A stretch of DNA of 64,000 bases from an uncultured Gemmatimonadales bacterium (GCA_963842945.1 CAWJIM010000002.1:224001-288000); one strand, 5' to 3'. Numbered from the stretch's first letter, positions 1 to 64,000 are shown. Program-made: numbers and translations. The notes: a model not told the origin generated them from the letters alone.

Positions 1-331
1 CGAGCAGCGTCAGCTTGTCTCCCGAGGTGGCGACCAGCCACGTCTGCCCCGCTGGGATGGTGGTGACGCGGGCGCCATCGGGCTCACTCACCGACAGACC
101 CTCGTTCGCGCCGACACTGACTCGCTGCGCTCCGACCAGAATGCCAATTCGGATCTCGGGGTCGCGCCTCACGGCACTCGGTTCGGGCGGCTGGGGCCGC
201 ACCGACCGGTCGCGCCGGAGGAACCGGCCGCGCCGGAGGAACCGGCCGCGCCGGGGGGACCGATCCTGAGACGCAGCTCGCCATCAGGCCGAGCACCAGC
301 GGGAAGCTCCGCCGCAGCGCGGCGGCGTCAG
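1..331 (-). CDS. N-terminus of a probable SpoIID/LytB-domain lipoprotein (frameshifted, runs off the window)
   Basis: Signal/lipobox-like LVLGLMASC, then a Pro-rich linker; after a frameshift it reads DPEIRIGILVGAQRVSVG, resembling SpoIID/LytB N-termini; start codon uncertain. Confidence 0.45.
205..258. repeat. 18-bp tandem repeat x3 encoding (PARPVP)3 linker
   Basis: accggYcgcgccggagga units read directly; third unit ends gggggg. Confidence 0.9.
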
Positions 332-831
332 CCGCGGTAGTTGCCAAACTTGAGCTCGACCCCGAAGTCCTGATCCTTGAGGAAGGCGATGACCGCCTGT
401 AGCTCGTCGCGGGAGGGCGCCGTCACCCGGACCTCGTCGCCCTGGATCCCGGCCTGGACCTTCTTGAAGCCTTGATCCTTGATCGCCTTCACCATGCGCT
501 TGGAGACGTCCTGGGGAATTCCCTGGGTGAGGCTGACGGTGCGCCGCACGCTCTGGCCGGTGGCGGTTTCGACGTCGCCCAGCTTGAGATTTTTTACCGG
601 CACTCCGCGCTTGATCATCTTCGTCTTCAGCACGTCCACCAGCGCGTCCATCCGGTACTCGTCGTCGGCTGCGAGGCGAATCTCTGCCTTGGGACGGTCG
701 AAAGTCACCTCACAATGGGTGCCTTTGAAGTCGTAGCGCTGGGCGATCTCCTTGATGGTCTGATTGACCGCATTGTCCACCTCCTGGAGATCGGCACCGG
801 TGGACACGTCGAACGAGGCGTTGCTGGCCAT
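328..831 (-). CDS. yajQ: YajQ family nucleotide/cyclic-di-GMP-binding protein
   Basis: SFDV..DLQEVDNAVNQ..RYDFKG..IQGDEVRVT..RDELQ..FGNYR signature; start set at ATG 831. Confidence 0.95.
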   Translation of the reverse strand: MASNASFDVSTGADLQEVDNAVNQTIKEIAQRYDFKGTHCEVTFDRPKAEIRLAADDEYRMDALVDVLKTKMIKRGVPVKNLKLGDVETATGQSVRRTVSLTQGIPQDVSKRMVKAIKDQGFKKVQAGIQGDEVRVTAPSRDELQAVIAFLKDQDFGVELKFGNYRG

Positions 832-931
832 AGGAGCGAAGCGTAGCAGGAGTGAAAGCGCTGGCAACGGGGTGCGGGAAGAATGACCTGACCGACGGTA
901 CCGGGCAAGCTCACGGATAGGTCCCTCCCGG

Positions 932-958
932 GTGTCATCCTGAGCGAAGCGAAGGATC
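932..958 (+). repeat. REP-like repeat, left inverted repeat of GIY-YIG cassette
   Basis: GTGTCATCCTGAGCGAAGCGAAGGATC; 26/27 identical to reverse complement of 1342-1368; CATCCTGAG (936-944) also pairs with CTCAGGATG (963-971). Confidence 0.9.
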
Positions 959-1040
959 CCTACTCAGGATGCGCGTATAGATGATTGCGGAGGAGCCATT
1001 ATGAGACGAAGAGTGACTGAATGCACTCAATATTTCGCGG

Positions 1041-1365
1041 ATGCCACCGCGGACTTTTCACGTGTACATAATGGCCAGCAACTCTCGCCGACTCTATATC
1101 GGCGTCACTGGAAATCTCACCGTCCGAGTTAGTCAGCATCGGAAAGGTGAAGTACATGGATTTGCCCGGAAGTACCAGATGAAGCGTCTAGTCTACGTTG
1201 AGGAAGCTACACAACGCTCTGGACGCGATTAGACGCGAGAAGCAGATAAAAGGCTGGGTCAGAAAGAAGAAGTTTAGCCTGATCGAAGGTCTGAACCCGG
1301 AATGGCGGGATCTCGGGGATTTTCTTCTTGGTGAGTGCAGAGATCCTTCGCTACGCTCAGGATGA
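1041..1365 (+). CDS. GIY-YIG nuclease family protein (one frameshift near 1215)
   Basis: HVYIMAS..LYIGVT.NL..RV.QH..KY..KRLVYVE, then in the shifted frame DAIRREKQIKGWVRKKKFSLIEGLNPEWRDL; TGA at 1363-1365 lies inside the right repeat. Confidence 0.9.
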
Positions 1366-1368
1366 CAC
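1342..1368 (-). repeat. REP-like repeat, right inverted repeat of GIY-YIG cassette
   Basis: GATCCTTCGCTACGCTCAGGATGACAC; degenerate third copy at about 1371-1395 (TCCTTCACACTGCGCTCGGGATGAC). Confidence 0.9.
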
Positions 1369-1403
1369 ACTCCTTCACACTGCGCTCGGGATGACGGTGC
1401 TGC

Positions 1404-2273
1404 TCAGGCCAGAAAACTCTCCAGCGCCCGCGCCCGGCTCACGTGGCGGAGCCGGCTGAGCGCCTTCTCCTTGATCTGCCGCACCCGCTCGCGGGTGATG
1501 CCCAGAAGGCTGCCGATCTCTTCCAGCGTCATCGGCTCGGGCCCGTCCAGGCCGAAGTAGAGGCGGAGGATCTTGGCCTCGCGCTCCTTCAGCGTCGACA
1601 GCACCTCCTCGATCGACTCGGTCAGCGCGTGCTCGAAGGTCTCGGAGTCGGGACCGGGATTCTGGGTGTCGGGCAGGTAGTCGAGAAGCTTGTTGTCTTC
1701 GCCGGGAGTGAGCGGGGCGTCGAGCGAGAGATGATTCTGGGAGATGGATAGAGTCTTCTGGACTTCTTCCATCGAGATGTCCATTCCCTCGGCAATCTCT
1801 GATGGGGTGGGCTCCCGTCCCAACTCCTGCAGCAGCGCGGAGGAGCGTTTCCCGATCCGATGCAGCGTGCCGGCGCGATTGAGCGGCACCCGGACGATCC
1901 GGCTCTGTTCCGCCAGCGCCTGCAGAATGGCCTGGCGGATCCACCAGACCGCGTAGGAGATGAACTTGATGCCCTTGGTCTCGTCGAACTTGTGGGCGGC
2001 ACGGATCAGACCGAGGTTGCCCTCGTTGATCAGATCGGCCAGGGACACGCCCTGGTTCTGATACTTCTTGGCGACCGAGACGACGAAGCGGAGGTTGCTG
2101 CGGACCAGCTTGTCGAGCGCCTCACCATCACCGACCCGAATCCGCTGCGCGAGGCTGACTTCTTCTTCCTGCGGGATCAGCGGGTACTTGCTGATTTCGC
2201 GAAGGTACTGGTCGAGCGAGCCTTCATCGAATGAGGGAGCTCGCTTGCCGGGACCAACCTGCATTGGGCGCAT
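1404..2273 (-). CDS. RNA polymerase sigma-70 factor, RpoD/SigA family, lacking region 1.1
   Basis: LDQYLREI, NLRFVVSVAKKY, DLINEGNLGL, KFISYAVWWIRQ, TLEEIG..ITRERVRQI. Confidence 0.95.
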   Translation of the reverse strand: MRPMQVGPGKRAPSFDEGSLDQYLREISKYPLIPQEEEVSLAQRIRVGDGEALDKLVRSNLRFVVSVAKKYQNQGVSLADLINEGNLGLIRAAHKFDETKGIKFISYAVWWIRQAILQALAEQSRIVRVPLNRAGTLHRIGKRSSALLQELGREPTPSEIAEGMDISMEEVQKTLSISQNHLSLDAPLTPGEDNKLLDYLPDTQNPGPDSETFEHALTESIEEVLSTLKEREAKILRLYFGLDGPEPMTLEEIGSLLGITRERVRQIKEKALSRLRHVSRARALESFLA

Positions 2274-2319
2274 GAAGGGAACCTTACTCCGGGTTGCTAT
2301 GACGCGCAATGGAGGTTTG

Positions 2320-2440
2320 AGTCGACAGTCGAGAGTCCACAGTCGTCAGTTGAGAACGACACCTCAAGTCACTCTAACCCGGTGACAGGAGTCACGCGGA
2401 CGGGCGACTAAGGACTGAGGACCGCCGACTGAGGACTGGC
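2320..2440. repeat. Two inverted arrays of degenerate 7-bp units (AGTCnnn x5 at 2320-2354; GACTnnn x5 at 2406-2440)
   Basis: agtcgac agtcgag agtccac agtcgtc agttgag / gactaag gactgag gaccgcc gactgag gactggc. Confidence 0.7.
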
Positions 2441-2442
2441 CA

Positions 2443-3985
2443 CTACACATCGTACGTATCGATCTGCGCTCTCTGCAGCTTGCCGGAATAGTCCACGTAG
2501 CAGACCTTGGTCTCGGAGTAGAACTCGTAGACTTCCCAGCCACCCTCCCGATGCCCGTTGCCAGTGGCCTTGATGCCGCCGAAGGGAAGGTGCGCCTCCG
2601 CCCCGATGGTGGGCGCGTTGACATAGGTGATGCCGTTGTCCAGCTCCTGCATCGCGCGGAAGGCGAGGTCCACGTTCCGGGTGTATAACGAGCTGGAGAG
2701 CCCATAGCGCACATCGTTGTTTACCCGGACCGCCTCATCGAACGAGTCCACCCGAATGACGCTCAGCACCGGACCGAAGATCTCCTCCTGCTCCAGCCGG
2801 CTCTTCGGCTTCACGCCGGCAAACACGGTCGGCTGAAAGAAGAACCCACCGTCGAGCTCGGCGCCGGACGGGCGCTTCCCTCCAGTGACCAGCTCCGCTT
2901 CCTCCTTCCTTCCGATCTCGACGTACTGCTCCACCTTTTCTCGCGAGGCCTGATGGATGAGGGGGCCCACGTCCGTCTTGTCCTGTCTGCCGTCGCCCAG
3001 CTTCAGGGCTTCGGCCGCCTGGGCCAGCCGGCGAAGGAACCCGTCATGCACCTTCTGATGCAGAATCAGACGGCTGGTCGCGGTGCAGCGTTGCCCCGTG
3101 GTGCCGAAGGCGCCCCACAGTACCCCCTCGAGGGCCAGGTCCTGATCGGCATCGTCCATCACGATCATCGCGTTCTTGCCGCCCATCTCCAGCGAGAGCC
3201 GCTTGTGCATCCGGCCGCAGGTCTCACCGATGATCGAGCCGGTCTCGGTGGATCCGGTGAACGAGATGACCGGCACTTCCGGATGCTCGACCAGCGCCTT
3301 ACCCACCGTCTCGCCCCGGCCGTGAACCAACTGCACGACCTCGGGGGGAAGCCCCGCCTCGAGCAGGATCTCCACCAGCAGGTGCACCGTGTGCGGCACG
3401 TCTTCCGAGGGCTTGATGATCACCGAGTTTCCGCACAGGAGCGCGGGGAACATTTTCCAGGTGGGAATGGCAAGCGGGAAAGTTGAACGGGGTGATCAGC
3501 CCCACGACGCCGATCGGACGGCGGTAGCTCATGGCCCACTTGGAGCGCAACTCCGAGGGAACCACATGGCCGAACAGCCGGCGCCCTTCGGTGGCAGCGT
3601 AGAAGGCGGTGTCGATGCCCTCCTGGACGTCTCCCCGAGTCTCCGCCAGCACCTTGCCCATCTCGCGGGTCATCGCGTTGGCGATGGCGTCCTTGCGCTG
3701 CACCAGGAGGTCGCCAACCCGGCGGAGCACGTCACCCCGGGCGGGGGCCGGTGTTCTCGACCAGATCTCGAATCCTCGCTTGGCCGAGCGGACGGCCGCA
3801 TCGATATCGCGAGGATCCGAATCGGGAAACCGCCCGATCAGATCGTCCGGCTTGGCGGGATTGCGGTTCTCGAAGTACGCCTGCGATGCTGGCTCTACCC
3901 ACTCGCCTCCGATGAAGTTCTTGAAGGTCTGCGCGTCGACCGATTTGCTGACGCGCGATTCCCGGACGTTGAACGTGTTTGTCAT
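2443..3985 (-). CDS. NAD(P)-dependent aldehyde dehydrogenase (frameshift near 3470)
   Basis: ITPFNFP, FTGSTETG, LEMGGKN, GQRCTA, EEIFGP, PFGG across ORFs 3299-3985 and 2443-3453. Confidence 0.95.
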
Positions 3986-3992
3986 AGATGGC

Positions 3993-4451
3993 CTACTGAG
4001 CAGGAGCCTGCGGTGCCGGAGCAGCCGCCGGAGGAGGAGAAGGACAGGTCCATTGCATTGACCGCTTGGCGTAACCGGTGCGCGGCAGGATCTCGCGGGT
4101 GGCCATGATGCCGGCCCACAGGATGACCAGCAGCGACACCATCATGGCCAGCCCCTGGCGATGAGCCCAGCTGGTGAAGGCGCCGAGCACGCCCAGCATT
4201 ACGGCGAGTACGGCGGCACCCAGAAAGAAGATGAGCCGGATCCCACAAGTCTTGTCGTAGGGCCACAATACAAGCGCGACCGCAAGGATCGTCGCCACCA
4301 CGGTCCAGAGCCAGGCCAAGGCGACGAACCGGCGCCGCGGAGCCGGTGTGGGCACCGCCACGGGAGGAGAGCCGGTGGATGGTCCCTGCTTCGAAATGGC
4401 GCGATCGATGTTGGCGAGCTCTTTGTCCCAGTCTCTCGGCTGCTCGGTCAT
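3993..4451 (-). CDS. Conserved hypothetical membrane protein
   Basis: MTEQPRDWDKELANIDRAI followed by three hydrophobic helices; ATG overlaps the upstream stop. Confidence 0.75.
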   Translation of the reverse strand: MTEQPRDWDKELANIDRAISKQGPSTGSPPVAVPTPAPRRRFVALAWLWTVVATILAVALVLWPYDKTCGIRLIFFLGAAVLAVMLGVLGAFTSWAHRQGLAMMVSLLVILWAGIMATREILPRTGYAKRSMQWTCPSPPPAAAPAPQAPAQ

Positions 4452-5797
4452 TCGGGGCCTCGGTTCAGACCAAATCGTTCCATTTTCTTGTAGAGATTGG
4501 AGCGGGGAATTTTGATGGCCCGGGCCGTCTCCGACAGGTTCCAGTCGTGCTGCCGCAGCTGCTGAACCAGAAACTTCTTCTCCGCTTCGAGCTTGAAGTC
4601 TTCCAGGCTGGGACTCTCTCCGTTGGGACCGATGGTCCCGGGTAGCAGATGATCGATATCCTCGGCCGTGACCTTCTTGCCCGATGCCAGAATGAGCACC
4701 CGCTCGACCGCGTTGCGCAGCTCGCGAATGTTGCCGGGCCAGGGCCGAGCCTGGAGCCGGCGCACCGCGTCGTCGCTGAACTTCCTGCCGGGCACTCCCG
4801 CGCTGGCGGACAACTGCTCGGCGAAGTACGCCACGAGGGCGGGAATGTCCGCCCTGCGCTCCCGGAGCGGCGGGACCCCGATGGGCACGACGTTCAGCCG
4901 ATACAAGAGATCTTCCCGAAATCTTCCCTCGGTGATCTCCTGCTCCAGGTCCTTGTTCGTGGCCGCCAGCACCCGCACGTCTACCTGAATCGGCTTCGAT
5001 CCGCCGATCCGGGTGACCACGCCCTCCTGCAGCACCCGAAGCAGCTTCGATTGCGCCGAGAGGGACATGTCGCCGATCTCGTCGAGGAAGAGCGTTCCTC
5101 CGTCGGCTTGCTCGAACTTCCCTGCCCTGTCGGCAAAGGCGCCGGTGAACGAGCCCTTCATGTGGCCGAAGAGCTCGCTCTCGATGAGCTCTGAGGGAAT
5201 GGCGGCGCAATTCACTTCGATGAAGGCCCGCCCCTGCCGGGGAGAAGCCTCGTGCAGCGCGCGGGCGACCAGCTCCTTCCCGGTGCCGTTCTCGCCGGTG
5301 ATCAGCACCCGGGCCGAGGTGGGGCCCACCTTGGCGATCAGATCGCGCACCTCCTTGAGCGCTGGGCTGTCGCCCACCATGCGGAAGCGGCTCTCGCTCT
5401 CCTCCCGAAGCCGAGTGTTCTCATCCATCAGCTTGGCCTGGGCCAGCGCATTGCGCACGGTGACCAGCAGCCGGTCAGTGTCGAGCGGCTTCTCCAGGAA
5501 ATCAAACGCGCCCCGCTGGGTGGCTTCCACCGCCGTCGCGATGGTGCCGTGTCCGGAGATCATCACCACCTGGGAGTTGGGATCGAGGTTGCGCAGCCGG
5601 GTAAGCGTCTCCAGTCCATCCAGCCCGGCCATCTTCACGTCGAGGAAGACCAGATGAGGGCGAAAATCGGGGTACACGGTGAGCGCCTCGCCGCCCGAGG
5701 CCGTCACCTTCACTACCAGGTTCTCGTATTCCAGCACCTGCTTGAGCGCCTGCCGGATTCCCGCCTCATCATCCACGATCAGAATGCGGTAGCTCAT
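4448..5797 (-). CDS. Sigma-54-dependent response regulator (NtrC/NtrX family)
   Basis: REC domain, GENGTGKE, GSFTGA, LFLDEIG, WPGNIREL, C-terminal Fis HTH. Confidence 0.95.
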   Translation of the reverse strand: MSYRILIVDDEAGIRQALKQVLEYENLVVKVTASGGEALTVYPDFRPHLVFLDVKMAGLDGLETLTRLRNLDPNSQVVMISGHGTIATAVEATQRGAFDFLEKPLDTDRLLVTVRNALAQAKLMDENTRLREESESRFRMVGDSPALKEVRDLIAKVGPTSARVLITGENGTGKELVARALHEASPRQGRAFIEVNCAAIPSELIESELFGHMKGSFTGAFADRAGKFEQADGGTLFLDEIGDMSLSAQSKLLRVLQEGVVTRIGGSKPIQVDVRVLAATNKDLEQEITEGRFREDLLYRLNVVPIGVPPLRERRADIPALVAYFAEQLSASAGVPGRKFSDDAVRRLQARPWPGNIRELRNAVERVLILASGKKVTAEDIDHLLPGTIGPNGESPSLEDFKLEAEKKFLVQQLRQHDWNLSETARAIKIPRSNLYKKMERFGLNRGPE

Positions 5798-6442
5798 GAC
5801 GCGGGCGCTCCGATCAGTGTGGCGCCGGTAGGCCGGAGCCGAATCTCCCGGATCCCCGCCGGGATCCGGACCGGGACTGTCTTCCGCGAGGGATTGCCCA
5901 GGGCCTTGGAGACCAGTTGGGGGACAGCATCACGGGGCAGCGGGAAGCCGCGAATGCTGAACGAGCGGAGCGCCCACTCCGCCTGCCGGGGAGCCACCAC
6001 GGTCAGCGGGCCCGCCGCCTGGATCGGCTCGGTGGGCTGGAGCGCCATGCTGAGCGGTCCCACCAGCTCCTTGGGCAGCCGGGCCGTGGCCAGACGGGCC
6101 TTGACCGTGATGCTTCCATCCTGCAGCTCGACCTGTAACGAATCCAGCTGACTGCGGAGACTGGGGTCGAGTCCGGACCCGATCATCGAAGCCACCTCGG
6201 ACGCGCTCAGCACCACCGAGTCTGCCCTCCATCCGTTCAATGAGTCGATCTTCGCGCTGAGCCGTCACCAGCGCTCGCGAGCCCGGCCGCCCGGACGACG
6301 CCGGCGCTTCAGTCCCGCCCAAGGAGCCGAACACCCGGCGAGCTTCGCTGGTCAAGCGATCGCGGTACAGCCAGCCGATGAAAAGAGCGGCCAACAGACC
6401 GAGACACCCCGCGAACTTGAACGGCGCGGCCAGGCACCCCAT
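5794..6442 (-). CDS. Hypothetical membrane-anchored protein (frameshift near 6250)
   Basis: N-terminal TM in ORF 5930-6442, continued by ORF 5794-6240; translationally coupled to neighbours. Confidence 0.65.
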
Positions 6443-6996
6443 CAGTTGGCCAGATCCAGAGTGAGGCGCGACTCGTAGCGGGGGCCTCCCGTCGTGAGCA
6501 CGCTCTCATAGAGCACCAGCTGTTCGGCGACGAACGGCATCGGCTGGAACCGGCTCGCGTGAGCGTCCAGTCCTCGCGAAGGGATCCGCTGGCCCTCCCG
6601 CACTCGTCCCAGAGTGACGTGGGGCTTGAATGGAGTCCCCTCCGGGGCAAAGCCGATGGCCTCGGAGCCGCGCTCGATCCGGTCCTGCAACAGCTCGAGC
6701 GACGGCGGCGCCTCAACACCGACCCAGAGAATTCGCGGGCGGCTGCGGCTGGGGAATGCCCCGAGCTCACCCAGCGCAAGCGCCTGAGGTCCGGCTCCTG
6801 CAGCCGCAAAGCGGAGCGCTTCGGCGATCACGTCGAGACGATCGGTTCCCACCTCACCGAAGAACTTGAGCGTGAGGTGGAGACCCTCGTCGTGCACCCA
6901 ACGCACCGGCCAGTCGCCACTCCTTAGATCGGACAATAGATCCAGGATCTGGCCCCGGGCGGGATCCGGGATCGGCACCGCCGCGAAGAGCCGCAT
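6442..6996 (-). CDS. thpR: RNA 2',3'-cyclic phosphodiesterase (2H phosphoesterase)
   Basis: MRLFAAV, HLTLKF and PHVTLGR 2H motifs. Confidence 0.92.
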   Translation of the reverse strand: MRLFAAVPIPDPARGQILDLLSDLRSGDWPVRWVHDEGLHLTLKFFGEVGTDRLDVIAEALRFAAAGAGPQALALGELGAFPSRSRPRILWVGVEAPPSLELLQDRIERGSEAIGFAPEGTPFKPHVTLGRVREGQRIPSRGLDAHASRFQPMPFVAEQLVLYESVLTTGGPRYESRLTLDLAN

Positions 6997-7805
6997 CAAT
7001 CAGGCAGCTCGGACGCCAGGGCGAGCAGCCCGCCCCGGCGATAACCGTGGGGGTCCAGCTCGACCACCCGGAAACCGAGATCCAGAAAGGTGGTCTCGAC
7101 CCGGGTCCACTGTTCTCGCACCCGCGCCATCTGGTCCGGCTGGACCTCCAGTCGAGCCTTGTCACCGTGGTGTCGCACCCGAAGATCGCCGTCGACTCCG
7201 AGGGAGCGGAGAAAGGACTCTCCCTGTTCCACCTGCCGCAGCCGCTCCGGGGTAATGCCGAGCCCGTACATCACTCGGCTCGACAGACATGGCGCCGCCG
7301 GCGCATTCCAGGTCGGCAGACCGAGGCTGTGCGCGGCGGCCCGAACCTGCGCCTTGGTCCAGCCCAGCTCCGCCAGTGGAGAGCGTACGGACTGTTCCCG
7401 GGAGGCGCGAAGTCCGGGCCGGTGTTCACCCAGGTCGTCGGCATTGGTCCCATCGATGACGGTGTCGAACCTCATCTCCTGCGCCAGCTGGGCCAGCCGG
7501 GACCACAGCTCGGTTTTGCAGAAGTAGCAGCGCTCGGTGGAGTTGCCGAGGTAGCGGGGATCTGATAGCTCCCGAGTCTCGATCTCCCGAACCGGAATCG
7601 CAAACTCATGGGCGATCCGCAACGCGGTGTCGTACTGATTCTCGGGGTACGAGGCGCTGCGTCCGATCACCGCGAGGAAGCGCTCCCGCCCCAGGGCTCT
7701 GGTGCAGGCGACCGCGAGCAGGGCGGAATCGACCCCGCCGGAATAGCCCAGCACCACGCGGCCGAGCGTCTGCAGGTGTGCATACAGGCTCTCATGATCG
7801 GACAT
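6996..7805 (-). CDS. larE: LarE family ATP-dependent sulfur transferase
   Basis: PP-loop [35 protein letters not shown]. Confidence 0.9.
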   Translation of the reverse strand: MSDHESLYAHLQTLGRVVLGYSGGVDSALLAVACTRALGRERFLAVIGRSASYPENQYDTALRIAHEFAIPVREIETRELSDPRYLGNSTERCYFCKTELWSRLAQLAQEMRFDTVIDGTNADDLGEHRPGLRASREQSVRSPLAELGWTKAQVRAAAHSLGLPTWNAPAAPCLSSRVMYGLGITPERLRQVEQGESFLRSLGVDGDLRVRHHGDKARLEVQPDQMARVREQWTRVETTFLDLGFRVVELDPHGYRRGGLLALASELPD

Positions 7806-7866
7806 GGGAGAAACGTAGCTGCGAAAGAGGTGAGGCGGAACGACGAACGTGAGGAACGTGAGGGAC

Positions 7867-7906
7867 ACGACGGAACGACGGAACGACGGAACGACGGAAC
7901 GACGGA
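7867..7906. repeat. Perfect 8-bp tandem repeat (ACGACGGA)x5
   Basis: Read directly in the divergent larE/arfB intergenic region. Confidence 0.95.
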
Positions 7907-7921
7907 TGACGACCTTTACCT

Positions 7922-8359
7922 ATGGCCGACGCCAACGTACTCGAGATCACACCGGAGCTCAGCATTCCACTCGGCGAGCTCGAATACCAAGCCTCCCGCT
8001 CCGGAGGTCCCGGAGGCCAGCACGTGAATACGTCCTCCACTCGGGTCGAGGTCTGGTGGGATGTGGCAGGGTCAGCCGCCCCGACCGCTGACCAGCGCGC
8101 GCGGCTCCTTCAGAAACTGGCGCCTCGGCTCGACAGCAATGGCCGGTTGCGACTGGTCTCGAGCGGCACCCGAAGCCAGTTGAGAAATCGTGAGGAGGTA
8201 ACCGAGCGGCTTCGGGAGGTGGTTGCCGCAGCCCTGGTGGTGCCCAAGAAGCGAAAGCCGACCAAGCCAAGCCGGGCGGCAAAGGCGGCCAGGCTCGAAG
8301 CCAAGCGCCGACGTGCCGCGACCAAGCGGGAGCGCCGTGCTCCCCGGCATGAGGATTAG
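7922..8359 (+). CDS. arfB: Alternative ribosome rescue peptidyl-tRNA hydrolase ArfB (YaeJ)
   Basis: SRSGGPGGQHVN, RSQLRNR, basic C-terminal tail. Confidence 0.95.
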   Translation: MADANVLEITPELSIPLGELEYQASRSGGPGGQHVNTSSTRVEVWWDVAGSAAPTADQRARLLQKLAPRLDSNGRLRLVSSGTRSQLRNREEVTERLREVVAAALVVPKKRKPTKPSRAAKAARLEAKRRRAATKRERRAPRHED

Positions 8360-8360
8360 T

Positions 8361-8543
8361 ATGCCGGACCGGTCGGCCGACGTCTTCTTCTATGGCTTGT
8401 TTATGGACCAGGAGCTGCTTCACTCTTACAACCTCCCGCAGCCGCCTGCCGCCTCCGAGCGCAATCCGGAATACGCGGACAAGCTCCGTGCCGTCGCGCG
8501 CAAGGTGGGGCTGCCGGCCGAGTACCTCTCTTCTATTAGATAG
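8361..8543 (+). pseudogene. Internally deleted gamma-glutamylcyclotransferase-like remnant (60 aa)
   Basis: N-terminal VFFYGLFMD motif joined directly to a C-terminal-type segment YNLPQPP..NPEYADKLR..GLPAEY. Confidence 0.5.
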
Positions 8544-8546
8544 CGG

Positions 8547-11021
8547 TTATGTACCGGTGAGTGTCGAGCGGGGACTGGGGGCTGGTGCCGCCAACTCCCG
8601 CTGTACCGCGCGCACCAGGGCCTCGGGCGTGACCGGCTTCTGCAGAAATGCCGAGCCTGGCGGGAGGAGGCCTCGCCGCTCGATATCGCCGTCGGTGTAG
8701 CCGGAGGTAAACAGCACCGGAAGGCGGGGACGCAGCAGAGCGACTTCTTCGGCGAGCTCCCGCCCCGACTTTCCCGGCATGATGACATCGGTCAACAGCA
8801 GGTCGATGCTCCGGTTGTTCTCTCGCACCAGCTTCAATGCTTCCGTCGCACCTCCCGCCTCCAACACTCGATAGCCAGCATCCTCCAGCGACCTTCGCAT
8901 GACCCCCCGGAGGATGTCCTCGTCCTCAACTATCAAGACGCACTCGGCGCTTCGGGCCCTTGGCGGCAGCTCCGGCTTCTCCGAGCTCACGATGCCTCCG
9001 GTCCGAACCGGGAGATAGATCTTGAAGGTGGTGCCCTGCCCGGGCTCGCTGTAAACCCAGATGTAACCGGCCGACTGCTTCACAATGCCATAGACGGTCG
9101 AGAGCCCGAGGCCGGTGCCCTGTCCCACGCCTTTGGTGGTGAAGAACGGTTCGAAGACGTGGTTCAGCGTATCCTGATCCATCCCGTGACCGGTGTCGCT
9201 CACTGCGAGCATTACGTAATGTCCCGGTTCGATCGATACGGCCCCCTTGCTTCGGGCATACGCCGCCGTCAGCTCAGCGGAGGAGGTCTCCAGCGTTATT
9301 CGTCCGCCCCGAGGCATGGCATCACGCGCGTTCAAGGCCAGGTTGAGGAGCACCTGTTCCAGCTGACCGGGATCTGCCTTCACCATGCCGATCGCCGGGG
9401 AGAGCGCGAGCACCACGCCGCAGTCGGCGCCCATAATCCGCCGCAGCACCGGCTCCCAGCCCCCGATCACCGCATTCAGGTTTATCACCTCCAGCTTGAG
9501 GATCTGCCGCCGGCTGAACGCGAGCAGTTGCGCCGTCACCGCCGCCGTGCGCTCTGCGGCCCGCTGGATAAACTCGACGTCGGTTCTGACCGCCTCGGGC
9601 ACATCCGGGCGCCGCAGGATGAAATCGGAGGCGCCGAGCACCACACTCATCTGGTTATTGGCCTCGTGAGCGACCCCACCGGCAAGCCGTCCCACCGACT
9701 CCATGCGGTGGGCCTGCCGCAGACGCTCCTCCGCGACCCGGCGGTCGGTTACATCGGTGCACACGCCGGTCAGATAGGTTGGCCTGCCCCGCTCATCCCG
9801 CCGGATTTCACCCAGATCGGCGATCCACCGGATCCGACCATCAGGAAGGAGGATGCGGAACTCGTAGTCCAGATCCCCACTCTCCTCGAGAACCTTCCGA
9901 ACCGTCTCGGCCACGTAGGCCCGGTCCTCGGGATGAACCCGGGAGATGAAATCGTCGTATCCGGAGATCAAAGCACCGGGCTCCAATCCGTAGAGCCGGC
10001 GAAGATTGTCATCCCAGGTGAGGGTATTGGTCTCCACCGACCACACCCAAACGCCCATGCGTGCGGCATCCAAGGCCTGCCGGAGACGTTCCTCACTTTC
10101 CCTCAAGGCATTGGTTGCCCGGTCGCGCTCGAAAGACACCGCGGCTGCGAGCACCAGCCCGGTCACGGAGACTGCACCGAGATAGCAGGTCACCTCGAAC
10201 AGCGTCCGGCTCGCCGTGGTGCTCACGAAGGGCCCCGCCCCCGCCACGACGTGCCCCACTGCCACGACGGCAACGGTGAAGGTCATCAGCGACGCCCCAC
10301 GCGCGCCAAAGCGTAGTGCGGCCCAGATGACGAAGGGGAACAGGAGATAGGGATAGTTCACCTCCCCGACGACAGGAGTGTGAAGCAGTCCACCGAGCCC
10401 GATCTCCCCCGCGATCACGGTGCCGGCGCAGAGCAGCAGCACCTCCGCAAGACGCCGGGTGTTGGTGCGACCGTCGCGAGGCGTGGCCCAGGAGAGCAGC
10501 AGCGGGGCGACCACCAGTGCGCCCAGCATGTCACCGGCCCACCAGACCGCGATCGCACCAGGGAGCGCGGACAGCTGAATCACGCCAGTGAGCCAGAGGC
10601 TACTGCTTCCGATGAGCGCACTGGTGAGGGTACCTAGGAGCGCAGCCAGCAGCAGGCCGCGGACGTGCCGGAGATTCTCGAACTGAGGGTGGGATCCAGC
10701 GAGCCGCAGCAGCAAGGCGGCCGCGGCCAATGCCTCGAGCGTATTGCCAACGGCGATCAGGGCGGCAGCGGTGAGTGGTACGGGCGTGGCAGCGTTGGCA
10801 AGAAAGGCCCCCAGGGCAATGCTGGGCCAGTATCGGCTTCCCAACAGCGTCAGGGCTGCGATGGCAATCCCGGTGGGAGGCCACACCAGCGAGATGCTCT
10901 GCCCGATCGAGGCGTAACGGAGACCGAGGAGGGCTGCCCCATAGCAGGCCGCCGCGAGCGCAATGGCGCGACCCGCGTAGGTCAGGGGCTGAGGAAGTTC
11001 GGTGCCCACTCTGAGGCGCAT
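8547..11021 (-). CDS. Hybrid sensor kinase: MASE1-PAS-HisKA-HATPase-REC
   Basis: WPPTG MASE1 TM region, PAS (VHPEDR), AGGVAHEANN, FEPFFTTK..GTGLGL, receiver LLTDVIMP. Confidence 0.93.
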   Translation of the reverse strand: MRLRVGTELPQPLTYAGRAIALAAACYGAALLGLRYASIGQSISLVWPPTGIAIAALTLLGSRYWPSIALGAFLANAATPVPLTAAALIAVGNTLEALAAAALLLRLAGSHPQFENLRHVRGLLLAALLGTLTSALIGSSSLWLTGVIQLSALPGAIAVWWAGDMLGALVVAPLLLSWATPRDGRTNTRRLAEVLLLCAGTVIAGEIGLGGLLHTPVVGEVNYPYLLFPFVIWAALRFGARGASLMTFTVAVVAVGHVVAGAGPFVSTTASRTLFEVTCYLGAVSVTGLVLAAAVSFERDRATNALRESEERLRQALDAARMGVWVWSVETNTLTWDDNLRRLYGLEPGALISGYDDFISRVHPEDRAYVAETVRKVLEESGDLDYEFRILLPDGRIRWIADLGEIRRDERGRPTYLTGVCTDVTDRRVAEERLRQAHRMESVGRLAGGVAHEANNQMSVVLGASDFILRRPDVPEAVRTDVEFIQRAAERTAAVTAQLLAFSRRQILKLEVINLNAVIGGWEPVLRRIMGADCGVVLALSPAIGMVKADPGQLEQVLLNLALNARDAMPRGGRITLETSSAELTAAYARSKGAVSIEPGHYVMLAVSDTGHGMDQDTLNHVFEPFFTTKGVGQGTGLGLSTVYGIVKQSAGYIWVYSEPGQGTTFKIYLPVRTGGIVSSEKPELPPRARSAECVLIVEDEDILRGVMRRSLEDAGYRVLEAGGATEALKLVRENNRSIDLLLTDVIMPGKSGRELAEEVALLRPRLPVLFTSGYTDGDIERRGLLPPGSAFLQKPVTPEALVRAVQRELAAPAPSPRSTLTGT

Positions 11022-11152
11022 GAGCCAGTCTATGGTGAACGGATCTCTGGTAAGATATCGCACCCTGCCCTTTGGTCTAATGGCCTCCTGCACGATCCAA
11101 CGCCACACTGTTTCATATCCCGATCGTCAGTCCGAAGAAGAAGGGGGGCCGA

Positions 11153-12115
11153 ATGTCGGTGGCTCTCGAGCTCGGCATGTACCTGGTGCTCGCTGCCGCG
11201 GGCCAGGACCGGTCCGTCCCCTATCAGCCGGCGTCGTTACCGGCCGGGGTCCCCGGATACTTCTCCCGGAATGGTCTTCCGCCGGTGCCGGGAGTCTTAA
11301 CTCTGACCGCGAGTGGATTGACCTTCCGCTCGCCTGGCGGAACCGTCCTGCTGAGCTACCAAACCATCCACGCCAACGAACGGATGAGCCAGCGTTCCGC
11401 GTCGCGCGCGAGGCTGGCTTACACCGGAAAGCTCGGGAGCAGGGTCTCCTACGTTTTCCGGATCAAGGACGGCGTCTTCGAGACGGCAGAGCCCGGCGGC
11501 CTGCCCAGCATCCTGACCCAGCTGTTCTTCGAGCGGGTACCCAGCAATCCGGTGCATGGTATCGCCGATGCCGCCGCCGCAGCCGGTGTTATCCGTAAGC
11601 TGTCCCAGAGCGCCTATGCCGACACGCTCTATGCCCTGTTTGGGAAGCCCGCTAGGCCGGTGGGCTCCGTTGGATCCCGAGGAATCCGGATGGGCGATCT
11701 GGCCGAGTACGTGAGCCCCCGTGATTCGGTAGCGCTGGATCCGGTCCACATAACCAGCCAGGACCAGCTGCGGCACGCCTTTGCTCACGAGCTGGGACAT
11801 CGGTGGGAACAGCGTGAGATGGGGCGGGTGGATTCGATACTGGCCAACGTGCTCGCGATGGGCGATCCGGAGCGGTATGGCTACGGCAGCAGGGCCGAGC
11901 ACCGGGCCGAGGCCATCGCATTCGCGGTGCACTTCCTCCAGAGCACGATGGCCGACCCCTCGTCAGACGGGCTCGACCTGCTGGAGCACTACGAGCTCCT
12001 GGTTCCCGGCACCCGCGCCATGGTCGGCTACCTGATCCTGCTGCCAACGTACCGCCGCCATCCGTTCCGGGCGACGCTCGCCGAGCAGCAGGCTTCCTTG
12101 CCTTTGGTGCAATAG
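11153..12115 (+). CDS. Secreted hypothetical protein with zincin HExxH motif
   Basis: Signal-like N-terminus; HAFAHELGHRW and downstream EHRAEA. Confidence 0.65.
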   Translation: MSVALELGMYLVLAAAGQDRSVPYQPASLPAGVPGYFSRNGLPPVPGVLTLTASGLTFRSPGGTVLLSYQTIHANERMSQRSASRARLAYTGKLGSRVSYVFRIKDGVFETAEPGGLPSILTQLFFERVPSNPVHGIADAAAAAGVIRKLSQSAYADTLYALFGKPARPVGSVGSRGIRMGDLAEYVSPRDSVALDPVHITSQDQLRHAFAHELGHRWEQREMGRVDSILANVLAMGDPERYGYGSRAEHRAEAIAFAVHFLQSTMADPSSDGLDLLEHYELLVPGTRAMVGYLILLPTYRRHPFRATLAEQQASLPLVQ

Positions 12116-12189
12116 ATCGTTCCCGCCTGCTGTCCTATGTTCGCCCGGAATTGTCGTCTTTTCCAGAGAATCTTGCCAGGAGTGGTCGC

Positions 12190-13654
12190 ATGCCACGGTC
12201 CAGCGCGGTGTTGGGATTCTTCCTGTTCGCCGGTACGACGTTACTGAGCGCGCAGAGCCCGGGAAGCTTCGAGATCACCGGGTTCGGCCGCTACAGCTTC
12301 TTTGACGACACCCTCGGTCTCGACGACCAGGTCGGGGGCCGGCGGCTCACTCGGGTTTTTCTTCCTTCCAAACCTCGACATCGAGGCCGAGGCCGCGACG
12401 ACCAGCGCTGACGGGCCGGCGGGAAGCTCGATAACGAACACTCCGGTTCGCGGCCGGCTGACCTACCATATACCTCTGGGTGGCAATGCCAGTTCCATCC
12501 GGATCGGGGCCGGTTACGTCCGGGACATGTACGGGGAACCCACCGACACCGACGAGGACGGTATTACTGGCGTCCTCGGACTGCGCTTGGGCCTGAGCGA
12601 GAAGTTCGGCGTCAAGGTCGATGGTACCATCGACTACGTCCGAGCCCCTCGGCAGGGACCATCGACAACTACATGAATCTCGGCGTGCAGGCCGGTCTCA
12701 GCCTCCTGCTGGGCAACTCCTCTGATAAGGACAAGGATCAAGTAAAGAACAAGGCGGATAACTGTCCGGGGACCCCCAGGGAGAATCGGTCGACGGCAGC
12801 GGCTGCGGGGCGAGCCAGCGGGGACAGCGATGGCGACAAGGTGAAGGACGCGGGGGACCGCTGTCCCAATACCCCCTCCGGCCAGGCTGCGGATAGCCAG
12901 GGTTGCTCGCCGGACCAGAGGGACGCCGATCAGGATCGCGTCAGCGACAATAAGGACCGCTGCAAGAGCACGCCCGCCGGCGAGAAGGCAGATCCGGAAG
13001 GCTGCTCGGAGAGCCAGAAGGACGACGACAAGGACGCGGTGATGAACGTCGCCGACCGGTGCCCCAGCACGGCGGAGGGAGAGAAGGTGGATGAGCACGG
13101 TTGCGGGCCGGGCCAGCTCGATGCCGATTCCGACGGCGTTGCCGATGCCCAGGACCAGTGCCCCAACACCGTGATTGGCGAGCTGGTAACCCCGGGGCTG
13201 CGGCCGTGATGCCGACGGCGACAAGGTCCCGGATGTGGCGGACCGCTGCCCTGACACCCCCACCCGCGCGTCGGTAGACGAGAATGGCTGCCCGTCTATG
13301 TTCCAGCAGGGTGCGAAGACGATCACTCTGCAGGGGGTAACCTTTGAACCGGCTCGGCCAAGCTCAACAGCTGAATCGGAGGCGGCGCTGCAGGACGTGG
13401 CCAAACAGCTGCAGGCCAGCCCGGAGGTGCGGGTGCAAGTCGCAGGCTTCACCGACAATACCGGCTCGAGATCGGGGAACATCAAGATCTCGCAGAAGCG
13501 GGCCGTGGCGGTGGAGAAATTCCTGGAGCAGAACGGAGTATCGCCGGCACAGCTGAGCGCGAAAGGCTACGGACCGGACAAACCAGTTGCCTCGAACAAG
13601 ACGGCTCAGGGGCGGGCCAAGAACCGGCGGGTGGAGCTGATAAGGATGGAGTGA
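12190..13654 (+). CDS. OmpA family protein with thrombospondin type 3 repeats (several frameshifts)
   Basis: N-terminal beta-barrel, repeated DxDxDxVxDxxDxCPxTP..GC, OmpA C-terminus GFTDNTG..N..ISQKRA..GRAKNRRVE. Confidence 0.9.
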
Positions 13655-13781
13655 AGGGGCTGGAAGAGGGGGGAGCGGGGAGCGGAGGGGAAGCAGAGGG
13701 GGAAGCGGGGACGTGGCGGTGCTGCGTCCCCGCTTTTCTCTTTTTGCTCTCTTCCCCCTTCCCCGCTTTTCTTCCCCGCCT
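13655..13781. terminator. Long purine-rich/pyrimidine-rich degenerate inverted repeat between convergent genes
   Basis: Core aagcggggacgt-loop-gcgtccccgctt flanked by G/A-rich and C/T-rich arms. Confidence 0.6.
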
Positions 13782-13782
13782 C

Positions 13783-14361
13783 CTACGCGAAGCGCTCCGC
13801 TACACGCTTGTTCAGTCCGCGGAGCCGCAACCCCAGCGCGATCAGCAGAAGGCCAAAGAAGAAGGCGTAGACACCGAGGGTATAAACGACCACCGCTGCA
13901 CCCCACTGCGGGTTCACCAATCGTCACCACTCCGAAGATCACCGAGAGAACGCCCGACAGCGCAAGCAGCCACTCGCCGGAGATCTCCCGGCGCAGCCGG
14001 AACGCGAGCACCACCTGAAGGACGCCAACGCCGATGGCCCAGGCAGCGATCCAGACCAGGATCGCCAGCGCCGTGACGCCGGGGCGGGCCAGGGTGAAGG
14101 CTCCAGCGGCAATGCCCAGGAGCCCAATGATAATCAGGGGCCAGACCGGCCGGCCCTCATCCCGAACTTGAAAGGCGGTGATTAAAGTGATGATTCCGTC
14201 GATCAGGGCGTAGATGCCCCAGAGAGTCGCCAGAGCCAGGAGAGTGACGCCCGGCCGGGCAAAGGCCACAATGGCCAATCCGATCGCCAAAACTCCCCGC
14301 AGGACGAGGAGTTTTCCAGTTGGCGCTTCATATTTTCGAGAAAACGTCCATTCGTCAGCAT
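13783..14361 (-). CDS. HdeD/DUF308 family membrane protein (frameshifted)
   Basis: LRGVLAIGLAIVAF.RPG.TL..L..LWGIYALIDG, WIAAWAIGVG, EWLLALSGVLSVIFG. Confidence 0.85.
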
Positions 14362-14392
14362 GGGACCCTCTTTTTTTTGGATCCGGCTCGAT

Positions 14393-14900
14393 TTATTGAG
14401 CTGTGGTATCTCCCGGCACCGGCAGGGCGGCCTGAAGATTGGCGCTGACCACGGTGTTCAATGCGTTCTCGATCTGGTAGAAGCGGACCACCTTGACCCC
14501 GGGCACCGCTTTGCGGAACTTCCCGGCGTACTTCTTCTGCAGATCGATCTGCTTCTCCCGCAGGCTGAACCAGTCATTGAGCAGCTTCTTCGACTGTTCG
14601 TCGGACATGGTGGCGGCCTGAGTGGCGAACCGGTCCAGCCACTCGACTCTCTGGTCGCCCTGTTTCGGCAATTTCGTTGCGGAACTCCCGGTAGATCGGC
14701 CTTGACTCTCTCCCGCTCTCGGCCGGAGTCAGCTCCATCAGCTGCTGCACGATCTCCTGCCGCCGGGTCTGGATATTGGCCCGGGTGAGCTCGAGTTGGT
14801 CGCCGCTGGAGGGCTGGCCGGCCTGAGCGTGGGCTGGAGGGGCAATGAGCAAGCCGCTCAGCGCCAGCGCGCCGAGCCAGGCTGGGTGAGCCATCCTCAT
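14393..14900 (-). CDS. Secreted helical protein, Spy/CpxP-like hypothetical (paralog of 29071; frameshifted)
   Basis: Signal peptide AHA-Q; LMELTPAES..PIYREF..KKYAGKFRK..KVVRFYQIEN. Confidence 0.75.
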
Positions 14901-14993
14901 GACAGAACCTCCATTGCTATACAGGTGGATGCCCGTCCCTGGCCTGACGGCGGGCATAGTTAGCTGCCGTCAGTCGCTGCCGGTCAGGTCGAG

Positions 14994-15250
14994 TCAGGCC
15001 GGACGGAATCCGCCGGGGCGGAGGATGTCAGACGGATAGGCACCCGTGCTCGCCGCGGTGGTATCTCCGTAGGCTCCCGGGGTGGCAGCCGTGGTGTCCT
15101 TAGGCGGGGCCGGGTTAGCACTATTGGTGTCGGCTGGCGCCTGACCGGCGGCCTGCTCCGGCGTGGGTTCTCCGGCTCCGACTTTTTGCAGCCACCGACC
15201 AGGATCACCGCCGCGACTATCCCGGCGCCCATCCGTTTTCCCCTCCACAT
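14994..15250 (-). CDS. Small low-complexity lipoprotein (frameshifted)
   Basis: RBS GGAGG, lipobox LVGGC, P/A/T-rich body. Confidence 0.55.
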
Positions 15251-15324
15251 AATGCCTCCGCTCATGAGTCGTGAAGAAACCTCTTTCCCAGCATCACTAT
15301 GGGCAGACCGAGGGTCCACCGAAA

Positions 15325-15340
15325 CTGCACTTTGTACCAG
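15325..15340 (-). promoter_or_regulatory. CTG-N10-CAG box 1
   Basis: Minus strand CTGGTACAAAGTGCAG-TTTCGG-N17-CATAGT. Confidence 0.65.
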
Positions 15341-15369
15341 TCCCAGAGCTCGCGATAAGGCGCAGATGC

Positions 15370-15385
15370 CTGTCAGAAATGCCAG
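15370..15385 (+). promoter_or_regulatory. CTG-N10-CAG box 2 (DyP operon)
   Basis: CTGTCAGAAATGCCAG-TTTCCT-N16-TAGCCT. Confidence 0.8.
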
Positions 15386-15482
15386 TTTCCTGGGTGGCAC
15401 CCACTCCTAGCCTCAAGCAGCCGCCCGCACTCGCCACTCTGGCCCCGAGAAATCCTGCCAACGTCACGCACGAGAGGTCCCC

Positions 15483-16076
15483 ATGACGAACACCATGACC
15501 GAGCCAACAACCGACACGACCGAGATCGTCGAAGACTGGACCAAGCCCGCAGCGATGGCGATTCCGAAGGAAGGATTCTTCGAGCTGGAGCAGGGCAGGT
15601 ACGGCCCGATCTATCCGAAGACCCCCGCCTGTTACGGGTTTACCATCATCGCGAAGATCAAGCCAGGACGGAGCAGACCATCCGCGAATACGGCAGCAAG
15701 ATCGAGAAGACCATGCAGGGTCTGCCGGATGGACTCGAGGTGCTCCAGCTGCATTACCTCCGCTGGGTCCTCTTCGACATCGGCAAGGACACCTACTTCA
15801 TGTATCAGGGCATCTTCGACACCGATTTCGACAAGTACACCGAGGACGCGGTGCGCTCTGTTCACCAAGTACGGCATCAACACGGTCTTCGAGAACCTGG
15901 AGGGCTTCCCGACGGACTGGAAGACCAACACGCCGGCGTTCATCCAGTTCGTGCGGGAGCACCAGCGGCCCAGCTTCCTCGAGTACGGCGAGTATCCCTA
16001 CGTGAGCGCGGAGGAGATCAAGAAGGCGCTGCAGCTGAAGGCGGCGTTCTCCGACATGCTGGAGCAGATGCAGTGA
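15483..16076 (+). CDS. Conserved hypothetical DyP-associated protein (two compensating frameshifts)
   Basis: Reassembled ...GFTIIAKIKPG...LHYLRWVLFD...YQGIFDTDFDKYTEDA.ALF...FENLEGFP...FVREHQ; possible alpha/beta ferredoxin-like fold (inference). Confidence 0.75.
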   Translation: MTNTMTEPTTDTTEIVEDWTKPAAMAIPKEGFFELEQGRYGPIYPKTPACYGFTIIAKIKPGRSRPSANTAARSRRPCRVCRMDSRCSSCITSAGSSSTSARTPTSCIRASSTPISTSTPRTRCALFTKYGINTVFENLEGFPTDWKTNTPAFIQFVREHQRPSFLEYGEYPYVSAEEIKKALQLKAAFSDMLEQMQ

Positions 16077-16094
16077 TCGCGCAGCGGGGCAACG

Positions 16095-17417
16095 ATGCTC
16101 GAGCTCGATGATATCCAGCACATCCTGGTCACCCGAACCCCGGCGCTGACCGGGCGGTACGAATTTCTCAGCTTCCGGGACACCGCCGGCGCCCAGGCGT
16201 GGCTGGCCGGGATCCTGGAGAAGATCCGCTCGGCCTCCAGCGTACGGAGCACGGTCGAGAGCGACAACCGCTGGGTGAACGTCGCCTTCACCTGGGAAGG
16301 ACTGCGGGCCCTCGGCGTGGACGAAGCGTCGCTGGCCACGTTCCCCGAGGAATTCAAGCAGGGCATGGTGGCTCGGGCCGAAATGCTGGGCGACACCGGC
16401 GTCAATCACCCCAACTGCTGGGTGGGAGACCTGGCCAGCCCGACCTTCACGCCATCGTGATCCTGTTCGCCCGCACGGCCGCGGAGCACACCCGGTGTGT
16501 GGCGGCTCATGAGGAGCTCCTCGCTGAATCCCCGGCGTGGAGCGGCTCTCCTTCCTGGACCTCGAGGCCACCCCGCCCTTCGATTACGCCCACGATCACT
16601 TCGGCTACCGCGACCGTCTTTCCCAGCCGGTGATGAAGGGAACCGGAGAGGAGCCAACTCCCGGCTCCGGAGCGGCGCTCGAGCCAGGCGAGTTCATCCT
16701 GGGCTACCCCGATGAAAACGGTCCCCCAGCCCAGCAGCCGCAACCCGAGGTGCTGTCCCGGAACGGCAGCTACATGGCCTACCGCCGGCTGGAGGAACAC
16801 GTGGGCAGGTTTCGGGAGTTCCTGCGGGAGCACGGGAAGACGGCCGAGGAGCAGGAGTTCATCGCCGCGAAGCTCATGGGCCGGTGGCGCAGCGGTGCGC
16901 CGCTGGTCCTGGCGCCCGAGAAGGACGATCCGGTGCTCGGCGCCGATATGCAGCGGAACAACGATTTCAACTACAAGAAGATGGACCCGCTGGGCTATGC
17001 CGTTCCACTCGGCTCCCATTGCCGCCGGATGAATCCCCGGGACACGGCCGCCAACATGAACCGGAGGCGGATGATCCGGCGGGGTGCGACCTATGGCCCG
17101 CCTCTGCCGGAAGGCGCGCCTGACGACGGTGTGGAACGGGGAATCGCCGCGTTCGTGATCTGCGCCAGTCTCATCCGACAGTTCGAGTTCGCCCAGAACG
17201 TGTGGATCAACGACAAGAACTTTCACGAGCTCGGGAATGAGCGCGATCCGATCATTGGGACGCAGGATGGAACATTGGAGTACAAGATTCCGAAGCGTCC
17301 GATCCGGAAGCGCATCACCGGTCTCCCTGCATTCACCACCGTTCGGGGGGGGCCTACTTCTTTCTCCCGGGCCTCAAGGCGCTCAGGTATCTGGCGGGCT
17401 TGAGCGATGCGCGCTGA
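16095..17417 (+). CDS. Dyp-type heme peroxidase (frameshifted)
   Basis: HFGYRDRLSQP, GEFILGY, NGSYMAYRRL, AAKLMGRW.SGAPL, proximal SHCRRMNPR, distal RMIRRG, RQFEF, GGAYFFLPG. Confidence 0.9.
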
Positions 17418-17420
17418 GCC

Positions 17421-18328
17421 ATGCGCGCCATCCCCGTCGCGGTGGCCGGTACCTTCATCGCGTTCGGGTGGGCGCAGGCGCAGAACCGGGGCGTCTACCC
17501 GCTGGGCATGAGCGCCATAGGCTCGGGAGTGATGCCGGCCGCCGGGTTCACCTACTCGAACTCGTTCCTGTTCTACTCTCGCGACCGGAGCGTGGATGCC
17601 GACGGCGGAGTGCTGGCGACCGGCAGCAACTCGGTGCTGATGGACATGAATGGCTTCGTGTGGGCCAGCGGGAAGCAGGTTCTCGGGGGTGCGAGGCTGG
17701 CGGCCTCGGCCACTTTGCCGATCGCCAACAACTCGCTGGCTTCGGATGTCAACGGGGCGATCAGCGGCGGCGGCGGATTCGCCGACTCCTACTATCAGCC
17801 GGTGATTCTGGGCTGGGCGACTGAGCGGGCGGAGATCAAGGCGATCTACGGATTTCTGGCTCCCACCGGGCGATTCGAGGCCGGGGAGGCCGATAACGTC
17901 GGATCGGGCTACTGGACCCACGTCGTCGCTTCGGGTCAGACCTTCTATCTGACAGCGGACAAGAGAACGGTCATCTCTGCCTTCCAGATGTACGAGTTTC
18001 ACGGCACTCAGGAGAGCACCGGCATTCGGCCGGGGCAGACCCTGGATCTCGACTATTCGGCCACCCGGTCGTTCCCCCTGCGGGAAGACCTGCAGCTGCA
18101 GCTGGGACTGATCGGGTATGAACAGTGGCAGACCACGGACAAGGCCGGGCCGGCGGTGACCCGGAGCAGGCCGCGGCTCACTACAGCGTCAACGCGCTGG
18201 GCTTCACCGCCAACCTGGGTTTCCCCGCCCGGGAGGTCGGCCTCGGATTCAAGTATTTCAAGGAGTTTTCCAACCGATCGACGTTCCAGGGCCACTCGCT
18301 GCAGATCGCCGCCTCGGTCCACTTCGAC
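17421..18328 (+). CDS. Outer-membrane channel, MetA-pathway/SphA (COG4313-like) family; end approximate
   Basis: Signal peptide, GGFADSYYQPVILGW, APTGRF..NVGSGYWT, C-terminal SVHF. Confidence 0.8.
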
Positions 18329-18362
18329 CGTCGGCCTCAGGCAGACGAGAACGGAGCACAAA

Positions 18363-19383
18363 ATGGATACAGGCAAAGCGGCGAGGACCTACAACCAGGA
18401 TCATGTGCCTCGCAAGTACAAGTCCGGCAAGCGCCGGGTGAGCATCTACTGGACCTGGAGCTATCCGTGGGAAGCGAACCGCGACCCGGCCATGATGGAC
18501 AACCGCTTCTCGACCTTCACCGAGGTTCGCCGGGTGGCCTGGCCCGACGTATGAGACCCGGGAATGGGACGAGCAGGCTTTCCTGCAGGGCATCGCCGGC
18601 ACGCTGGAGCTGTTTCACCGCTCCACCCTGAGCTTTCAGCAGCTCGTAGGCGAAGCCACCGACCATCCCGTCGCCGTGTTCCAGCGGATCGACCAGGCCG
18701 GCTACCGGCAGCCGATCGACGAGCGGATCCTGGCGGACACGCGACACGCTGATGGTCTTCGGGCTGGACCACCTGCTGGCGGAGCAGGAGGCTGCGCCGG
18801 AGGAGATCGCGGCTCTCCGCGAGTGGCTCAAGCGGGAGGGAACCTGTCTCCTGATCGGTCCCCACCACGACGTTGGCTTCGCGGCCGACCTGAAGCAGCG
18901 GCAGATGGAGTACAAGCATCACGGCGACCCGCTGGTCCCCCGGCAGCAGCGGTTCGGCCAGTACACCCGGTCCCTGATGAAGGGGCTGAACGTTCCGGTG
19001 ATGAACCAGTACGGACTGCGTCCCGCCGTGGTGAAAGGCACCAACCAGATCGTGCCGCTGCACACCAATCGGGACCTGGACAAGCCCGGGCCTGCTGCAG
19101 CGATGTCACCACCTTCAACTTTCATCCCCACCTGCCCCATTACGCCCTGACCAACGGCGACACCACGTCGGTGCGGGTCCTGTCCCGCCAGCCGATCGAC
19201 CTGGACCGGCCGCACCCATTTACCGCCGCGGGCAACACCGAGTTCAACTGCTTCATCTGGATGCCGCCCGAGGCCGACCGCGGCGGAGACATCCTGATGG
19301 CCGACTCGACGATCTTCACTACGCTATTCGGCGGCACGGAGAGCCTGGAGAACTTCTGGCGGAACCTCGCCCTGATGAGATGA
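18363..19383 (+). CDS. Conserved hypothetical His-rich cytoplasmic protein (frameshifted)
   Basis: Continuous reassembly ARTYNQ.H.PR..SIYWTWSYPWE..LMVFGLDH..IGPHHDVG..HHGD..FNFHPHLPHY..FWRNL. Confidence 0.75.
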
Positions 19384-19408
19384 ACTGAGCCAGCCACAAA
19401 GCTCCAAC

Positions 19409-19424
19409 CTGTCAGAACTGCCAG
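19409..19424 (+). promoter_or_regulatory. CTG-N10-CAG box 3 (sulfatase operon)
   Basis: CTGTCAGAACTGCCAG-TATCTG-N17-TAGCCT. Confidence 0.8.
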
Positions 19425-19606
19425 TATCTGACCGCCTCCGTCACTCCTAGCCTAGAAGGCGATTGTATTCGCCCGCCACCCTGCTCGAGGGCCTTGCCCG
19501 CGGGACGCTTCCGGCCGCACCCGAAGGCGTACCGGTCAGGGCGGGTACTGGGCGGCACCCACCAGCGTCAGGGAGATCAGCAGGAATCCACTCCGGAGAG
19601 AGGACA

Positions 19607-21981
19607 ATGAGTTCGCAAGAAAGATTCAACGATCGATTCTTCCGATCCCGGATACGCAGCACGTGGGTTTGACGACCTACGACGCGAAGGATCCGGACAC
19701 GAAGTTCCCGCCGATCGAGACGCTGCGGCCGCCCAAGGGCGCGCCCAATGTGCTGGTCATTCTCATCGACGACGTGGGCTTCGGCGCCGCCAGCGCCTTC
19801 GGCGGGCCGTGCCATACGCCCAACTTCGAAAAGCTCGCGGCGGGCGGGTTGAAGTACACGCGCTTCCATACCACGGCGCTGTGCTCGCCCACGCGGCAGG
19901 CGCTGCTCACCGGCCGCAACCATCACTCGGTCGGCATGGGCGGCATCACCGAGATCGCGACCGCTGCTCCCGGCTACAACTCCGTGCTGCCGAACACCAA
20001 GGCGCCGCTGGCGCTGACGCTCAAGCTCAACGGCTATTCGACCGCGCAGTTCGGCAAATGCCACGAGGTGCCGGTCTGGCAGACGAGTCCGGCGGGGCCG
20101 TTCAATGCGTGGCCGACCGGCGGCGGCGGGTTCGAGTACTTCTACGGCTTCATCGGCGGCGAGAACAACCAGTGGGACCCGGCCCTGTATGAAGGCACGA
20201 CGCCGATCGAGCCGCCCAAGACGCCGGCGGAGGGCTATCACCTGACCGAGGATCTGACCGACAAGGCGATCAACTGGGCGCGCCAGCAGAAGGCGCTGAT
20301 GGGCGACAAGCCGTTCTTCATCTACTTCGCGCCGGGCGCCACGCATGCGCCGCATCACGTGCCAAAGGAGTGGATCGACAAGTACAAGGGCAAGTTCGCC
20401 CACGGCTGGGACAAGCAGCGCGAGATCACCTTCAAGCGGCAGAAGGAACTGGGCGTCATTGCGCGCCGATGCCGTGCTCACCCCGCGCCACAAGGAGATC
20501 CCGGCCTGGGATGAGATGGATCCCAAGCTCAAGCCCGTGCTGGAGCGCGAGATGGAGGTGTACGCCGCGTTCATGGAGCACACCGACCATCACGTCGGCC
20601 GGCTGATCGATGCGCTCGGACAGGGCGTGCTCGACGACACGCTCATCTACCTCATCATCGGCGACAACGGCGCGTCGGCCGAGGGCACGCTCCAGGGCGC
20701 CTTCAACGAGATGGCCAACTTCAACGGCATGGCCGCCATCGAGACGCCTGAATTCATGATGTCCAAGCTCGATGAGTTCGGCGGAGAGGGATCCTACGGC
20801 CACTTCGCGGTGGGCTGGGCCTGGGCGATGGACTACCCCCTACCAGTGGACCAAGCAGGTGGCCTCGCACTGGGGCGGCACGCGCAACGGCACCATCGTT
20901 CACTGGCCCAAGGGGATCAAGGAAAAGGGCGGCATGCGCAGCCAGTTCAGCCATGTCATCGACGTCGCGCCCGACGGTGCTGGAGGCGGCGGGCATTCCC
21001 GAGCCGACGATGGTCAACGGCGTGCTGCAGAGCCCGTACGAGGGCACGAGCATGCTGTACAGCTTCAACGACGCCAAGGCGCCCGAGCGGCACGAGACCC
21101 AGTACTTCGAGATGTTCTGCAACCGCGGCATCTACCACAAGGGCTGGAGCGCGGTGACCAAGCACCGCACGCCGTGGATGATGGGCGGAGAAAAAATGCC
21201 GGCCTTCGACGACGACGTCTGGGAGCTCTATGACGGCAGCAAGGACTGGACGCAGTCCAACGACCTGTCGAAGCAGATGCCGGAGAAGCTGCATGAACTG
21301 CAGCGCCTGTGGCTGATCGAAGCGGTCAAGTACAACGTGCTCCCGCTGGATGACCGGCAGATCGAGCGCTTCAACTCCGATCTGGCCGGCCGGCCCGTGC
21401 TGGTCAAGGGCAACTCGCAGACTGCTGTTTGCGGGAATGGGGCGACTTTCCGAGAACAGCGTGGTCAACATCAAGAACAAGTCGTTCGCCGTCACCGCCG
21501 ATCTGGAAGTGCCGGCCAAGGGCGCCGAGGGCGTGATCATCGCCCAGGGCGGCCGGTTCGGCGGCTGGAGCCTGTATGCCAAGGGCGGCAAGGCCAAGTT
21601 CTCTACAACGTGCTGGGCATCAAGTCGTTCGGCATCGAGGCCACCAAGCCCATTCCGGCCGGCAAGACCCAGGTGCGCATGGAGTTCGCCTATGACGGCG
21701 GCGGCATGGGCAAGGGCGGTACCGTCACGCTCTACTGTGACGGCAAGGAAGTCGGCAAGGGCCGGGTCGAGCAGACGCAGGGGTTCATCTTCTCGGCGGA
21801 CGAGACGACCGACATCGGCTACGAGTCCGGCACCACGGTCAGCCCCGACTACACCGCCCACACCAGCAAGTTCAACGGCAAGATCAACTGGGTGCAGATC
21901 GACCTGGGCAAGGACGCCGAGGACGCCGACCACTTCATCGACCACGAGGAACGCATCCGCGTGGCCATGGCGCGGCAGTAG
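19607..21981 (+). CDS. Cys-type arylsulfatase, no signal peptide (several frameshifts)
   Basis: [23 protein letters not shown] (CxPxR), FGKCH, GATHAPH, GDNG, C-terminal LamG-like region. Confidence 0.93.
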
Positions 21982-22015
21982 ATAGAATCGCGAGCGCTCA
22001 CATAAGAAGCCGGCA

Positions 22016-23212
22016 ATGCACAGCACAACCCTCGAGCCATTCGTACGATCATCGAGCATCCGGTCGATTTTGCCCTGGGACTGGGCGGGCCGCTGTATCA
22101 GCTCTTGCGGCGGACCCGCCTCCCCGCGACGCGCTGCAGCTGCTGCGCCGCCGAATCGTCGTGCTCACCCCCCTGGCCTGGGCCCCGCTCCTCGCGCTGT
22201 CCGCGTGGAGGGGCGTGCGTGGGTGGCGTCCCGCTGCCCTTCCTCAAGGACGTAGAGCTCCACGCCCGCCTCCTGGTCGCGTACCGCTGTTCCTCCTCGC
22301 CGAGCTGGTCGGTGCACCGACGCCTGGGCGGCCCGATCGCGGGCAGTTCCTCAACCGCGGCCTCATCCCCGAGTCGGCGCAGAGACATTCGACCGGCCGT
22401 CGCCTCGGCCGTGCGCCTCCGCAATTCGCTCTGGGCCGAGATGCTCGTCGCGCTCGTCTACGTCGTCGGTTTGGGCGTCACCTGGCGGATGTCAGAGATA
22501 GCTCACGACGTGCCCAGCTGGCGCGGCGCGGCCGTGGACGGGATCTGGCGGCCGACACTCGCCGGCTGGTGGCTGGGGCTGGTGAGCCTGCCGCTGTTTC
22601 AGTTCCCCTGCTGCGCTGGTACTTCCGGATCTTCATCTGGGCGCGGTTCCTCTGGCAGGTGTCGCGGATCCACCTGAAGTTCATGCCCACCCACCCGGAC
22701 CATGTGGGCGGCCTGAGTTTCTCGCGGGCGTCAGTCGCTCCGCACGGTCCTGCTGGCGCAGGGGGGGTGCTGGCCGGCTGATCGCCAACCACATCTTCTA
22801 CGCCGGCGCCAACTGCCTCACTTCAAGGTGGAGCTGATCGGTCTGGTGGCCCTGATGCTGTTCGCCGTGCTGGGGCCGCTGCTGGTGTTCAGGCGGCAGC
22901 TCGAAGCGGCTAAGCGGCGAGGCTGTGCGCGAGCACGGCGTGCTGGCGCAGCGCTACGTGCGGGAGTCTGAGCGCAAATGGGTGCGTGGCGGGGCGCCTC
23001 CCGACGAGCCGCTGCTCGGCAGTGCAGACATTCAGTCGCTGGCGGACCTGGGAACAGCTTCGCGTGGTGAAGGAGATGCGGTGGGCGCCTTTCGCGCTGA
23101 CTACCGTCCTCCAACTGGGCGTCACCACGCTGATGCCTGTGGTCCCGCTGATGTTGACCATGATCTCTCCCTGGAGGAGTTGCTCGACCGGCTGCTCAAG
23201 ATCGTGTTCTAG
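22016..23212 (+). CDS. Conserved hypothetical polytopic membrane protein (many frameshifts)
   Basis: Fragments GGPLYQLLRR, LAGWWLGLVSLPLFQF, LRWYFRIFIW, HPDHVGGL, LLGSADIQSLADLG. Confidence 0.65.
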
Positions 23213-23239
23213 CACCTTCTCTCCCTCACCGAATCCACC

Positions 23240-24393
23240 ATGTCGCCCACCTGGGTCGCCCGACTCGTAGCACTGGTGTGGATCCTCAGCGCGGCCGGGG
23301 AGGCTAGCGCGCAAGGCGTGGAAACTTCCGATATCCCTTCGATCGAGCCGGCACCCGGAACGGCCGAAAGCGCTCCCGAGGCAGGCTCCGGAGTCACCCC
23401 TCTGGTGGCCCCGCTGCCGTTTAAGAACTCGCAGATCGGTTGGGGTGTGGCCTTGATGCTGGGTCTGATTCACCGGCTCGACGCCGATACCACGGTCAAA
23501 CCTTCAACCGGGGCAATCGTGGGTCTTGCCAGTGAGAACGGCAGCTGGGGCGTCATGGGCATGGAGATGGCGCGCCTGGGCCGAGATACCTGGCGGGCCC
23601 GCGGCGTGGCCGGCTACATGGACCTGCAGTACGACTTCTATGGTATCGGCCTCGAGGCCGGAGAAGCCGGCCAATCGGTCCCGATCGATCAGACCTTCTT
23701 CATTGCCTCGGGTGCGCTCCTCCGGCACGTCGTGAGCGGCCTCTACCTCGGAGGCCAGATCGTATGGCTGACCACAACCGTGACACCCCAGGATGCGGCG
23801 GGACCGAACGATCCCGCTCTACCCGACCAGGCCCGCACGGATCTTCTGGCGGGAGGCCTTCAGGCGGAGTTCGATACCCGGGACGACGACTACTGGCCCC
23901 AGCGAGGGTCGTTGGCCCAGCTCAAGGGAAACTTCTTCACTACTACGACCGGAGCGTCGGGTTCCTTTCAGCGCTACCAGGCGGCCTGGTCCGTGGTACC
24001 ACGGTTTCCGGGGCCCGCGCCTGGTGCTCGCCACCAACCTCCTGGCCTGTGGAGCGCCGGGAGACGCCCCCTTCTACGGTCTTTGCTCCCTAGGGCTCCG
24101 GCCGATTCTCGGTCCGGGGGTACACCCAGGGGCGCTATCGGGACCACTACACCACTGCGGTGCAGGTGGAGCTACGCGGGCATACCTCGGGTCGTCTGGG
24201 CGCCGTGCTCTTTGGGGGCTTTGCCCAGGTGGCCCCGGAAATCTCGGAGATCCTCAACTCGGAGCTGCTTCCAGCCGGCGGCGCCGGTCTCCGCTTTCAA
24301 CTGACCCGGAAATATCCGATGCACCTTCGGCTGGATTACGCTTGGGGCCGCGACGGCGGACTGCTCTACTTCTCGGTGGGAGAGGCCATCTAG
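23240..24393 (+). CDS. Omp85/BamA-TamA family beta-barrel without obvious POTRA (frameshifted)
   Basis: FDTRDD..P.RG, RGY..GRY.D, GAGLRF, RLDYAWG, C-terminal SVGEAI. Confidence 0.85.
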
Positions 24394-24412
24394 CTCAAAA
24401 CGGGCCCTTACT

Positions 24413-24754
24413 TCATTCGCCGGCGTGCCGCTGCCGCAGCTCTGACATGTCACGATCGAGGAAGTAATTGAGGAACGTTCGAATCACTGCCACCGCACCG
24501 AGCCGGGCGACGGCCTCCCACTGATGAGTTATGGAGGTCTCGAGGATGTCGGCGCCGAGCTGGAAGGTGAGTGCCGCAACCAGCCACCGGGCATAGCCGA
24601 GCCACACGTCGCGGCGCTCCGGCCGAGGGCCTCCCGCCAGGAGCAGCCGGACCACGCCGACGATCGCCTCCACCGATCCCGCGAGGACCATCACCAGCGC
24701 GAGGCCGTTCAGGAAGGCGATGGAGATCTCGGTCACATGAATCAGCCAGCTCAT
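24413..24754 (-). CDS. DUF1622 family membrane protein
   Basis: L.FQLGADILET..LGAVAVIRTFLNYFL. Confidence 0.88.
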   Translation of the reverse strand: MSWLIHVTEISIAFLNGLALVMVLAGSVEAIVGVVRLLLAGGPRPERRDVWLGYARWLVAALTFQLGADILETSITHQWEAVARLGAVAVIRTFLNYFLDRDMSELRQRHAGE

Positions 24755-24790
24755 CAGCTTGACGATCCGGAATACCGGCGCAGACTGAAA

Positions 24791-24806
24791 CTGTCAGTTG
24801 TACCAG
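24791..24806 (+). promoter_or_regulatory. CTG-N10-CAG box 4
   Basis: GAAA-CTGTCAGTTGTACCAG-TTTCCG-N17-CATCCT, between divergent genes. Confidence 0.8.
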
Positions 24807-24885
24807 TTTCCGGGCCGCCACCATCTCGGCATCCTCTCCCCATGCGGTGGATCCGGCCCTGACCCTCTTGCGGCAAGGTGCTTCC

Positions 24886-25752
24886 ATGTGGCGCTTCCTC
24901 GTTTTCGTGGCCGGCCTCACACCACTGCTCGCCTCAGCCGCCTACGCCCAGGAGCTGGACTCCCGCTTGTACCCGAAATGGGAGCTCGACGCTTCGGCGA
25001 CGCTCCTGCTCCTGGACGAAAACATCAGGGTCGATCCCCTGAACCAGCCGGGCGAAGGCACTGAGTTCAATGCCGAAGATGCGCTCGGCGTCTCCGGCAC
25101 CAGCTTCCAGCCCCGCGCCGCGCTGCGCTGGCGGCCCGGGAAGCGGCATGAGCTGGAGCTGGGCTATCTCCGCGCTGTCCGTTCGGCCGAGAAGGTGCTG
25201 CGCGATACCCTCGTGGTTGGCGATACCACCTTCGACGCCGGTCTTAGGGTCAACTCCAACCTGAGAACCAGCCAGGCGTTTCTGACCTACCGCTTCAGCT
25301 TCCGGGCCCGGCCTGAGAGTCAGATCGGCGCCGCCGTAGGGCTGGGAGCCATCTTCCTGAAGAGCGAGCTCGACGCTACCGCCGCGGCTACCCAGGCCGG
25401 CGCTGATACGGCCATTGTCGAGCGATCGAAGAGCACCAGCTTTACCGCCCCCACCCTTTCACTCGGCCTGTATGGCCGGTGGAAACTGGGCGAGAAGTGG
25501 TACCTGGAAACAGATGCGCGAGGGGTCTACTTCAAGGTCGAGAACTTCAAGGCCGGAGTGGCGGAACTGGGACTGGCGGGACGCCGCTTCTTCAGCGAGA
25601 AGTTCGCCGCGGAGCTGGGGTATAACCTGGGCTTCTACACGGTCACCCTGGAGAAGGGCACCGACGACAGCTCCTTCCTCAACATCGATGTGGCGGGAAA
25701 GATCAAGTACACGGTGAACGGGTTCCGCGGGGGTATAGTCTGGATTTTCTAG
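24886..25752 (+). CDS. Outer-membrane beta-barrel protein
   Basis: Signal peptide AYA-Q, alternating strands, C-terminal WIF. Confidence 0.8.
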   Translation: MWRFLVFVAGLTPLLASAAYAQELDSRLYPKWELDASATLLLLDENIRVDPLNQPGEGTEFNAEDALGVSGTSFQPRAALRWRPGKRHELELGYLRAVRSAEKVLRDTLVVGDTTFDAGLRVNSNLRTSQAFLTYRFSFRARPESQIGAAVGLGAIFLKSELDATAAATQAGADTAIVERSKSTSFTAPTLSLGLYGRWKLGEKWYLETDARGVYFKVENFKAGVAELGLAGRRFFSEKFAAELGYNLGFYTVTLEKGTDDSSFLNIDVAGKIKYTVNGFRGGIVWIF

Positions 25753-25775
25753 GCCCGGCTCCAGCTCTTTGACTT

Positions 25776-26321
25776 CTATTTCACGGTGTACCCCTTCCCT
25801 TCCAGGCATGCGCTCATTCCCTTCTTGAACGCCTCGATCTTCCCCGCCGCTTCTCCCTGGGCGTTGGCCACGGACTGCTGCTCCGCCTGCTTGGTGGCCT
25901 GCTTCTTGGCCCGTCGGCCCTTGACGGCTCCCGCCGTCGCCCCGATCGCGGCACCTGTGCCGGCGTCGCCGGCAATTCCCCCGACGATGGCTCCGCCCGC
26001 AGCTCCGCCGGCCGCACCTTTGACTGCCGCCCCGTGCGTCGCGGTATCGGCGGCCGCCTTCCCCGCTGCTGCCGCGGAGTCGGTGTTAACAGTGACGGCA
26101 GCGGGATCGATGCCCGTTTGTTCTTTGGACGCAATCGTAGCAGGCCTTTTCGTCCGTGGCCTGCTGCTCCTTCGTCTGCTCCTTGGCCGGAAACACTACC
26201 AGGCCCAGCTTGCCCGGAGAGTGAAGCCGACGCCGGGTGCCGTTGTCTGGGCACCCGCGAGCGTGAGGTTTATTCCCAAGGCCCACACCAGGAGCGGTGT
26301 GGCATAGTAAACTTTTGTCAT
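25776..26321 (-). CDS. Glycine-zipper (YMGG-like) secreted protein (frameshifted)
   Basis: FPAKEQT.EQQ..DE.ACY, GAAGGAAGGAIVGGIAGDAGTGAAIGA, ACLEGKGYTVK. Confidence 0.8.
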
Positions 26322-26342
26322 GGTGCCTTCCTGAAAACGCCC

Positions 26343-27006
26343 TTAGAACGCGAACACCAGACCGCCGGTCCACTGGCCCTGGTTCACCCAGGCCGTGCCT
26401 TCACCCGCGACGCAGGCATAGAATCCGCACCAGACTCCGTAATCACCAGAGGGCACCGGCGTTACCCAGAGCTTGATGTCGCTCCGGATGCCGATCCGCT
26501 GGCTGGAGAACATGTACTTGGCCCCACCGCCGACGCTCCAGGAGAAGCGGGTACTGGAACCGACTCCTTCCGCCTTGGGATCGAGCACGTTGATGCCGAG
26601 CGAGCCGGTGATAAAGGGCCGCAGCTTCTCCGAGTGCCCGAACTCCTGCCGTCCCCCGATCTGGACGTAATTGAACGCGAAGCCGCCGGGCAGAGGTACG
26701 TTCGTTCCTCCGGCAGCCGGATCGAATTCGATGTCGCTGTCCTGCCGGGAGTAGAGCAGCTCGACCGCAGATCCCATATGGGCCAGGAAGCTGACCACCA
26801 GACCCCAGGAGAATGAGTCGGGAACCCGGAGTTCGCCCGGCTCCCAGCACACCCCCTGCGTCGGTCTGGAATGCGCCGCCAAATGACCAGGCCGCGAACG
26901 GCGTGAGCTCGAAGCGGTTGTAGTGCACCTCCTGCAATTGCGCTGCTGCCGGGGCCGCAGTGAGCCACAGCGCTGCAACGCCAATGACGAGGGGAAGATA
27001 CGGCAT
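26343..27006 (-). CDS. Small outer-membrane beta-barrel (OmpA/OmpW-like; frameshifted)
   Basis: Signal peptide, FELTPF, RPFITGSLG, FSWSVGGGAKY, C-terminal FAF. Confidence 0.82.
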
Positions 27007-27109
27007 CTCATGGTGTGCCTCACTGGGTTCGTAAATGGATGCTTGGCACAGCTCGGCTCAGCCGCCGGGTTGACGGTTACAGGGTACGATGTTCCTGATG
27101 CTCGGGTAA

Positions 27110-27125
27110 CTGTTAGTTCTTACAG
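27110..27125 (-). promoter_or_regulatory. CTG-N10-CAG box 5
   Basis: Minus strand CTGTAAGAACTAACAG-TTACCC-N17-TACCCT. Confidence 0.8.
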
Positions 27126-27137
27126 GAAGCTCGGGCC

Positions 27138-28260
27138 TTACCATCCCACGGTATACTGGGCGCCCAGCGTGTAGTCCACCTGATCGGCATGCAGCTCCCC
27201 GGCTGGATATCCGGCAGACCAGGTGCCCCGTCGGTTCACCATTCTAAGCCGCAGCGCCAGGTTGGACACTACTTCCCACGCCAGGGTCAACCGCTCGAGT
27301 TGTTCCCTGCCCCTCGGCGCCAGCGATTGATCGCCGAAGGCCACCATGCGGTCCAGGGTGACCGTGAGAGGGATCCGGACGTCGGTGAGCCCTCCATTGA
27401 AGGAAACGAAGTTGGTCAACTCCTGCATGACGCCTCTGCCGTTGCCATAAACCCCAATTTGCGTGCTGACGGTCAGGCCTTTGAGCATGATGGCAGGACC
27501 AATGCTCGCTCTATAGGCGGTCCCGCTGCTCAGGGCAGCGTTTCCCGGGGTGGGCTGCCAATCCGCGTGGATACTGCCGAGGTGCACCGCCAGTCCGTAC
27601 GCCACGCCCCCGGAGCTCCGCTGGATCTCTCGCGAGATGTCGAGCGAGGCCATTCGGGCCCCTGACCCGAACGTACCCTCCAGCCGAGCGCTCAAACCGG
27701 CCATGGCCACCTCAGCCTGCAAGTTGACCTCCGAAGCGCTCCGAGCGCCCCGTTGGGCCGGGCCTTGATTGGGGATCCGGATGGCTCGCTGGCTGAAGTT
27801 CGTGCTCCAGCCGCCGGTGAGAGCTACCGAGCGCCGGTTTCTTTCCGGCAGCACAATCGAGAGCTCGTGGTAGTAGGATTGGCAGGAGTGCTGGCGGCAG
27901 ACCTCAACCTTGACTGGCTTCTTCACCAGGTTGAGGAGCCGGCCCTCGTGCCGCGCGGCATAGCGCATCACCGGCAGGCTGTCACCGAAGTCCGGCTGCA
28001 GCGAGGCCTGGAGCATTGCGCCGGTGGCCGAGTACCGGTCCAGCCCGTTGACCGAGCTGACCACGATACTGTCGGCCGACGGACTGGTGACGCTCAGCTG
28101 GATCGGCCCATCCGCTCGGCTCACCGCAGGATTGAGGTGCAGCCGGACGGGGCGGGCCCATCCGCGAGATCGATGGTGGTTCCTGGCGGGGGGCTACAGG
28201 CCCGGAGTGCCAGTGAGCCCGACTGCAGCCCGAGCGACAGCAACGTCCACCGGAGACGTT
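27138..28260 (-). CDS. Hypothetical protein, probable C-terminal beta-barrel; start uncertain
   Basis: ORF 27138-28124 ends YTLGAQYTVGW; a lipobox-like segment lies upstream in another frame. Confidence 0.55.
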
Positions 28261-28269
28261 CTGCGGAGT

Positions 28270-28875
28270 GCTGCTGGCAAAGACCTTCTCTTTCTTCATC
28301 TGGCTGACGGTGGCGTCGACGATGTCATTGACCAGCTTCCGCACCGAATCCGGATTGTAGGTCTTGGTCCGGCTGGCCCAGACCAGCTTGTTCTGGGTCA
28401 GGGAATAGACGTTCGACTCCACGCTCACCACCTGGTCCGATTGGACGTAACCAGGAGAGTAGGCGTAGCCCCAACCCGTGCCCCAGTAGCCCCACATCGA
28501 CCCATACGCCGACGGTACTACGTAGGACGAACCGGGGACGTAGGTGGTCTCCTGGTCGACCGCCACCGGACGCATCACCACGGCACCGTCGAAGTTTTGG
28601 GCCACGACCATAGCCTTGGCCCTTTCCTGATCCCGCAGGGCCTCATCCGGAATAACGGTATAGGCCGCTACCCCATTCCCCAGCTTCTTGGCCAGCTCGT
28701 CCTCCGCCGCCCGGCGCGTGCCCACGTCCTTGCTGATGAAGACGGCAAGAACCTTCTTGAACTTCTGCGGCTGCATGGTGGGCTCTTTCCAGGAGTTCAC
28801 CACCTCGGTGTTCGGCGCGCAGGCACCGAGCAGGAGGCTGAACGCGAGAGCAGAGTGAGTTCGGGTGATTCGCAT
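28270..28875 (-). CDS. Lipoprotein, DUF4136-like; end approximate
   Basis: Lipobox LLGAC, RRAAED, Y/G/W-rich loop, VESNVY..KLVWA. Confidence 0.75.
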
Positions 28876-28955
28876 ACTCTCTCCTGGTGATTGAGATCGA
28901 GACGGTAAGGAGTAGTCCGGTACCTCACGCTAGAGTCCGGCGCCACCATAGGAAA

Positions 28956-28971
28956 CTGTTAGTTCTTACAG
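28956..28971 (-). promoter_or_regulatory. CTG-N10-CAG box 6
   Basis: Minus strand CTGTAAGAACTAACAG-TTTCCT-N17-TAGCGT; core identical to box 5. Confidence 0.82.
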
Positions 28972-28994
28972 GAGTCCTCTCCCACTTCCGGCCA

Positions 28995-29010
28995 CTGGTA
29001 GAACTGACAG
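28995..29010 (+). promoter_or_regulatory. CTG-N10-CAG box 7
   Basis: CTGGTAGAACTGACAG-TTTCGG-N18-CATAGT. Confidence 0.78.
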
Positions 29011-29070
29011 TTTCGGGCAGGCCCGGCGCCTCGGCATAGTGGTGCACGTCCGCCACCCCAAGGAGGCCGC

Positions 29071-29580
29071 ATGAGGATGGCCCACCCTACCTGGCTCGGT
29101 GCACTCGCCCTGAGCGGCCTGCTCACCGCACGGCCGGCCCAGGCCCAGGCCGACCAGCCCACCAACGGCCTGGACCAGATCGAGCTCACCCGGGCCAACA
29201 TCCAGGAGCGGCGACAGGAGATCGTCCAGCAGATCATGGAGCTGACGCCGGCCCAGAGCGACAAGTTCTGGCCGGTATACCGGGATTATCGCAACGAGAT
29301 CGCCCGGGTCAGCGACCAGCGGGTGGAGCTGATCGAGAAGTTTGCCAACCAGGCCGCAACTATGTCCGACGAGCAGTCGGAGAAGCTGCTCCATCAATGG
29401 TTCAGCCTGCGGGAGCAGCAGATCAACGTGCAGAAGAAGTACGCCGGGAAGTTCCGTAAGCTGCTGCCCGGTGCCAAGGTGGTCCGCTTCTACCAGACCG
29501 AGAACCTGCTGGACACGATTGTCGCTGCCGACGTCTAGGCTTCCATGCCGGTGGCGGGGGACAGTGCGACAACACCCTGA
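29071..29580 (+). CDS. Secreted helical protein, paralog of 14393-14900 (in-frame TAG at 29536-29538)
   Basis: High identity to the 14.4-kb copy; homology continues past the TAG to TGA 29580. Confidence 0.8.
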
Positions 29581-29590
29581 GGCGGAACGA

Positions 29591-30601
29591 TTGAACGACG
29601 GAACGGGGGAGGGAGTGGAAGGAGGATCTATCTCTGGGGCTTCGGTCGCGTCGCGCCATCCGGCAATGGTGTGGATTCCCGGGGGCACCTTTGCCATGGG
29701 CTCGGACGATCACTATCCCGAGGAGCGTCCGGTCCACCAGGTGTCGGTGGAAGGGTTCTGGATCGATCGATACCCCGTCACCAACGAGCGCTTCGGCCGC
29801 TTCGTGGCGGGGACGGGCCATGTGAAGTTGGCGGAAATGCCCGCCCGATCCGGAGGATTACCCCGGCGCCCTGCCGGAGATGCTGTACGCCGGGCTCGCT
29901 CGTGTTCGTCAAGCCACGGCCCGGTCGATCGGCGCGACCATCGGCAACTGGTGGTCGTTCATGCGCGGCGCCGACTGGCGGCATCCGCACGGGCCGGACA
30001 GCTCGATCGAGGGCACGGGCGCCACCCGGTGGTGCACGTCGCCTTCGGCGACGCGGAGGCTTACGCGCAGTGGGACGGCAAGGCGCTGCCGACCGAAGCC
30101 GAGTGGGAGTTCGCCGCGCGTGGCGGCCTGGACGGCGCGGCGTACGCCTGGGGCGAGAGTTCACGCCCGGCGGCCGCTACATGGCCAACACCTGGCAGGG
30201 TGAGTTCCCCTGGCAGAACCTGGAGGACGACGGCTACGAGCGCAAGTCGCCGGTCGGACGCGTTCCCGCCGAACGGCTACGGCCTGTACGACATGACCGG
30301 CAACGTCTGGGAGTGGACCACCGACTGGTACGTGCCGCGCACCCGGGCGAGCGGCCAAGGCGTGTTGCATGCCGAAAAATCCGCGGGGCGCGCACGAGAG
30401 AGAGAGCTACGACCGCGCCAGCCGGAGATCCGCATTCCCCGCAAGGTGATGAAGGGCGGCTCGCACCTATGCGCGCCGAACTACTGCCGCCGCTATCGGC
30501 CGGCTGCCCGGTTCCCGGAGCCGATCGACACCTCGACCTGCCACGTCGGTTTCCGCTGCATCGTCCGGGCGGGAACCGGTCTCATGCCCGTTCCAGGCTG
30601 A
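29591..30601 (+). CDS. Formylglycine-generating enzyme (SUMF1/FGE-sulfatase family; frameshifted)
   Basis: F.MGSD.HYPEE.P, HPVVHV, LPTEAEWEFAARGG, NGYGLYDM.GNVWEW, KGGSHLCAPNYCRRYRPAAR, GFRC. Confidence 0.92.
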   Translation: MNDGTGEGVEGGSISGASVASRHPAMVWIPGGTFAMGSDDHYPEERPVHQVSVEGFWIDRYPVTNERFGRFVAGTGHVKLAEMPARSGGLPRRPAGDAVRRARSCSSSHGPVDRRDHRQLVVVHARRRLAASARAGQLDRGHGRHPVVHVAFGDAEAYAQWDGKALPTEAEWEFAARGGLDGAAYAWGESSRPAAATWPTPGRVSSPGRTWRTTATSASRRSDAFPPNGYGLYDMTGNVWEWTTDWYVPRTRASGQGVLHAEKSAGRARERELRPRQPEIRIPRKVMKGGSHLCAPNYCRRYRPAARFPEPIDTSTCHVGFRCIVRAGTGLMPVPG

Positions 30602-32061
30602 TGCGATTCCCCTTTCCTTCTGATTGCACTCTGGGCGGTTGCTCCCACTGCAGTCAGCCAGGCCAAGAGGGCGGGCTATCGGTCGCCCTCAGCCACCAGC
30701 CAGAGCCAGGCGCTCACCCAGGACTGGGCCACTCCGCTCGGCCGGCATCTAGCCTGTCCCAACTCCAATCCGCCGAAGCGGTTCTGGGCCGGCGCCTGGG
30801 AGCTGATGGCGGTGCAGTTCGTCCCCTGGGCATTCACCAAGTGGGTGACCGAGGGTGAGTGGTCGAACATTTCGTTCCGCACCTGGGCCGACAACATCAA
30901 GTTTCCCTGGCAGTGGGACAACAACAAGTTCAACAACAACCAGTTCCCCACCCCTATCACGGCAGCCTCTACTTCAACGCCGGCCGAACCAACGGCTACA
31001 ACTTCTGGCAGTCCGCGCCGTGGGCTTTCGCCGGTAGTCTGATGTGGGAGCTCTTCGGCGAGGTCTGGGCCCCCTCCCCCAACGATCTCGCCAACACCAC
31101 CCTGGGCGGAATCAGCCTGGGCGAAATGCTGTTCCGGTTTTCATCGCTCACGCTGAAGAATGAGGCGACCGGCACCAACCGGATCGTCCGCGAGGTCGGC
31201 GCGGGATTGATCAACCCGGTCCGGGGATTCAACCGGTTGATCCGCGGCGAAGCCGGCCGCATTCTCGAAACTCCGCCCGACTGGCGCCCCACCCGAATCC
31301 AGGCTTCGATGGACGTCGGCTATCGCCGATTTTCCACCTCAGCATCACTGGATGATCCGAACGCGCTCGACCAATCGTTTGTCCAGTTTTCGGTGTTTTA
31401 CGGCGATCAGCTGGCCGACCTGGGGAAGGAGCCGTTCTCCGCCTTCCAGGTCTTCGGCACCCTGGCGAGCCATTCCGGCAACAGCAAAGCGCTCCAGGAA
31501 CTCCGGGTGCGGGGCAACCTGGCCGCCAAGCCGGTGGGGTCCGGCGACGGGAACAAGCTGCTCGCCGGCTTCATGACCTACGAATACCTCCAAAATCCAG
31601 TGGTGGACTTTGGCGCGCAGGGCTTTCAGGGAGGGCTACTGGTCTCCCGCTCGAAGCCCGGCAAGTCCATGCAGCTGTACGGCGAGGCGATGGCCCGGGT
31701 GAACCCGATCGCGGCAATCCGGTCGGACTACTTCGTCACGGCCGAGGGGCGGGACTACGACTACGGAATCGGATTGGGTGGCCGGGTGGAAGGGCGGGCC
31801 CTGTGGCCGGGGAAAGCCACGGTCCGTCTCAACGCCGGGTATATATGGCTGCCGGTCGTAAGTGGTTTCCCCGGAAATCACCAGCTCTGGACCCTGAGCA
31901 CCGAGGCCCGGGGTTACTACCGTGGCAAGTACGGAGCGGGGCTGATGTACCAGCGGCTGTGGAAGAACAGCAACTACACCTTTAACCCCGATGTGAACCA
32001 GGACATGTCCGAGGTTCGCGTCTTCCTTTCCCTCGCCATGCCGAGATGGGAGGAGCAATGA
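30601..32061 (+). CDS. DUF3943-like outer-membrane protein (frameshifted)
   Basis: WQWDNNKF..NQF.HPYHGSLYFNAGR.NG, PS.NDL.NTTLGG..LGE, then beta-strands. Confidence 0.8.
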
Positions 32062-32468
32062 GGAGCCGACGGGTGCGGAGCGGGCTGGCTGTGTGTGGCC
32101 TGGCGCTGGTGCTGGGATGCCAGGACTCGATCGTTCGGCTGCTCGGTCCGGAGAACGATCCCCAGACCGTCATCACCCCCCAAGAGTTCCGGTTTTCCGC
32201 GACGGATCTGAGGAACGTGAATGACCGGGAGACCTGGACCTGGCCCAACTCGGCGCCCCAGGCCTCCCTTCATCACAGCAGCTTCCTGCATCACGGCTAC
32301 GGCATACTCGTCGTTCTGGACGCCGTGGGTCAGGTGGTGGACTCGACCTTGCTCGAGTACAACCTGGACACCGAAACCCGACCGGGAACTCCCGGGAACT
32401 GGACGCTCATCCTGGTCCTTGCCTCTGCACGCGGCCGCGCCGCCTTCGAGCTGACCCCGAAGCCGTGA
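32058..32468 (+). CDS. Hypothetical lipoprotein
   Basis: Lipobox LVLGC; ATG overlaps the upstream stop. Confidence 0.7.
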   Translation: MRSRRVRSGLAVCGLALVLGCQDSIVRLLGPENDPQTVITPQEFRFSATDLRNVNDRETWTWPNSAPQASLHHSSFLHHGYGILVVLDAVGQVVDSTLLEYNLDTETRPGTPGNWTLILVLASARGRAAFELTPKP

Positions 32469-32487
32469 GACCGCGGGAAGGAGTGAC

Positions 32488-33352
32488 ATGAGCATGGCAA
32501 CCCTGCTCCCGCTCCTGCTCAAGACCAGCCTCGCGCTGCTGGTCTTCTCCCTGGGTCTTAGTGCCACACTGCAGGACACTACCCATCTCTTCCGCCGCCC
32601 CGGCCAGCTGGCTCGGGCGCTGGTGTCGATGTTCGTGGTCATGCCGGTCTCAGCGCTGATCCTGGTCCGCGCAGTCGACCCGCCCGCGGCGGTAAAGATT
32701 GCGCTGGTAGCCCTGGCGCTCTCGCCCCTGCCTCCGACCTTCCCCCGAAAGGCCCTCAAACAAGGCGGAAGGCTTTCCTACGTGGCTGGGCTCCTGGTCG
32801 CGGCGACACTCGCTGGCGGTGCTGCTCATCCCCCTGTCGCTCGAGCTGATCGAGCGCAACCGGGACATGCCCCTGCAGATGCGGCCCGCCGCCGTGCTGG
32901 GGCTGGTTTTCTGGTCGCTCCTGCTGCCGCTGGCGGTCGGGATCGTGGTTCGGAAGATGGCTCCGGCATTCGCCGAGCGAGCCGCCGGCCCGATCACCAC
33001 GATCGCGTTTGCGGTGCTTGTTCTGGGTGTGATCCCGATTCTGATCCGGGTATGGCCCGCGATGGTCAGCCTGGTAGGAAACGGGACGCTGCTGGCGATG
33101 GTCCTGCTCGTTCTGGTGGGTCTGGCCGCGGGGCACATCCTGGGCGGACCGGATCCGGAGGACCGTACCGTCCTGGCGCTCTCCACCGCCACCCGTCACC
33201 CCGCCATTGCCATCGCGATCGCGCAGGCCAACTTCCCGGACCAGAAGCTGGCCCCCGCTGCCATCCTGCTCTATGTGCTCGTGAGCGTGATCGCCTCGAT
33301 GCCCTATCTCAAGTGGAGCAAACGGCATCACGTCGCCGCCGGCAGTGGCTAG
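32488..33352 (+). CDS. Bile acid:sodium symporter (BASS) family transporter (frameshift near 32810)
   Basis: Multiple TMs; RRPGQLAR, GH.LGGP..EDRTVLALSTATRHPAIA. Confidence 0.85.
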
Positions 33353-34996
33353 GTCCTGACCACCGGACCTGAATTCCCGCCCGCATTGCCATCGCCGGCC
33401 GATGGCTCGGAGGTTGGAGCCGGAGCCGGGAACCACTGCCCTCGGGGCACGACCTTGGGCTGCTCGGGATCTCCCTCGTAGGCCGGCACCATGATCTGCA
33501 CGCCGTGCTCGTTGAACAAATCCAGGATGTTCGAATGTAGCGCGCTGTAGAGCCGCATCATCGACTGGGCATTGTCGGTATAAGCATTGATCTCGTACAG
33601 CACGCCGAACTCACCCAACGATTTCTGCAGAACGAACGGCTCTGGCTGGCGGAGAAGCCCTCCGCGTGCGCGCGGCGGCCTCGAGCAATATCGCTTCCAC
33701 CTGACGCCAGGGGGTGCCATAGCCGATCCTCACGGTCGTATGCAGGATCAGTCCCGGATCCGGCGCCAGGGTGCTGTAGTTCACCACCTCCCTGTTCAGG
33801 ATCAGCGAGTTGGGGATGACGATCTCCTCGTTCTTGGGAGAGCGCAGATAGGTCGTCAGCAAACGGACTTGCGCTACGTCCCCGAGGTGCTCGCCCACCT
33901 TCACCCGGTCTCCCACCCTGAATGCGCGGCGGAAGGCCAGGGTCTGGCCCGCCACCAGATTGCTGATCACCGACGGTGATCCCAGGGAGAAGATGAGACC
34001 GAGCAGGAGCGTGATGCCCTTGAACGCCTCGGATCCCGAACCCGGGATGTAGGGATACGCGATGACCAGCGCAAAGGCGAACGTCAGCAGCCGAACAATT
34101 CTCTCGGTGGGCAGCGCCCAATCGGAATCGAAGCCGGGAATCGAAATCGATCCCTTGCCCACCCGCTCGAAGAACAACCGGATCGCCTGCAGGACATAGC
34201 GGGTGAGTACCACCAGGATGATCAGGAAGAACAGGTTGGGCAGAAAGCTCACTGCGCCCGCGCCGAATATTACCAGCGGTCCCAGCAGCCACTCCCTGAG
34301 CCTGATGCCGATTCCCCGGGTCCAGGGGAAGAGACGGAGGACATAGGAGACAACCGCGTAGCTGGCCAGCACCACCAGCAGGGCGGCGGTGACATCGATT
34401 ATCCGGTGCAGCCCCTGCCAGAGCTGCTCCCGGCGGACAATGGGAATCGCCCGGAAGTGCAGGTCACCGATATCCGGCTGCCACCGACGGTCGAGTGTCC
34501 TTCGAAGCCAGCGAAAGACCTGGCGTCCCAGCCAGAGCACCAGCAGCAGTGCCAGGATTGCCGCCGCGGCTCGGGCGACGTTCCTCCCCAGGACGGTTGG
34601 CTCGCGATCGCGCCGGAAGCCTCGCACTGCCTCCTGCACCCGGGGCAGGTAGGTCTGCGCCAGAACACGGGGCGTGACACCCTCGAGCTCGGCATCGGCA
34701 TGGAGCACGCCGAACAGCCTGCGGTTGCCGGCAACAACCATGCTGCCGTCGGACGTTTCCTCAACGGCGAGTGACTCCGGCGGGAGCGACCGATCGGCGG
34801 CGAACTCCGCGATCCGGTGCGAGATGTCGGCGGCGCGCCGCTCCGCGGGATAGGCGGTAACGCCCCGGACGGAGAAGAGCACGGCGCCGTCGAGTACCAC
34901 CGGCGCCGTGGGCGCCTCGACCGCGACCATGGCGGCTGTGGAGTCCTGGGCCTCGGCCCGGGCACTCACGCCGGCAGCCAGCCCGGCGATAAGCAT
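33349..34996 (-). CDS. MscS family mechanosensitive channel (frameshift near 33660)
   Basis: SNLVAG..RAFRVGDRVKVG..G.V..LLTT..IPNS, IGYGTPWRQV, ILDLFNEHGVQIMVP. Confidence 0.9.
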
Positions 34997-36119
34997 CAAG
35001 GCGACATCGCGCCGCCGGGTTCGGACCAGCCACAGCGCCCCCAGTGCGATCACCGCAACCAGCGCCGTGAAGGCGAGGAAGGCCCGCAGCAGCAGGCGGC
35101 CGAGCACCAGTCCGGCGTGGTCGATGGAGCGCTGGGCGATGCTGTCGATCGAGGCGACGGCCGCCTGGCGTTCCGCGTCGACCGCCTGGAGCACGGCCTC
35201 CCGCTCCGCCCGGATCGCGTCGACCACGGCCACCCGCTCCGCCGTGATCCGGTCCATCACCGCCGACCGCTCTCCGCCGAGGGCGGAGAAAATGGCGTTC
35301 CGCTGGGCATCGACGCCCAGCGATAGTTGGCGTCCCTGATCGGCGAGGTCTTGCAGCATCAGGCGAGCGTCCCCGTTCCAGGATCGGCGGAAGCAGGTCT
35401 CCCGCGGCCAGCTCGGTTTGCCACAGAACGCGCTTCAGCATCCCTTCGTTGAGGTAGCCCAGCCGGCTGTTGATCCCGAGGAGGCTTCGCTCCACGCTGG
35501 CGACGGTGCCGCTCAGGTTCGTCTCCATGATGGACAAGGCCTTCCAATCGCTGGAGAGGACCGACTGGCGAGCCAGGTCGCTGCCGCGAAGCGGGTGCCG
35601 GTCCGCCCAGCCTTGAACCGACTGCACGACCTGGGCGAGCGTGTCTCCGCCGCTGCCAATCATTCGGCCGGCGACCGAGCCCACGAGGCCCTGGAGTGTG
35701 TCCGAGGCGGCGAGAGCAATCGGCTGCAGGTCACCGAACGCGTCGCGCCCGTCACCCCGCCTCAGGTAGTGGGAGAGCTGCATGGTGAAGGCCCAGAGAT
35801 CGACCGTGGCCACCACCGGGTCCGACCGGAGCGAGGCCTCTTCGATCAGCGGCGTCGCCGCGATCTTCCAGCGGAGAGCCCGGCGGCGAACCGCGGTGTC
35901 GGTGCTGCGGGCCGCTATGGCGTCGGCGGTCGATTCGACGATGTAGGAAGATTCGCGCCCAGCCTCATAGACCCGCAGCTGCAGCTCGCCGGCAGTGACC
36001 TCCGATGCCTCCATGGCCGCCAGCGAAGCGGACTGCGGCGGCGCCTTGAGACAGGCGCCCACCACCAACGGCAGGAGAGCCGCTGCGGCGTATGGGGAGA
36101 AGAAGGCCGGCAGGTGCAT
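34997..36119 (-). CDS. Hypothetical coiled-coil lipoprotein with C-terminal TM (frameshift near 35370; runs in frame into MscS)
   Basis: Lipobox VVGAC, ALRWK, DLWAF..Q, ER-rich heptads. Confidence 0.7.
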
Positions 36120-36185
36120 GGGTTCCCGGCTGCAGCCCTGAATTGTGTTCCGTCGGGATTTAAGGAGCTGCGGGAGCTTCAGAAA

Positions 36186-36201
36186 CTGGTATTTCTGACA
36201 G
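36186..36201 (-). promoter_or_regulatory. CTG-N10-CAG box 8
   Basis: Minus strand CTGTCAGAAATACCAG-TTTC; weak -10 (TAAATC) at the expected distance. Confidence 0.75.
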
Positions 36202-36203
36202 TC

Positions 36204-37410
36204 TTAGAAGACCTCACCGGTGCCGAAGAAGATGCCCTTGGAGCCTTCGGCCCCGAACCCGTAGTCAATGGTGATGTTCGTGTTCGAATGTTTGTTCAGC
36301 TTGATTCGGAGACCCAATCCATAGCCGCGATCGGGAACCTGGAAGCTTCCGGTGCTGTCGGTGGCGGAGGTGAGATTGAGAAATCCAACCGCACCAAAGA
36401 GCCCGTCACGAGTCAGGGTGACCCGGTACTCTACTTCCCCGTAGAGCAGGTTGGTTGCCCGGATTCTGCCCTGGGCGTAGGCCCGGCCGGTACGGCCGTT
36501 GTAATCCCAGCCGATGGCGGGAAGCTCCAGATAGGGCGGCCTGCCGCCGGTGAACCAGGCCAGGCCCCAGAGCGCAAGCACGCTCTTCTGCAGCGCGAGG
36601 GTATGCCCGGGCCTCCAGCTCCACCGATCCCCAATCTTGTTCGCTCCCCAACGCACGGGGGAAGAACCGGGCGCTGCCTCGGGCGTAGATGCCCCGAGTG
36701 GTGTTGATCGGGTTGTTCCGGCCGTCCCTCAACAGATTGAAGGAAACTCCCGAGGTGCTCGAGCTGGTGATCGTGGCCCCGCCATTGTACTCGCTGAACG
36801 GCGTAGGACCCGAGGCGGCGTTCTTGTCCACGATGTCGAAGTAGCGATTGAAGTGGTATCCGATGCCGGCCAACACTCCGTCGGTGACTTCGCGGTACAC
36901 CGTCTCGTAGAAGCGCAGCAGCTTGAAATCCATAGGCGATTCGAGCGCCGTGGGCGGGGCCGGTCCCAGCCCGTAGGTCGGCTGGTTGGTATCGAGGTAA
37001 CGCCAATCGCCCTCCAGCTTCCAGACATTCCCCGCGGTGAAAAGATTCGAGCGGCTGATCACGTTGAACTGCTGCTTGGTGGTGAAGTTCACCGAGGCAT
37101 ACAGCGTAGACAAATTGGTGTTTTCCTCGGGGCCCAGGCGGGTCACGACATTGCCGGATACGCCCAGGAGGAACCCCACCGTGGGATTGGCGCCGAAGGC
37201 GGGCAGAACGCTGATCACGAACCGGGGAGGAAGGGCGATGGTGTCGGCCAGTTTGGGCTTGCCGTGCAGCACCCGGGAGAGCACATCCATGACGTCGCGC
37301 TTCCGGACGGTGTCCTGGGTCGTCGGAGCGGGAGCCTGAGCTGCCACCCTCACGGCCGCGAACAGCAGGAAACAGCTACCGAGCGCGGGCCATCGGGAGT
37401 TCAGGGCCAC
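36204..37410 (-). CDS. Omp85/BamA-TamA family beta-barrel without obvious POTRA (frameshift near 36600)
   Basis: D.RNNPIN..RG.Y, GRAY.QGR.R, GLGLR, IDYGFG, C-terminal GEVF. Confidence 0.85.
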
Positions 37411-37416
37411 GGCGGC

Positions 37417-38229
37417 TCAGAGAGCCACCGAGAGGCTGGGCCTTCTCCCGTTTGAGGAGGCGGTCTCGGCATCGGCAAAAGACAGCACGCGGGGAAGCGT
37501 CGCCTGGATCCGGGTGCCCTGCCCCGGGGCGCTCTTCACCAGCAGCGAGCCTCCCACACCGCGCAGCCTTTGGCGCATGCTCATCATGCCGAAGCCTTCG
37601 ATTCGGTCCATATGATCGGGCTCGAAACCCATCCCCGCGTCGGAGACGACAAGCTTCAGCACGGAATCCGTGGCCTCCAACCTGACCCATACGGCGTCGG
37701 CGCCACTGTGCTTGGCCGCGTTGTGCAGCGCCTCCTGCGTCACCCGATACAACGTCAACGCCGTGGGGCCCGGCAGCTCAGCCGGCCAATTCGTGTCAGA
37801 CACGTGAATGGCGAGCCCGTAATGCTCCAGGTCCTGACACAGCGCCCGCACCGCCGGCACCAGACCGAGGTATTCCAACCGGGCCGGGTGGAGCCCGCGG
37901 GTGACGTGCTGAATATCTGCCGCAATGGACCGGACCCGCTGGGCCAGCTCGGCAACCCTGACCCCAACCGAGCGGGTGAACTGGGCAGTCGGCATTCCCA
38001 GCGCGTCCAGCTCCAGCGCCAGCACCGCGAGTTGCTGGCTGATGTCGTCATGCAGCTCACGGGCAATCCGGCTCCGTTCCGTCTCCAGCATCTGGAGCAG
38101 GCCGCCGCTGAGCCGGGCCAGGTCAGCCTCGGCGGCACGCCGGCGCTGGCTGTTGCGCACAGCCCCCCAGACCAGCAGCATGAGCGCGGTGGGCATGAGC
38201 AGAGCGGCGATGAACATTGAAAGAGTCAT
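37417..38229 (-). CDS. HisKA_3 (NarX/ComP-type) histidine kinase with single TM and no sensor domain
   Basis: ER.RIARELHDDISQQL, QEALHNAAKHS, D.G.GF, G.GT. Confidence 0.92.
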   Translation of the reverse strand: MTLSMFIAALLMPTALMLLVWGAVRNSQRRRAAEADLARLSGGLLQMLETERSRIARELHDDISQQLAVLALELDALGMPTAQFTRSVGVRVAELAQRVRSIAADIQHVTRGLHPARLEYLGLVPAVRALCQDLEHYGLAIHVSDTNWPAELPGPTALTLYRVTQEALHNAAKHSGADAVWVRLEATDSVLKLVVSDAGMGFEPDHMDRIEGFGMMSMRQRLRGVGGSLLVKSAPGQGTRIQATLPRVLSFADAETASSNGRRPSLSVAL

Positions 38230-38247
38230 GGCAGGAAACCGTTCCTA

Positions 38248-38985
38248 TTAGAAGCGCAAGGTCAGGCCGAGGGCCGGTCCGTTGAAGTGCACGTCGTACG
38301 TCAGGTCCTTCTCGTGATCGACATCGAGATACCGGTAGAGCGCCGATAGCGCGCAGCACCGCCCCACATCGTATGCGGCGCCGCCGTACGCCTGCCAGGT
38401 GAACTTGGACTCACCGCCGCCCAGATCTCCCTTGGCAAAGAGGTGCCATCGTTCGGCCGGCAGGTATCGCAACCCGGCGCCGATGACCGCATCGATCCAG
38501 GCCTTGCTTTCCGAGACCTCGTTGGGGCTGAGATCCACCTGCAGGTGCCAGTAGCGGGCTCCGACAACGGCGTCGATCCCGCCCCAGGGCCGAGCCAGGA
38601 TGGTGCGCCCCAGCTCCGGCTGCAGCATCAATTCGCTCAGGTCCACCGTCACACCATCTACTTGGTCGCCCAGGTTCAGAAAGAACACATCGGCCCTCAG
38701 CGCCCACAGCTCCTTGCGGGCCTCCACCAGCCCCATGACCCCGATGTCGAAGTCGTCGATGACGTCTCCCACGCCGATGCTGACGTCGGAAGTCCGGCCG
38801 GCAACTCCCACCTGGCCCTGGAGCCCGGCGGCCCAGAGATAGGGTGTGAAGGCGAACCGCCAGACCGGCTTTTCCGCCTGCGCGTCCGGCACCCGGTTGG
38901 CCTGTGCTTCAACTGTGGGGACCAGGGTCAATCCGATCGCCGCCAATAGCTCGCCTGCCAGTAGGAATCGGCAGGCGAAGCTCAC
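38248..38985 (-). CDS. Outer-membrane beta-barrel protein
   Basis: PYLWAAGL.G, GARYW, W.DA.IG, YRYLDVD, C-terminal LRF. Confidence 0.8.
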   Translation of the reverse strand: MSFACRFLLAGELLAAIGLTLVPTVEAQANRVPDAQAEKPVWRFAFTPYLWAAGLQGQVGVAGRTSDVSIGVGDVIDDFDIGVMGLVEARKELWALRADVFFLNLGDQVDGVTVDLSELMLQPELGRTILARPWGGIDAVVGARYWHLQVDLSPNEVSESKAWIDAVIGAGLRYLPAERWHLFAKGDLGGGESKFTWQAYGGAAYDVGRCCALSALYRYLDVDHEKDLTYDVHFNGPALGLTLRF

Positions 38986-38994
38986 CTCGCTACC

Positions 38995-39681
38995 TCAGAC
39001 GGGCGTCCCTCCGGAACTCGGCTGGGTTCGGCGTGCAGCTGCACTGGGGGGCGCTCCTGCAGCCCGAATACCGCCGCGGCAGCGGCGCCGCCCAAGGAGC
39101 GGGCCTATCAGGTACAACCAGAGCTGTCCGGCCGGTCCGCCGGCAATCAGCGCGTTCACCAGAATCGGTCCGATGCCCACCGCGGGATTGAACGCACCAC
39201 CGCTGATTCCTCCGCCGGCAAAAGCGGCAACCACGATAGTGAATCCGATGGCCAGGCCGTAGAACGAGTTGCCATGGGTCTTGGCGGACGCCGCCGAATT
39301 GAGCACCACCAGAGCGAGCGCAAAGGTGTAGAGGAACTCCACCAGCACGGCTGCGGCCGGGGAGACGTCCGGTCCCGGAGCCGGCGCGAAGGTCTTCCCG
39401 GTGATGATGTAAACGATGAGGGCGGCTGCGACGGCGCCCAGGACCTGGCTGACCATGTACCCGGCCGTCTCGCCGGTCGAAGCCATCTTGCCCCGCAGGT
39501 ATACCGCCAGGGTCACCGCCGGATTGTAGTGCGCACCGGAGACGTGCCCGCCCATGTACACCATCACCATCAGCGATGATCCGATGGCGAGGGGCGCGAG
39601 GGGCGAGCCGCTCAGCACGGTGAGGCCAATCGTCAGCACCAGGAAGAACGTGCCCAGAAACTCCGTGAGATAGTTCTGCAT
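38995..39681 (-). CDS. Aquaporin / MIP family channel (C-terminal frameshift)
   Basis: EFLGTF, SGAHYNPAVT, SGGAFNPA. Confidence 0.92.
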   Translation of the reverse strand: MQNYLTEFLGTFFLVLTIGLTVLSGSPLAPLAIGSSLMVMVYMGGHVSGAHYNPAVTLAVYLRGKMASTGETAGYMVSQVLGAVAAALIVYIITGKTFAPAPGPDVSPAAAVLVEFLYTFALALVVLNSAASAKTHGNSFYGLAIGFTIVVAAFAGGGISGGAFNPAVGIGPILVNALIAGGPAGQLWLYLIGPLLGRRRCRGGIRAAGAPPSAAARRTQPSSGGTPV

Positions 39682-39696
39682 GGTAGGGTCCGGGAG

Positions 39697-40401
39697 TCAG
39701 ATCAGACGACGTTTGACCGCGAACTGCACCAGCTCGGCGCTGGAGTGCAGGGACAGCTGCCGCATGATTCTGTACTTGTGAAAGGCCACGGTTCGGGGAG
39801 TGATCCCCAGTGCCGCCGCCGCCTGCTTCATGGTGCTGCCGCCGGCTACCAGCCGCAGTACTTCCCGCTCCCGGGATGACAGCGAGTCCGCCTCGCACAC
39901 ATCAGCGATCCGCCGCACGGCGGCTGGGGGAGCCGCCGGGCGCCGCACCTGATGGGGATACGCTTCTCCGGCCAGCACGGTGCGGATCGCTTGCAGAAGC
40001 TCGGACGCGGGAGTGGTTTTCAGAATGTAGGCCGAGGCGCCGGACCGGAACGCCTGGGCGGCCAGCTCGGGATCGTCATGCATGGTCAGGACAATGCAAT
40101 GCACCTGGGACAGGCGGCGCCGAATCCGCTGCACGGCCTGCAGCCCGCTGAGCCGGGGCATGCTCACATCGCAGATCACCACGTCGGGCCGGAGCTCGGT
40201 GGCGGCATCCACCAGAGCAGCCCCATCGGTCACCGTGCCCAGCACGGTAAACTCCCGCTCCAGCATCTGCCGCAGCGCATCGAGGAGCAGGCTGTGATCG
40301 TCGGCTAGAAGGAGGCGGGGGCGTTTGATGGGCGATCTGGAGTAACTGCCGGCCCACCGCTCCGGGGTTCCGCTTTGCCACGAAGGGGCAGGTGCACTCA
40401 T
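39697..40401 (-). CDS. NarL family response regulator (REC + LuxR HTH)
   Basis: LADDH, CDVSMP, LSSREREVL..TVAFHKYRIM. Confidence 0.93.
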   Translation of the reverse strand: MSAPAPSWQSGTPERWAGSYSRSPIKRPRLLLADDHSLLLDALRQMLEREFTVLGTVTDGAALVDAATELRPDVVICDVSMPRLSGLQAVQRIRRRLSQVHCIVLTMHDDPELAAQAFRSGASAYILKTTPASELLQAIRTVLAGEAYPHQVRRPAAPPAAVRRIADVCEADSLSSREREVLRLVAGGSTMKQAAAALGITPRTVAFHKYRIMRQLSLHSSAELVQFAVKRRLI

Positions 40402-40495
40402 GCTGAGCTTGCCCTTAATGAAGGAAGCAGTCGCTTGCCTAAGGGTGTGTCGGATGGTCGATAGCCTACGGTAGGGATGCCGCTCTGACCCGGTA

Positions 40496-40508
40496 ACTGG
40501 ACCTTAGA
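40496..40508 (-). promoter_or_regulatory. Motif B copy 1 (upstream of NarL-type regulator operon)
   Basis: Minus strand TCTAAGGTCCAGT, with TACCGT 23 nt downstream. Confidence 0.6.
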
Positions 40509-40517
40509 TTAGGCGGT

Positions 40518-40946
40518 TTAGCCGCCCTCCCGGTCTTCAGTGATCCGTTCCCGACTTTCGGGCCAGGCAGGAACCCTGAATTGACCGGCCAGGGCAGCGT
40601 GGATGGCGGGAATGAGATCGATACCAGCTTGTGACTTGAGGACGTATCCGCGGGCGCCAGCTTCCAGGGCGGCGGCGAGCACCGCCGCGTCCGACAGGAC
40701 GCTGAGCACGACGATGGCCGACGCGGTGTTCTCGGACCGGATCTGCCGGATCGCCTCGATCCCGCCCATCCGCGGCATGGCCAGATCGATGACGACAACA
40801 TTGGGACGAAGCGCCCGGGCCAGCCGGACCGCCTCGAGGCCGTCGGCCGCTTCTCCCGCTATCTCGAACTCGGGATCGAGCAGCCTGCGGATTGCCGCAA
40901 GCAGCGGAGGATGATCGTCGGCAAGCAGAACCCGGAGCCGGGCCAT
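40518..40946 (-). CDS. Stand-alone NarL-type receiver domain protein
   Basis: LADDH, IDLAMP, GYVLK; no HTH. Confidence 0.88.
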   Translation of the reverse strand: MARLRVLLADDHPPLLAAIRRLLDPEFEIAGEAADGLEAVRLARALRPNVVVIDLAMPRMGGIEAIRQIRSENTASAIVVLSVLSDAAVLAAALEAGARGYVLKSQAGIDLIPAIHAALAGQFRVPAWPESRERITEDREGG

Positions 40947-41005
40947 AGGCACGATCCTGGAGGGGCGAAGCTCTGGCACATTAGAGATTGGGAGGTGGGG
41001 GGAAA

Positions 41006-41021
41006 CTGTCAGTTGTGACAG
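41006..41021 (-). promoter_or_regulatory. CTG-N10-CAG box 9
   Basis: CTGTCAGTTGTGACAG near-palindrome; minus strand TTTCCC-N16-TAATGT. Confidence 0.8.
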
Positions 41022-41090
41022 CTTGCAACCTTTCGCCGCGCGGCCTTTGTCTACATACTCAGAGCAACTTCCAAAACAGTGTAGGTAACC

Positions 41091-41741
41091 ATGCCGAATC
41101 CGAGTTCGCTGGTATTCGTGGTCGACGACGATGAATCGCTCCGGCGCAGCCTGGAGCGACTGCTGCGGGTCAGCGGCTACTCGGTCCAGACCTTCTCCTC
41201 TGCCGCGGCGTTTCTGGAGCAGCCGGAGCCGGACTGTCCCAGCTGCTTACTGCTCGACATCCGGATGCCGGAGCTGACCGGGCTCGACCTGCAGCAGGCC
41301 GTCAACCAGGCGCGGCCGGCCTTGTCGGTGATCCTGATGACCGGTTATGCCGACATGGAGAGCTGCATCCTGGGAATGAAAGCCGGGGCTGCCGACTTTC
41401 TCCTGAAACCTTTCGACGACGACCAGCTGCTCCTCGCCGTCGCTACCGGACTCGCCAAAAGCCAGGAGATCCGCCAGTCGCTCGCAGAGTATGAGGAGCT
41501 GCGCCAGCGCTTCGCCCTGCTCACTCCGCGAGAGCGCCAGGTGTTCGAGCTGGTATCGGAAGGATTGTTGAACAAACAGATCGCGGGGCGGCTCGGCACC
41601 AGGGAGGGTACGGTGAAGCTGCACCGGGCCAATCTCATCCGAAAGCTGCAGGCCCGTTCGGTGAGCGATCTGGTGCGCATGGCCGACCGCCTGCGTCAGG
41701 ATGGCGCACAACACCCTCAGCCCGCCCAAGTCTCCGCCTAG
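41091..41741 (+). CDS. FixJ/NodW family response regulator
   Basis: VVDDD, LLDIRMP, DFLLKP, LTPRERQV..GLLNKQIA..TVKLHR. Confidence 0.93.
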   Translation: MPNPSSLVFVVDDDESLRRSLERLLRVSGYSVQTFSSAAAFLEQPEPDCPSCLLLDIRMPELTGLDLQQAVNQARPALSVILMTGYADMESCILGMKAGAADFLLKPFDDDQLLLAVATGLAKSQEIRQSLAEYEELRQRFALLTPRERQVFELVSEGLLNKQIAGRLGTREGTVKLHRANLIRKLQARSVSDLVRMADRLRQDGAQHPQPAQVSA

Positions 41742-41757
41742 CAAGGGAAAAGCCTCG

Positions 41758-41770
41758 ACCAAGGTACAGT
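41758..41770 (+). promoter_or_regulatory. Motif B copy 2
   Basis: ACCAAGGTACAGT, with TAGCTT 24 nt downstream. Confidence 0.6.
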
Positions 41771-41834
41771 GGCTCGCCGGCTGACTGAACCGGTAGCTTG
41801 CACCCATCAACCCACAAGGCGGACGGGCGCGACC

Positions 41835-42284
41835 ATGCAGGGCGTATCAGCGTACCGCCACCAGTCAGCCGAGATGGACCTGCAGCGTACTCATGGCATC
41901 CTGGCAGAGGCTGACGCCGAGTCGCCTCTGATTGTCATCGTAGACGATGACTCCTCCTTCCGAACCGCGATCTCCCGGCTCCTGCGCCTCTGGGGCTTCC
42001 GCATCGAGAGCTTTGGTTCCGCGGAGGAGTTTCTTCAGCACCGCACCGGGGCACACTGCATCATTCTCGATTTGCACCTCGGAGGGATGAGCGGGTTGGA
42101 GCTGCAGACCCGCCTGGCCGAGGATGGCCGGCAGGTTCCGATCGTGTTCGTGACCGCGGTGGAGGATCCGATGGTGCGCCGAAGGGCGCTCGATGCGGGG
42201 GCAGCTGCCTATCTGGAGAAGCCGTTTGACGAGCGCCGGCTGCTGGACGTTCTCTTGAGCGTCATCGACTATCGCCCGGAGTGA
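41835..42284 (+). CDS. Single-domain response regulator (FixJ-type receiver)
   Basis: IVDDD, ILDLHL..MSG, YLEKPF. Confidence 0.88.
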   Translation: MQGVSAYRHQSAEMDLQRTHGILAEADAESPLIVIVDDDSSFRTAISRLLRLWGFRIESFGSAEEFLQHRTGAHCIILDLHLGGMSGLELQTRLAEDGRQVPIVFVTAVEDPMVRRRALDAGAAAYLEKPFDERRLLDVLLSVIDYRPE

Positions 42285-45262
42285 ATCACTGCTGAGTGGA
42301 TCTTGTTGGGGCGTCCGGCCGGATCGAGGGCCAGATGGAAGGTGGCGCCCCCAAATGGATTGTTGACCGCCCAAAGCCGGCCGCCATGAGCGTTGACGAT
42401 AGACCGGCAGATGGCGAGCCCCAGGCCCAGTCCGTTTGCCTTGGTCGTGAAGAAGGCGTCAAAGACCTGGTCGAGCCGCTCCGGAGGAATCCCGGTCCCT
42501 CGATCTTGCACCGTAAGCTCAACCCAACCGTCCGGGGTCATGCTGGTCGAGATGGTCAGCAGCCGGTGTTCCGCTGGTCTCCCCGCAACGGCATCACAGG
42601 CATTGCTGATCAGGTTCAAGATCACCTGCTGCAGCTCCACCCGATCTCCCAGCACCAGCGGCATGACCGGGATGAGCCGGATGTCGGTGGCTACCCTCCG
42701 CCGGATCAGCTCGCTGTGCAGCAGGTCCCTGACCTCTTCGATCACCTCGTTCAGATTCACTTCGGTTGTTCGCATCTCCCCCTTCTTCAGGAGAGCGCGC
42801 AGCCGGCCGATCACCTGACCCGCCCGGCGGTCATCGAACACGATGTCGTCCAGAATGGCGCGGACCTCGACCAGATCGGGAGCGTTTCGGCTCATGATCC
42901 GCTGGGCGGCCCGAGTGTTGGCCAGGATGGCGGCGAGCGGCTGATTCAGCTCATGGGCCAGGGCGCCGGACAGCTCGCCCAGTGAGGCCACCCGGCCCAG
43001 ATGGGCCAGCTCGCGGCGCTGGGCCTCCGCCGCCACTTCGGCCTGCTTCCGTTCAGTCACGTCCCGCACGTTGACGATGAAGCATTGCTCGCCGGCCATT
43101 TCCATGGTGTCGGCGACCAGGAGGACCTGGAGAATTTCTCCGGAGCCGGTTCGCAGCTCCATCTCGAATTCGTGGAGAAATCCCTCAGCTTCGAGCTGCT
43201 GCTGGGCGATGCTGAGCTGGCACTCGTCCACGATCATGTTCAGCTCTTCGCCGGTGCGCCCCACCACGTCCTTCCGGGAAAGCCCGAACATCATCTCCCA
43301 CTTTTCATTCACCTCCACCACCCGATAATCGCCCTGGCGAACGATGGCGATGCCGTGGGGACTGGAATGAAAGGCCTTGCCGAAACGCTCTTCCGAGCTT
43401 CGAAGCGCTTGCTCGGCGGTAATCCGGTCCGCGATCTCCGCCTCGAGCGCCACCACCGCCGCAGACAGGTCGGCGGTGCGATCTACCACCCGCGATTCCA
43501 GCTGTTGCTGGGTATCCCGCAGCTCCTGCTCCACGCGCTTCTGGTCCTCAATGTCGGTACAGGAGCCGTACCAGCGGATGATGGCGCCCGACTCATCGCG
43601 AACCGGATGGGCCCTGGCCAGATGCCAGCGATATTCTCCGGTATTGGCGACTAGAAGCCGGTGCTCGACCTCACACGGTTCCCCGGTGGCCACGGAGTGG
43701 AGCCAGGCGTCCCGGGTCTCTTGCTGGTCCTCGGGATGGGTCATAGAGAGCCAGCTCTGATCCGTAATGACGGACTCAGCGGCCCCGGTCATCTGGTACC
43801 AGCGCTGGTTGAAGGATTCCAGCCGCCCCTCGGCCGTGGCGGTCCACACGATCTGGGGCATGGCGTTCGCCATTTCCCTGAGGCGCCCCTCGCTTTCGCG
43901 CAGCGCCTCCTCCTCCCGCCGCATAGCCTCCGCGTTTTTCTGCTGGGTGATGTCCACGTTTACACCCAGCATTCGCGTCGGCCGCCCGGACCCATCGTAC
44001 AGCGTCTTTCCCTTCCCCAGGATCCAGCGCGGCTCCGAACCGGACTGAATTACCCGAAACTCACACTCGTATGGCCTGCCCTCATCCCGCGCGCCGAGAA
44101 TTGCCGTCTGCACCCGGAGCCGATCCTCCGGGACGATGGCATTTAGGAAAGCACCCAAGGAGACGTCCGGGCCTTCGCCGTATAGGCCCATCATCTGCTT
44201 GGATTTTTCCGACCACCGCCCCGCGTCCTGCCCGATCCGCCACTCCCAGGTGCCGAGCTGCGCCGCGCCCAGAGTCAGGTTGAGCCGTTCCTCGTTCTCC
44301 CGCGACCTTACCTCCATGTCCCGGCGCTCTTCGATCACCGCGGCCAGCATCAGAAGCGGAACGGAGAACACGATCATGAAGAGCTGGATGGTCAGCGCGT
44401 TCTCCGCCGGCGAGCTGGTTAGGAAGGGGCCACGGCCGTGCACCGCTCCCCAGATTGCCCAGGCCGTGACGATCAGGAGGAAGCTGCTGGTTCCCCGGGC
44501 TCCGGCCCGGACGGCCGCCCAGAGGACAAAGGGCAGCGGAACGTACGGGAGAATGGGCGACGTGCTGAAGCCTGCCTGCTCTCCATTGAAGACCAGGGCT
44601 GACGCTAGCAGGAGACCTGCGGTGAGGAGCGCGATCTCCAGCTGACGCGCGCTCGAAGCCAGCCGCAGATCGGCAAAGCCCTCGGTGCTCCAGCTGACGA
44701 TCACCGGCACCAGGGTCAATGACGCGAGCACGTTGGAGAACAGCCGGGTGCGCCAGAGCTCCCAGAAGCCGCTCTCCGCGGCGTGATTGAGCGTGACGAC
44801 GCCCGCATCCAGAAAGCAGGACACGAACGTTCCCACGAACGCGGCCCCAAAAATGAACACGCCTACGTGGTGCGAGCGATCGAAGCGAAGCTCCCCCTTG
44901 ACGAGATGCCGCACGATGGCGGCCCCGATCAGCGCCTCGCTGCAGTTGCTGATGTACCAGCCCAGGACCATTGCGGGAGGAAACCCGAGCGGGAGCTGAA
45001 CGGCGAGGTGGGCGGGAAGTGCGCCGAGCAACACCAGCCACCACGACCGGGTCGGCGTGAGGAGCAGCGCCGCCAGAACGATCGAGTTGGGCGGCCATAG
45101 GGTGGAGATGGGACTGGGCTTGAGGGTCAGCGCAAAGCCGAGCTTGGCGCCGAGATAATACGCCAGGCAGACGAGCAACGCCGCCTTGAGCGCCTTGCGC
45201 TCCGGAAAAGCCGGAGCGTGCAGGGCGATCTTGGGTAGGGTGGTATCGCTGAAGTGACTCAC
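42269..45262 (-). CDS. MASE1-PASx3-HisKA-HATPase sensor kinase (FixL/NodV-like)
   Basis: LWPPN MASE1 region, three PAS/PAC, LAHELNQPL, FFTTK..GLGLGL. Confidence 0.93.
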   Translation of the reverse strand: MSHFSDTTLPKIALHAPAFPERKALKAALLVCLAYYLGAKLGFALTLKPSPISTLWPPNSIVLAALLLTPTRSWWLVLLGALPAHLAVQLPLGFPPAMVLGWYISNCSEALIGAAIVRHLVKGELRFDRSHHVGVFIFGAAFVGTFVSCFLDAGVVTLNHAAESGFWELWRTRLFSNVLASLTLVPVIVSWSTEGFADLRLASSARQLEIALLTAGLLLASALVFNGEQAGFSTSPILPYVPLPFVLWAAVRAGARGTSSFLLIVTAWAIWGAVHGRGPFLTSSPAENALTIQLFMIVFSVPLLMLAAVIEERRDMEVRSRENEERLNLTLGAAQLGTWEWRIGQDAGRWSEKSKQMMGLYGEGPDVSLGAFLNAIVPEDRLRVQTAILGARDEGRPYECEFRVIQSGSEPRWILGKGKTLYDGSGRPTRMLGVNVDITQQKNAEAMRREEEALRESEGRLREMANAMPQIVWTATAEGRLESFNQRWYQMTGAAESVITDQSWLSMTHPEDQQETRDAWLHSVATGEPCEVEHRLLVANTGEYRWHLARAHPVRDESGAIIRWYGSCTDIEDQKRVEQELRDTQQQLESRVVDRTADLSAAVVALEAEIADRITAEQALRSSEERFGKAFHSSPHGIAIVRQGDYRVVEVNEKWEMMFGLSRKDVVGRTGEELNMIVDECQLSIAQQQLEAEGFLHEFEMELRTGSGEILQVLLVADTMEMAGEQCFIVNVRDVTERKQAEVAAEAQRRELAHLGRVASLGELSGALAHELNQPLAAILANTRAAQRIMSRNAPDLVEVRAILDDIVFDDRRAGQVIGRLRALLKKGEMRTTEVNLNEVIEEVRDLLHSELIRRRVATDIRLIPVMPLVLGDRVELQQVILNLISNACDAVAGRPAEHRLLTISTSMTPDGWVELTVQDRGTGIPPERLDQVFDAFFTTKANGLGLGLAICRSIVNAHGGRLWAVNNPFGGATFHLALDPAGRPNKIHSAVIHSGR

Positions 45263-45367
45263 AGCGGATCTGCGGCTCAGCCCGGACCTCTCTCTGGTTG
45301 AACCAAGTATGGGCAGACGTGCCCAAGCTCGCCAGTGAACCAGGCCTTCGGAGCTGAGCTGGCTTAG

Positions 45368-45380
45368 CCTAAAGTGCAGT
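45368..45380 (+). promoter_or_regulatory. Motif B copy 3 (no downstream + strand CDS)
   Basis: CCTAAAGTGCAGT, with TACCAT/CATGTT 22-25 nt downstream. Confidence 0.45.
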
Positions 45381-45598
45381 AATCTGCCGGGGAGACCGGG
45401 CTACCATGTTCTAACTACCCGACTTAGCCCGGGTCGGCGCAGGCTCGCCTCTCATCGGGCGTAATCATCACCGAGTCGGCAACGGACAAAATCGCTGAAC
45501 TCGCCAATGATCGGGATGGCTATTCCGGGATGATCGGGAGAAGCCGCGCGCGGCCGCCGAGGCCCTCAAAAAGCCAGGTGACCAGCCGACTGCTTCAA

Positions 45599-46318
45599 TT
45601 ACTGTCGCGCAGACTTATAGAGATCGAGCCGTTTGTTGACCAGGGCCTCCTCCTGCCGCGCCAGCTCATGGGCCAATTTCCGGTACTTCAGTTGTGACTC
45701 GAGAGTCTGCTGCTCCAGTTGCCGAACGATGACCTCCGAGCTCTCCTTGGAAAGCGGCTTGCCGCCTGCTACCTGGCCATTGCCGGAGCGGGCGAGGGCC
45801 AACTGTTGCTCCAGGTCAATCGACTGCTGCCGGGCGAAGCCGGTGAGGCTTGCCTGACGGGCAGCGTCCAGCTCGGCGTGATCTGCGCTCTCCAGCTGTT
45901 CCGCCCAGCGCTTCTCCCGTTCCAGCGCCTTCTTCTCGGTTTCCAGGCGTCGTTTGTCGGAATCGCGTTTCTCCTTTTTCGCCTGCTCGATTTTTACCTC
46001 GATCTCACGCAGATCGAGTCTCCGTTGGTCCACCAGCGCCTTCGACCGGAATTGGGTCTCCTTGGCACGCGAAAGCCGGGCATCGAACCGTCGGAGATCC
46101 TGGTGTGAAGCCGACAGGGCCTCTTGAAGCTGGGCCTCCGACCGGGTCGGGAGTACGATGGTGCCGGCCTTGGCTTGCGACACGGCGGCGGCAGGGGCCG
46201 AGACTGGGGGCACAGGGGCATATCCCTGGGCCGCAGTTTGGGCGGTGTCTTTACTGGCTTCCTGGGCGCCAAGCCGTGCCGCGACGCCGAACAGCAAGGC
46301 TGCCGCGAGCATGCGCAT
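45599..46318 (-). CDS. Secreted coiled-coil hypothetical protein
   Basis: RBS GGAGG, signal peptide LGA-Q, E/K/R/Q heptads. Confidence 0.75.
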   Translation of the reverse strand: MRMLAAALLFGVAARLGAQEASKDTAQTAAQGYAPVPPVSAPAAAVSQAKAGTIVLPTRSEAQLQEALSASHQDLRRFDARLSRAKETQFRSKALVDQRRLDLREIEVKIEQAKKEKRDSDKRRLETEKKALEREKRWAEQLESADHAELDAARQASLTGFARQQSIDLEQQLALARSGNGQVAGGKPLSKESSEVIVRQLEQQTLESQLKYRKLAHELARQEEALVNKRLDLYKSARQ

Positions 46319-46388
46319 ACGACCTCCGGTGTGTCGGACAGTGAAATGGGGCTGGGTAGACGCTAGGACCGCCGGGGAACAGCGGAAA

Positions 46389-46404
46389 CTGGTATTTCTG
46401 ACAG
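46389..46404 (-). promoter_or_regulatory. CTG-N10-CAG box 10
   Basis: Minus strand CTGTCAGAAATACCAG-TTTCCG-N17-TAGCGT; core identical to box 8. Confidence 0.82.
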
Positions 46405-46530
46405 GCCGCATCTGCCCGCTGCAAATGGTCACATCCAATTGCCGCTAAGTCGAGGAGCTCCCGGACCTCGTAGATGAACTTTCGCTCAGGTCGAGCGGAC
46501 GCAAGCCGCAGAAGTGCCAACCTGGCCTAG

Positions 46531-46543
46531 CCCAAGGTCCAGT
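46531..46543 (+). promoter_or_regulatory. Motif B copy 4 (upstream of tamB)
   Basis: CCCAAGGTCCAGT, with TAACCT 23 nt downstream. Confidence 0.6.
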
Positions 46544-46622
46544 ACCATCGCATTTTGGTGAGGTCTAACCTCGAATTTCACTCTCATCCTCCGGCTCCCT
46601 CCGGAAACGCGGAGGCGCATCC

Positions 46623-49600
46623 GTGTTCCGCATCCTCCGCCGAGTTGTGCTCTTCGGGTTCCTAGGCGGAGCTTTCCTGCTGCTGATCCTGCTACTGGTG
46701 CTCCGCGCCGGTGCCGACGCGCGCCTGATCAATTCCGTGTTGCGCTCGGTCATCCCCGGGGCCACCACGTCAGTAGCCGACGTATCCGGCAATTATTTCT
46801 CGCGTCTTAAACTTCTGGACATCCGGATTGTGCGGCAGGACGGTGTCGTGCTGCTGCGCTGCGACACGGCCAGCATCGGGTATGAGCTCCTGCCGCTGCT
46901 GTCTGGCAAGGTCGTCATCAACCGAGTTGCTCTGGGAGGGCCGCGGCTGGTTCTCGCGGAATCTCCCGAAGGCTCCTGGAATCCGATGCCCCCGTCTGGC
47001 CCCAAACCCCCATCAGCCAAGTCGAAATCTTTTCCAGCAATTACGGTGGAGCAGTTTTCCATCATACGCGGGTCTGCCGAATTTCGCTCCCCACGGTCGG
47101 AGCAGCCGCTGGAAGTTCGCTTCAATGCGGCAGGGGCACTGGTTGACCGGCGCCTCACTGTCGATCGATTCCAGCTCGAGTCTGATTCCAGCGCTGTGCT
47201 CGCCAAGGGAGCGATCACCTTCCCGAGACCCGGCGAGCGACTAAATCTGCACGAGCTCAGCGTCAACCTCGGGGCCCAGCCGCTCGCAGTCCGGGATGTT
47301 CGAACCTTTGTCTCCCAGCCCGACCTGAACGGCACGGTCAGGCTGCAGGGGCGTTTGGAGGGAGATGGCAATCACTCTACCGTCACGCTAGAGACTTCGA
47401 TTCGGAACCTCCGAGGAGGACCGATAAGCAGACTCTCGCCGCAACCTGTCGACGGACTCATCGCGGTCAACTTCTCGGGCCAGCGCCTCTCCGACATGAC
47501 TGGCCACGCGCGGGTCGAGCTCTCCAATCAGAAGCGGAGAGTGACGGCGCAAGTCCAACTCGCCGGCGGCCAGGCACAGCTCGAGCTCCGCGGCAATCTC
47601 GGCGTAGCCCTTGCCCAGATGAGTGGCTGGATAAGGCCATTCGATTCCCTTCCGAGCTACGATCTCCAGGGTCAATCGCGTCCCGTTAAGAAGGTGACTC
47701 CGCCGAAGGGAGACAAATGGCTCAACCCTTGGAACCGGACCATAGCCGTCAGGGCCCAGGGCCGTGGACTGCCGCCGCACCATGCGGTGGGCCGAGCAAC
47801 CGTCCGTGTCGGACCGGTACGCGCGGGAGCGACGCTGCTCGATTCCGGCGTAGTTGACCTTCGTCTCAATGGCGCAGTGGCGCTGTTCGCGGCAAAGGCG
47901 GGCTTAAGCCGCGGAATGGTGGAGGCACACGGGAAGGCTCGTTGGGGCTCCGGAGCGGAGCTGTGGATTCAACGCGGGAGTATTGCCAACCTGGACCTCG
48001 CCGCCATTCTGGGCGACTCGGCATGGCAGCGCATCCAGGGCAACTTCTCGCTCAACGTGGCCAGTAAGAATGGAGGCCTGCGATTCAGCACGCGGTCACA
48101 TCTGAATGATGCCGACCTCGAGCTACGAGCCGTCTCCCGGTCCAAGGGCAGCGAGCGGAGTCTCACCATTCGGCAGCTCGCCTTCGACCACCTGGATTTT
48201 TCGCGCTTCCGGTCTCACGAGCCCGTCAGCGATCTCAATGGCGACCTCCGGCTGCACGCTGCCGGAAGGAGTCTACGTACAGCTGTGGCCACCGTATCGG
48301 TGCGTCTCAACCCAAGTCGACTCGACCGATTCGATCTGGAGCGGCTGATTCTGGAAGCCGGCCTGAAAGGCGGCGCCGCTCGGGCTCAGGGCCAAGTGGC
48401 TACTCCGGCAGGACAGCTCAGCTTCGCCGGCGGCGTGCGCCCCTTCGACAGTGTGCCGAGCTACGATCTCCGGCAGCTTGATTTCAGCGACCTGGACCTG
48501 GGCCGGCTGCTCCAAAAGAAGGATCTGTCCACTCGCCTCACGGGATCGTTCACCTCGGAGGGCAGAGGAAAGACCCTCCGCGATGCCGAGCTCAAGGGAA
48601 CTCTCGAGCTAAGGCAGTCTCTCGCCGGTCGCGCCCGAATCTCACACGGCCGGGTCGAAGCCAATCTCAAGGGGGGCGAAGTCGATCTGGTGGGGTCCCT
48701 GCATGGCGAGCACGACAGCCTCCTGATTGGGGCTGCGGTATCGCCCTTTGAGGAGCATCCTCCGGTCAAGCTGGTGACCCGTCTCCCATTTGCCGAGATA
48801 GCGGCATTTCTCCAGCCAGACAGTGTACCTGATGCAGAAGGCGCGGCGTATCTCGCGCTCTCGGGAACACTGGGCCGTCCCGACAGCATGCGGCTGCAGG
48901 CAGAGCTGGAGGCCGACGGCCGGCTCGGTGACGTGAAGCTGGATTCGCTGAAGGCCAGACTTCGCCTGCGGGACGGCGTGGTCGAGGTGGACAGCCTCGC
49001 GCTCGAGAGCAACGTGGGAGTCGCGACTGCTGCCGGCGTCATGGGGTTGTTCGGCGCTGCGCAGTCGGCTCCGGCCGGACTCCGCCTCCGCGCCAGACTG
49101 GATAGCCTGGCCCCTCTGGTCCCATTCATCGGAACCGACCTCGGTCTGGATTCGGGACGCATCGATCTCACGGCGGGAGGAAGCAGGAACCGTCTGCGCC
49201 TGACCTTGAGCTTGGCAGCGAACGGATTGACCAGAGGCACGCAAAAGCTGGATCAGCTCACGGCAACTGTGGCTGCACGTCTGGAGAAGAATCACCCCTC
49301 CTCAGGCATGGCCCGGGTGACGGCTCGCGGGATACGAACCCGAAAGACTTCGGTTCAGTCCATTGAGGTTCGGGGCAGTTCGGCCGGGGGTGAGCTGGCG
49401 GTGAGAGGAGACGCGGTGATCGACTCCCGAAATAACCTGCGAGGGGTAGCGCGGCTCCGCCGCGAGCGGCAGGGACTTCGGGTGGAGCTGGACTCGCTGA
49501 ACGTCGTCACAAGCAAGCGTCCATGGGCATTGCGTCATCCGGTGGACATGCTCTTCGGGGACAGCATCCGGATAGATGACTTCGTGCTCGCCTCGGGAGC

Positions 49601-51356
49601 GCACCACTTGGCGGTAAACGGCGTCATCGACCGAAAAGGCGAGCAGGATTTCCAGGTAGACATCGATTCCTTGCGGATTCAGCCGATTGCGCACCTGCTC
49701 GGAGCGGGTCAGTTGGATGGCGAGCTCAACGCAATGGCGCACCTCAAGGGCCCTGCAGCGTCACCGGACCTCCAGGCCGAATGGGACGTTGCGGTGCGCT
49801 CCCGCGACCGCGACCTCGGCAGGGTGCGCGGACGAGCCGCGTGGACCACTGATGGATTGAGGATCGACGGCACAGTCGCGCCGCCGGAGAGTGACAGTCT
49901 GACGGTGAAGGGGCGGTTGCCCTTGTCCTTGACGCTCTCCTCGAGCGACTCCGGCAGCGGACTGATTGCGCGCATCCCGGGCGGCGAGCTGGTGCTCGAT
50001 GCGGTCGGTGACAACGTCGACATCAGCAAATTCCAGCCGCTCTTCAATCCCGAGAAGCTGCAGGTTGGGGGGCGGCTGGCCTTGAATGCCCACGCTCGGG
50101 GAAGCTTCGAGGCGCTGCGCCTGGCGGGAGACGTCGTAATGCGGAAGGCGGAGTTCAGGATCAGGCCCCTGGCCAAGTACCACGACGGCCTTCTCCGTCT
50201 CGCGCTGGAAGGCGAGGAGGCGCGGATAGTCGAGGGCCACTTCCAGTCAGGCGAAGGAGAAGCGACACTCGGCGGGAAGATCGGCTTCGACCGGTTTCCC
50301 CAGCTCACGCTGGATATCGGGGCAAAGCTCCAGAACTTCGCGGCGCTCGCGGATGACCAGCTTCGTGCCGGCGCGACCGGAGACGTGCACCTCGGCGGCA
50401 ACGTCAAGAACCCCCGCCTCTCCATCGCGGCCCGGCTGCAGAACACCGATTATTACCTCAAGGCCAAGAACCTCCAGACCTCCGCCGAAGCCGTCGAGCT
50501 GTCGCCCGAAGACCTCCGGATCCTGGAGGAGCGCTTCGGGCCGGAAGTCGTCGCTCAGTCGAAAAAAGTGAAGGGCCTTCTCCCGCCCTGGGGACTCGAC
50601 TGGAAGCTCACGCTGGGCGACAACGTCTGGCTCCGCCGGCGGAGCGATCCGGTGATGGCCGTCGAGCTCACCGGAAACCTCGAGGTCAGGAAGGAGCCGA
50701 ACCAAGTGCTCCAGGCCTTTGGAAAGATTGAGCCCGTGGTGGGACGCAGCTTCGTGCAACTGATGAGCCGGCGCTTCGATCTCAAATCCGGCGATGTAAC
50801 CCTCAACGGCCCCCTCAAGCAGGCCCGAGTCGGGCTGGAGGCGGAGTACCGAACCACCGAGGCCGGCGGCTCGACGCCGATCCTGATCATCGCCACCGTA
50901 AAATCGGACACCGGACTGGTGGTGCAACTCGACTCCCGGCCGGTCATGCGGGAAGCCGACATCATGTCCTATCTCACGACCGGGCGTCCGGCCAGCACCG
51001 ACCCAACGCTCCAGTCCGACGAGCAGGACGTTCTCGCTGCCGGCGCTGGACTCGCTGTCGGGGCAGCGCTCGGCAGCGTGGCGGGCAAGGCGGGGCAAAG
51101 TCTGGGGCTCGATGTGGTGCAAGTGCTCCAGGATCGCGAGGGCGGTCAGACGGTTGTTGCCGGCAAGTATGTCTCTGCCCCGCTCTATCTCGGCTTCCGC
51201 CAACCCATCGTCCCCGCATCCAGCAACTCCCGCTCGAGCAGCACCCAGCAGAACGCAGTGGAGCTGGAGATGGAATACGCTGCGCTGCGCGACATCCTGG
51301 TGAACCTGCAGGCGGGAGGGAGCGAGATGCGGGTCTTCCTCAAGCTGCGGCGGTAA
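46623..51356 (+). CDS. tamB: Translocation and assembly module TamB (AsmA-like, DUF490 C-terminus)
   Basis: 1577 aa, N-terminal TM, beta-rich; C-terminal DIMSYL.TG..LGLDVVQV..AGKYV; next to an Omp85 gene. Confidence 0.85.
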   Translation: MFRILRRVVLFGFLGGAFLLLILLLVLRAGADARLINSVLRSVIPGATTSVADVSGNYFSRLKLLDIRIVRQDGVVLLRCDTASIGYELLPLLSGKVVINRVALGGPRLVLAESPEGSWNPMPPSGPKPPSAKSKSFPAITVEQFSIIRGSAEFRSPRSEQPLEVRFNAAGALVDRRLTVDRFQLESDSSAVLAKGAITFPRPGERLNLHELSVNLGAQPLAVRDVRTFVSQPDLNGTVRLQGRLEGDGNHSTVTLETSIRNLRGGPISRLSPQPVDGLIAVNFSGQRLSDMTGHARVELSNQKRRVTAQVQLAGGQAQLELRGNLGVALAQMSGWIRPFDSLPSYDLQGQSRPVKKVTPPKGDKWLNPWNRTIAVRAQGRGLPPHHAVGRATVRVGPVRAGATLLDSGVVDLRLNGAVALFAAKAGLSRGMVEAHGKARWGSGAELWIQRGSIANLDLAAILGDSAWQRIQGNFSLNVASKNGGLRFSTRSHLNDADLELRAVSRSKGSERSLTIRQLAFDHLDFSRFRSHEPVSDLNGDLRLHAAGRSLRTAVATVSVRLNPSRLDRFDLERLILEAGLKGGAARAQGQVATPAGQLSFAGGVRPFDSVPSYDLRQLDFSDLDLGRLLQKKDLSTRLTGSFTSEGRGKTLRDAELKGTLELRQSLAGRARISHGRVEANLKGGEVDLVGSLHGEHDSLLIGAAVSPFEEHPPVKLVTRLPFAEIAAFLQPDSVPDAEGAAYLALSGTLGRPDSMRLQAELEADGRLGDVKLDSLKARLRLRDGVVEVDSLALESNVGVATAAGVMGLFGAAQSAPAGLRLRARLDSLAPLVPFIGTDLGLDSGRIDLTAGGSRNRLRLTLSLAANGLTRGTQKLDQLTATVAARLEKNHPSSGMARVTARGIRTRKTSVQSIEVRGSSAGGELAVRGDAVIDSRNNLRGVARLRRERQGLRVELDSLNVVTSKRPWALRHPVDMLFGDSIRIDDFVLASGAHHLAVNGVIDRKGEQDFQVDIDSLRIQPIAHLLGAGQLDGELNAMAHLKGPAASPDLQAEWDVAVRSRDRDLGRVRGRAAWTTDGLRIDGTVAPPESDSLTVKGRLPLSLTLSSSDSGSGLIARIPGGELVLDAVGDNVDISKFQPLFNPEKLQVGGRLALNAHARGSFEALRLAGDVVMRKAEFRIRPLAKYHDGLLRLALEGEEARIVEGHFQSGEGEATLGGKIGFDRFPQLTLDIGAKLQNFAALADDQLRAGATGDVHLGGNVKNPRLSIAARLQNTDYYLKAKNLQTSAEAVELSPEDLRILEERFGPEVVAQSKKVKGLLPPWGLDWKLTLGDNVWLRRRSDPVMAVELTGNLEVRKEPNQVLQAFGKIEPVVGRSFVQLMSRRFDLKSGDVTLNGPLKQARVGLEAEYRTTEAGGSTPILIIATVKSDTGLVVQLDSRPVMREADIMSYLTTGRPASTDPTLQSDEQDVLAAGAGLAVGAALGSVAGKAGQSLGLDVVQVLQDREGGQTVVAGKYVSAPLYLGFRQPIVPASSNSRSSSTQQNAVELEMEYAALRDILVNLQAGGSEMRVFLKLRR

Positions 51357-53517
51357 GTGGTGCCCGAACGACTGGGAGTGATCGCGCTGGTAGCTGCGGC
51401 CTGGATCGGCACCCCCCACAATGCCTGGGCTCAATCTCCGTACAGCGACATCCGCTCTTCGGCCGAGGTTGGATCGATCGGGTTCCGCTTCACCGGAACC
51501 GAGACCTTTCCCTCTGCGGAGCTGGGGGAAGTGCTGGCTCTGAAAGGCCGCAAGTCACTCTACCAAGTGCGCCAGCTGGCCGCCGCGCTGCCGCTCATCG
51601 GACCGCCGCCGAAGTATCGCTTCGACCCGGTCGAGCTGCAGAAAGATGTGGTGAGGCTTACGCGGTTTTATCAGCATTCCGGATTCGTGCGTCCGGCAGT
51701 TGACTACGAGCTCCGGATTAACGATCAGGGATACGTGGTCGACGTGGAGTTCGTGATCTCGGAAGGTCCCTTCGTGAGGCTGCGTGATCTGTGGGTAGCG
51801 ACGAGAGCCGGTCAGGCCGAAGGGCCCTTTCCCGACTCGTTGCGACCGGGGTGGACCAAGCTCCAGAGGGACTTGCTGAAGACCCGCGGCCAGCGCTTCG
51901 GCGACGCCGAGGCGACCTCGATGGAAGGGAAGGCCCGGGCGTGGCTCCATGATCACGGGTATCCCCTGGCCAAGGTTCAAGCCGCTCGCCAGGTAGACTC
52001 CAACCAGGTTGACGTCACCCTGCGGGTGGAGCCGGGCCGACGCCAGCGGGTGGCGCAACGTGAGCATCGATGGCCAGCGCTCGGTCAGCGACCGGGTGAT
52101 TCTGCGCGAGCTTCCCTTCCGTCCCGGTGACTGGTACTCGGCCCAGGACCTGACGGAAGGGAGACAGCGCCTCCAGCAGATTGACCTGTTCCGCCAGGCG
52201 CAGCTGAACGTGGAGCTCAAGCAACCGTCCGACACCACGGTGGGTGTGCGGGTGGAGGTCCTCGAGGGGGGTCCTCGGGTCTCACTCGCAGAGCTGGGAT
52301 ATATCTCCGAGGGAGCCGGCATATCGGGCCGGGTCCAGTGGACCCACCCGAACTTCACCGGCGGCGCTCGGAGTCTTACTGCATCAGTGGAGGGACAGAG
52401 CGGAATTGGCTCGGTGGCCTCGCAGAAGGAAAAACTGCTGCGGGGGTCTCTCACCCTCACCCAACCTTACGTCTACATGCCGCGGCTCTCGCTGGGCATC
52501 GGCCCGTTCAGTGAATACCGCGACGATCTGCAGGACCGCTCCATCGCCGTTGGTGTCTCGGCAATCTTCCTCTACCGCCTGGGCACCCTGAACACCATTG
52601 CACTCAGATACCAGTACGAGGCGAGCCACATCTACGAGTACCGTTTCGGCACCTCGTCGGACGGGAGCACCACGCTGGCCCGGCTGCTCGCCCTCAACAA
52701 TCCGGCGCTCCAGGACTCGCTGGGCCGGGATCTCGACAAGAGCTCGGTGACATTGACCGGCTCCTTCGGCAAAGCCGACAACCTGGCCAATCCCCGAAAG
52801 GGCTGGTCCGTCCGCCCGCGAGCGGAGATCACGGTCCCGTCCGGGATTACCACCGTGCAGTTCGGACGATTGGACCTGACACTCGCGGGCTATCACCCCA
52901 TCAGCCGGAAGACCACGCTCGCTGCCCGGATGTCGGTGGGCCGGCTGTTTCCCTTCGGCAAGAGTGTTCCGCTGGCGGGTGACAGTCCAGTGTTCTCGCT
53001 CATTCGCTTGCGGGACGAGACCATGACCGCAGGCGGCACCGACGATGTGCGCGGCTGGGGCAGCCGTCTCCTCGGGCCGAAGTTCCCCGCGGTCGATGCC
53101 CATATAGAAGGCAGCGACACCCTTCTCTCCGCCGACAGCTACGTGCCGGCGGGAATGCTGGCCCGCTTTGCCGGAACCCTCGAGCTCCGCTTTCCCTTCC
53201 CCGGCCTGACCAGTGCCTGGGGAGCCCAGCTGTTTCTGGACGCGGGCAAGGTCTGGACTCCGGATGATCGCTTCAAGCTGGCGCTGCTGGAGGGAGAAAC
53301 CGATCTGCGTTTTTCGCTGGGCACCGGGATCAGCTATCAAACTCCGGTCGGCGCCATTCGCCTGGGTCTGGGATACAAGCTGAATCCGTCCGATCTGGAT
53401 GTCCGGGACGCTGGTGAGGTGCTGGCTGCGTTGGAGCAGGGCTTACCGGCAACCACGGCGGAAACGGACTGGTCCCGGCGGCTGCATCTTCATCTCTCCT
53501 TTGGCATGGCTCTCTGA
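51357..53517 (+). CDS. TamA/BamA family Omp85 protein with POTRA domains (frameshift near 52050)
   Basis: POTRA-like repeats, AGG..DVRGW, LFLDAG.VW, G.GISY.TPVGAIR, HLSFG. Confidence 0.88.
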
Positions 53518-53518
53518 G

Positions 53519-54052
53519 TCAGCGGCTCTTCGTTTTCGTTTTAAGAATGCGCACCACTGACAGTATCGTGTTCCAGTTCCGAGTGGTGGCCGGAACGCTG
53601 AACAGCTTGTCGATCTGGCCCAGGTAGCCGATCGTGCGCATGTGACGGCGGTACTCTCCGAAGACAAAGCAGCTCTCGGCCGCAACCAGTCGCACCAGCC
53701 AGTCGCCCTCTCTGGGAAGTGACAGCGGAAGAGCCTCCCGCACTCGTCCGGGCTTCGTGAGTACGGTAAGGAACCGAACTACTTCGGGGGGGTGCTCCGC
53801 TTCGAATGGATTCTCCGTCTCGATCCGAAGCAGATCGCGGCCCTCGCAGATGGCCACCGCCGCTTCGAACGGCAGCCTTCCGAGCAGGGCGGCGCGGAAA
53901 CGGCTTCGGGCGCCGGGTTTGCGCACCACGAACGTCCCGGCCGCTCCCACATTCACTACATCATACTGATTCAGCTCTCGGGCCAGGACGCTGGGCCGGA
54001 AGGTCCGGTGGCCGCCCACGTTGACGCCGCGGAGAAAGACCACCAGGGCCAA
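53519..54052 (-). CDS. DUF1697 family protein
   Basis: FLRGVNVGG and TTRNWNT. Confidence 0.88.
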   Translation of the reverse strand: MALVVFLRGVNVGGHRTFRPSVLARELNQYDVVNVGAAGTFVVRKPGARSRFRAALLGRLPFEAAVAICEGRDLLRIETENPFEAEHPPEVVRFLTVLTKPGRVREALPLSLPREGDWLVRLVAAESCFVFGEYRRHMRTIGYLGQIDKLFSVPATTRNWNTILSVVRILKTKTKSR

Positions 54053-54055
54053 GGG

Positions 54056-54628
54056 TCAGGCACCTCGCTCCCGCTCTGGTCGTGGTACTTCGTACTTGAG
54101 CTCGGCGAACCCGGTTCCCACCGCCCGGACAGTCACCAGCCGAAGCGGCGGACTCGTGATCCTGCGCGGCAGGAGCGGCTTTCCTGCACCCAGTGTCACC
54201 GACCCGATCTGCACGTGGATCTCGTCGAGCAGACCCTGATCGTGGAACTGCCCGGCGAGATCGCCTCCACCCACGATCCAGACGTTCTTCCCTCCAGCGG
54301 CCTGGACCATAGCCTGATGCACCGGCCGAACGTCTCCCCTCACGAATCGAATGTCGGCCTCCGGCACCCCCGGCAGCGCGCGAGAGGTGAAAACCCAGGC
54401 AGGCAGGTCGTAGGGCCATGGTTGGGGATGGTCCGCCTCGGGACCGACCACGTGACGCAGCATCCACTGGTAGGTGGCGGACCCCATCGCGAGCGCGCCG
54501 ATCTCACGAATGAAATCGGGATAGCTGGTCTCGGAGAGGTCGCCCAGGGGAAAGAGCCAGTCCAGCGAGTCGTCCGGATCGGCAATGAATCCGTCCAGGC
54601 TGGTGGCGGTGAAGTACTGGGTCTTCAT
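54056..54628 (-). CDS. Dihydrofolate reductase-like (RibD C-terminal) protein
   Basis: ATSLDGFIA, MGSATY, WIVGGG.LA, GLLDE, LGAGKPL. Confidence 0.9.
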   Translation of the reverse strand: MKTQYFTATSLDGFIADPDDSLDWLFPLGDLSETSYPDFIREIGALAMGSATYQWMLRHVVGPEADHPQPWPYDLPAWVFTSRALPGVPEADIRFVRGDVRPVHQAMVQAAGGKNVWIVGGGDLAGQFHDQGLLDEIHVQIGSVTLGAGKPLLPRRITSPPLRLVTVRAVGTGFAELKYEVPRPERERGA

Positions 54629-54958
54629 AGACCGGGCCGCGAGGCTCTTCGGCGCTCGCTTGCGCCAGGCCGACGTGAGGGCCTCTCGAACCGGGCCTTT
54701 ACGAGCGGATCGCAGCCTGACGTTGGTGCAGCCTGCCCGCCCCCAGGCGCCGGACACGGGAGTGAAGGTCTGGGGATCCGCTCGTACCAGCCACTCCTGC
54801 TCCTCCGGCGCGAGCTTGACCATTGCCCAACCGCGGCCGGGGTAGCCCAGGGTGGCGAAGATTCGGTTTTTCACCCGGAAGTCCGGATGGCCCATGTGAG
54901 CGGATTCGGTCACTTCGGGTAAACTCAACGCTAGCTGGCGGAACTCCTGAGCGGTCAC
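54629..54958 (-). CDS. MmcQ/YjbR family protein (in frame with the downstream DHFR-like gene)
   Basis: LALSLP...HMGHPDFRV..RIFATL..GAWGR.G.T. Confidence 0.85.
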
Positions 54959-54973
54959 TGGTACCAGGCCTCG

Positions 54974-55429
54974 CTACCGCAACCAGCAGCTCGAGCTCGC
55001 CCGCAGCACCCGAGCTGCTCCGTCGCTGCCCACGAGCTGCAGCACGATGGGAGCATGCTCGCACTCGTTCCCATCGGGGTATACGAACACCTGGGCCGTG
55101 TCTCCCCGCCGCTCGCCGGTCCACGCTTGCATCCGGCGCTCCCACCGCGAGAGCGATGGGCGGTGAGCCCGGCCGGCGGTGAGACCCCAGCTCACCGCCG
55201 CGGCGGAAGCCGAAACCCGGGCGAGGTCGATTGAATCCTGGCGAATGGCGGCGTGGATGTAGCGGCGAATCGGCTTGGCATACGCGGTTCCCGGCCAGTC
55301 AGCGGTGTACGGCTGCCAGACCAACGCTCCGAGTCCCAGGCCGGCCAGGCCGAGCGCGGTGAGATAGAGTGGCATCTTGCCGTTGATCATCGATCCTCCA
55401 GGCACGCGGAACTTAGCCTGGATATACAT
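54974..55429 (-). CDS. Hypothetical membrane-anchored/secreted protein
   Basis: ORF with an N-terminal hydrophobic segment; start uncertain. Confidence 0.55.
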   Translation of the reverse strand: MYIQAKFRVPGGSMINGKMPLYLTALGLAGLGLGALVWQPYTADWPGTAYAKPIRRYIHAAIRQDSIDLARVSASAAAVSWGLTAGRAHRPSLSRWERRMQAWTGERRGDTAQVFVYPDGNECEHAPIVLQLVGSDGAARVLRASSSCWLR

Positions 55430-55456
55430 CCGATTGCCGCGATCGGCGATGCTGGG

Positions 55457-55596
55457 TAGCTGGGAGCTTCTAGCTGGGAGCTTCTAGCTGGGAGCTTCTA
55501 GTTGGGAGCTTCTAGCTGGCTAGCTTCTTAGCTTCTAGCTTCTAGCTCCTAGCTCCTAGCTCCTAGCTTCTAGCTCCTAGCTCCCAGCTTCCCAGC
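55457..55596. repeat. Heptamer tandem array with AGCT core
   Basis: (TAGCTGGGAGCTTC)x~4 followed by about ten TAGCTYC units. Confidence 0.9.
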
Positions 55597-55640
55597 CCCC
55601 ATTGTGCAGGGCGCCTCGACGGCGGCGTCTCCCCGCGAGC

Positions 55641-56774
55641 ATGACATTGTCCCACCAGGAATGGTCGAGCCGGGCGGCTCACTGGGCGGCGGCGCTCGTT
55701 CTGGTCGCTTTCATGGCCTGCGAGCACAGCTCTCCGGCTGAGCCGGAGCCACCCCAAGCACTGCCACCGGTCTCATCCGCCTCACCGGTCCGGCTCACCT
55801 TTAATCGGGCGGACGACCGCACCCCATCCTGGTTGCCGGATGGTTCGGGCATCATCTACTCGAGCGAGCGGCAAGACCGCAGCGATCGCGATCGCTGCCT
55901 CAATGTTCTTCCTCCCGGCGGCGGTACCATCTCGGCGAACTACTGTCAGCTCCACCCCATACACGACGACTCCACCGACCTCATGGAATCGCCCGCCCAG
56001 CATGCCGACGGGCGGCTCTTCTATCACCGAGTTATTTCCTGGGTAGGTCAGCAGAAATTGGGTGCCTCGGCGCTGGTGCTGGGAAGCCGGGAGGCGCCCC
56101 TGCAGGCCACGGTGCTCCAGCCACTCCCTTACACGGCTCCGAATGGGAGGTTCCATTCCAGCATTCGGACCCCGCAGTGGATTGGCCGAGACAGTCTGCT
56201 CTATCTGGCCGAGCTGATCTTCTACGAGGGATCCACCTTCTTTCCCGACACCTTCTACACCGGGCTCGACGCCACCATCCTCGATCTCTCCGGAGCCACG
56301 CCGCGGGTGGAGGTCATACCGGGTACCGATTATGCCTCGGGGGTGGCGCTAGGTGAGGATGGTCAGACCATCTACTACACCTTGGGTGGTGACTCCCGGG
56401 TATACCGCCGATCGCTTTCGACCGGCGAAGTTACCACCCTGTATGACTTCGGGCCCGGAACTATTGCGCGTGACCCCCAGGTTCGGGGCACGCGCCTCGT
56501 CGCCGTGGTCGGAGGCAGCGTGCTCTATCGCTTCGAGGATGCCCACGGCAACGTGCAGCGGGACGAGGGCGGAGACCTGATGTTCGTTAACCTGAGCGAC
56601 GGGAGTTTCCGTCTCTTCCCCGGCGATTCCGTCCTCTTCCGGCATCCGGTTATCTCACCCGACGGCTCCCATGTAGTGGTCGAGGTGCAGCCTTTCGCCC
56701 CAGTACACAGCGAGTTGGACTCGGATTTCAACGCACCCAATCATCGAGCCGACCTCTGGCTCTTTGCCATGTAG
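55641..56774 (+). CDS. TolB-like/PD40 beta-propeller lipoprotein
   Basis: Lipobox FMAC, PSWLPDGSGIIYSS, HPVISPDGSHVV. Confidence 0.75.
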   Translation: MTLSHQEWSSRAAHWAAALVLVAFMACEHSSPAEPEPPQALPPVSSASPVRLTFNRADDRTPSWLPDGSGIIYSSERQDRSDRDRCLNVLPPGGGTISANYCQLHPIHDDSTDLMESPAQHADGRLFYHRVISWVGQQKLGASALVLGSREAPLQATVLQPLPYTAPNGRFHSSIRTPQWIGRDSLLYLAELIFYEGSTFFPDTFYTGLDATILDLSGATPRVEVIPGTDYASGVALGEDGQTIYYTLGGDSRVYRRSLSTGEVTTLYDFGPGTIARDPQVRGTRLVAVVGGSVLYRFEDAHGNVQRDEGGDLMFVNLSDGSFRLFPGDSVLFRHPVISPDGSHVVVEVQPFAPVHSELDSDFNAPNHRADLWLFAM

Positions 56775-56866
56775 CTGGGAGCTAGGAGCTGGGAGCTGAT
56801 GCTTGGTATGTTCTGGCTGTAGCTGATACCTTCTAAGCTCCAAGCTCCAAGCTCCAAGCTCCTAGC
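56772..56866. repeat. Inverted AGCT-core heptamer arrays between convergent genes (likely terminator hairpin)
   Basis: tagctgggagctaggagctgggagct ... aagctccaagctccaagctccaagctcctagc. Confidence 0.8.
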
Positions 56867-56909
56867 CCCCGCTCACTAGACCTAAGTTTAGTTTCACCGC
56901 GACTAGCGA

Positions 56910-58461
56910 CTATCGGCTTTCCCCCACAAATTCCCTTTTCCGATCCAGGCTCCGATACTGTATCGCCTCACTGACGTGGGCCGTCGTGAGCTCGGCCGAC
57001 CCTGCCAGGTCTGCGATGGTTCGCGCGATCTTGAGCACCCGATGGTAGGCCCGCGCCGAGAGCCCCAATCGAGTCACCGCCTGCTTGAGCACCGCCTCCA
57101 CGGCATCGCTCAATCGGCAGTGGCGACGCAGGTCGCGCGCAGTCATGTGCGCATTGGCGTGGACCCCGCGCTGCCCCTGAAACCGCGCGCGCTGCACCGC
57201 GCGGGCCCGCTCGACCCGGATTCGAATGGCTGCGCTGCTCTCGTCGGACTGGGTTCCGACCAGATCGCCGTAAGCCACGGCGGGGACCTCGAGGTGAATG
57301 TCGATCCGGTCGAGCAGCGGACCCGAGATCCGGGAGCGGTAGCGCTCGATCGAGAGCGGCCCGCAGCTGCAGGAGTGGAGCGGATCGCCGAAATAACCAC
57401 AGGGACAGGGATTCATGGCTGCGGCAAGCATGAAGCGGGCGGGATAGGTGAGACTGACGGCCGCGCGACTGAGGGTGACCACGCCGTCTTCCATGGGCTG
57501 CCGCAGCACCTCGAGCACGTTCCTGCGGAATTCCGGCAGCTCGTCGAGGAAGAGCACGCCACCGTGAGCCAGGCTGACCTCTCCCGGCCGGGGCGAAGAG
57601 CCACCGCCGATCAGGCCCGCATCGCTGATGGTGTGGTGCGGCGCCCGGAACGGCCGAACCGGTCAGGAGCGATTGCCCGGCCACCAGCGTGCCCGCGACG
57701 CTGTGGATCTTGGTGGTCTCGAGCGCCTCCTCCAGGCTCATCGAGGGAAGGATGGAGGGGAGGCGGCGGGCCAGCATGGTTTTTCCCGCGCCGGGAGGGC
57801 CGAGCAGCACGATGTTGTGGCCGCCGGCAGCCGCCACCTCCAAGGCGCGCTTGGCGGCGGCCTGGCTCCGGACGTCGGCAAAGTCGGCCTCGTCCGACGC
57901 ACCTGCGCTCATGAGCGTGGCTACGTCGGCTCGGGCCGCGGGAATGGGATTTTTGCCCAGCAGGTGACCGCACACTTCGAGCAGAGTGCGGGCGCCGCAG
58001 ACCTCCAGTCCTTCGACCACCGAGGCCTCGGGGACATTGGCGTGAGGAACCAGGATACCGCGGAATCCGGCCGAACGGGCGGCGAGAGCCATGGAAAGGG
58101 CACCGCGCACGGGGCGCAGATCTCCCTCGAGCCCGACCTCGCCCAACACCATGTGCTCCTTGAGGCCGTCTTCGGGCAGCTGGCCGCTGGCCACCAGAAT
58201 GCCGAGCGCGATGGGAAGATCGAAAGCCGAGCCGTCTTTACGAATGTCGGCCGGGGCAAGGTTGACCGTGATGCGGCGGAGCGGGAAACAAAAGCCGGCG
58301 TTCACCAGCGCCGCACTGACCCGTTCCCTGCCCTCTTTTACCGCGCCATGGGGAAGGCCGACTGTCGAGAAAGAGGGCAATCCGTTGGTAATGTCCACCT
58401 CGACATCCACCGGATAGGCGTCGATGCCGAGGACCGCGGCAGAACCGATTCGGGCCAGCAA
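56910..58461 (-). CDS. comM: ComM/YifB Mg-chelatase-like AAA+ ATPase (frameshift near 57660)
   Basis: [63 protein letters not shown]. Confidence 0.95.
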
Positions 58462-58661
58462 AGGTCGGAACGCGTTATAAGGAAAGAGGAACCGCAAGGT
58501 AGCCCGGGCCCGATCGGGGCCAGGTACCCCGCTGGCGCAACTGTGGACCGATTCGTGCAGCATTTTTCAGCAGGTGTCGGTTTCGGCACCGCTCAGACCC
58601 GTCCGGCGGAGTACCCCCCAGGCCCGCTGCCGCGACGAGGCGCTCAGATCCGGAGTCATAC

Positions 58662-59118
58662 ATGAGTCGGTGGTTCAGCGCTGTCCTTCTTCTGGTGAGG
58701 TACCGGCGCCTGCGCAGCACCGCGGGCCGCCGGCGCGCCGCTGGCCCCATTGGGCCGTTCCTGGGCGGTTCCTACGCTGGGACTCTATCAGAAGTGGTGG
58801 GAAGAGACGGTCGCCTGCTCGGGCAAACAGGGCAAGATGACCGACGTCGCCTTCTACGCGGTGGATGCTCCGGCGGGCGCGATCGAGCTGAACGGCGAAA
58901 TGGCCCACGCCTGGTGGGTGCGCGAGGGCAACCGGATTTACCTCCCCGCCAGCGGGCTGGGTGAGGAGTGGCTGGTCCGGCACGAGATGCTGCACGCGCT
59001 GCTTCAGCGGGGGAGCCATCCGGCCAGCGTATTCGTCGAGGCGTGTCATGTTGCCTCAGCAGCGGTGTGGCGCGACTCCACCCTGACCGTCGATCCGGGG
59101 AATCCGCGCGGACGGTAA
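58662..59118 (+). CDS. Small secreted HExxH protein (frameshifted)
   Basis: Y..WW..T.ACSG, VRHEMLHALL..HP..F...C. Confidence 0.65.
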
Positions 59119-59237
59119 ACTTGAAGGCGGCCTCCGTTTTGCTGCCCGTTTAGTGGTGACTTCTGTGGCCGGTGTTTCCCATCCTTCGGGGGGATGCATC
59201 CAGCAGACCTTCTCGCATTTCGCGGGAGCTGATCGGC

Positions 59238-60810
59238 ATGAAAGGACCCTCCGCTAAGGCCCGCTGGGGCGGGCTCATAGCGATCCTCGTCGCTCTCCAT
59301 TCTTACTGGAGGATGGCTGCTTCGCCGGAAAGCAGCGCCGGAGGGTACCGTCTATCAGCAGGCCCGCCTCTTCGAAAACGTCGTCGGCTCCATCCACAGC
59401 CACTACATCGATTCCATCGGCGAGGGCGACCTCTACCAGACCGCCGCCAAGGCGCTGGTCGCCTCCCTCCACGATCCCTACGCCGAGCTGCTCACCAGGG
59501 AGAGCTACCGCCAGTACCAGCGGCAGATGTCCGGCACCGAGGTGGATGTCGGCCTGGCCGAGGGGAACGGCATCGGGAGCGCTCGCGGCGCCTTTGCTCC
59601 CGGAGACGTCATCCTGAGCATCGATGGGAGGAGCACCGCGGGCTGGTCGGCCCGCCGGCTGGAAGAGGCTCTCGCGGGAGGCACCGGAACCACCGTCACC
59701 GTTCTGGTCCGGCCCTGGGGCTCGAGCACACCCGTAGTGCGGCGACTTACCCGCACCGTGGTTCACGTCCCGGCTGCCTCCGAAGGCGTTTTCCTCGGCT
59801 CCGGGGTCGGCTACATCGAGCTCCGCCGCATCAGCGATGGAGCGGCGACCGAGCTGCGGCAGGCGATCAATCGGCTGGTGAACGATGGAATGACGTCACT
59901 GGTGCTGGATCTGCGCGGCGATCCCGGGGGGCTGATCAATGAGGGGGTAAAGGTCGCGAGCCTGTTCCTCAACCCCGGCGACACGGTAGCCATCTCCGAA
60001 GGACGCTCACCCGAACACTCCAAGGTGTATCTCGCTGGCTTGTCCGGTGGATGGAACGACCTGCGGGTGGCACTTCTGGTCAATCACGGCACCGCAAGCT
60101 CGGCGGAGTTGATCGCGGGTGCGCTCCAGGATCACGACCGCGCGGTTATCCTGGGCACGCCGAGCTTCGGCAAAGGCGTGCTGCAGACCACCTATCCTCT
60201 GGGCGAGGAGATCGCGATCAAGCTGACCACGGCTCGCTGGTACACTCCCAGCGGCCGCACGGTGCAGCGACCCCGCCCCGACGGCGAAGGCGCGGTGGGC
60301 AACCGGCCGCCGTCGCTGATGCCGCGGCTCTTCCACTCCGATGCCGGACGCGCCATTCCAGACGCCAGCGGCATCCTGCCCGATCTGACCATTCGAGGCA
60401 CACCGCGATCGGACGCGGAGCGCGCGCTGCTGTCCGCGCTGGGTGAGGACATCGGTCAGTTCCGGGGCGTGCTGTCCGACTACGCTGAAGATGTTCAGAA
60501 ATCACCCGGTGCGCCGAAGTTCCAGTCCTTCCGGGTGAGCGACGAAATGCGGGAAGACGTGTATCAGCGGATGCAGCAGATCGGCCTGGACCTGCCCCGC
60601 CCGACCTATGACAACGCCTCGGCCTACATCGACGAGCAGCTCGGCTATGAGATCACCCGGGCGGTGTTTGGCCCGGTTACCGAGGCCCGGCGGCGCGCCC
60701 TGTCCGACCGTCAGATGCAAACGGCGGTGCGGCTGCTGCGGCGGTCCCGGTCCCAGGACCAGGCAATTGCGATCGCGGCCGCCGAGCGGGCGAAGGGAAT
60801 GGCCCGCTAG
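59238..60810 (+). CDS. S41 family C-terminal processing protease (N-terminal frameshifts)
   Basis: L.DPY, PDZ-like region, LDLRGDPGG, TASSAE, FGKG..Q, LTTARWYTPSGR. Confidence 0.92.
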
Positions 60811-63800
60811 ACCTGAGTCCGGACGGTAACTACCGTTCCATCGCCCTCGGTGCTCTCCAGCTCGACTTGCCCGCCCCAGCTCTCCACCAGACGCTTCACG
60901 ATGGCCAGGCCGAGTCCCGCGCCGCTGGTGGTGGTGGAGAATCGCGGCTCGAAGACGCGAGGCAGCAAGTCGGCAGGAATGCCGCTTCCATTGTCCGAGA
61001 CTCGAATGATTCCCGGCCCGGCCCGGATCTCTACCACGGACGCGCCGGCGTTGCGCGCGTTCTCCAGCAGGTTCACCAACACCTCCTTCACCTCATCGTT
61101 CCGCGCAGCCCCAAAGGCGTTCGGCTCGGCCGTCAGTCTCACCGAGCAAGCTTCCTCCGATAGACGGTAGAGCTGCACCACCTCTTCCACGACGGCGCCA
61201 AGATCGATCTTCTGCAGCGCCTGGTCCTGGAGCGCCGGGGCGGCGAACCGGCTGAAGGCGCGGGCGATGGTGTCGAGCCGATCGATCTCCGCCAGGATGC
61301 GATCGGCCGTCTCATCCAGCGTCCGGTCGAACTCGGTACGGCGGTCGCGGTACACTCGACGAAGGTGCTGCATACCCAGCCGCATCGGGGTGAGCGGATT
61401 CTTGATCTCGTGCGCCACCTGACGTGCCATCTCACCCCAAGCAAGTACCCGCTCGGCCCGGGAAACCTCCGACACGTCATTGAGAGCGAGCACGGCGCCT
61501 CTGAGCTGAGGACCGAGGGACGCCAGCTGCAGCGTAACCCGGCGCCCTCTCACATCCAGCTCGACTGAGCCATCGGTGTTAGGATCCACCAGGAAGCGTC
61601 GCACCGCGTTTGCGAGCGGGCTCCACTCGGGCCCGAGCCGGTCGAGGAAGGGCTCGCCTTCCTGCAGATCCACACCGAGCAGATCCACCGCCTGGCCGTT
61701 GGCGATGAGCACGCGGCCGGCGGGATCCACGGCGACAACCCCCGTGGCGACGGTCGCGAGCACAGTAGCGGTTCGCCGGCGGGCCTCCTCGAGGGCGTTC
61801 TGGCTGGAACGGATGTCCGCGGCCATCCGCTCGAAGGCGGCGAACACCGGCTCGAACTCGAGCGGCGGCCGGCCCGAATGGGACGGCATCGGCTGGCCCT
61901 TACCCAGGGCCAGTGCGGAACGACGGAGATCGGCCACCGGACGGGAGAGCGTGCGGGCCGCGATCTGCGCCCCGGTCAACGCAGCGGCTACGCCGGCGAG
62001 CGTTGCCAGGAGAAGCACCAGAGCCAGATCCAGCTGTCGGACACCGAGTGACACGTCGTCGGCCAGCTGTGGCGTGGCCAGCACGGCGATGTCCTCCGGA
62101 GCGCCCGGCCGCACCACCCGATATCCGATGCGCTCGGCCAGCTCGGGAATGAAACCTTCGCGGGTGACCTCGACGTCGCCCTCCAGCGCCAGCCGAGCAA
62201 AGGCCCGCGGGTCCATCAACTGGCCCATGATGCCGAGATCTTCCAGAATGCCGTTGCTGGTTCCCGTCAGCACTCCGCCTTGATACAACGCCAGGTCCGC
62301 ATCCAACCGGCGGCTCAACCGGATCAGACGGTCGGGAGGGGGAGTCTCGGAACGGAATACGGCCCCTCCGGCCACCACCGCATCCCGCAGGGTTTGGGTG
62401 ATGAGCAGGTCCCGGCTCCGCTCCGCCTCGTTCGCCCAGGCGTACGAAGCTCCAGGCGGCGAATCCCACAGCGGGCACGATGAAGAACGCGCCCAGGGTG
62501 AAGGCAAGGCGCACCCGGAACGATCGGGCCAGGCTGCGCCACCGCGGGGGCGCCGGCCGCACCCCAGCCACCAGCTCGGCCAGAAACCAGAGGAGCGCGA
62601 GCACGGCCGCATCGAGCAGCACCACCAGCACGCCGCGGACGAAAAGCGGCACCGGAGCTCGAAGGTCGACAGTCGCGTGGACCACTCGGGCCGTGCCTGC
62701 CAGCACCAGGGGAAAGTCGCTCCGGAGAATCCAGCCCTCCCGTCGCCAGCGGCCGGGTGGCAAGGGCTGCGCTGAGGGCGAAGCAGAGAGGGAGAGCGTA
62801 TACAAGGGGACACTGCGGCGGGTCGGGTCGAGCAGACGTCCCAGTCGCCCAGGCAGAACGAGCTCCGATCGCGGTCCGATCAGCGCAGTCATTACCTCCT
62901 GGGGGCTGAGCCGAACCATGCAGCAGGTTGTGCACGCCGGGCGGGCGCAGCGATCTGGGTTACCCGAATGCTGTCGTTCGGGGGGAGACTACGGACCGCG
63001 GCCGCCAGCAGCTGAGTCGGGCACATCCAGCAGAGTCGAGCGTCAGCTCGTCCCGCAGCTCGCCCGACGGGGACCACAGCGCCAGATGGGCCGGATATCC
63101 CTGGTCTTCCAGCGAGGAGCCATGCCAGAGCGCGTACATCTCCGAGGCGTTTGCCGGCGGACGCGCGCGCCACGCCTGCTCGCCAAAGCGTTCCAGCAGC
63201 GGCACCGCCAGCGGATCGGGTTCGTCGCCCAGCCGAGCCATGTCCCGCTGCGCCACCTGGAGCCGGCCGGACATCTCGGCTCCCCAGGTGACCAGCGCGG
63301 CCGAGCTGCCGGCAACCAGGGCGATTCCGCTGATCGTCGCCCAGCGGCGGCGCGGGCAGGGTGACCAGCAGCAGCGCCGGCGTCCAGAGGAAGGTGTACC
63401 AATCGGGCCAGGCTCCTCCGCGGACTCCAGACGTACATCCCGATCACGGCGGCGGCGAAGGCGATACCCACACCAGCGATGATTCGCCAGCGGGTGTGAC
63501 TCTCGGGCCCGTTCCCCCGAAACAGCGATGCGGCCAGGACAATCAGCGCCGACGCCGCGACCAGGAGCGTCAGCTGCCAGGTGAGCCACAGCGCCAACCG
63601 AGACACCGCGGGCCGGCGGGGTGATGCCTCGACCCAGAGCTCTGATGAGATAGGGAGACGCGAGCAGCAGAATCGCGCCGAACAGGACGCCGTACCAGCG
63701 GCGCGGCAGCCGGCGGCGCCAGAGCCAGATGCCCGCCATGGTCAGCAGAATGCCGGAGAGCGCCAGGACGCCGGCGGACGCCGACAGCGGTCCCAGCAGC

Positions 63801-64000
63801 GGCCGAAAGAATGTGGCCGGCGAGAAGAGCGGCTGCAGCCCGAGCGCCGGTCCGAGCGGTGCGCGGGCCACCAGCCACAGGACGCAGGCCGAGAAGGAGG
63901 AATCGCTCGAGCGCTCCTGAGGCAAGTGCCCAGCGCCAGGATCAAGGTCAGCGAAAACAGCCAGAGCAGAGCATGGCTGGTTCGGAGGAACACCAGCTCC
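60807..64000 (-). CDS. Large multi-TM sensor histidine kinase, NtrY-like (HAMP-PAS-HisKA-HATPase); 5' partial, frameshifted
   Basis: AWGEMARQVAHEIKNPLTPM, NLLENA, FEPRFST..G.GLGL. Confidence 0.9.

Follow-up and report, generated by a model that had tools for sequence, protein, structure and literature searches.

Eleven Promoters with a 16-Base Palindrome at Fixed Spacing: a 31-kb Accessory Island in a Soil Gemmatimonadota Bacterium

The Gene Island and Its Promoters

The window analysed here is a 64,000-nt stretch of an uncultured Gemmatimonadales bacterium (GCA_963842945.1 CAWJIM010000002.1:224001-288000). It contains an accessory gene island of 31 kb, between positions 15325 and 46404, where a 16-base palindrome stands at fixed spacing ahead of each of eleven promoters. 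An initial sequence-only reading had placed ten such 16-mers at 15325, 15370, 19409, 24791, 27110, 28956, 28995, 36186, 41006 and 46389. All of these coordinates were verified, together with their position between called genes (10 of 10), the identity of two pairs (27110 with 28956, and 36186 with 46389) and the absence of further copies outside 15-47 kb of the 64-kb window. The sites of this proposed "ten-site regulon" are thus real, but the count was incomplete. There are eleven promoters, since the box at 24791, with TTTC on both sides, faces two divergent genes, and a candidate site lies on another contig.

Promoter 1 (15296-15340, minus strand) has the weakest box (15325-15340; CTGGTACAAAGTGCAG on the minus strand), followed by TTTCGG at 15319-15324 and the -10 hexamer CATAGT at 15296-15301. 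Its targets are a small lipoprotein-like gene, a p168-family gene and a HdeD/DUF308-like gene. Promoter 2 (15370-15413, plus strand) consists of a box at 15370-15385, TTTCCT at 15386-15391, a 16-nt spacer and the -10 TAGCCT at 15408-15413. It precedes, from 15483 to ~19383, a 197-aa uncharacterised gene, a DyP peroxidase, a Phenol_MetA_deg outer-membrane channel and a 361-aa uncharacterised homologue. Promoter 3 (19409-19453, plus strand) combines a box at 19409-19424 with TATCTG, a 17-nt spacer and the -10 TAGCCT at 19448-19453, ahead of a sulfatase (its frame broken here, intact with 790 aa in the relative G087), a 420-aa uncharacterised homologue and a small Omp85-like barrel.

Promoters 4 and 5 (24762-24835, both strands) share the single box at 24791-24806, with TTTC on each side; in G087, each of them has a box to itself. 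On the minus side, promoter 4 reads TTTCAG and has its -10, GATCGT, at 24762-24767, 7 nt ahead of the ATG of a DUF1622 gene at 24754, whose transcript is predicted to be leaderless. On the plus side, promoter 5 (TTTCCG; -10 CATCCT at 24830-24835) faces a secreted 288-aa uncharacterised homologue. Promoter 6 (27081-27125, minus strand; box 27110-27125, TTACCC, -10 TACCCT at 27081-27086) precedes an OMP beta-barrel (26343-27023) and a glycine-zipper protein, and promoter 7 (28927-28971, minus strand; box 28956-28971, TTTCCT, -10 TAGCGT at 28927-28932) a DUF4136-like lipoprotein (27982-28875) and an uncharacterised gene (27138-28124).

Facing the other way, promoter 8 (28995-29040, plus strand; box 28995-29010, TTTCGG, 18-nt spacer, -10 CATAGT at 29035-29040) is followed, up to ~33372, by a p168-family periplasmic protein (29071-29538), an FGE-sulfatase-family enzyme, a DUF3943 protein and a BASS/SBF transporter. 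In the protein atlas, the 29071-29538 protein falls near unnamed clusters at 0.94-0.95 and LTXXQ/CpxP-like clusters at 0.83-0.85, which are leads only. The target of promoter 9 (36157-36201, minus strand; box 36186-36201, TTTCTG, TAAATC at the -10 position, 36157-36162) is a mechanosensitive channel of the MscK/MscS type (33349-36119), whose gene is broken up by frame errors here and encodes 923 aa in G087. Promoter 11 (46360-46404, minus strand; box 46389-46404, TTTCCG, -10 TAGCGT at 46360-46365) precedes a secreted coiled-coil protein (45599-46318).

The genes named earlier as members of the regulon (the DyP operon, the sulfatase, the FGE, outer-membrane proteins and the MscS-type channel) do sit behind boxes. 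The gene content also fits the idea of one envelope programme, which the regulator at 39697-40401 would co-activate. For ten uncharacterised targets, a Pfam search at E-values up to 1 gave nothing usable.

Regulators Encoded on the Island

Promoter 10 (40978-41021, minus strand; box 41006-41021, TTTCCC, 16-nt spacer, -10 TAATGT at 40978-40983) serves the regulator operon, 36406-40947 on the minus strand. This operon comprises the stand-alone receiver REC1 (40518 to ~40947), the NarL-family regulator RR1 (39697-40401; Response_reg 3.9e-27, GerE 8.6e-18), an aquaporin (38995-39681), an OMP barrel (38248-38985), the membrane-anchored HisKA_3 kinase HK2 (37417-38229; HisKA_3 and HATPase_c, no sensor domain) and an Omp85-like barrel (36406-37410). 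The earlier assignment of RR1 to the NarL family holds, its closest solved relative being NarL (8e-26). RR1 shares a box-driven operon with a HisKA_3 kinase. The alignment of RR1 with NarL is full-length, with the acidic pocket, the phospho-acceptor Asp, the Thr and Lys positions and the GerE helix-turn-helix all present.

A second signalling module (41091-45262, both strands), with no box of its own facing it, contains the FixJ/StyR-type (GerE) regulator RR2 (41091-41741, plus strand), the receiver REC2 (41769-42284, plus strand) and the MASE1-PAS-HisKA kinase HK1 (42269-45262, minus strand). The -35-like sequence TTGCAA adjoins the 41006 box; when it was considered as an RR2 promoter, no convincing -10 was seen by eye at 16-18 nt across genomes.

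Enrichment and Layout of the Box

As had been described, the box is dyadic, pairing 7-bp half-sites across a 2-bp gap (7-2-7; consensus CTGTCAG-AA-CTGACAG). With a tolerance of 3 mismatches, the specific consensus CTGTCAGAACTGACAG yields 11 strand matches where 0.40 ± 0.70 are expected, and none of 100 shuffles attains 11. These matches correspond to nine of the ten box places; the weaker tenth box (15325) exceeds 3 mismatches and is kept, with the same flanks, in the contig C7 and in G087 and G105. The loose pattern CTG-N10-CAG is not enriched (25 seen, 25.48 expected; 58 of 100 shuffles reach 25). Measured against random DNA, a comparison named earlier as a possible refutation, the specific consensus lies well above shuffles, with the loose pattern alone at chance level.

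The layout statistics cover 75 oriented sites in 11 genomes. Box positions are near-invariant across these sites, dyad pairing is found at positions 1-4, 6, 11 and 14-16, and the half-site reads CTG[T/G][C/A/T]A[G/C]. The arrangement is rigid: the 16-bp dyad occupies positions 1-16, TTTC positions 17-20 and a TAnnnT-type -10 positions 40-45. The central AA is oriented to the promoter in 71-72 of the 75 sites, and the -35 position begins with TT in 71-72 as well. TTTC at the -35 position is conserved like the box itself, although it belonged to the search matrix used for other genomes. Positions 40, 41 and 45 lay outside that matrix, with T40 in 51, A41 in 62 and T45 in 61 of the 75 sites. An exact TAnnnT follows a 17-nt spacer at 45 sites, a 16-nt spacer at three and a 15-nt spacer at one, and is absent at the other 26. 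Within the window, the gene-facing TTTC was verified at eight of ten boxes (TATC at 19409 and TTAC at 27110), and a YAnnnT lies 16-18 nt past the -35-position hexamer at nine of ten sites, the exception being TAAATC at 36186.

The box had been placed near -42, abutting the -35. The abutment stands; the centre lies 31.5 bp before the -10, and a transcription start 7 nt downstream of the -10 would put it at about -43.5.

When the whole assembly was scanned with a 22-nt matrix, the 18 top matches all fell in 15-47 kb of the window or on contig C7, a second copy that is 88.1% identical to window positions 11061-34569. The next-best match is an intergenic candidate at C24:463069. In two relatives, the 46389 target has orthologues that are encoded elsewhere than on the island.

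Promoter Strength and Probable Activator Dependence

The -35 element of this genome is canonical: across 1,773 upstream regions, TTGACA placed 17 nt ahead of TAnnnT is enriched 68-fold. This makes TTTCCN a poor -35. In a sigma-70 consensus scan of 14500-30000, no box promoter passed, and the single match was unrelated to the boxes. A poor -35 combined with this failed scan is a signature of activator dependence. A simple weak -35 does not, however, explain why TTTC should be as conserved as the box.

The same features bear on the opposite proposal, that the dyad is the operator of a repressor (RR1 or another protein) shutting the island promoters, which we consider quite improbable. A dyad touching the -35 could block the polymerase, and NarL-family proteins can repress. 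However, the -35 position starts with TT yet otherwise departs from the TTGACA of the genome, so that the promoters look too weak to need repression, and the fixed distance to the -10, together with the promoter-oriented central AA, fits a stereospecific contact with the polymerase. An operator more commonly lies across the -35/-10 or the start site, and its position varies.

Metatranscriptome data came from three runs of one study, two of which contained ~7% of the sampled words, the third being added from the same study. They yielded only short assembled contigs, of 90-99% likeness, for parts of 19.3-29.3 kb. One 151-nt contig spans the 27110 box; such contigs cannot show starts, strand or level.

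Recurrence in Related Genomes

At least five copies of the box, always clustered, occur in 15 of 103 genomes of the genus, against 0-3 per genome for a reversed-pattern control. In the look at homologous loci proposed earlier, box, promoter layout and downstream gene families recur in these 15 of 103 genomes. Even at a protein identity of only ~60% between genomes, the layout ahead of these families is unchanged, and orthologous targets across clades are also preceded by a box.

This conservation leaves the idea that the repeats are non-regulatory, either mobile-element remnants or an assembly artefact, hardly credible. Such remnants might be clustered, as the copies are, and might include identical pairs, of which there are two; but the shared stretch is just 16-22 nt long with differing flanks, all copies are intergenic and oriented to gene starts with a -10 at fixed distance, and they are kept before orthologous genes at ~60% protein identity. 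Scans of the window for tRNA genes and Rfam families found nothing, and without tRNA genes the window has no tRNA-type integration mark.

The box is tied to the regulator operon. All 12 of the box-carrying loci inspected, 11 from the genus and one from G357, have it ahead of the REC1-RR1-...-HK2 operon, and the REC1-RR1 operon with its upstream box is found in 10 of 10 aligned genomes of genus g1. RR1 orthologues (at least 60% identity) occur in exactly the 15 box-carrying genomes, against at most 44% identity in the other genomes of the genus. G002, a 76% complete genome, has two good boxes, and an RR1 orthologue was not found there.

RR2 orthologues (at least 64% identity) are found in the same 15 genomes, and RR2, REC2 and HK1 match box occurrence within the genus exactly as well as RR1. 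Such counts reflect linkage among island genes and related genomes that are not independent; co-occurrence within the genus cannot separate RR1 from RR2, because both are on the island. It is conceivable, though unlikely, that RR2, fed by HK1, binds the boxes, with RR1 as one of its targets in a cascade or with both proteins sharing the box. RR2 belongs to the same GerE helix-turn-helix class and always lies divergent from the boxed REC1-RR1 promoter, or within ~0.7 kb of it. It also has no TTTC-type box promoter of its own, as would befit a master regulator without autoregulation. On the other hand, genus genomes without boxes hold RR2 relatives up to 53% identical, and StyR/TodT-type boxes presumably differ from the island box.

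The evidence that favours RR1 comes from five genomes of two other genera, g36 (G357, G644, G617, G582) and g30 (G758), in which boxes accompany RR1-like proteins 56-60% identical to RR1. Their box clusters are smaller and are linked to genes for RR1-like proteins and HisKA_3 kinases. The clusters of G357 and G644 each keep to one strand, fit within ~10 kb and have HK2-like and RR1-like genes at their end; a box precedes REC1 in both, and in G357 none lies directly upstream of HK2-RR1. The best RR2 matches in these two genera reach 49-51%, the level of paralogues, and lie 75-85 kb away or on another contig. As the boxes of g36 and g30 come with RR1/HK2-like genes while RR2 is represented only at paralogue level and unlinked, RR1 is favoured over RR2.

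A reader encoded away from the island could be LexA, an AHL-binding LuxR-type receptor, another of the 13 GerE proteins, or a sigma factor that takes CAGTTTC as its -35; taken together, these are very improbable. An unlinked core factor would not explain why boxes occur only where the island regulators exist. For LexA, three of the ten boxes fit CTGT-N8-ACAG, and CTG-N10-CAG appears in print as a LexA box. LexA is ruled out, since the best 16-mers upstream of lexA and recA score -1.6 and 3.6, against ~20 or more for real boxes under the same 16-position matrix; CTG-N10-CAG was not found upstream of either gene, and the regulon is without repair genes. The likeness of the box to lux/las/tra boxes at the letter level would suit a LuxR-type reader. 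Receptors of the AHL type are ruled out, as the Autoind_bind domain (PF03472) was not found in the 86.9%-complete assembly, with a positive E. coli control. The unusual conservation of TTTC and a 300-aa sigma-70-family gene at 1404-2309 might speak for an alternative sigma factor, but the element is a dyad, its -10 is TAnnnT-type and the island has no sigma gene. This candidate was rejected, the sigma-region matches of the island being weak cross-hits of GerE domains.

Proposed Mechanism

Phosphorylated RR1 is probably the binder of the boxes and would activate the eleven promoters that lack a proper -35. NarL, LuxR and TraR recruit RNA polymerase from such a position. In the proposed mechanism, an RR1 dimer, phosphorylated by the co-operonic HK2, would bind the dyad centred near -43.5 and, by touching either sigma region 4 or the alpha subunit, bring RNA polymerase to the promoter. 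The box in front of the REC1/RR1/HK2 operon would provide positive autoregulation, with REC1 as a likely phosphate sink. The output would be ~30 genes, mainly for exported or membrane proteins, including outer-membrane barrels, lipoproteins, the MscK-type channel, the aquaporin and the BASS transporter, as well as the HdeD-like protein, the DyP peroxidase, and the sulfatase with the FGE-family enzyme.

A more speculative proposal, unlikely as a whole, makes the island a self-contained programme with which dry-soil Gemmatimonadota meet water and envelope stress. When the soil is rewetted, the anchor-only HK2, and possibly the MASE1 kinase via RR2, would respond to membrane tension or to damage of the envelope. 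RR1 would then turn on the MscK-type channel as a release valve, the aquaporin and CpxP-like periplasmic proteins, together with new outer-membrane barrels and oxidative or sulfate-ester enzymes. The promoter element would be composite, a dyad plus an obligatory TTTC in place of the normal -35, and the regulator and sigma region 4 would read this TTTC together. If true, this joint reading would make the promoters strictly activator-gated, a class II variant that was not found in the literature searched.

Significance

Gemmatimonadota are abundant in soils and almost uncultured, and no description of a regulon for this phylum was found in the literature searched. The box offers a precise handle: a 20-nt element, few candidate regulators and ~30 target genes, many of them uncharacterised. 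The module recurs in at least three genera. With the box as a guide, envelope genes under common control could be annotated in metagenome bins, and a reporter of the inducing signal could be built in a heterologous host.

Comparison with Known Systems

The island box is likely a 7-2-7 activator site of the NarL family near -43.5, in an arrangement ordinary for that family, and hence a familiar type of switch in a little-studied phylum. A single NarL 7-2-7 site at -44.5 (ogt1052) suffices for activation in E. coli (PMC9314961), the NarL sites of napF and yeaR lie at about -40 to -49 (PMC9314961, PMC4549865) and the lux box is centred at -42.5 (PMC3376562). The island box, at ~-43.5 from a predicted start, would fall between the lux box and the -44.5 NarL site.

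As in E. coli NarL, 7-bp inverted half-sites are separated by a 2-bp gap and centred ~32 bp before the -10, and a regulator with a receiver and a GerE helix-turn-helix is paired with a HisKA_3 kinase. However, NarL reads the heptamer TACYYMT; the island half-site, CTGTCAG, is unlike it, so the specificity of NarL is not transferable, and the recognition-helix residues of RR1 differ in the alignment. HK2 has a membrane anchor only, with no periplasmic sensor, and the regulon is a compact accessory island instead of a set of respiratory genes. To our knowledge, a conserved TTTC and an oriented central AA have no counterpart at NarL sites.

The lux-type boxes of LuxR, TraR and LasR share the outer CTG...CAG dyad, the helix-turn-helix class and, as predicted for the island box, a class II-like overlap with the -35; their centre (-42.5) is one base off the inferred -43.5. 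They span 18-20 bp, compared with 16 bp here, and the candidate binders on the island are phosphorylation-controlled response regulators in an assembly where no autoinducer-binding domain was found. The LexA SOS box of Gammaproteobacteria, CTGT-N8-ACAG, has the same outer CTG/CAG triplets and 16-bp span; the island box, by contrast, lies upstream of the -35 and not over the promoter.

At the level of the regulon, the island resembles the DosR/DevR system and its Dev boxes, with a resident NarL/FixJ-family regulator, a box before most transcription units and, as proposed here, an autoregulated operon. VirG and its vir boxes are another case of an island-wide regulon with a resident two-component master regulator. 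The island differs from both in its box sequence, in its gene content, with genes for the envelope and channels where those systems have genes for dormancy, low oxygen or virulence, and in carrying two kinase-regulator modules and two stand-alone receivers side by side.

Occurrence of the box and its promoter layout

The ten intergenic 16-mers of the sequence-only reading, 7-2-7 inverted repeats starting at 15325, 15370, 19409, 24791, 27110, 28956, 28995, 36186, 41006 and 46389, were all found where they had been placed. Their excess over random DNA depends on how the motif is written. The loose pattern CTG-N10-CAG occurs at chance level in the window (25 matches against 25.48 expected), whereas the specific consensus CTGTCAGAACTGACAG yields 11 strand matches when up to 3 mismatches are allowed, against 0.40 ± 0.70 expected, a number reached in 0 of 100 shuffles. 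These 11 matches cover nine of the ten sites. The site at 15325 is a weaker variant outside 3 mismatches, and it is kept, with unchanged flanks, in contig C7 of the same assembly and in the related genomes G087 and G105. A mobile repeat as the origin of the boxes was rejected, since the copies share only about 20 nt and every one of them displays the promoter layout.

This layout, as originally described, holds when the boxes are oriented to the nearest gene: TTTC follows on the gene-facing side at 8 of the 10 sites (TATC and TTAC at the remaining two), and a YAnnnT hexamer appears after a 16–18 nt spacer at nine, the exception being 36186 with TAAATC. Next, 30–100 nt further along, come the ribosome-binding site and start codon. 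Because box 24791 is flanked by TTTC on either side and has a divergent gene in each direction, the ten boxes amount to eleven promoters. The start of the DUF1622 gene (window 24754–24767) is located 7 nt after the predicted -10, GATCGT, in a layout identical in G087 and G105, and a leaderless transcript is predicted for it.

A conservation profile was built from 75 oriented sites collected from 11 genomes. Positions 1–4, 6, 8–9, 11 and 14–20 are near-invariant, and the central AA is directed toward the promoter in 71–72 of the 75 sites. The -10 element is visible at positions that did not form part of the search matrix (T40 in 51/75, A41 in 62/75 and T45 in 61/75). An exact TAnnnT is found after a 17-nt spacer in 45 sites, after 16 nt in 3 and after 15 nt in 1, and is absent from 26.

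An additional element, GTTGCAAG (TGGCAAG in G082), adjoins the distal side of the box of the REC1 operon (window 41022–41029; REC1 is a stand-alone receiver) in 10/10 aligned genomes of the genus. It is absent from two genomes of another genus, g36, both of which lack the regulator RR2 and the kinase HK1. It may be the -35 of a divergent promoter, driving RR2 or, in G008, a p168-like gene (p168 being a family of small periplasmic proteins), or the site of a second factor; no clear -10 was seen for such a promoter.

Predicted activator geometry of the box promoters

The promoters of this genome are otherwise canonical. Among 1,773 upstream regions, the strongest enrichment 17 nt before TAnnnT is that of TTGACA among hexamers (68-fold) and of TTGA (13-fold) and TTGC (5.6-fold) among 4-mers. 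The box promoters have TTTCCN at the -35 position, and a scan of 14500–30000 for the sigma-70 consensus picked out none of those lying there; its one hit is unrelated to the boxes. The centre of the box lies 31.5 bp before the -10 and would be at -43.5, assuming a start 7 nt after the -10. This value falls between the -42.5 given for the lux box (PMC3376562) and the -44.5 of a single NarL 7-2-7 site described as sufficient for activation (PMC9314961); 7-2-7 sites at about -40 to -49 are reported for napF and yeaR (PMC4549865). The box promoters combine a weak -35 with a dyad that touches this position and stands at a constant distance from the -10, an arrangement consistent with class II-type activation.

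Distribution in the assembly

The assembly, a soil bin of 24 contigs (87% complete, 6% contamination), was scanned with a 22-nt matrix derived from these ten boxes. The 18 best matches are confined to window 15–47 kb and to C7, a contig of 23.4 kb colinear with window 11061–34569 at 88.1% identity, seven boxes included. C7 could be a second copy that arose by duplication of a large segment; a related strain binned together is the likelier alternative, as the bin has 6% contamination. The best match beyond the island and C7 is intergenic (C24:463069–463084; CTGTCAGTTGTGCCAG, then TTGCCG), upstream of a signal-peptide gene. Its spacing to the -10 differs from that of the island boxes, and the gene may belong to the regulon without being part of the island. 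The remaining weak matches in the assembly are inside coding sequence or have no promoter layout.

Many genes of the window are split or truncated here and form one intact frame in relatives: aldehyde dehydrogenase, DyP, sulfatase, an MscS-type channel, and TamA-like and Mg-chelatase-like genes (window 2443–3453, 16095–17403, 19663–21981, 33349–36119, 51357–53517 and 56910–57557). The first four are intact in G087. The broken frames fit single-base assembly errors.

Conservation across genomes

At least five box matches with up to 2 mismatches were found in 15 of the 103 genomes of the home genus, the source genome among them (the unpublished genome G047 is counted in these genus tallies only). 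The matches in these 15 genomes are always clustered, over a span of about 12–45 kb, and a reversed-pattern control gave 0–3 matches per genome across the 103. Among 401 genomes drawn from the class (151 genera), only those of the home genus have multiple copies when up to 1 mismatch is allowed.

In clades whose proteins share only 55–70% identity, boxes stand before the same set of gene families: the REC1-RR1-(aquaporin)-OMP-HK2-Omp85-like operon, a DUF4136 lipoprotein, an OMP barrel, an FGE-family enzyme, an MscK-type channel, a small lipoprotein and DUF1622. On comparative sequence grounds, this conservation is a phylogenetic footprint of what appears to be a functional promoter element.

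Many genomes of the genus, mostly those without the island, have one copy of a sequence related to the box, CTGCAAGAA(T/A)TAGCAGTTTC, which G055 and G015 also carry (examples are G095:C10:652936, G017:C72:17, G055:C67:11438 and G077:C186:75). A core RR1 paralogue, represented by matches of 41–44% identity, may be what binds it.

Candidate regulators for the box

The sequence-only reading assigned the boxes to the NarL-type regulator at 39697–40401. The island encodes two GerE-type response regulators. That protein, RR1, is NarL-like (closest solved structure NarL, 8e-26, with the receiver residues aligned), and its gene is inside a boxed operon, behind REC1, which is of the NarL type. Downstream in the same operon, HK2 (37417–38229) is a HisKA_3 kinase that lacks a sensor domain and has only one membrane helix, at its N-terminus; about 50 residues precede its dimerisation domain, and its input may depend on partner proteins. 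The HK2 gene is flanked by genes for an OMP and an Omp85-like protein, and an aquaporin gene is two genes upstream. The second regulator, RR2 (41091–41741), is StyR/FixJ-like (StyR at 3e-50), is followed by the FixJ-type receiver REC2 and faces the MASE1-PAS-HisKA kinase HK1.

Within the genus, co-occurrence cannot separate the two candidates because both track the same 15 box-rich genomes: RR1 orthologues have at least 60% identity in exactly these genomes and at most 44% in the others, and RR2 orthologues at least 64% there and at most 53% elsewhere. Other genera are more informative. A family-wide search of 401 genomes detected RR1-like proteins (56–60% identity) in g36 (5/5 drawn) and in G758 of genus g30. 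Boxes are present in each of the five carriers tested: G357, G644, G617, G582 and G758, the last of which has nine. The clusters of G357 and G644 each occupy one strand within about 10 kb. They open with a box and REC1 and continue with a box and a DUF2780 gene, the latter identified only in G357. Next come homologues of DUF1622, sulfatase, BASS transporter and p168, joined in G357 by a HAD hydrolase, and the HK2-like and RR1-like genes close the cluster. The best RR2 match in these two genomes has 49–51% identity and lies 75–85 kb away or on another contig. Here the boxes accompany linked HK2- and RR1-like genes where the RR2 match is weak and unlinked, which, for two extra genera and at moderate identities, favours RR1 with HK2 over RR2 as the probable reader of the box. 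No box directly precedes HK2-RR1 in G357, and G002, a 76% complete genome, has two good boxes and no RR1 orthologue that could be found.

LexA, raised at the outset as a reader that would displace the local regulator, was excluded: neither lexA nor recA has a box, and the regulon contains no repair genes. A LuxR of the AHL type was also rejected, as no autoinducer-binding domain was found in the 87% complete assembly.

Predicted targets of the regulon

The targets comprise several beta-barrels (including two small Omp85-like proteins and a Phenol_MetA_deg channel), lipoproteins, a glycine-zipper protein, an HdeD-like membrane protein, the MscK-type mechanosensitive channel, aquaporin, the BASS transporter, DyP peroxidase, the sulfatase with an FGE-family enzyme, and a secreted coiled-coil protein. 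They also include a pair of small periplasmic paralogues, for which no Pfam family was found and whose closest named clusters in the protein atlas are LTXXQ/CpxP-like (0.83–0.85, a lead only). These paralogues (window 14409–14901 and 29070–29561) are box-driven, on opposite strands and about 79% identical in DNA; in G008, a third member of the family is divergent from the REC1 box. The proposed envelope programme fits the gene content in that most targets are exported or membrane proteins, and the set may reasonably be labelled an envelope or osmotic programme. The regulon, while compact, is not confined strictly to a single block, since boxed orthologues of the 46389 target are on other contigs in G087 and G105.

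Comparison with known boxes

The element was not described among the literature matches listed: one group of these has no paper on a Gemmatimonadota regulon, and the papers of the other, judged by titles and abstracts, deal with LexA-type boxes. The box is not an SOS box. It resembles a lux-type box, but with no AHL receptor found in the assembly it does not qualify as a quorum-sensing box. It would work like a NarL 7-2-7 activator site, but its half-site differs, so it is not NarL's own box. Two small oddities stand out, the obligatory TTTC and the promoter-oriented central AA. The finding is sound, and the box adds to a known, NarL-family type of site.
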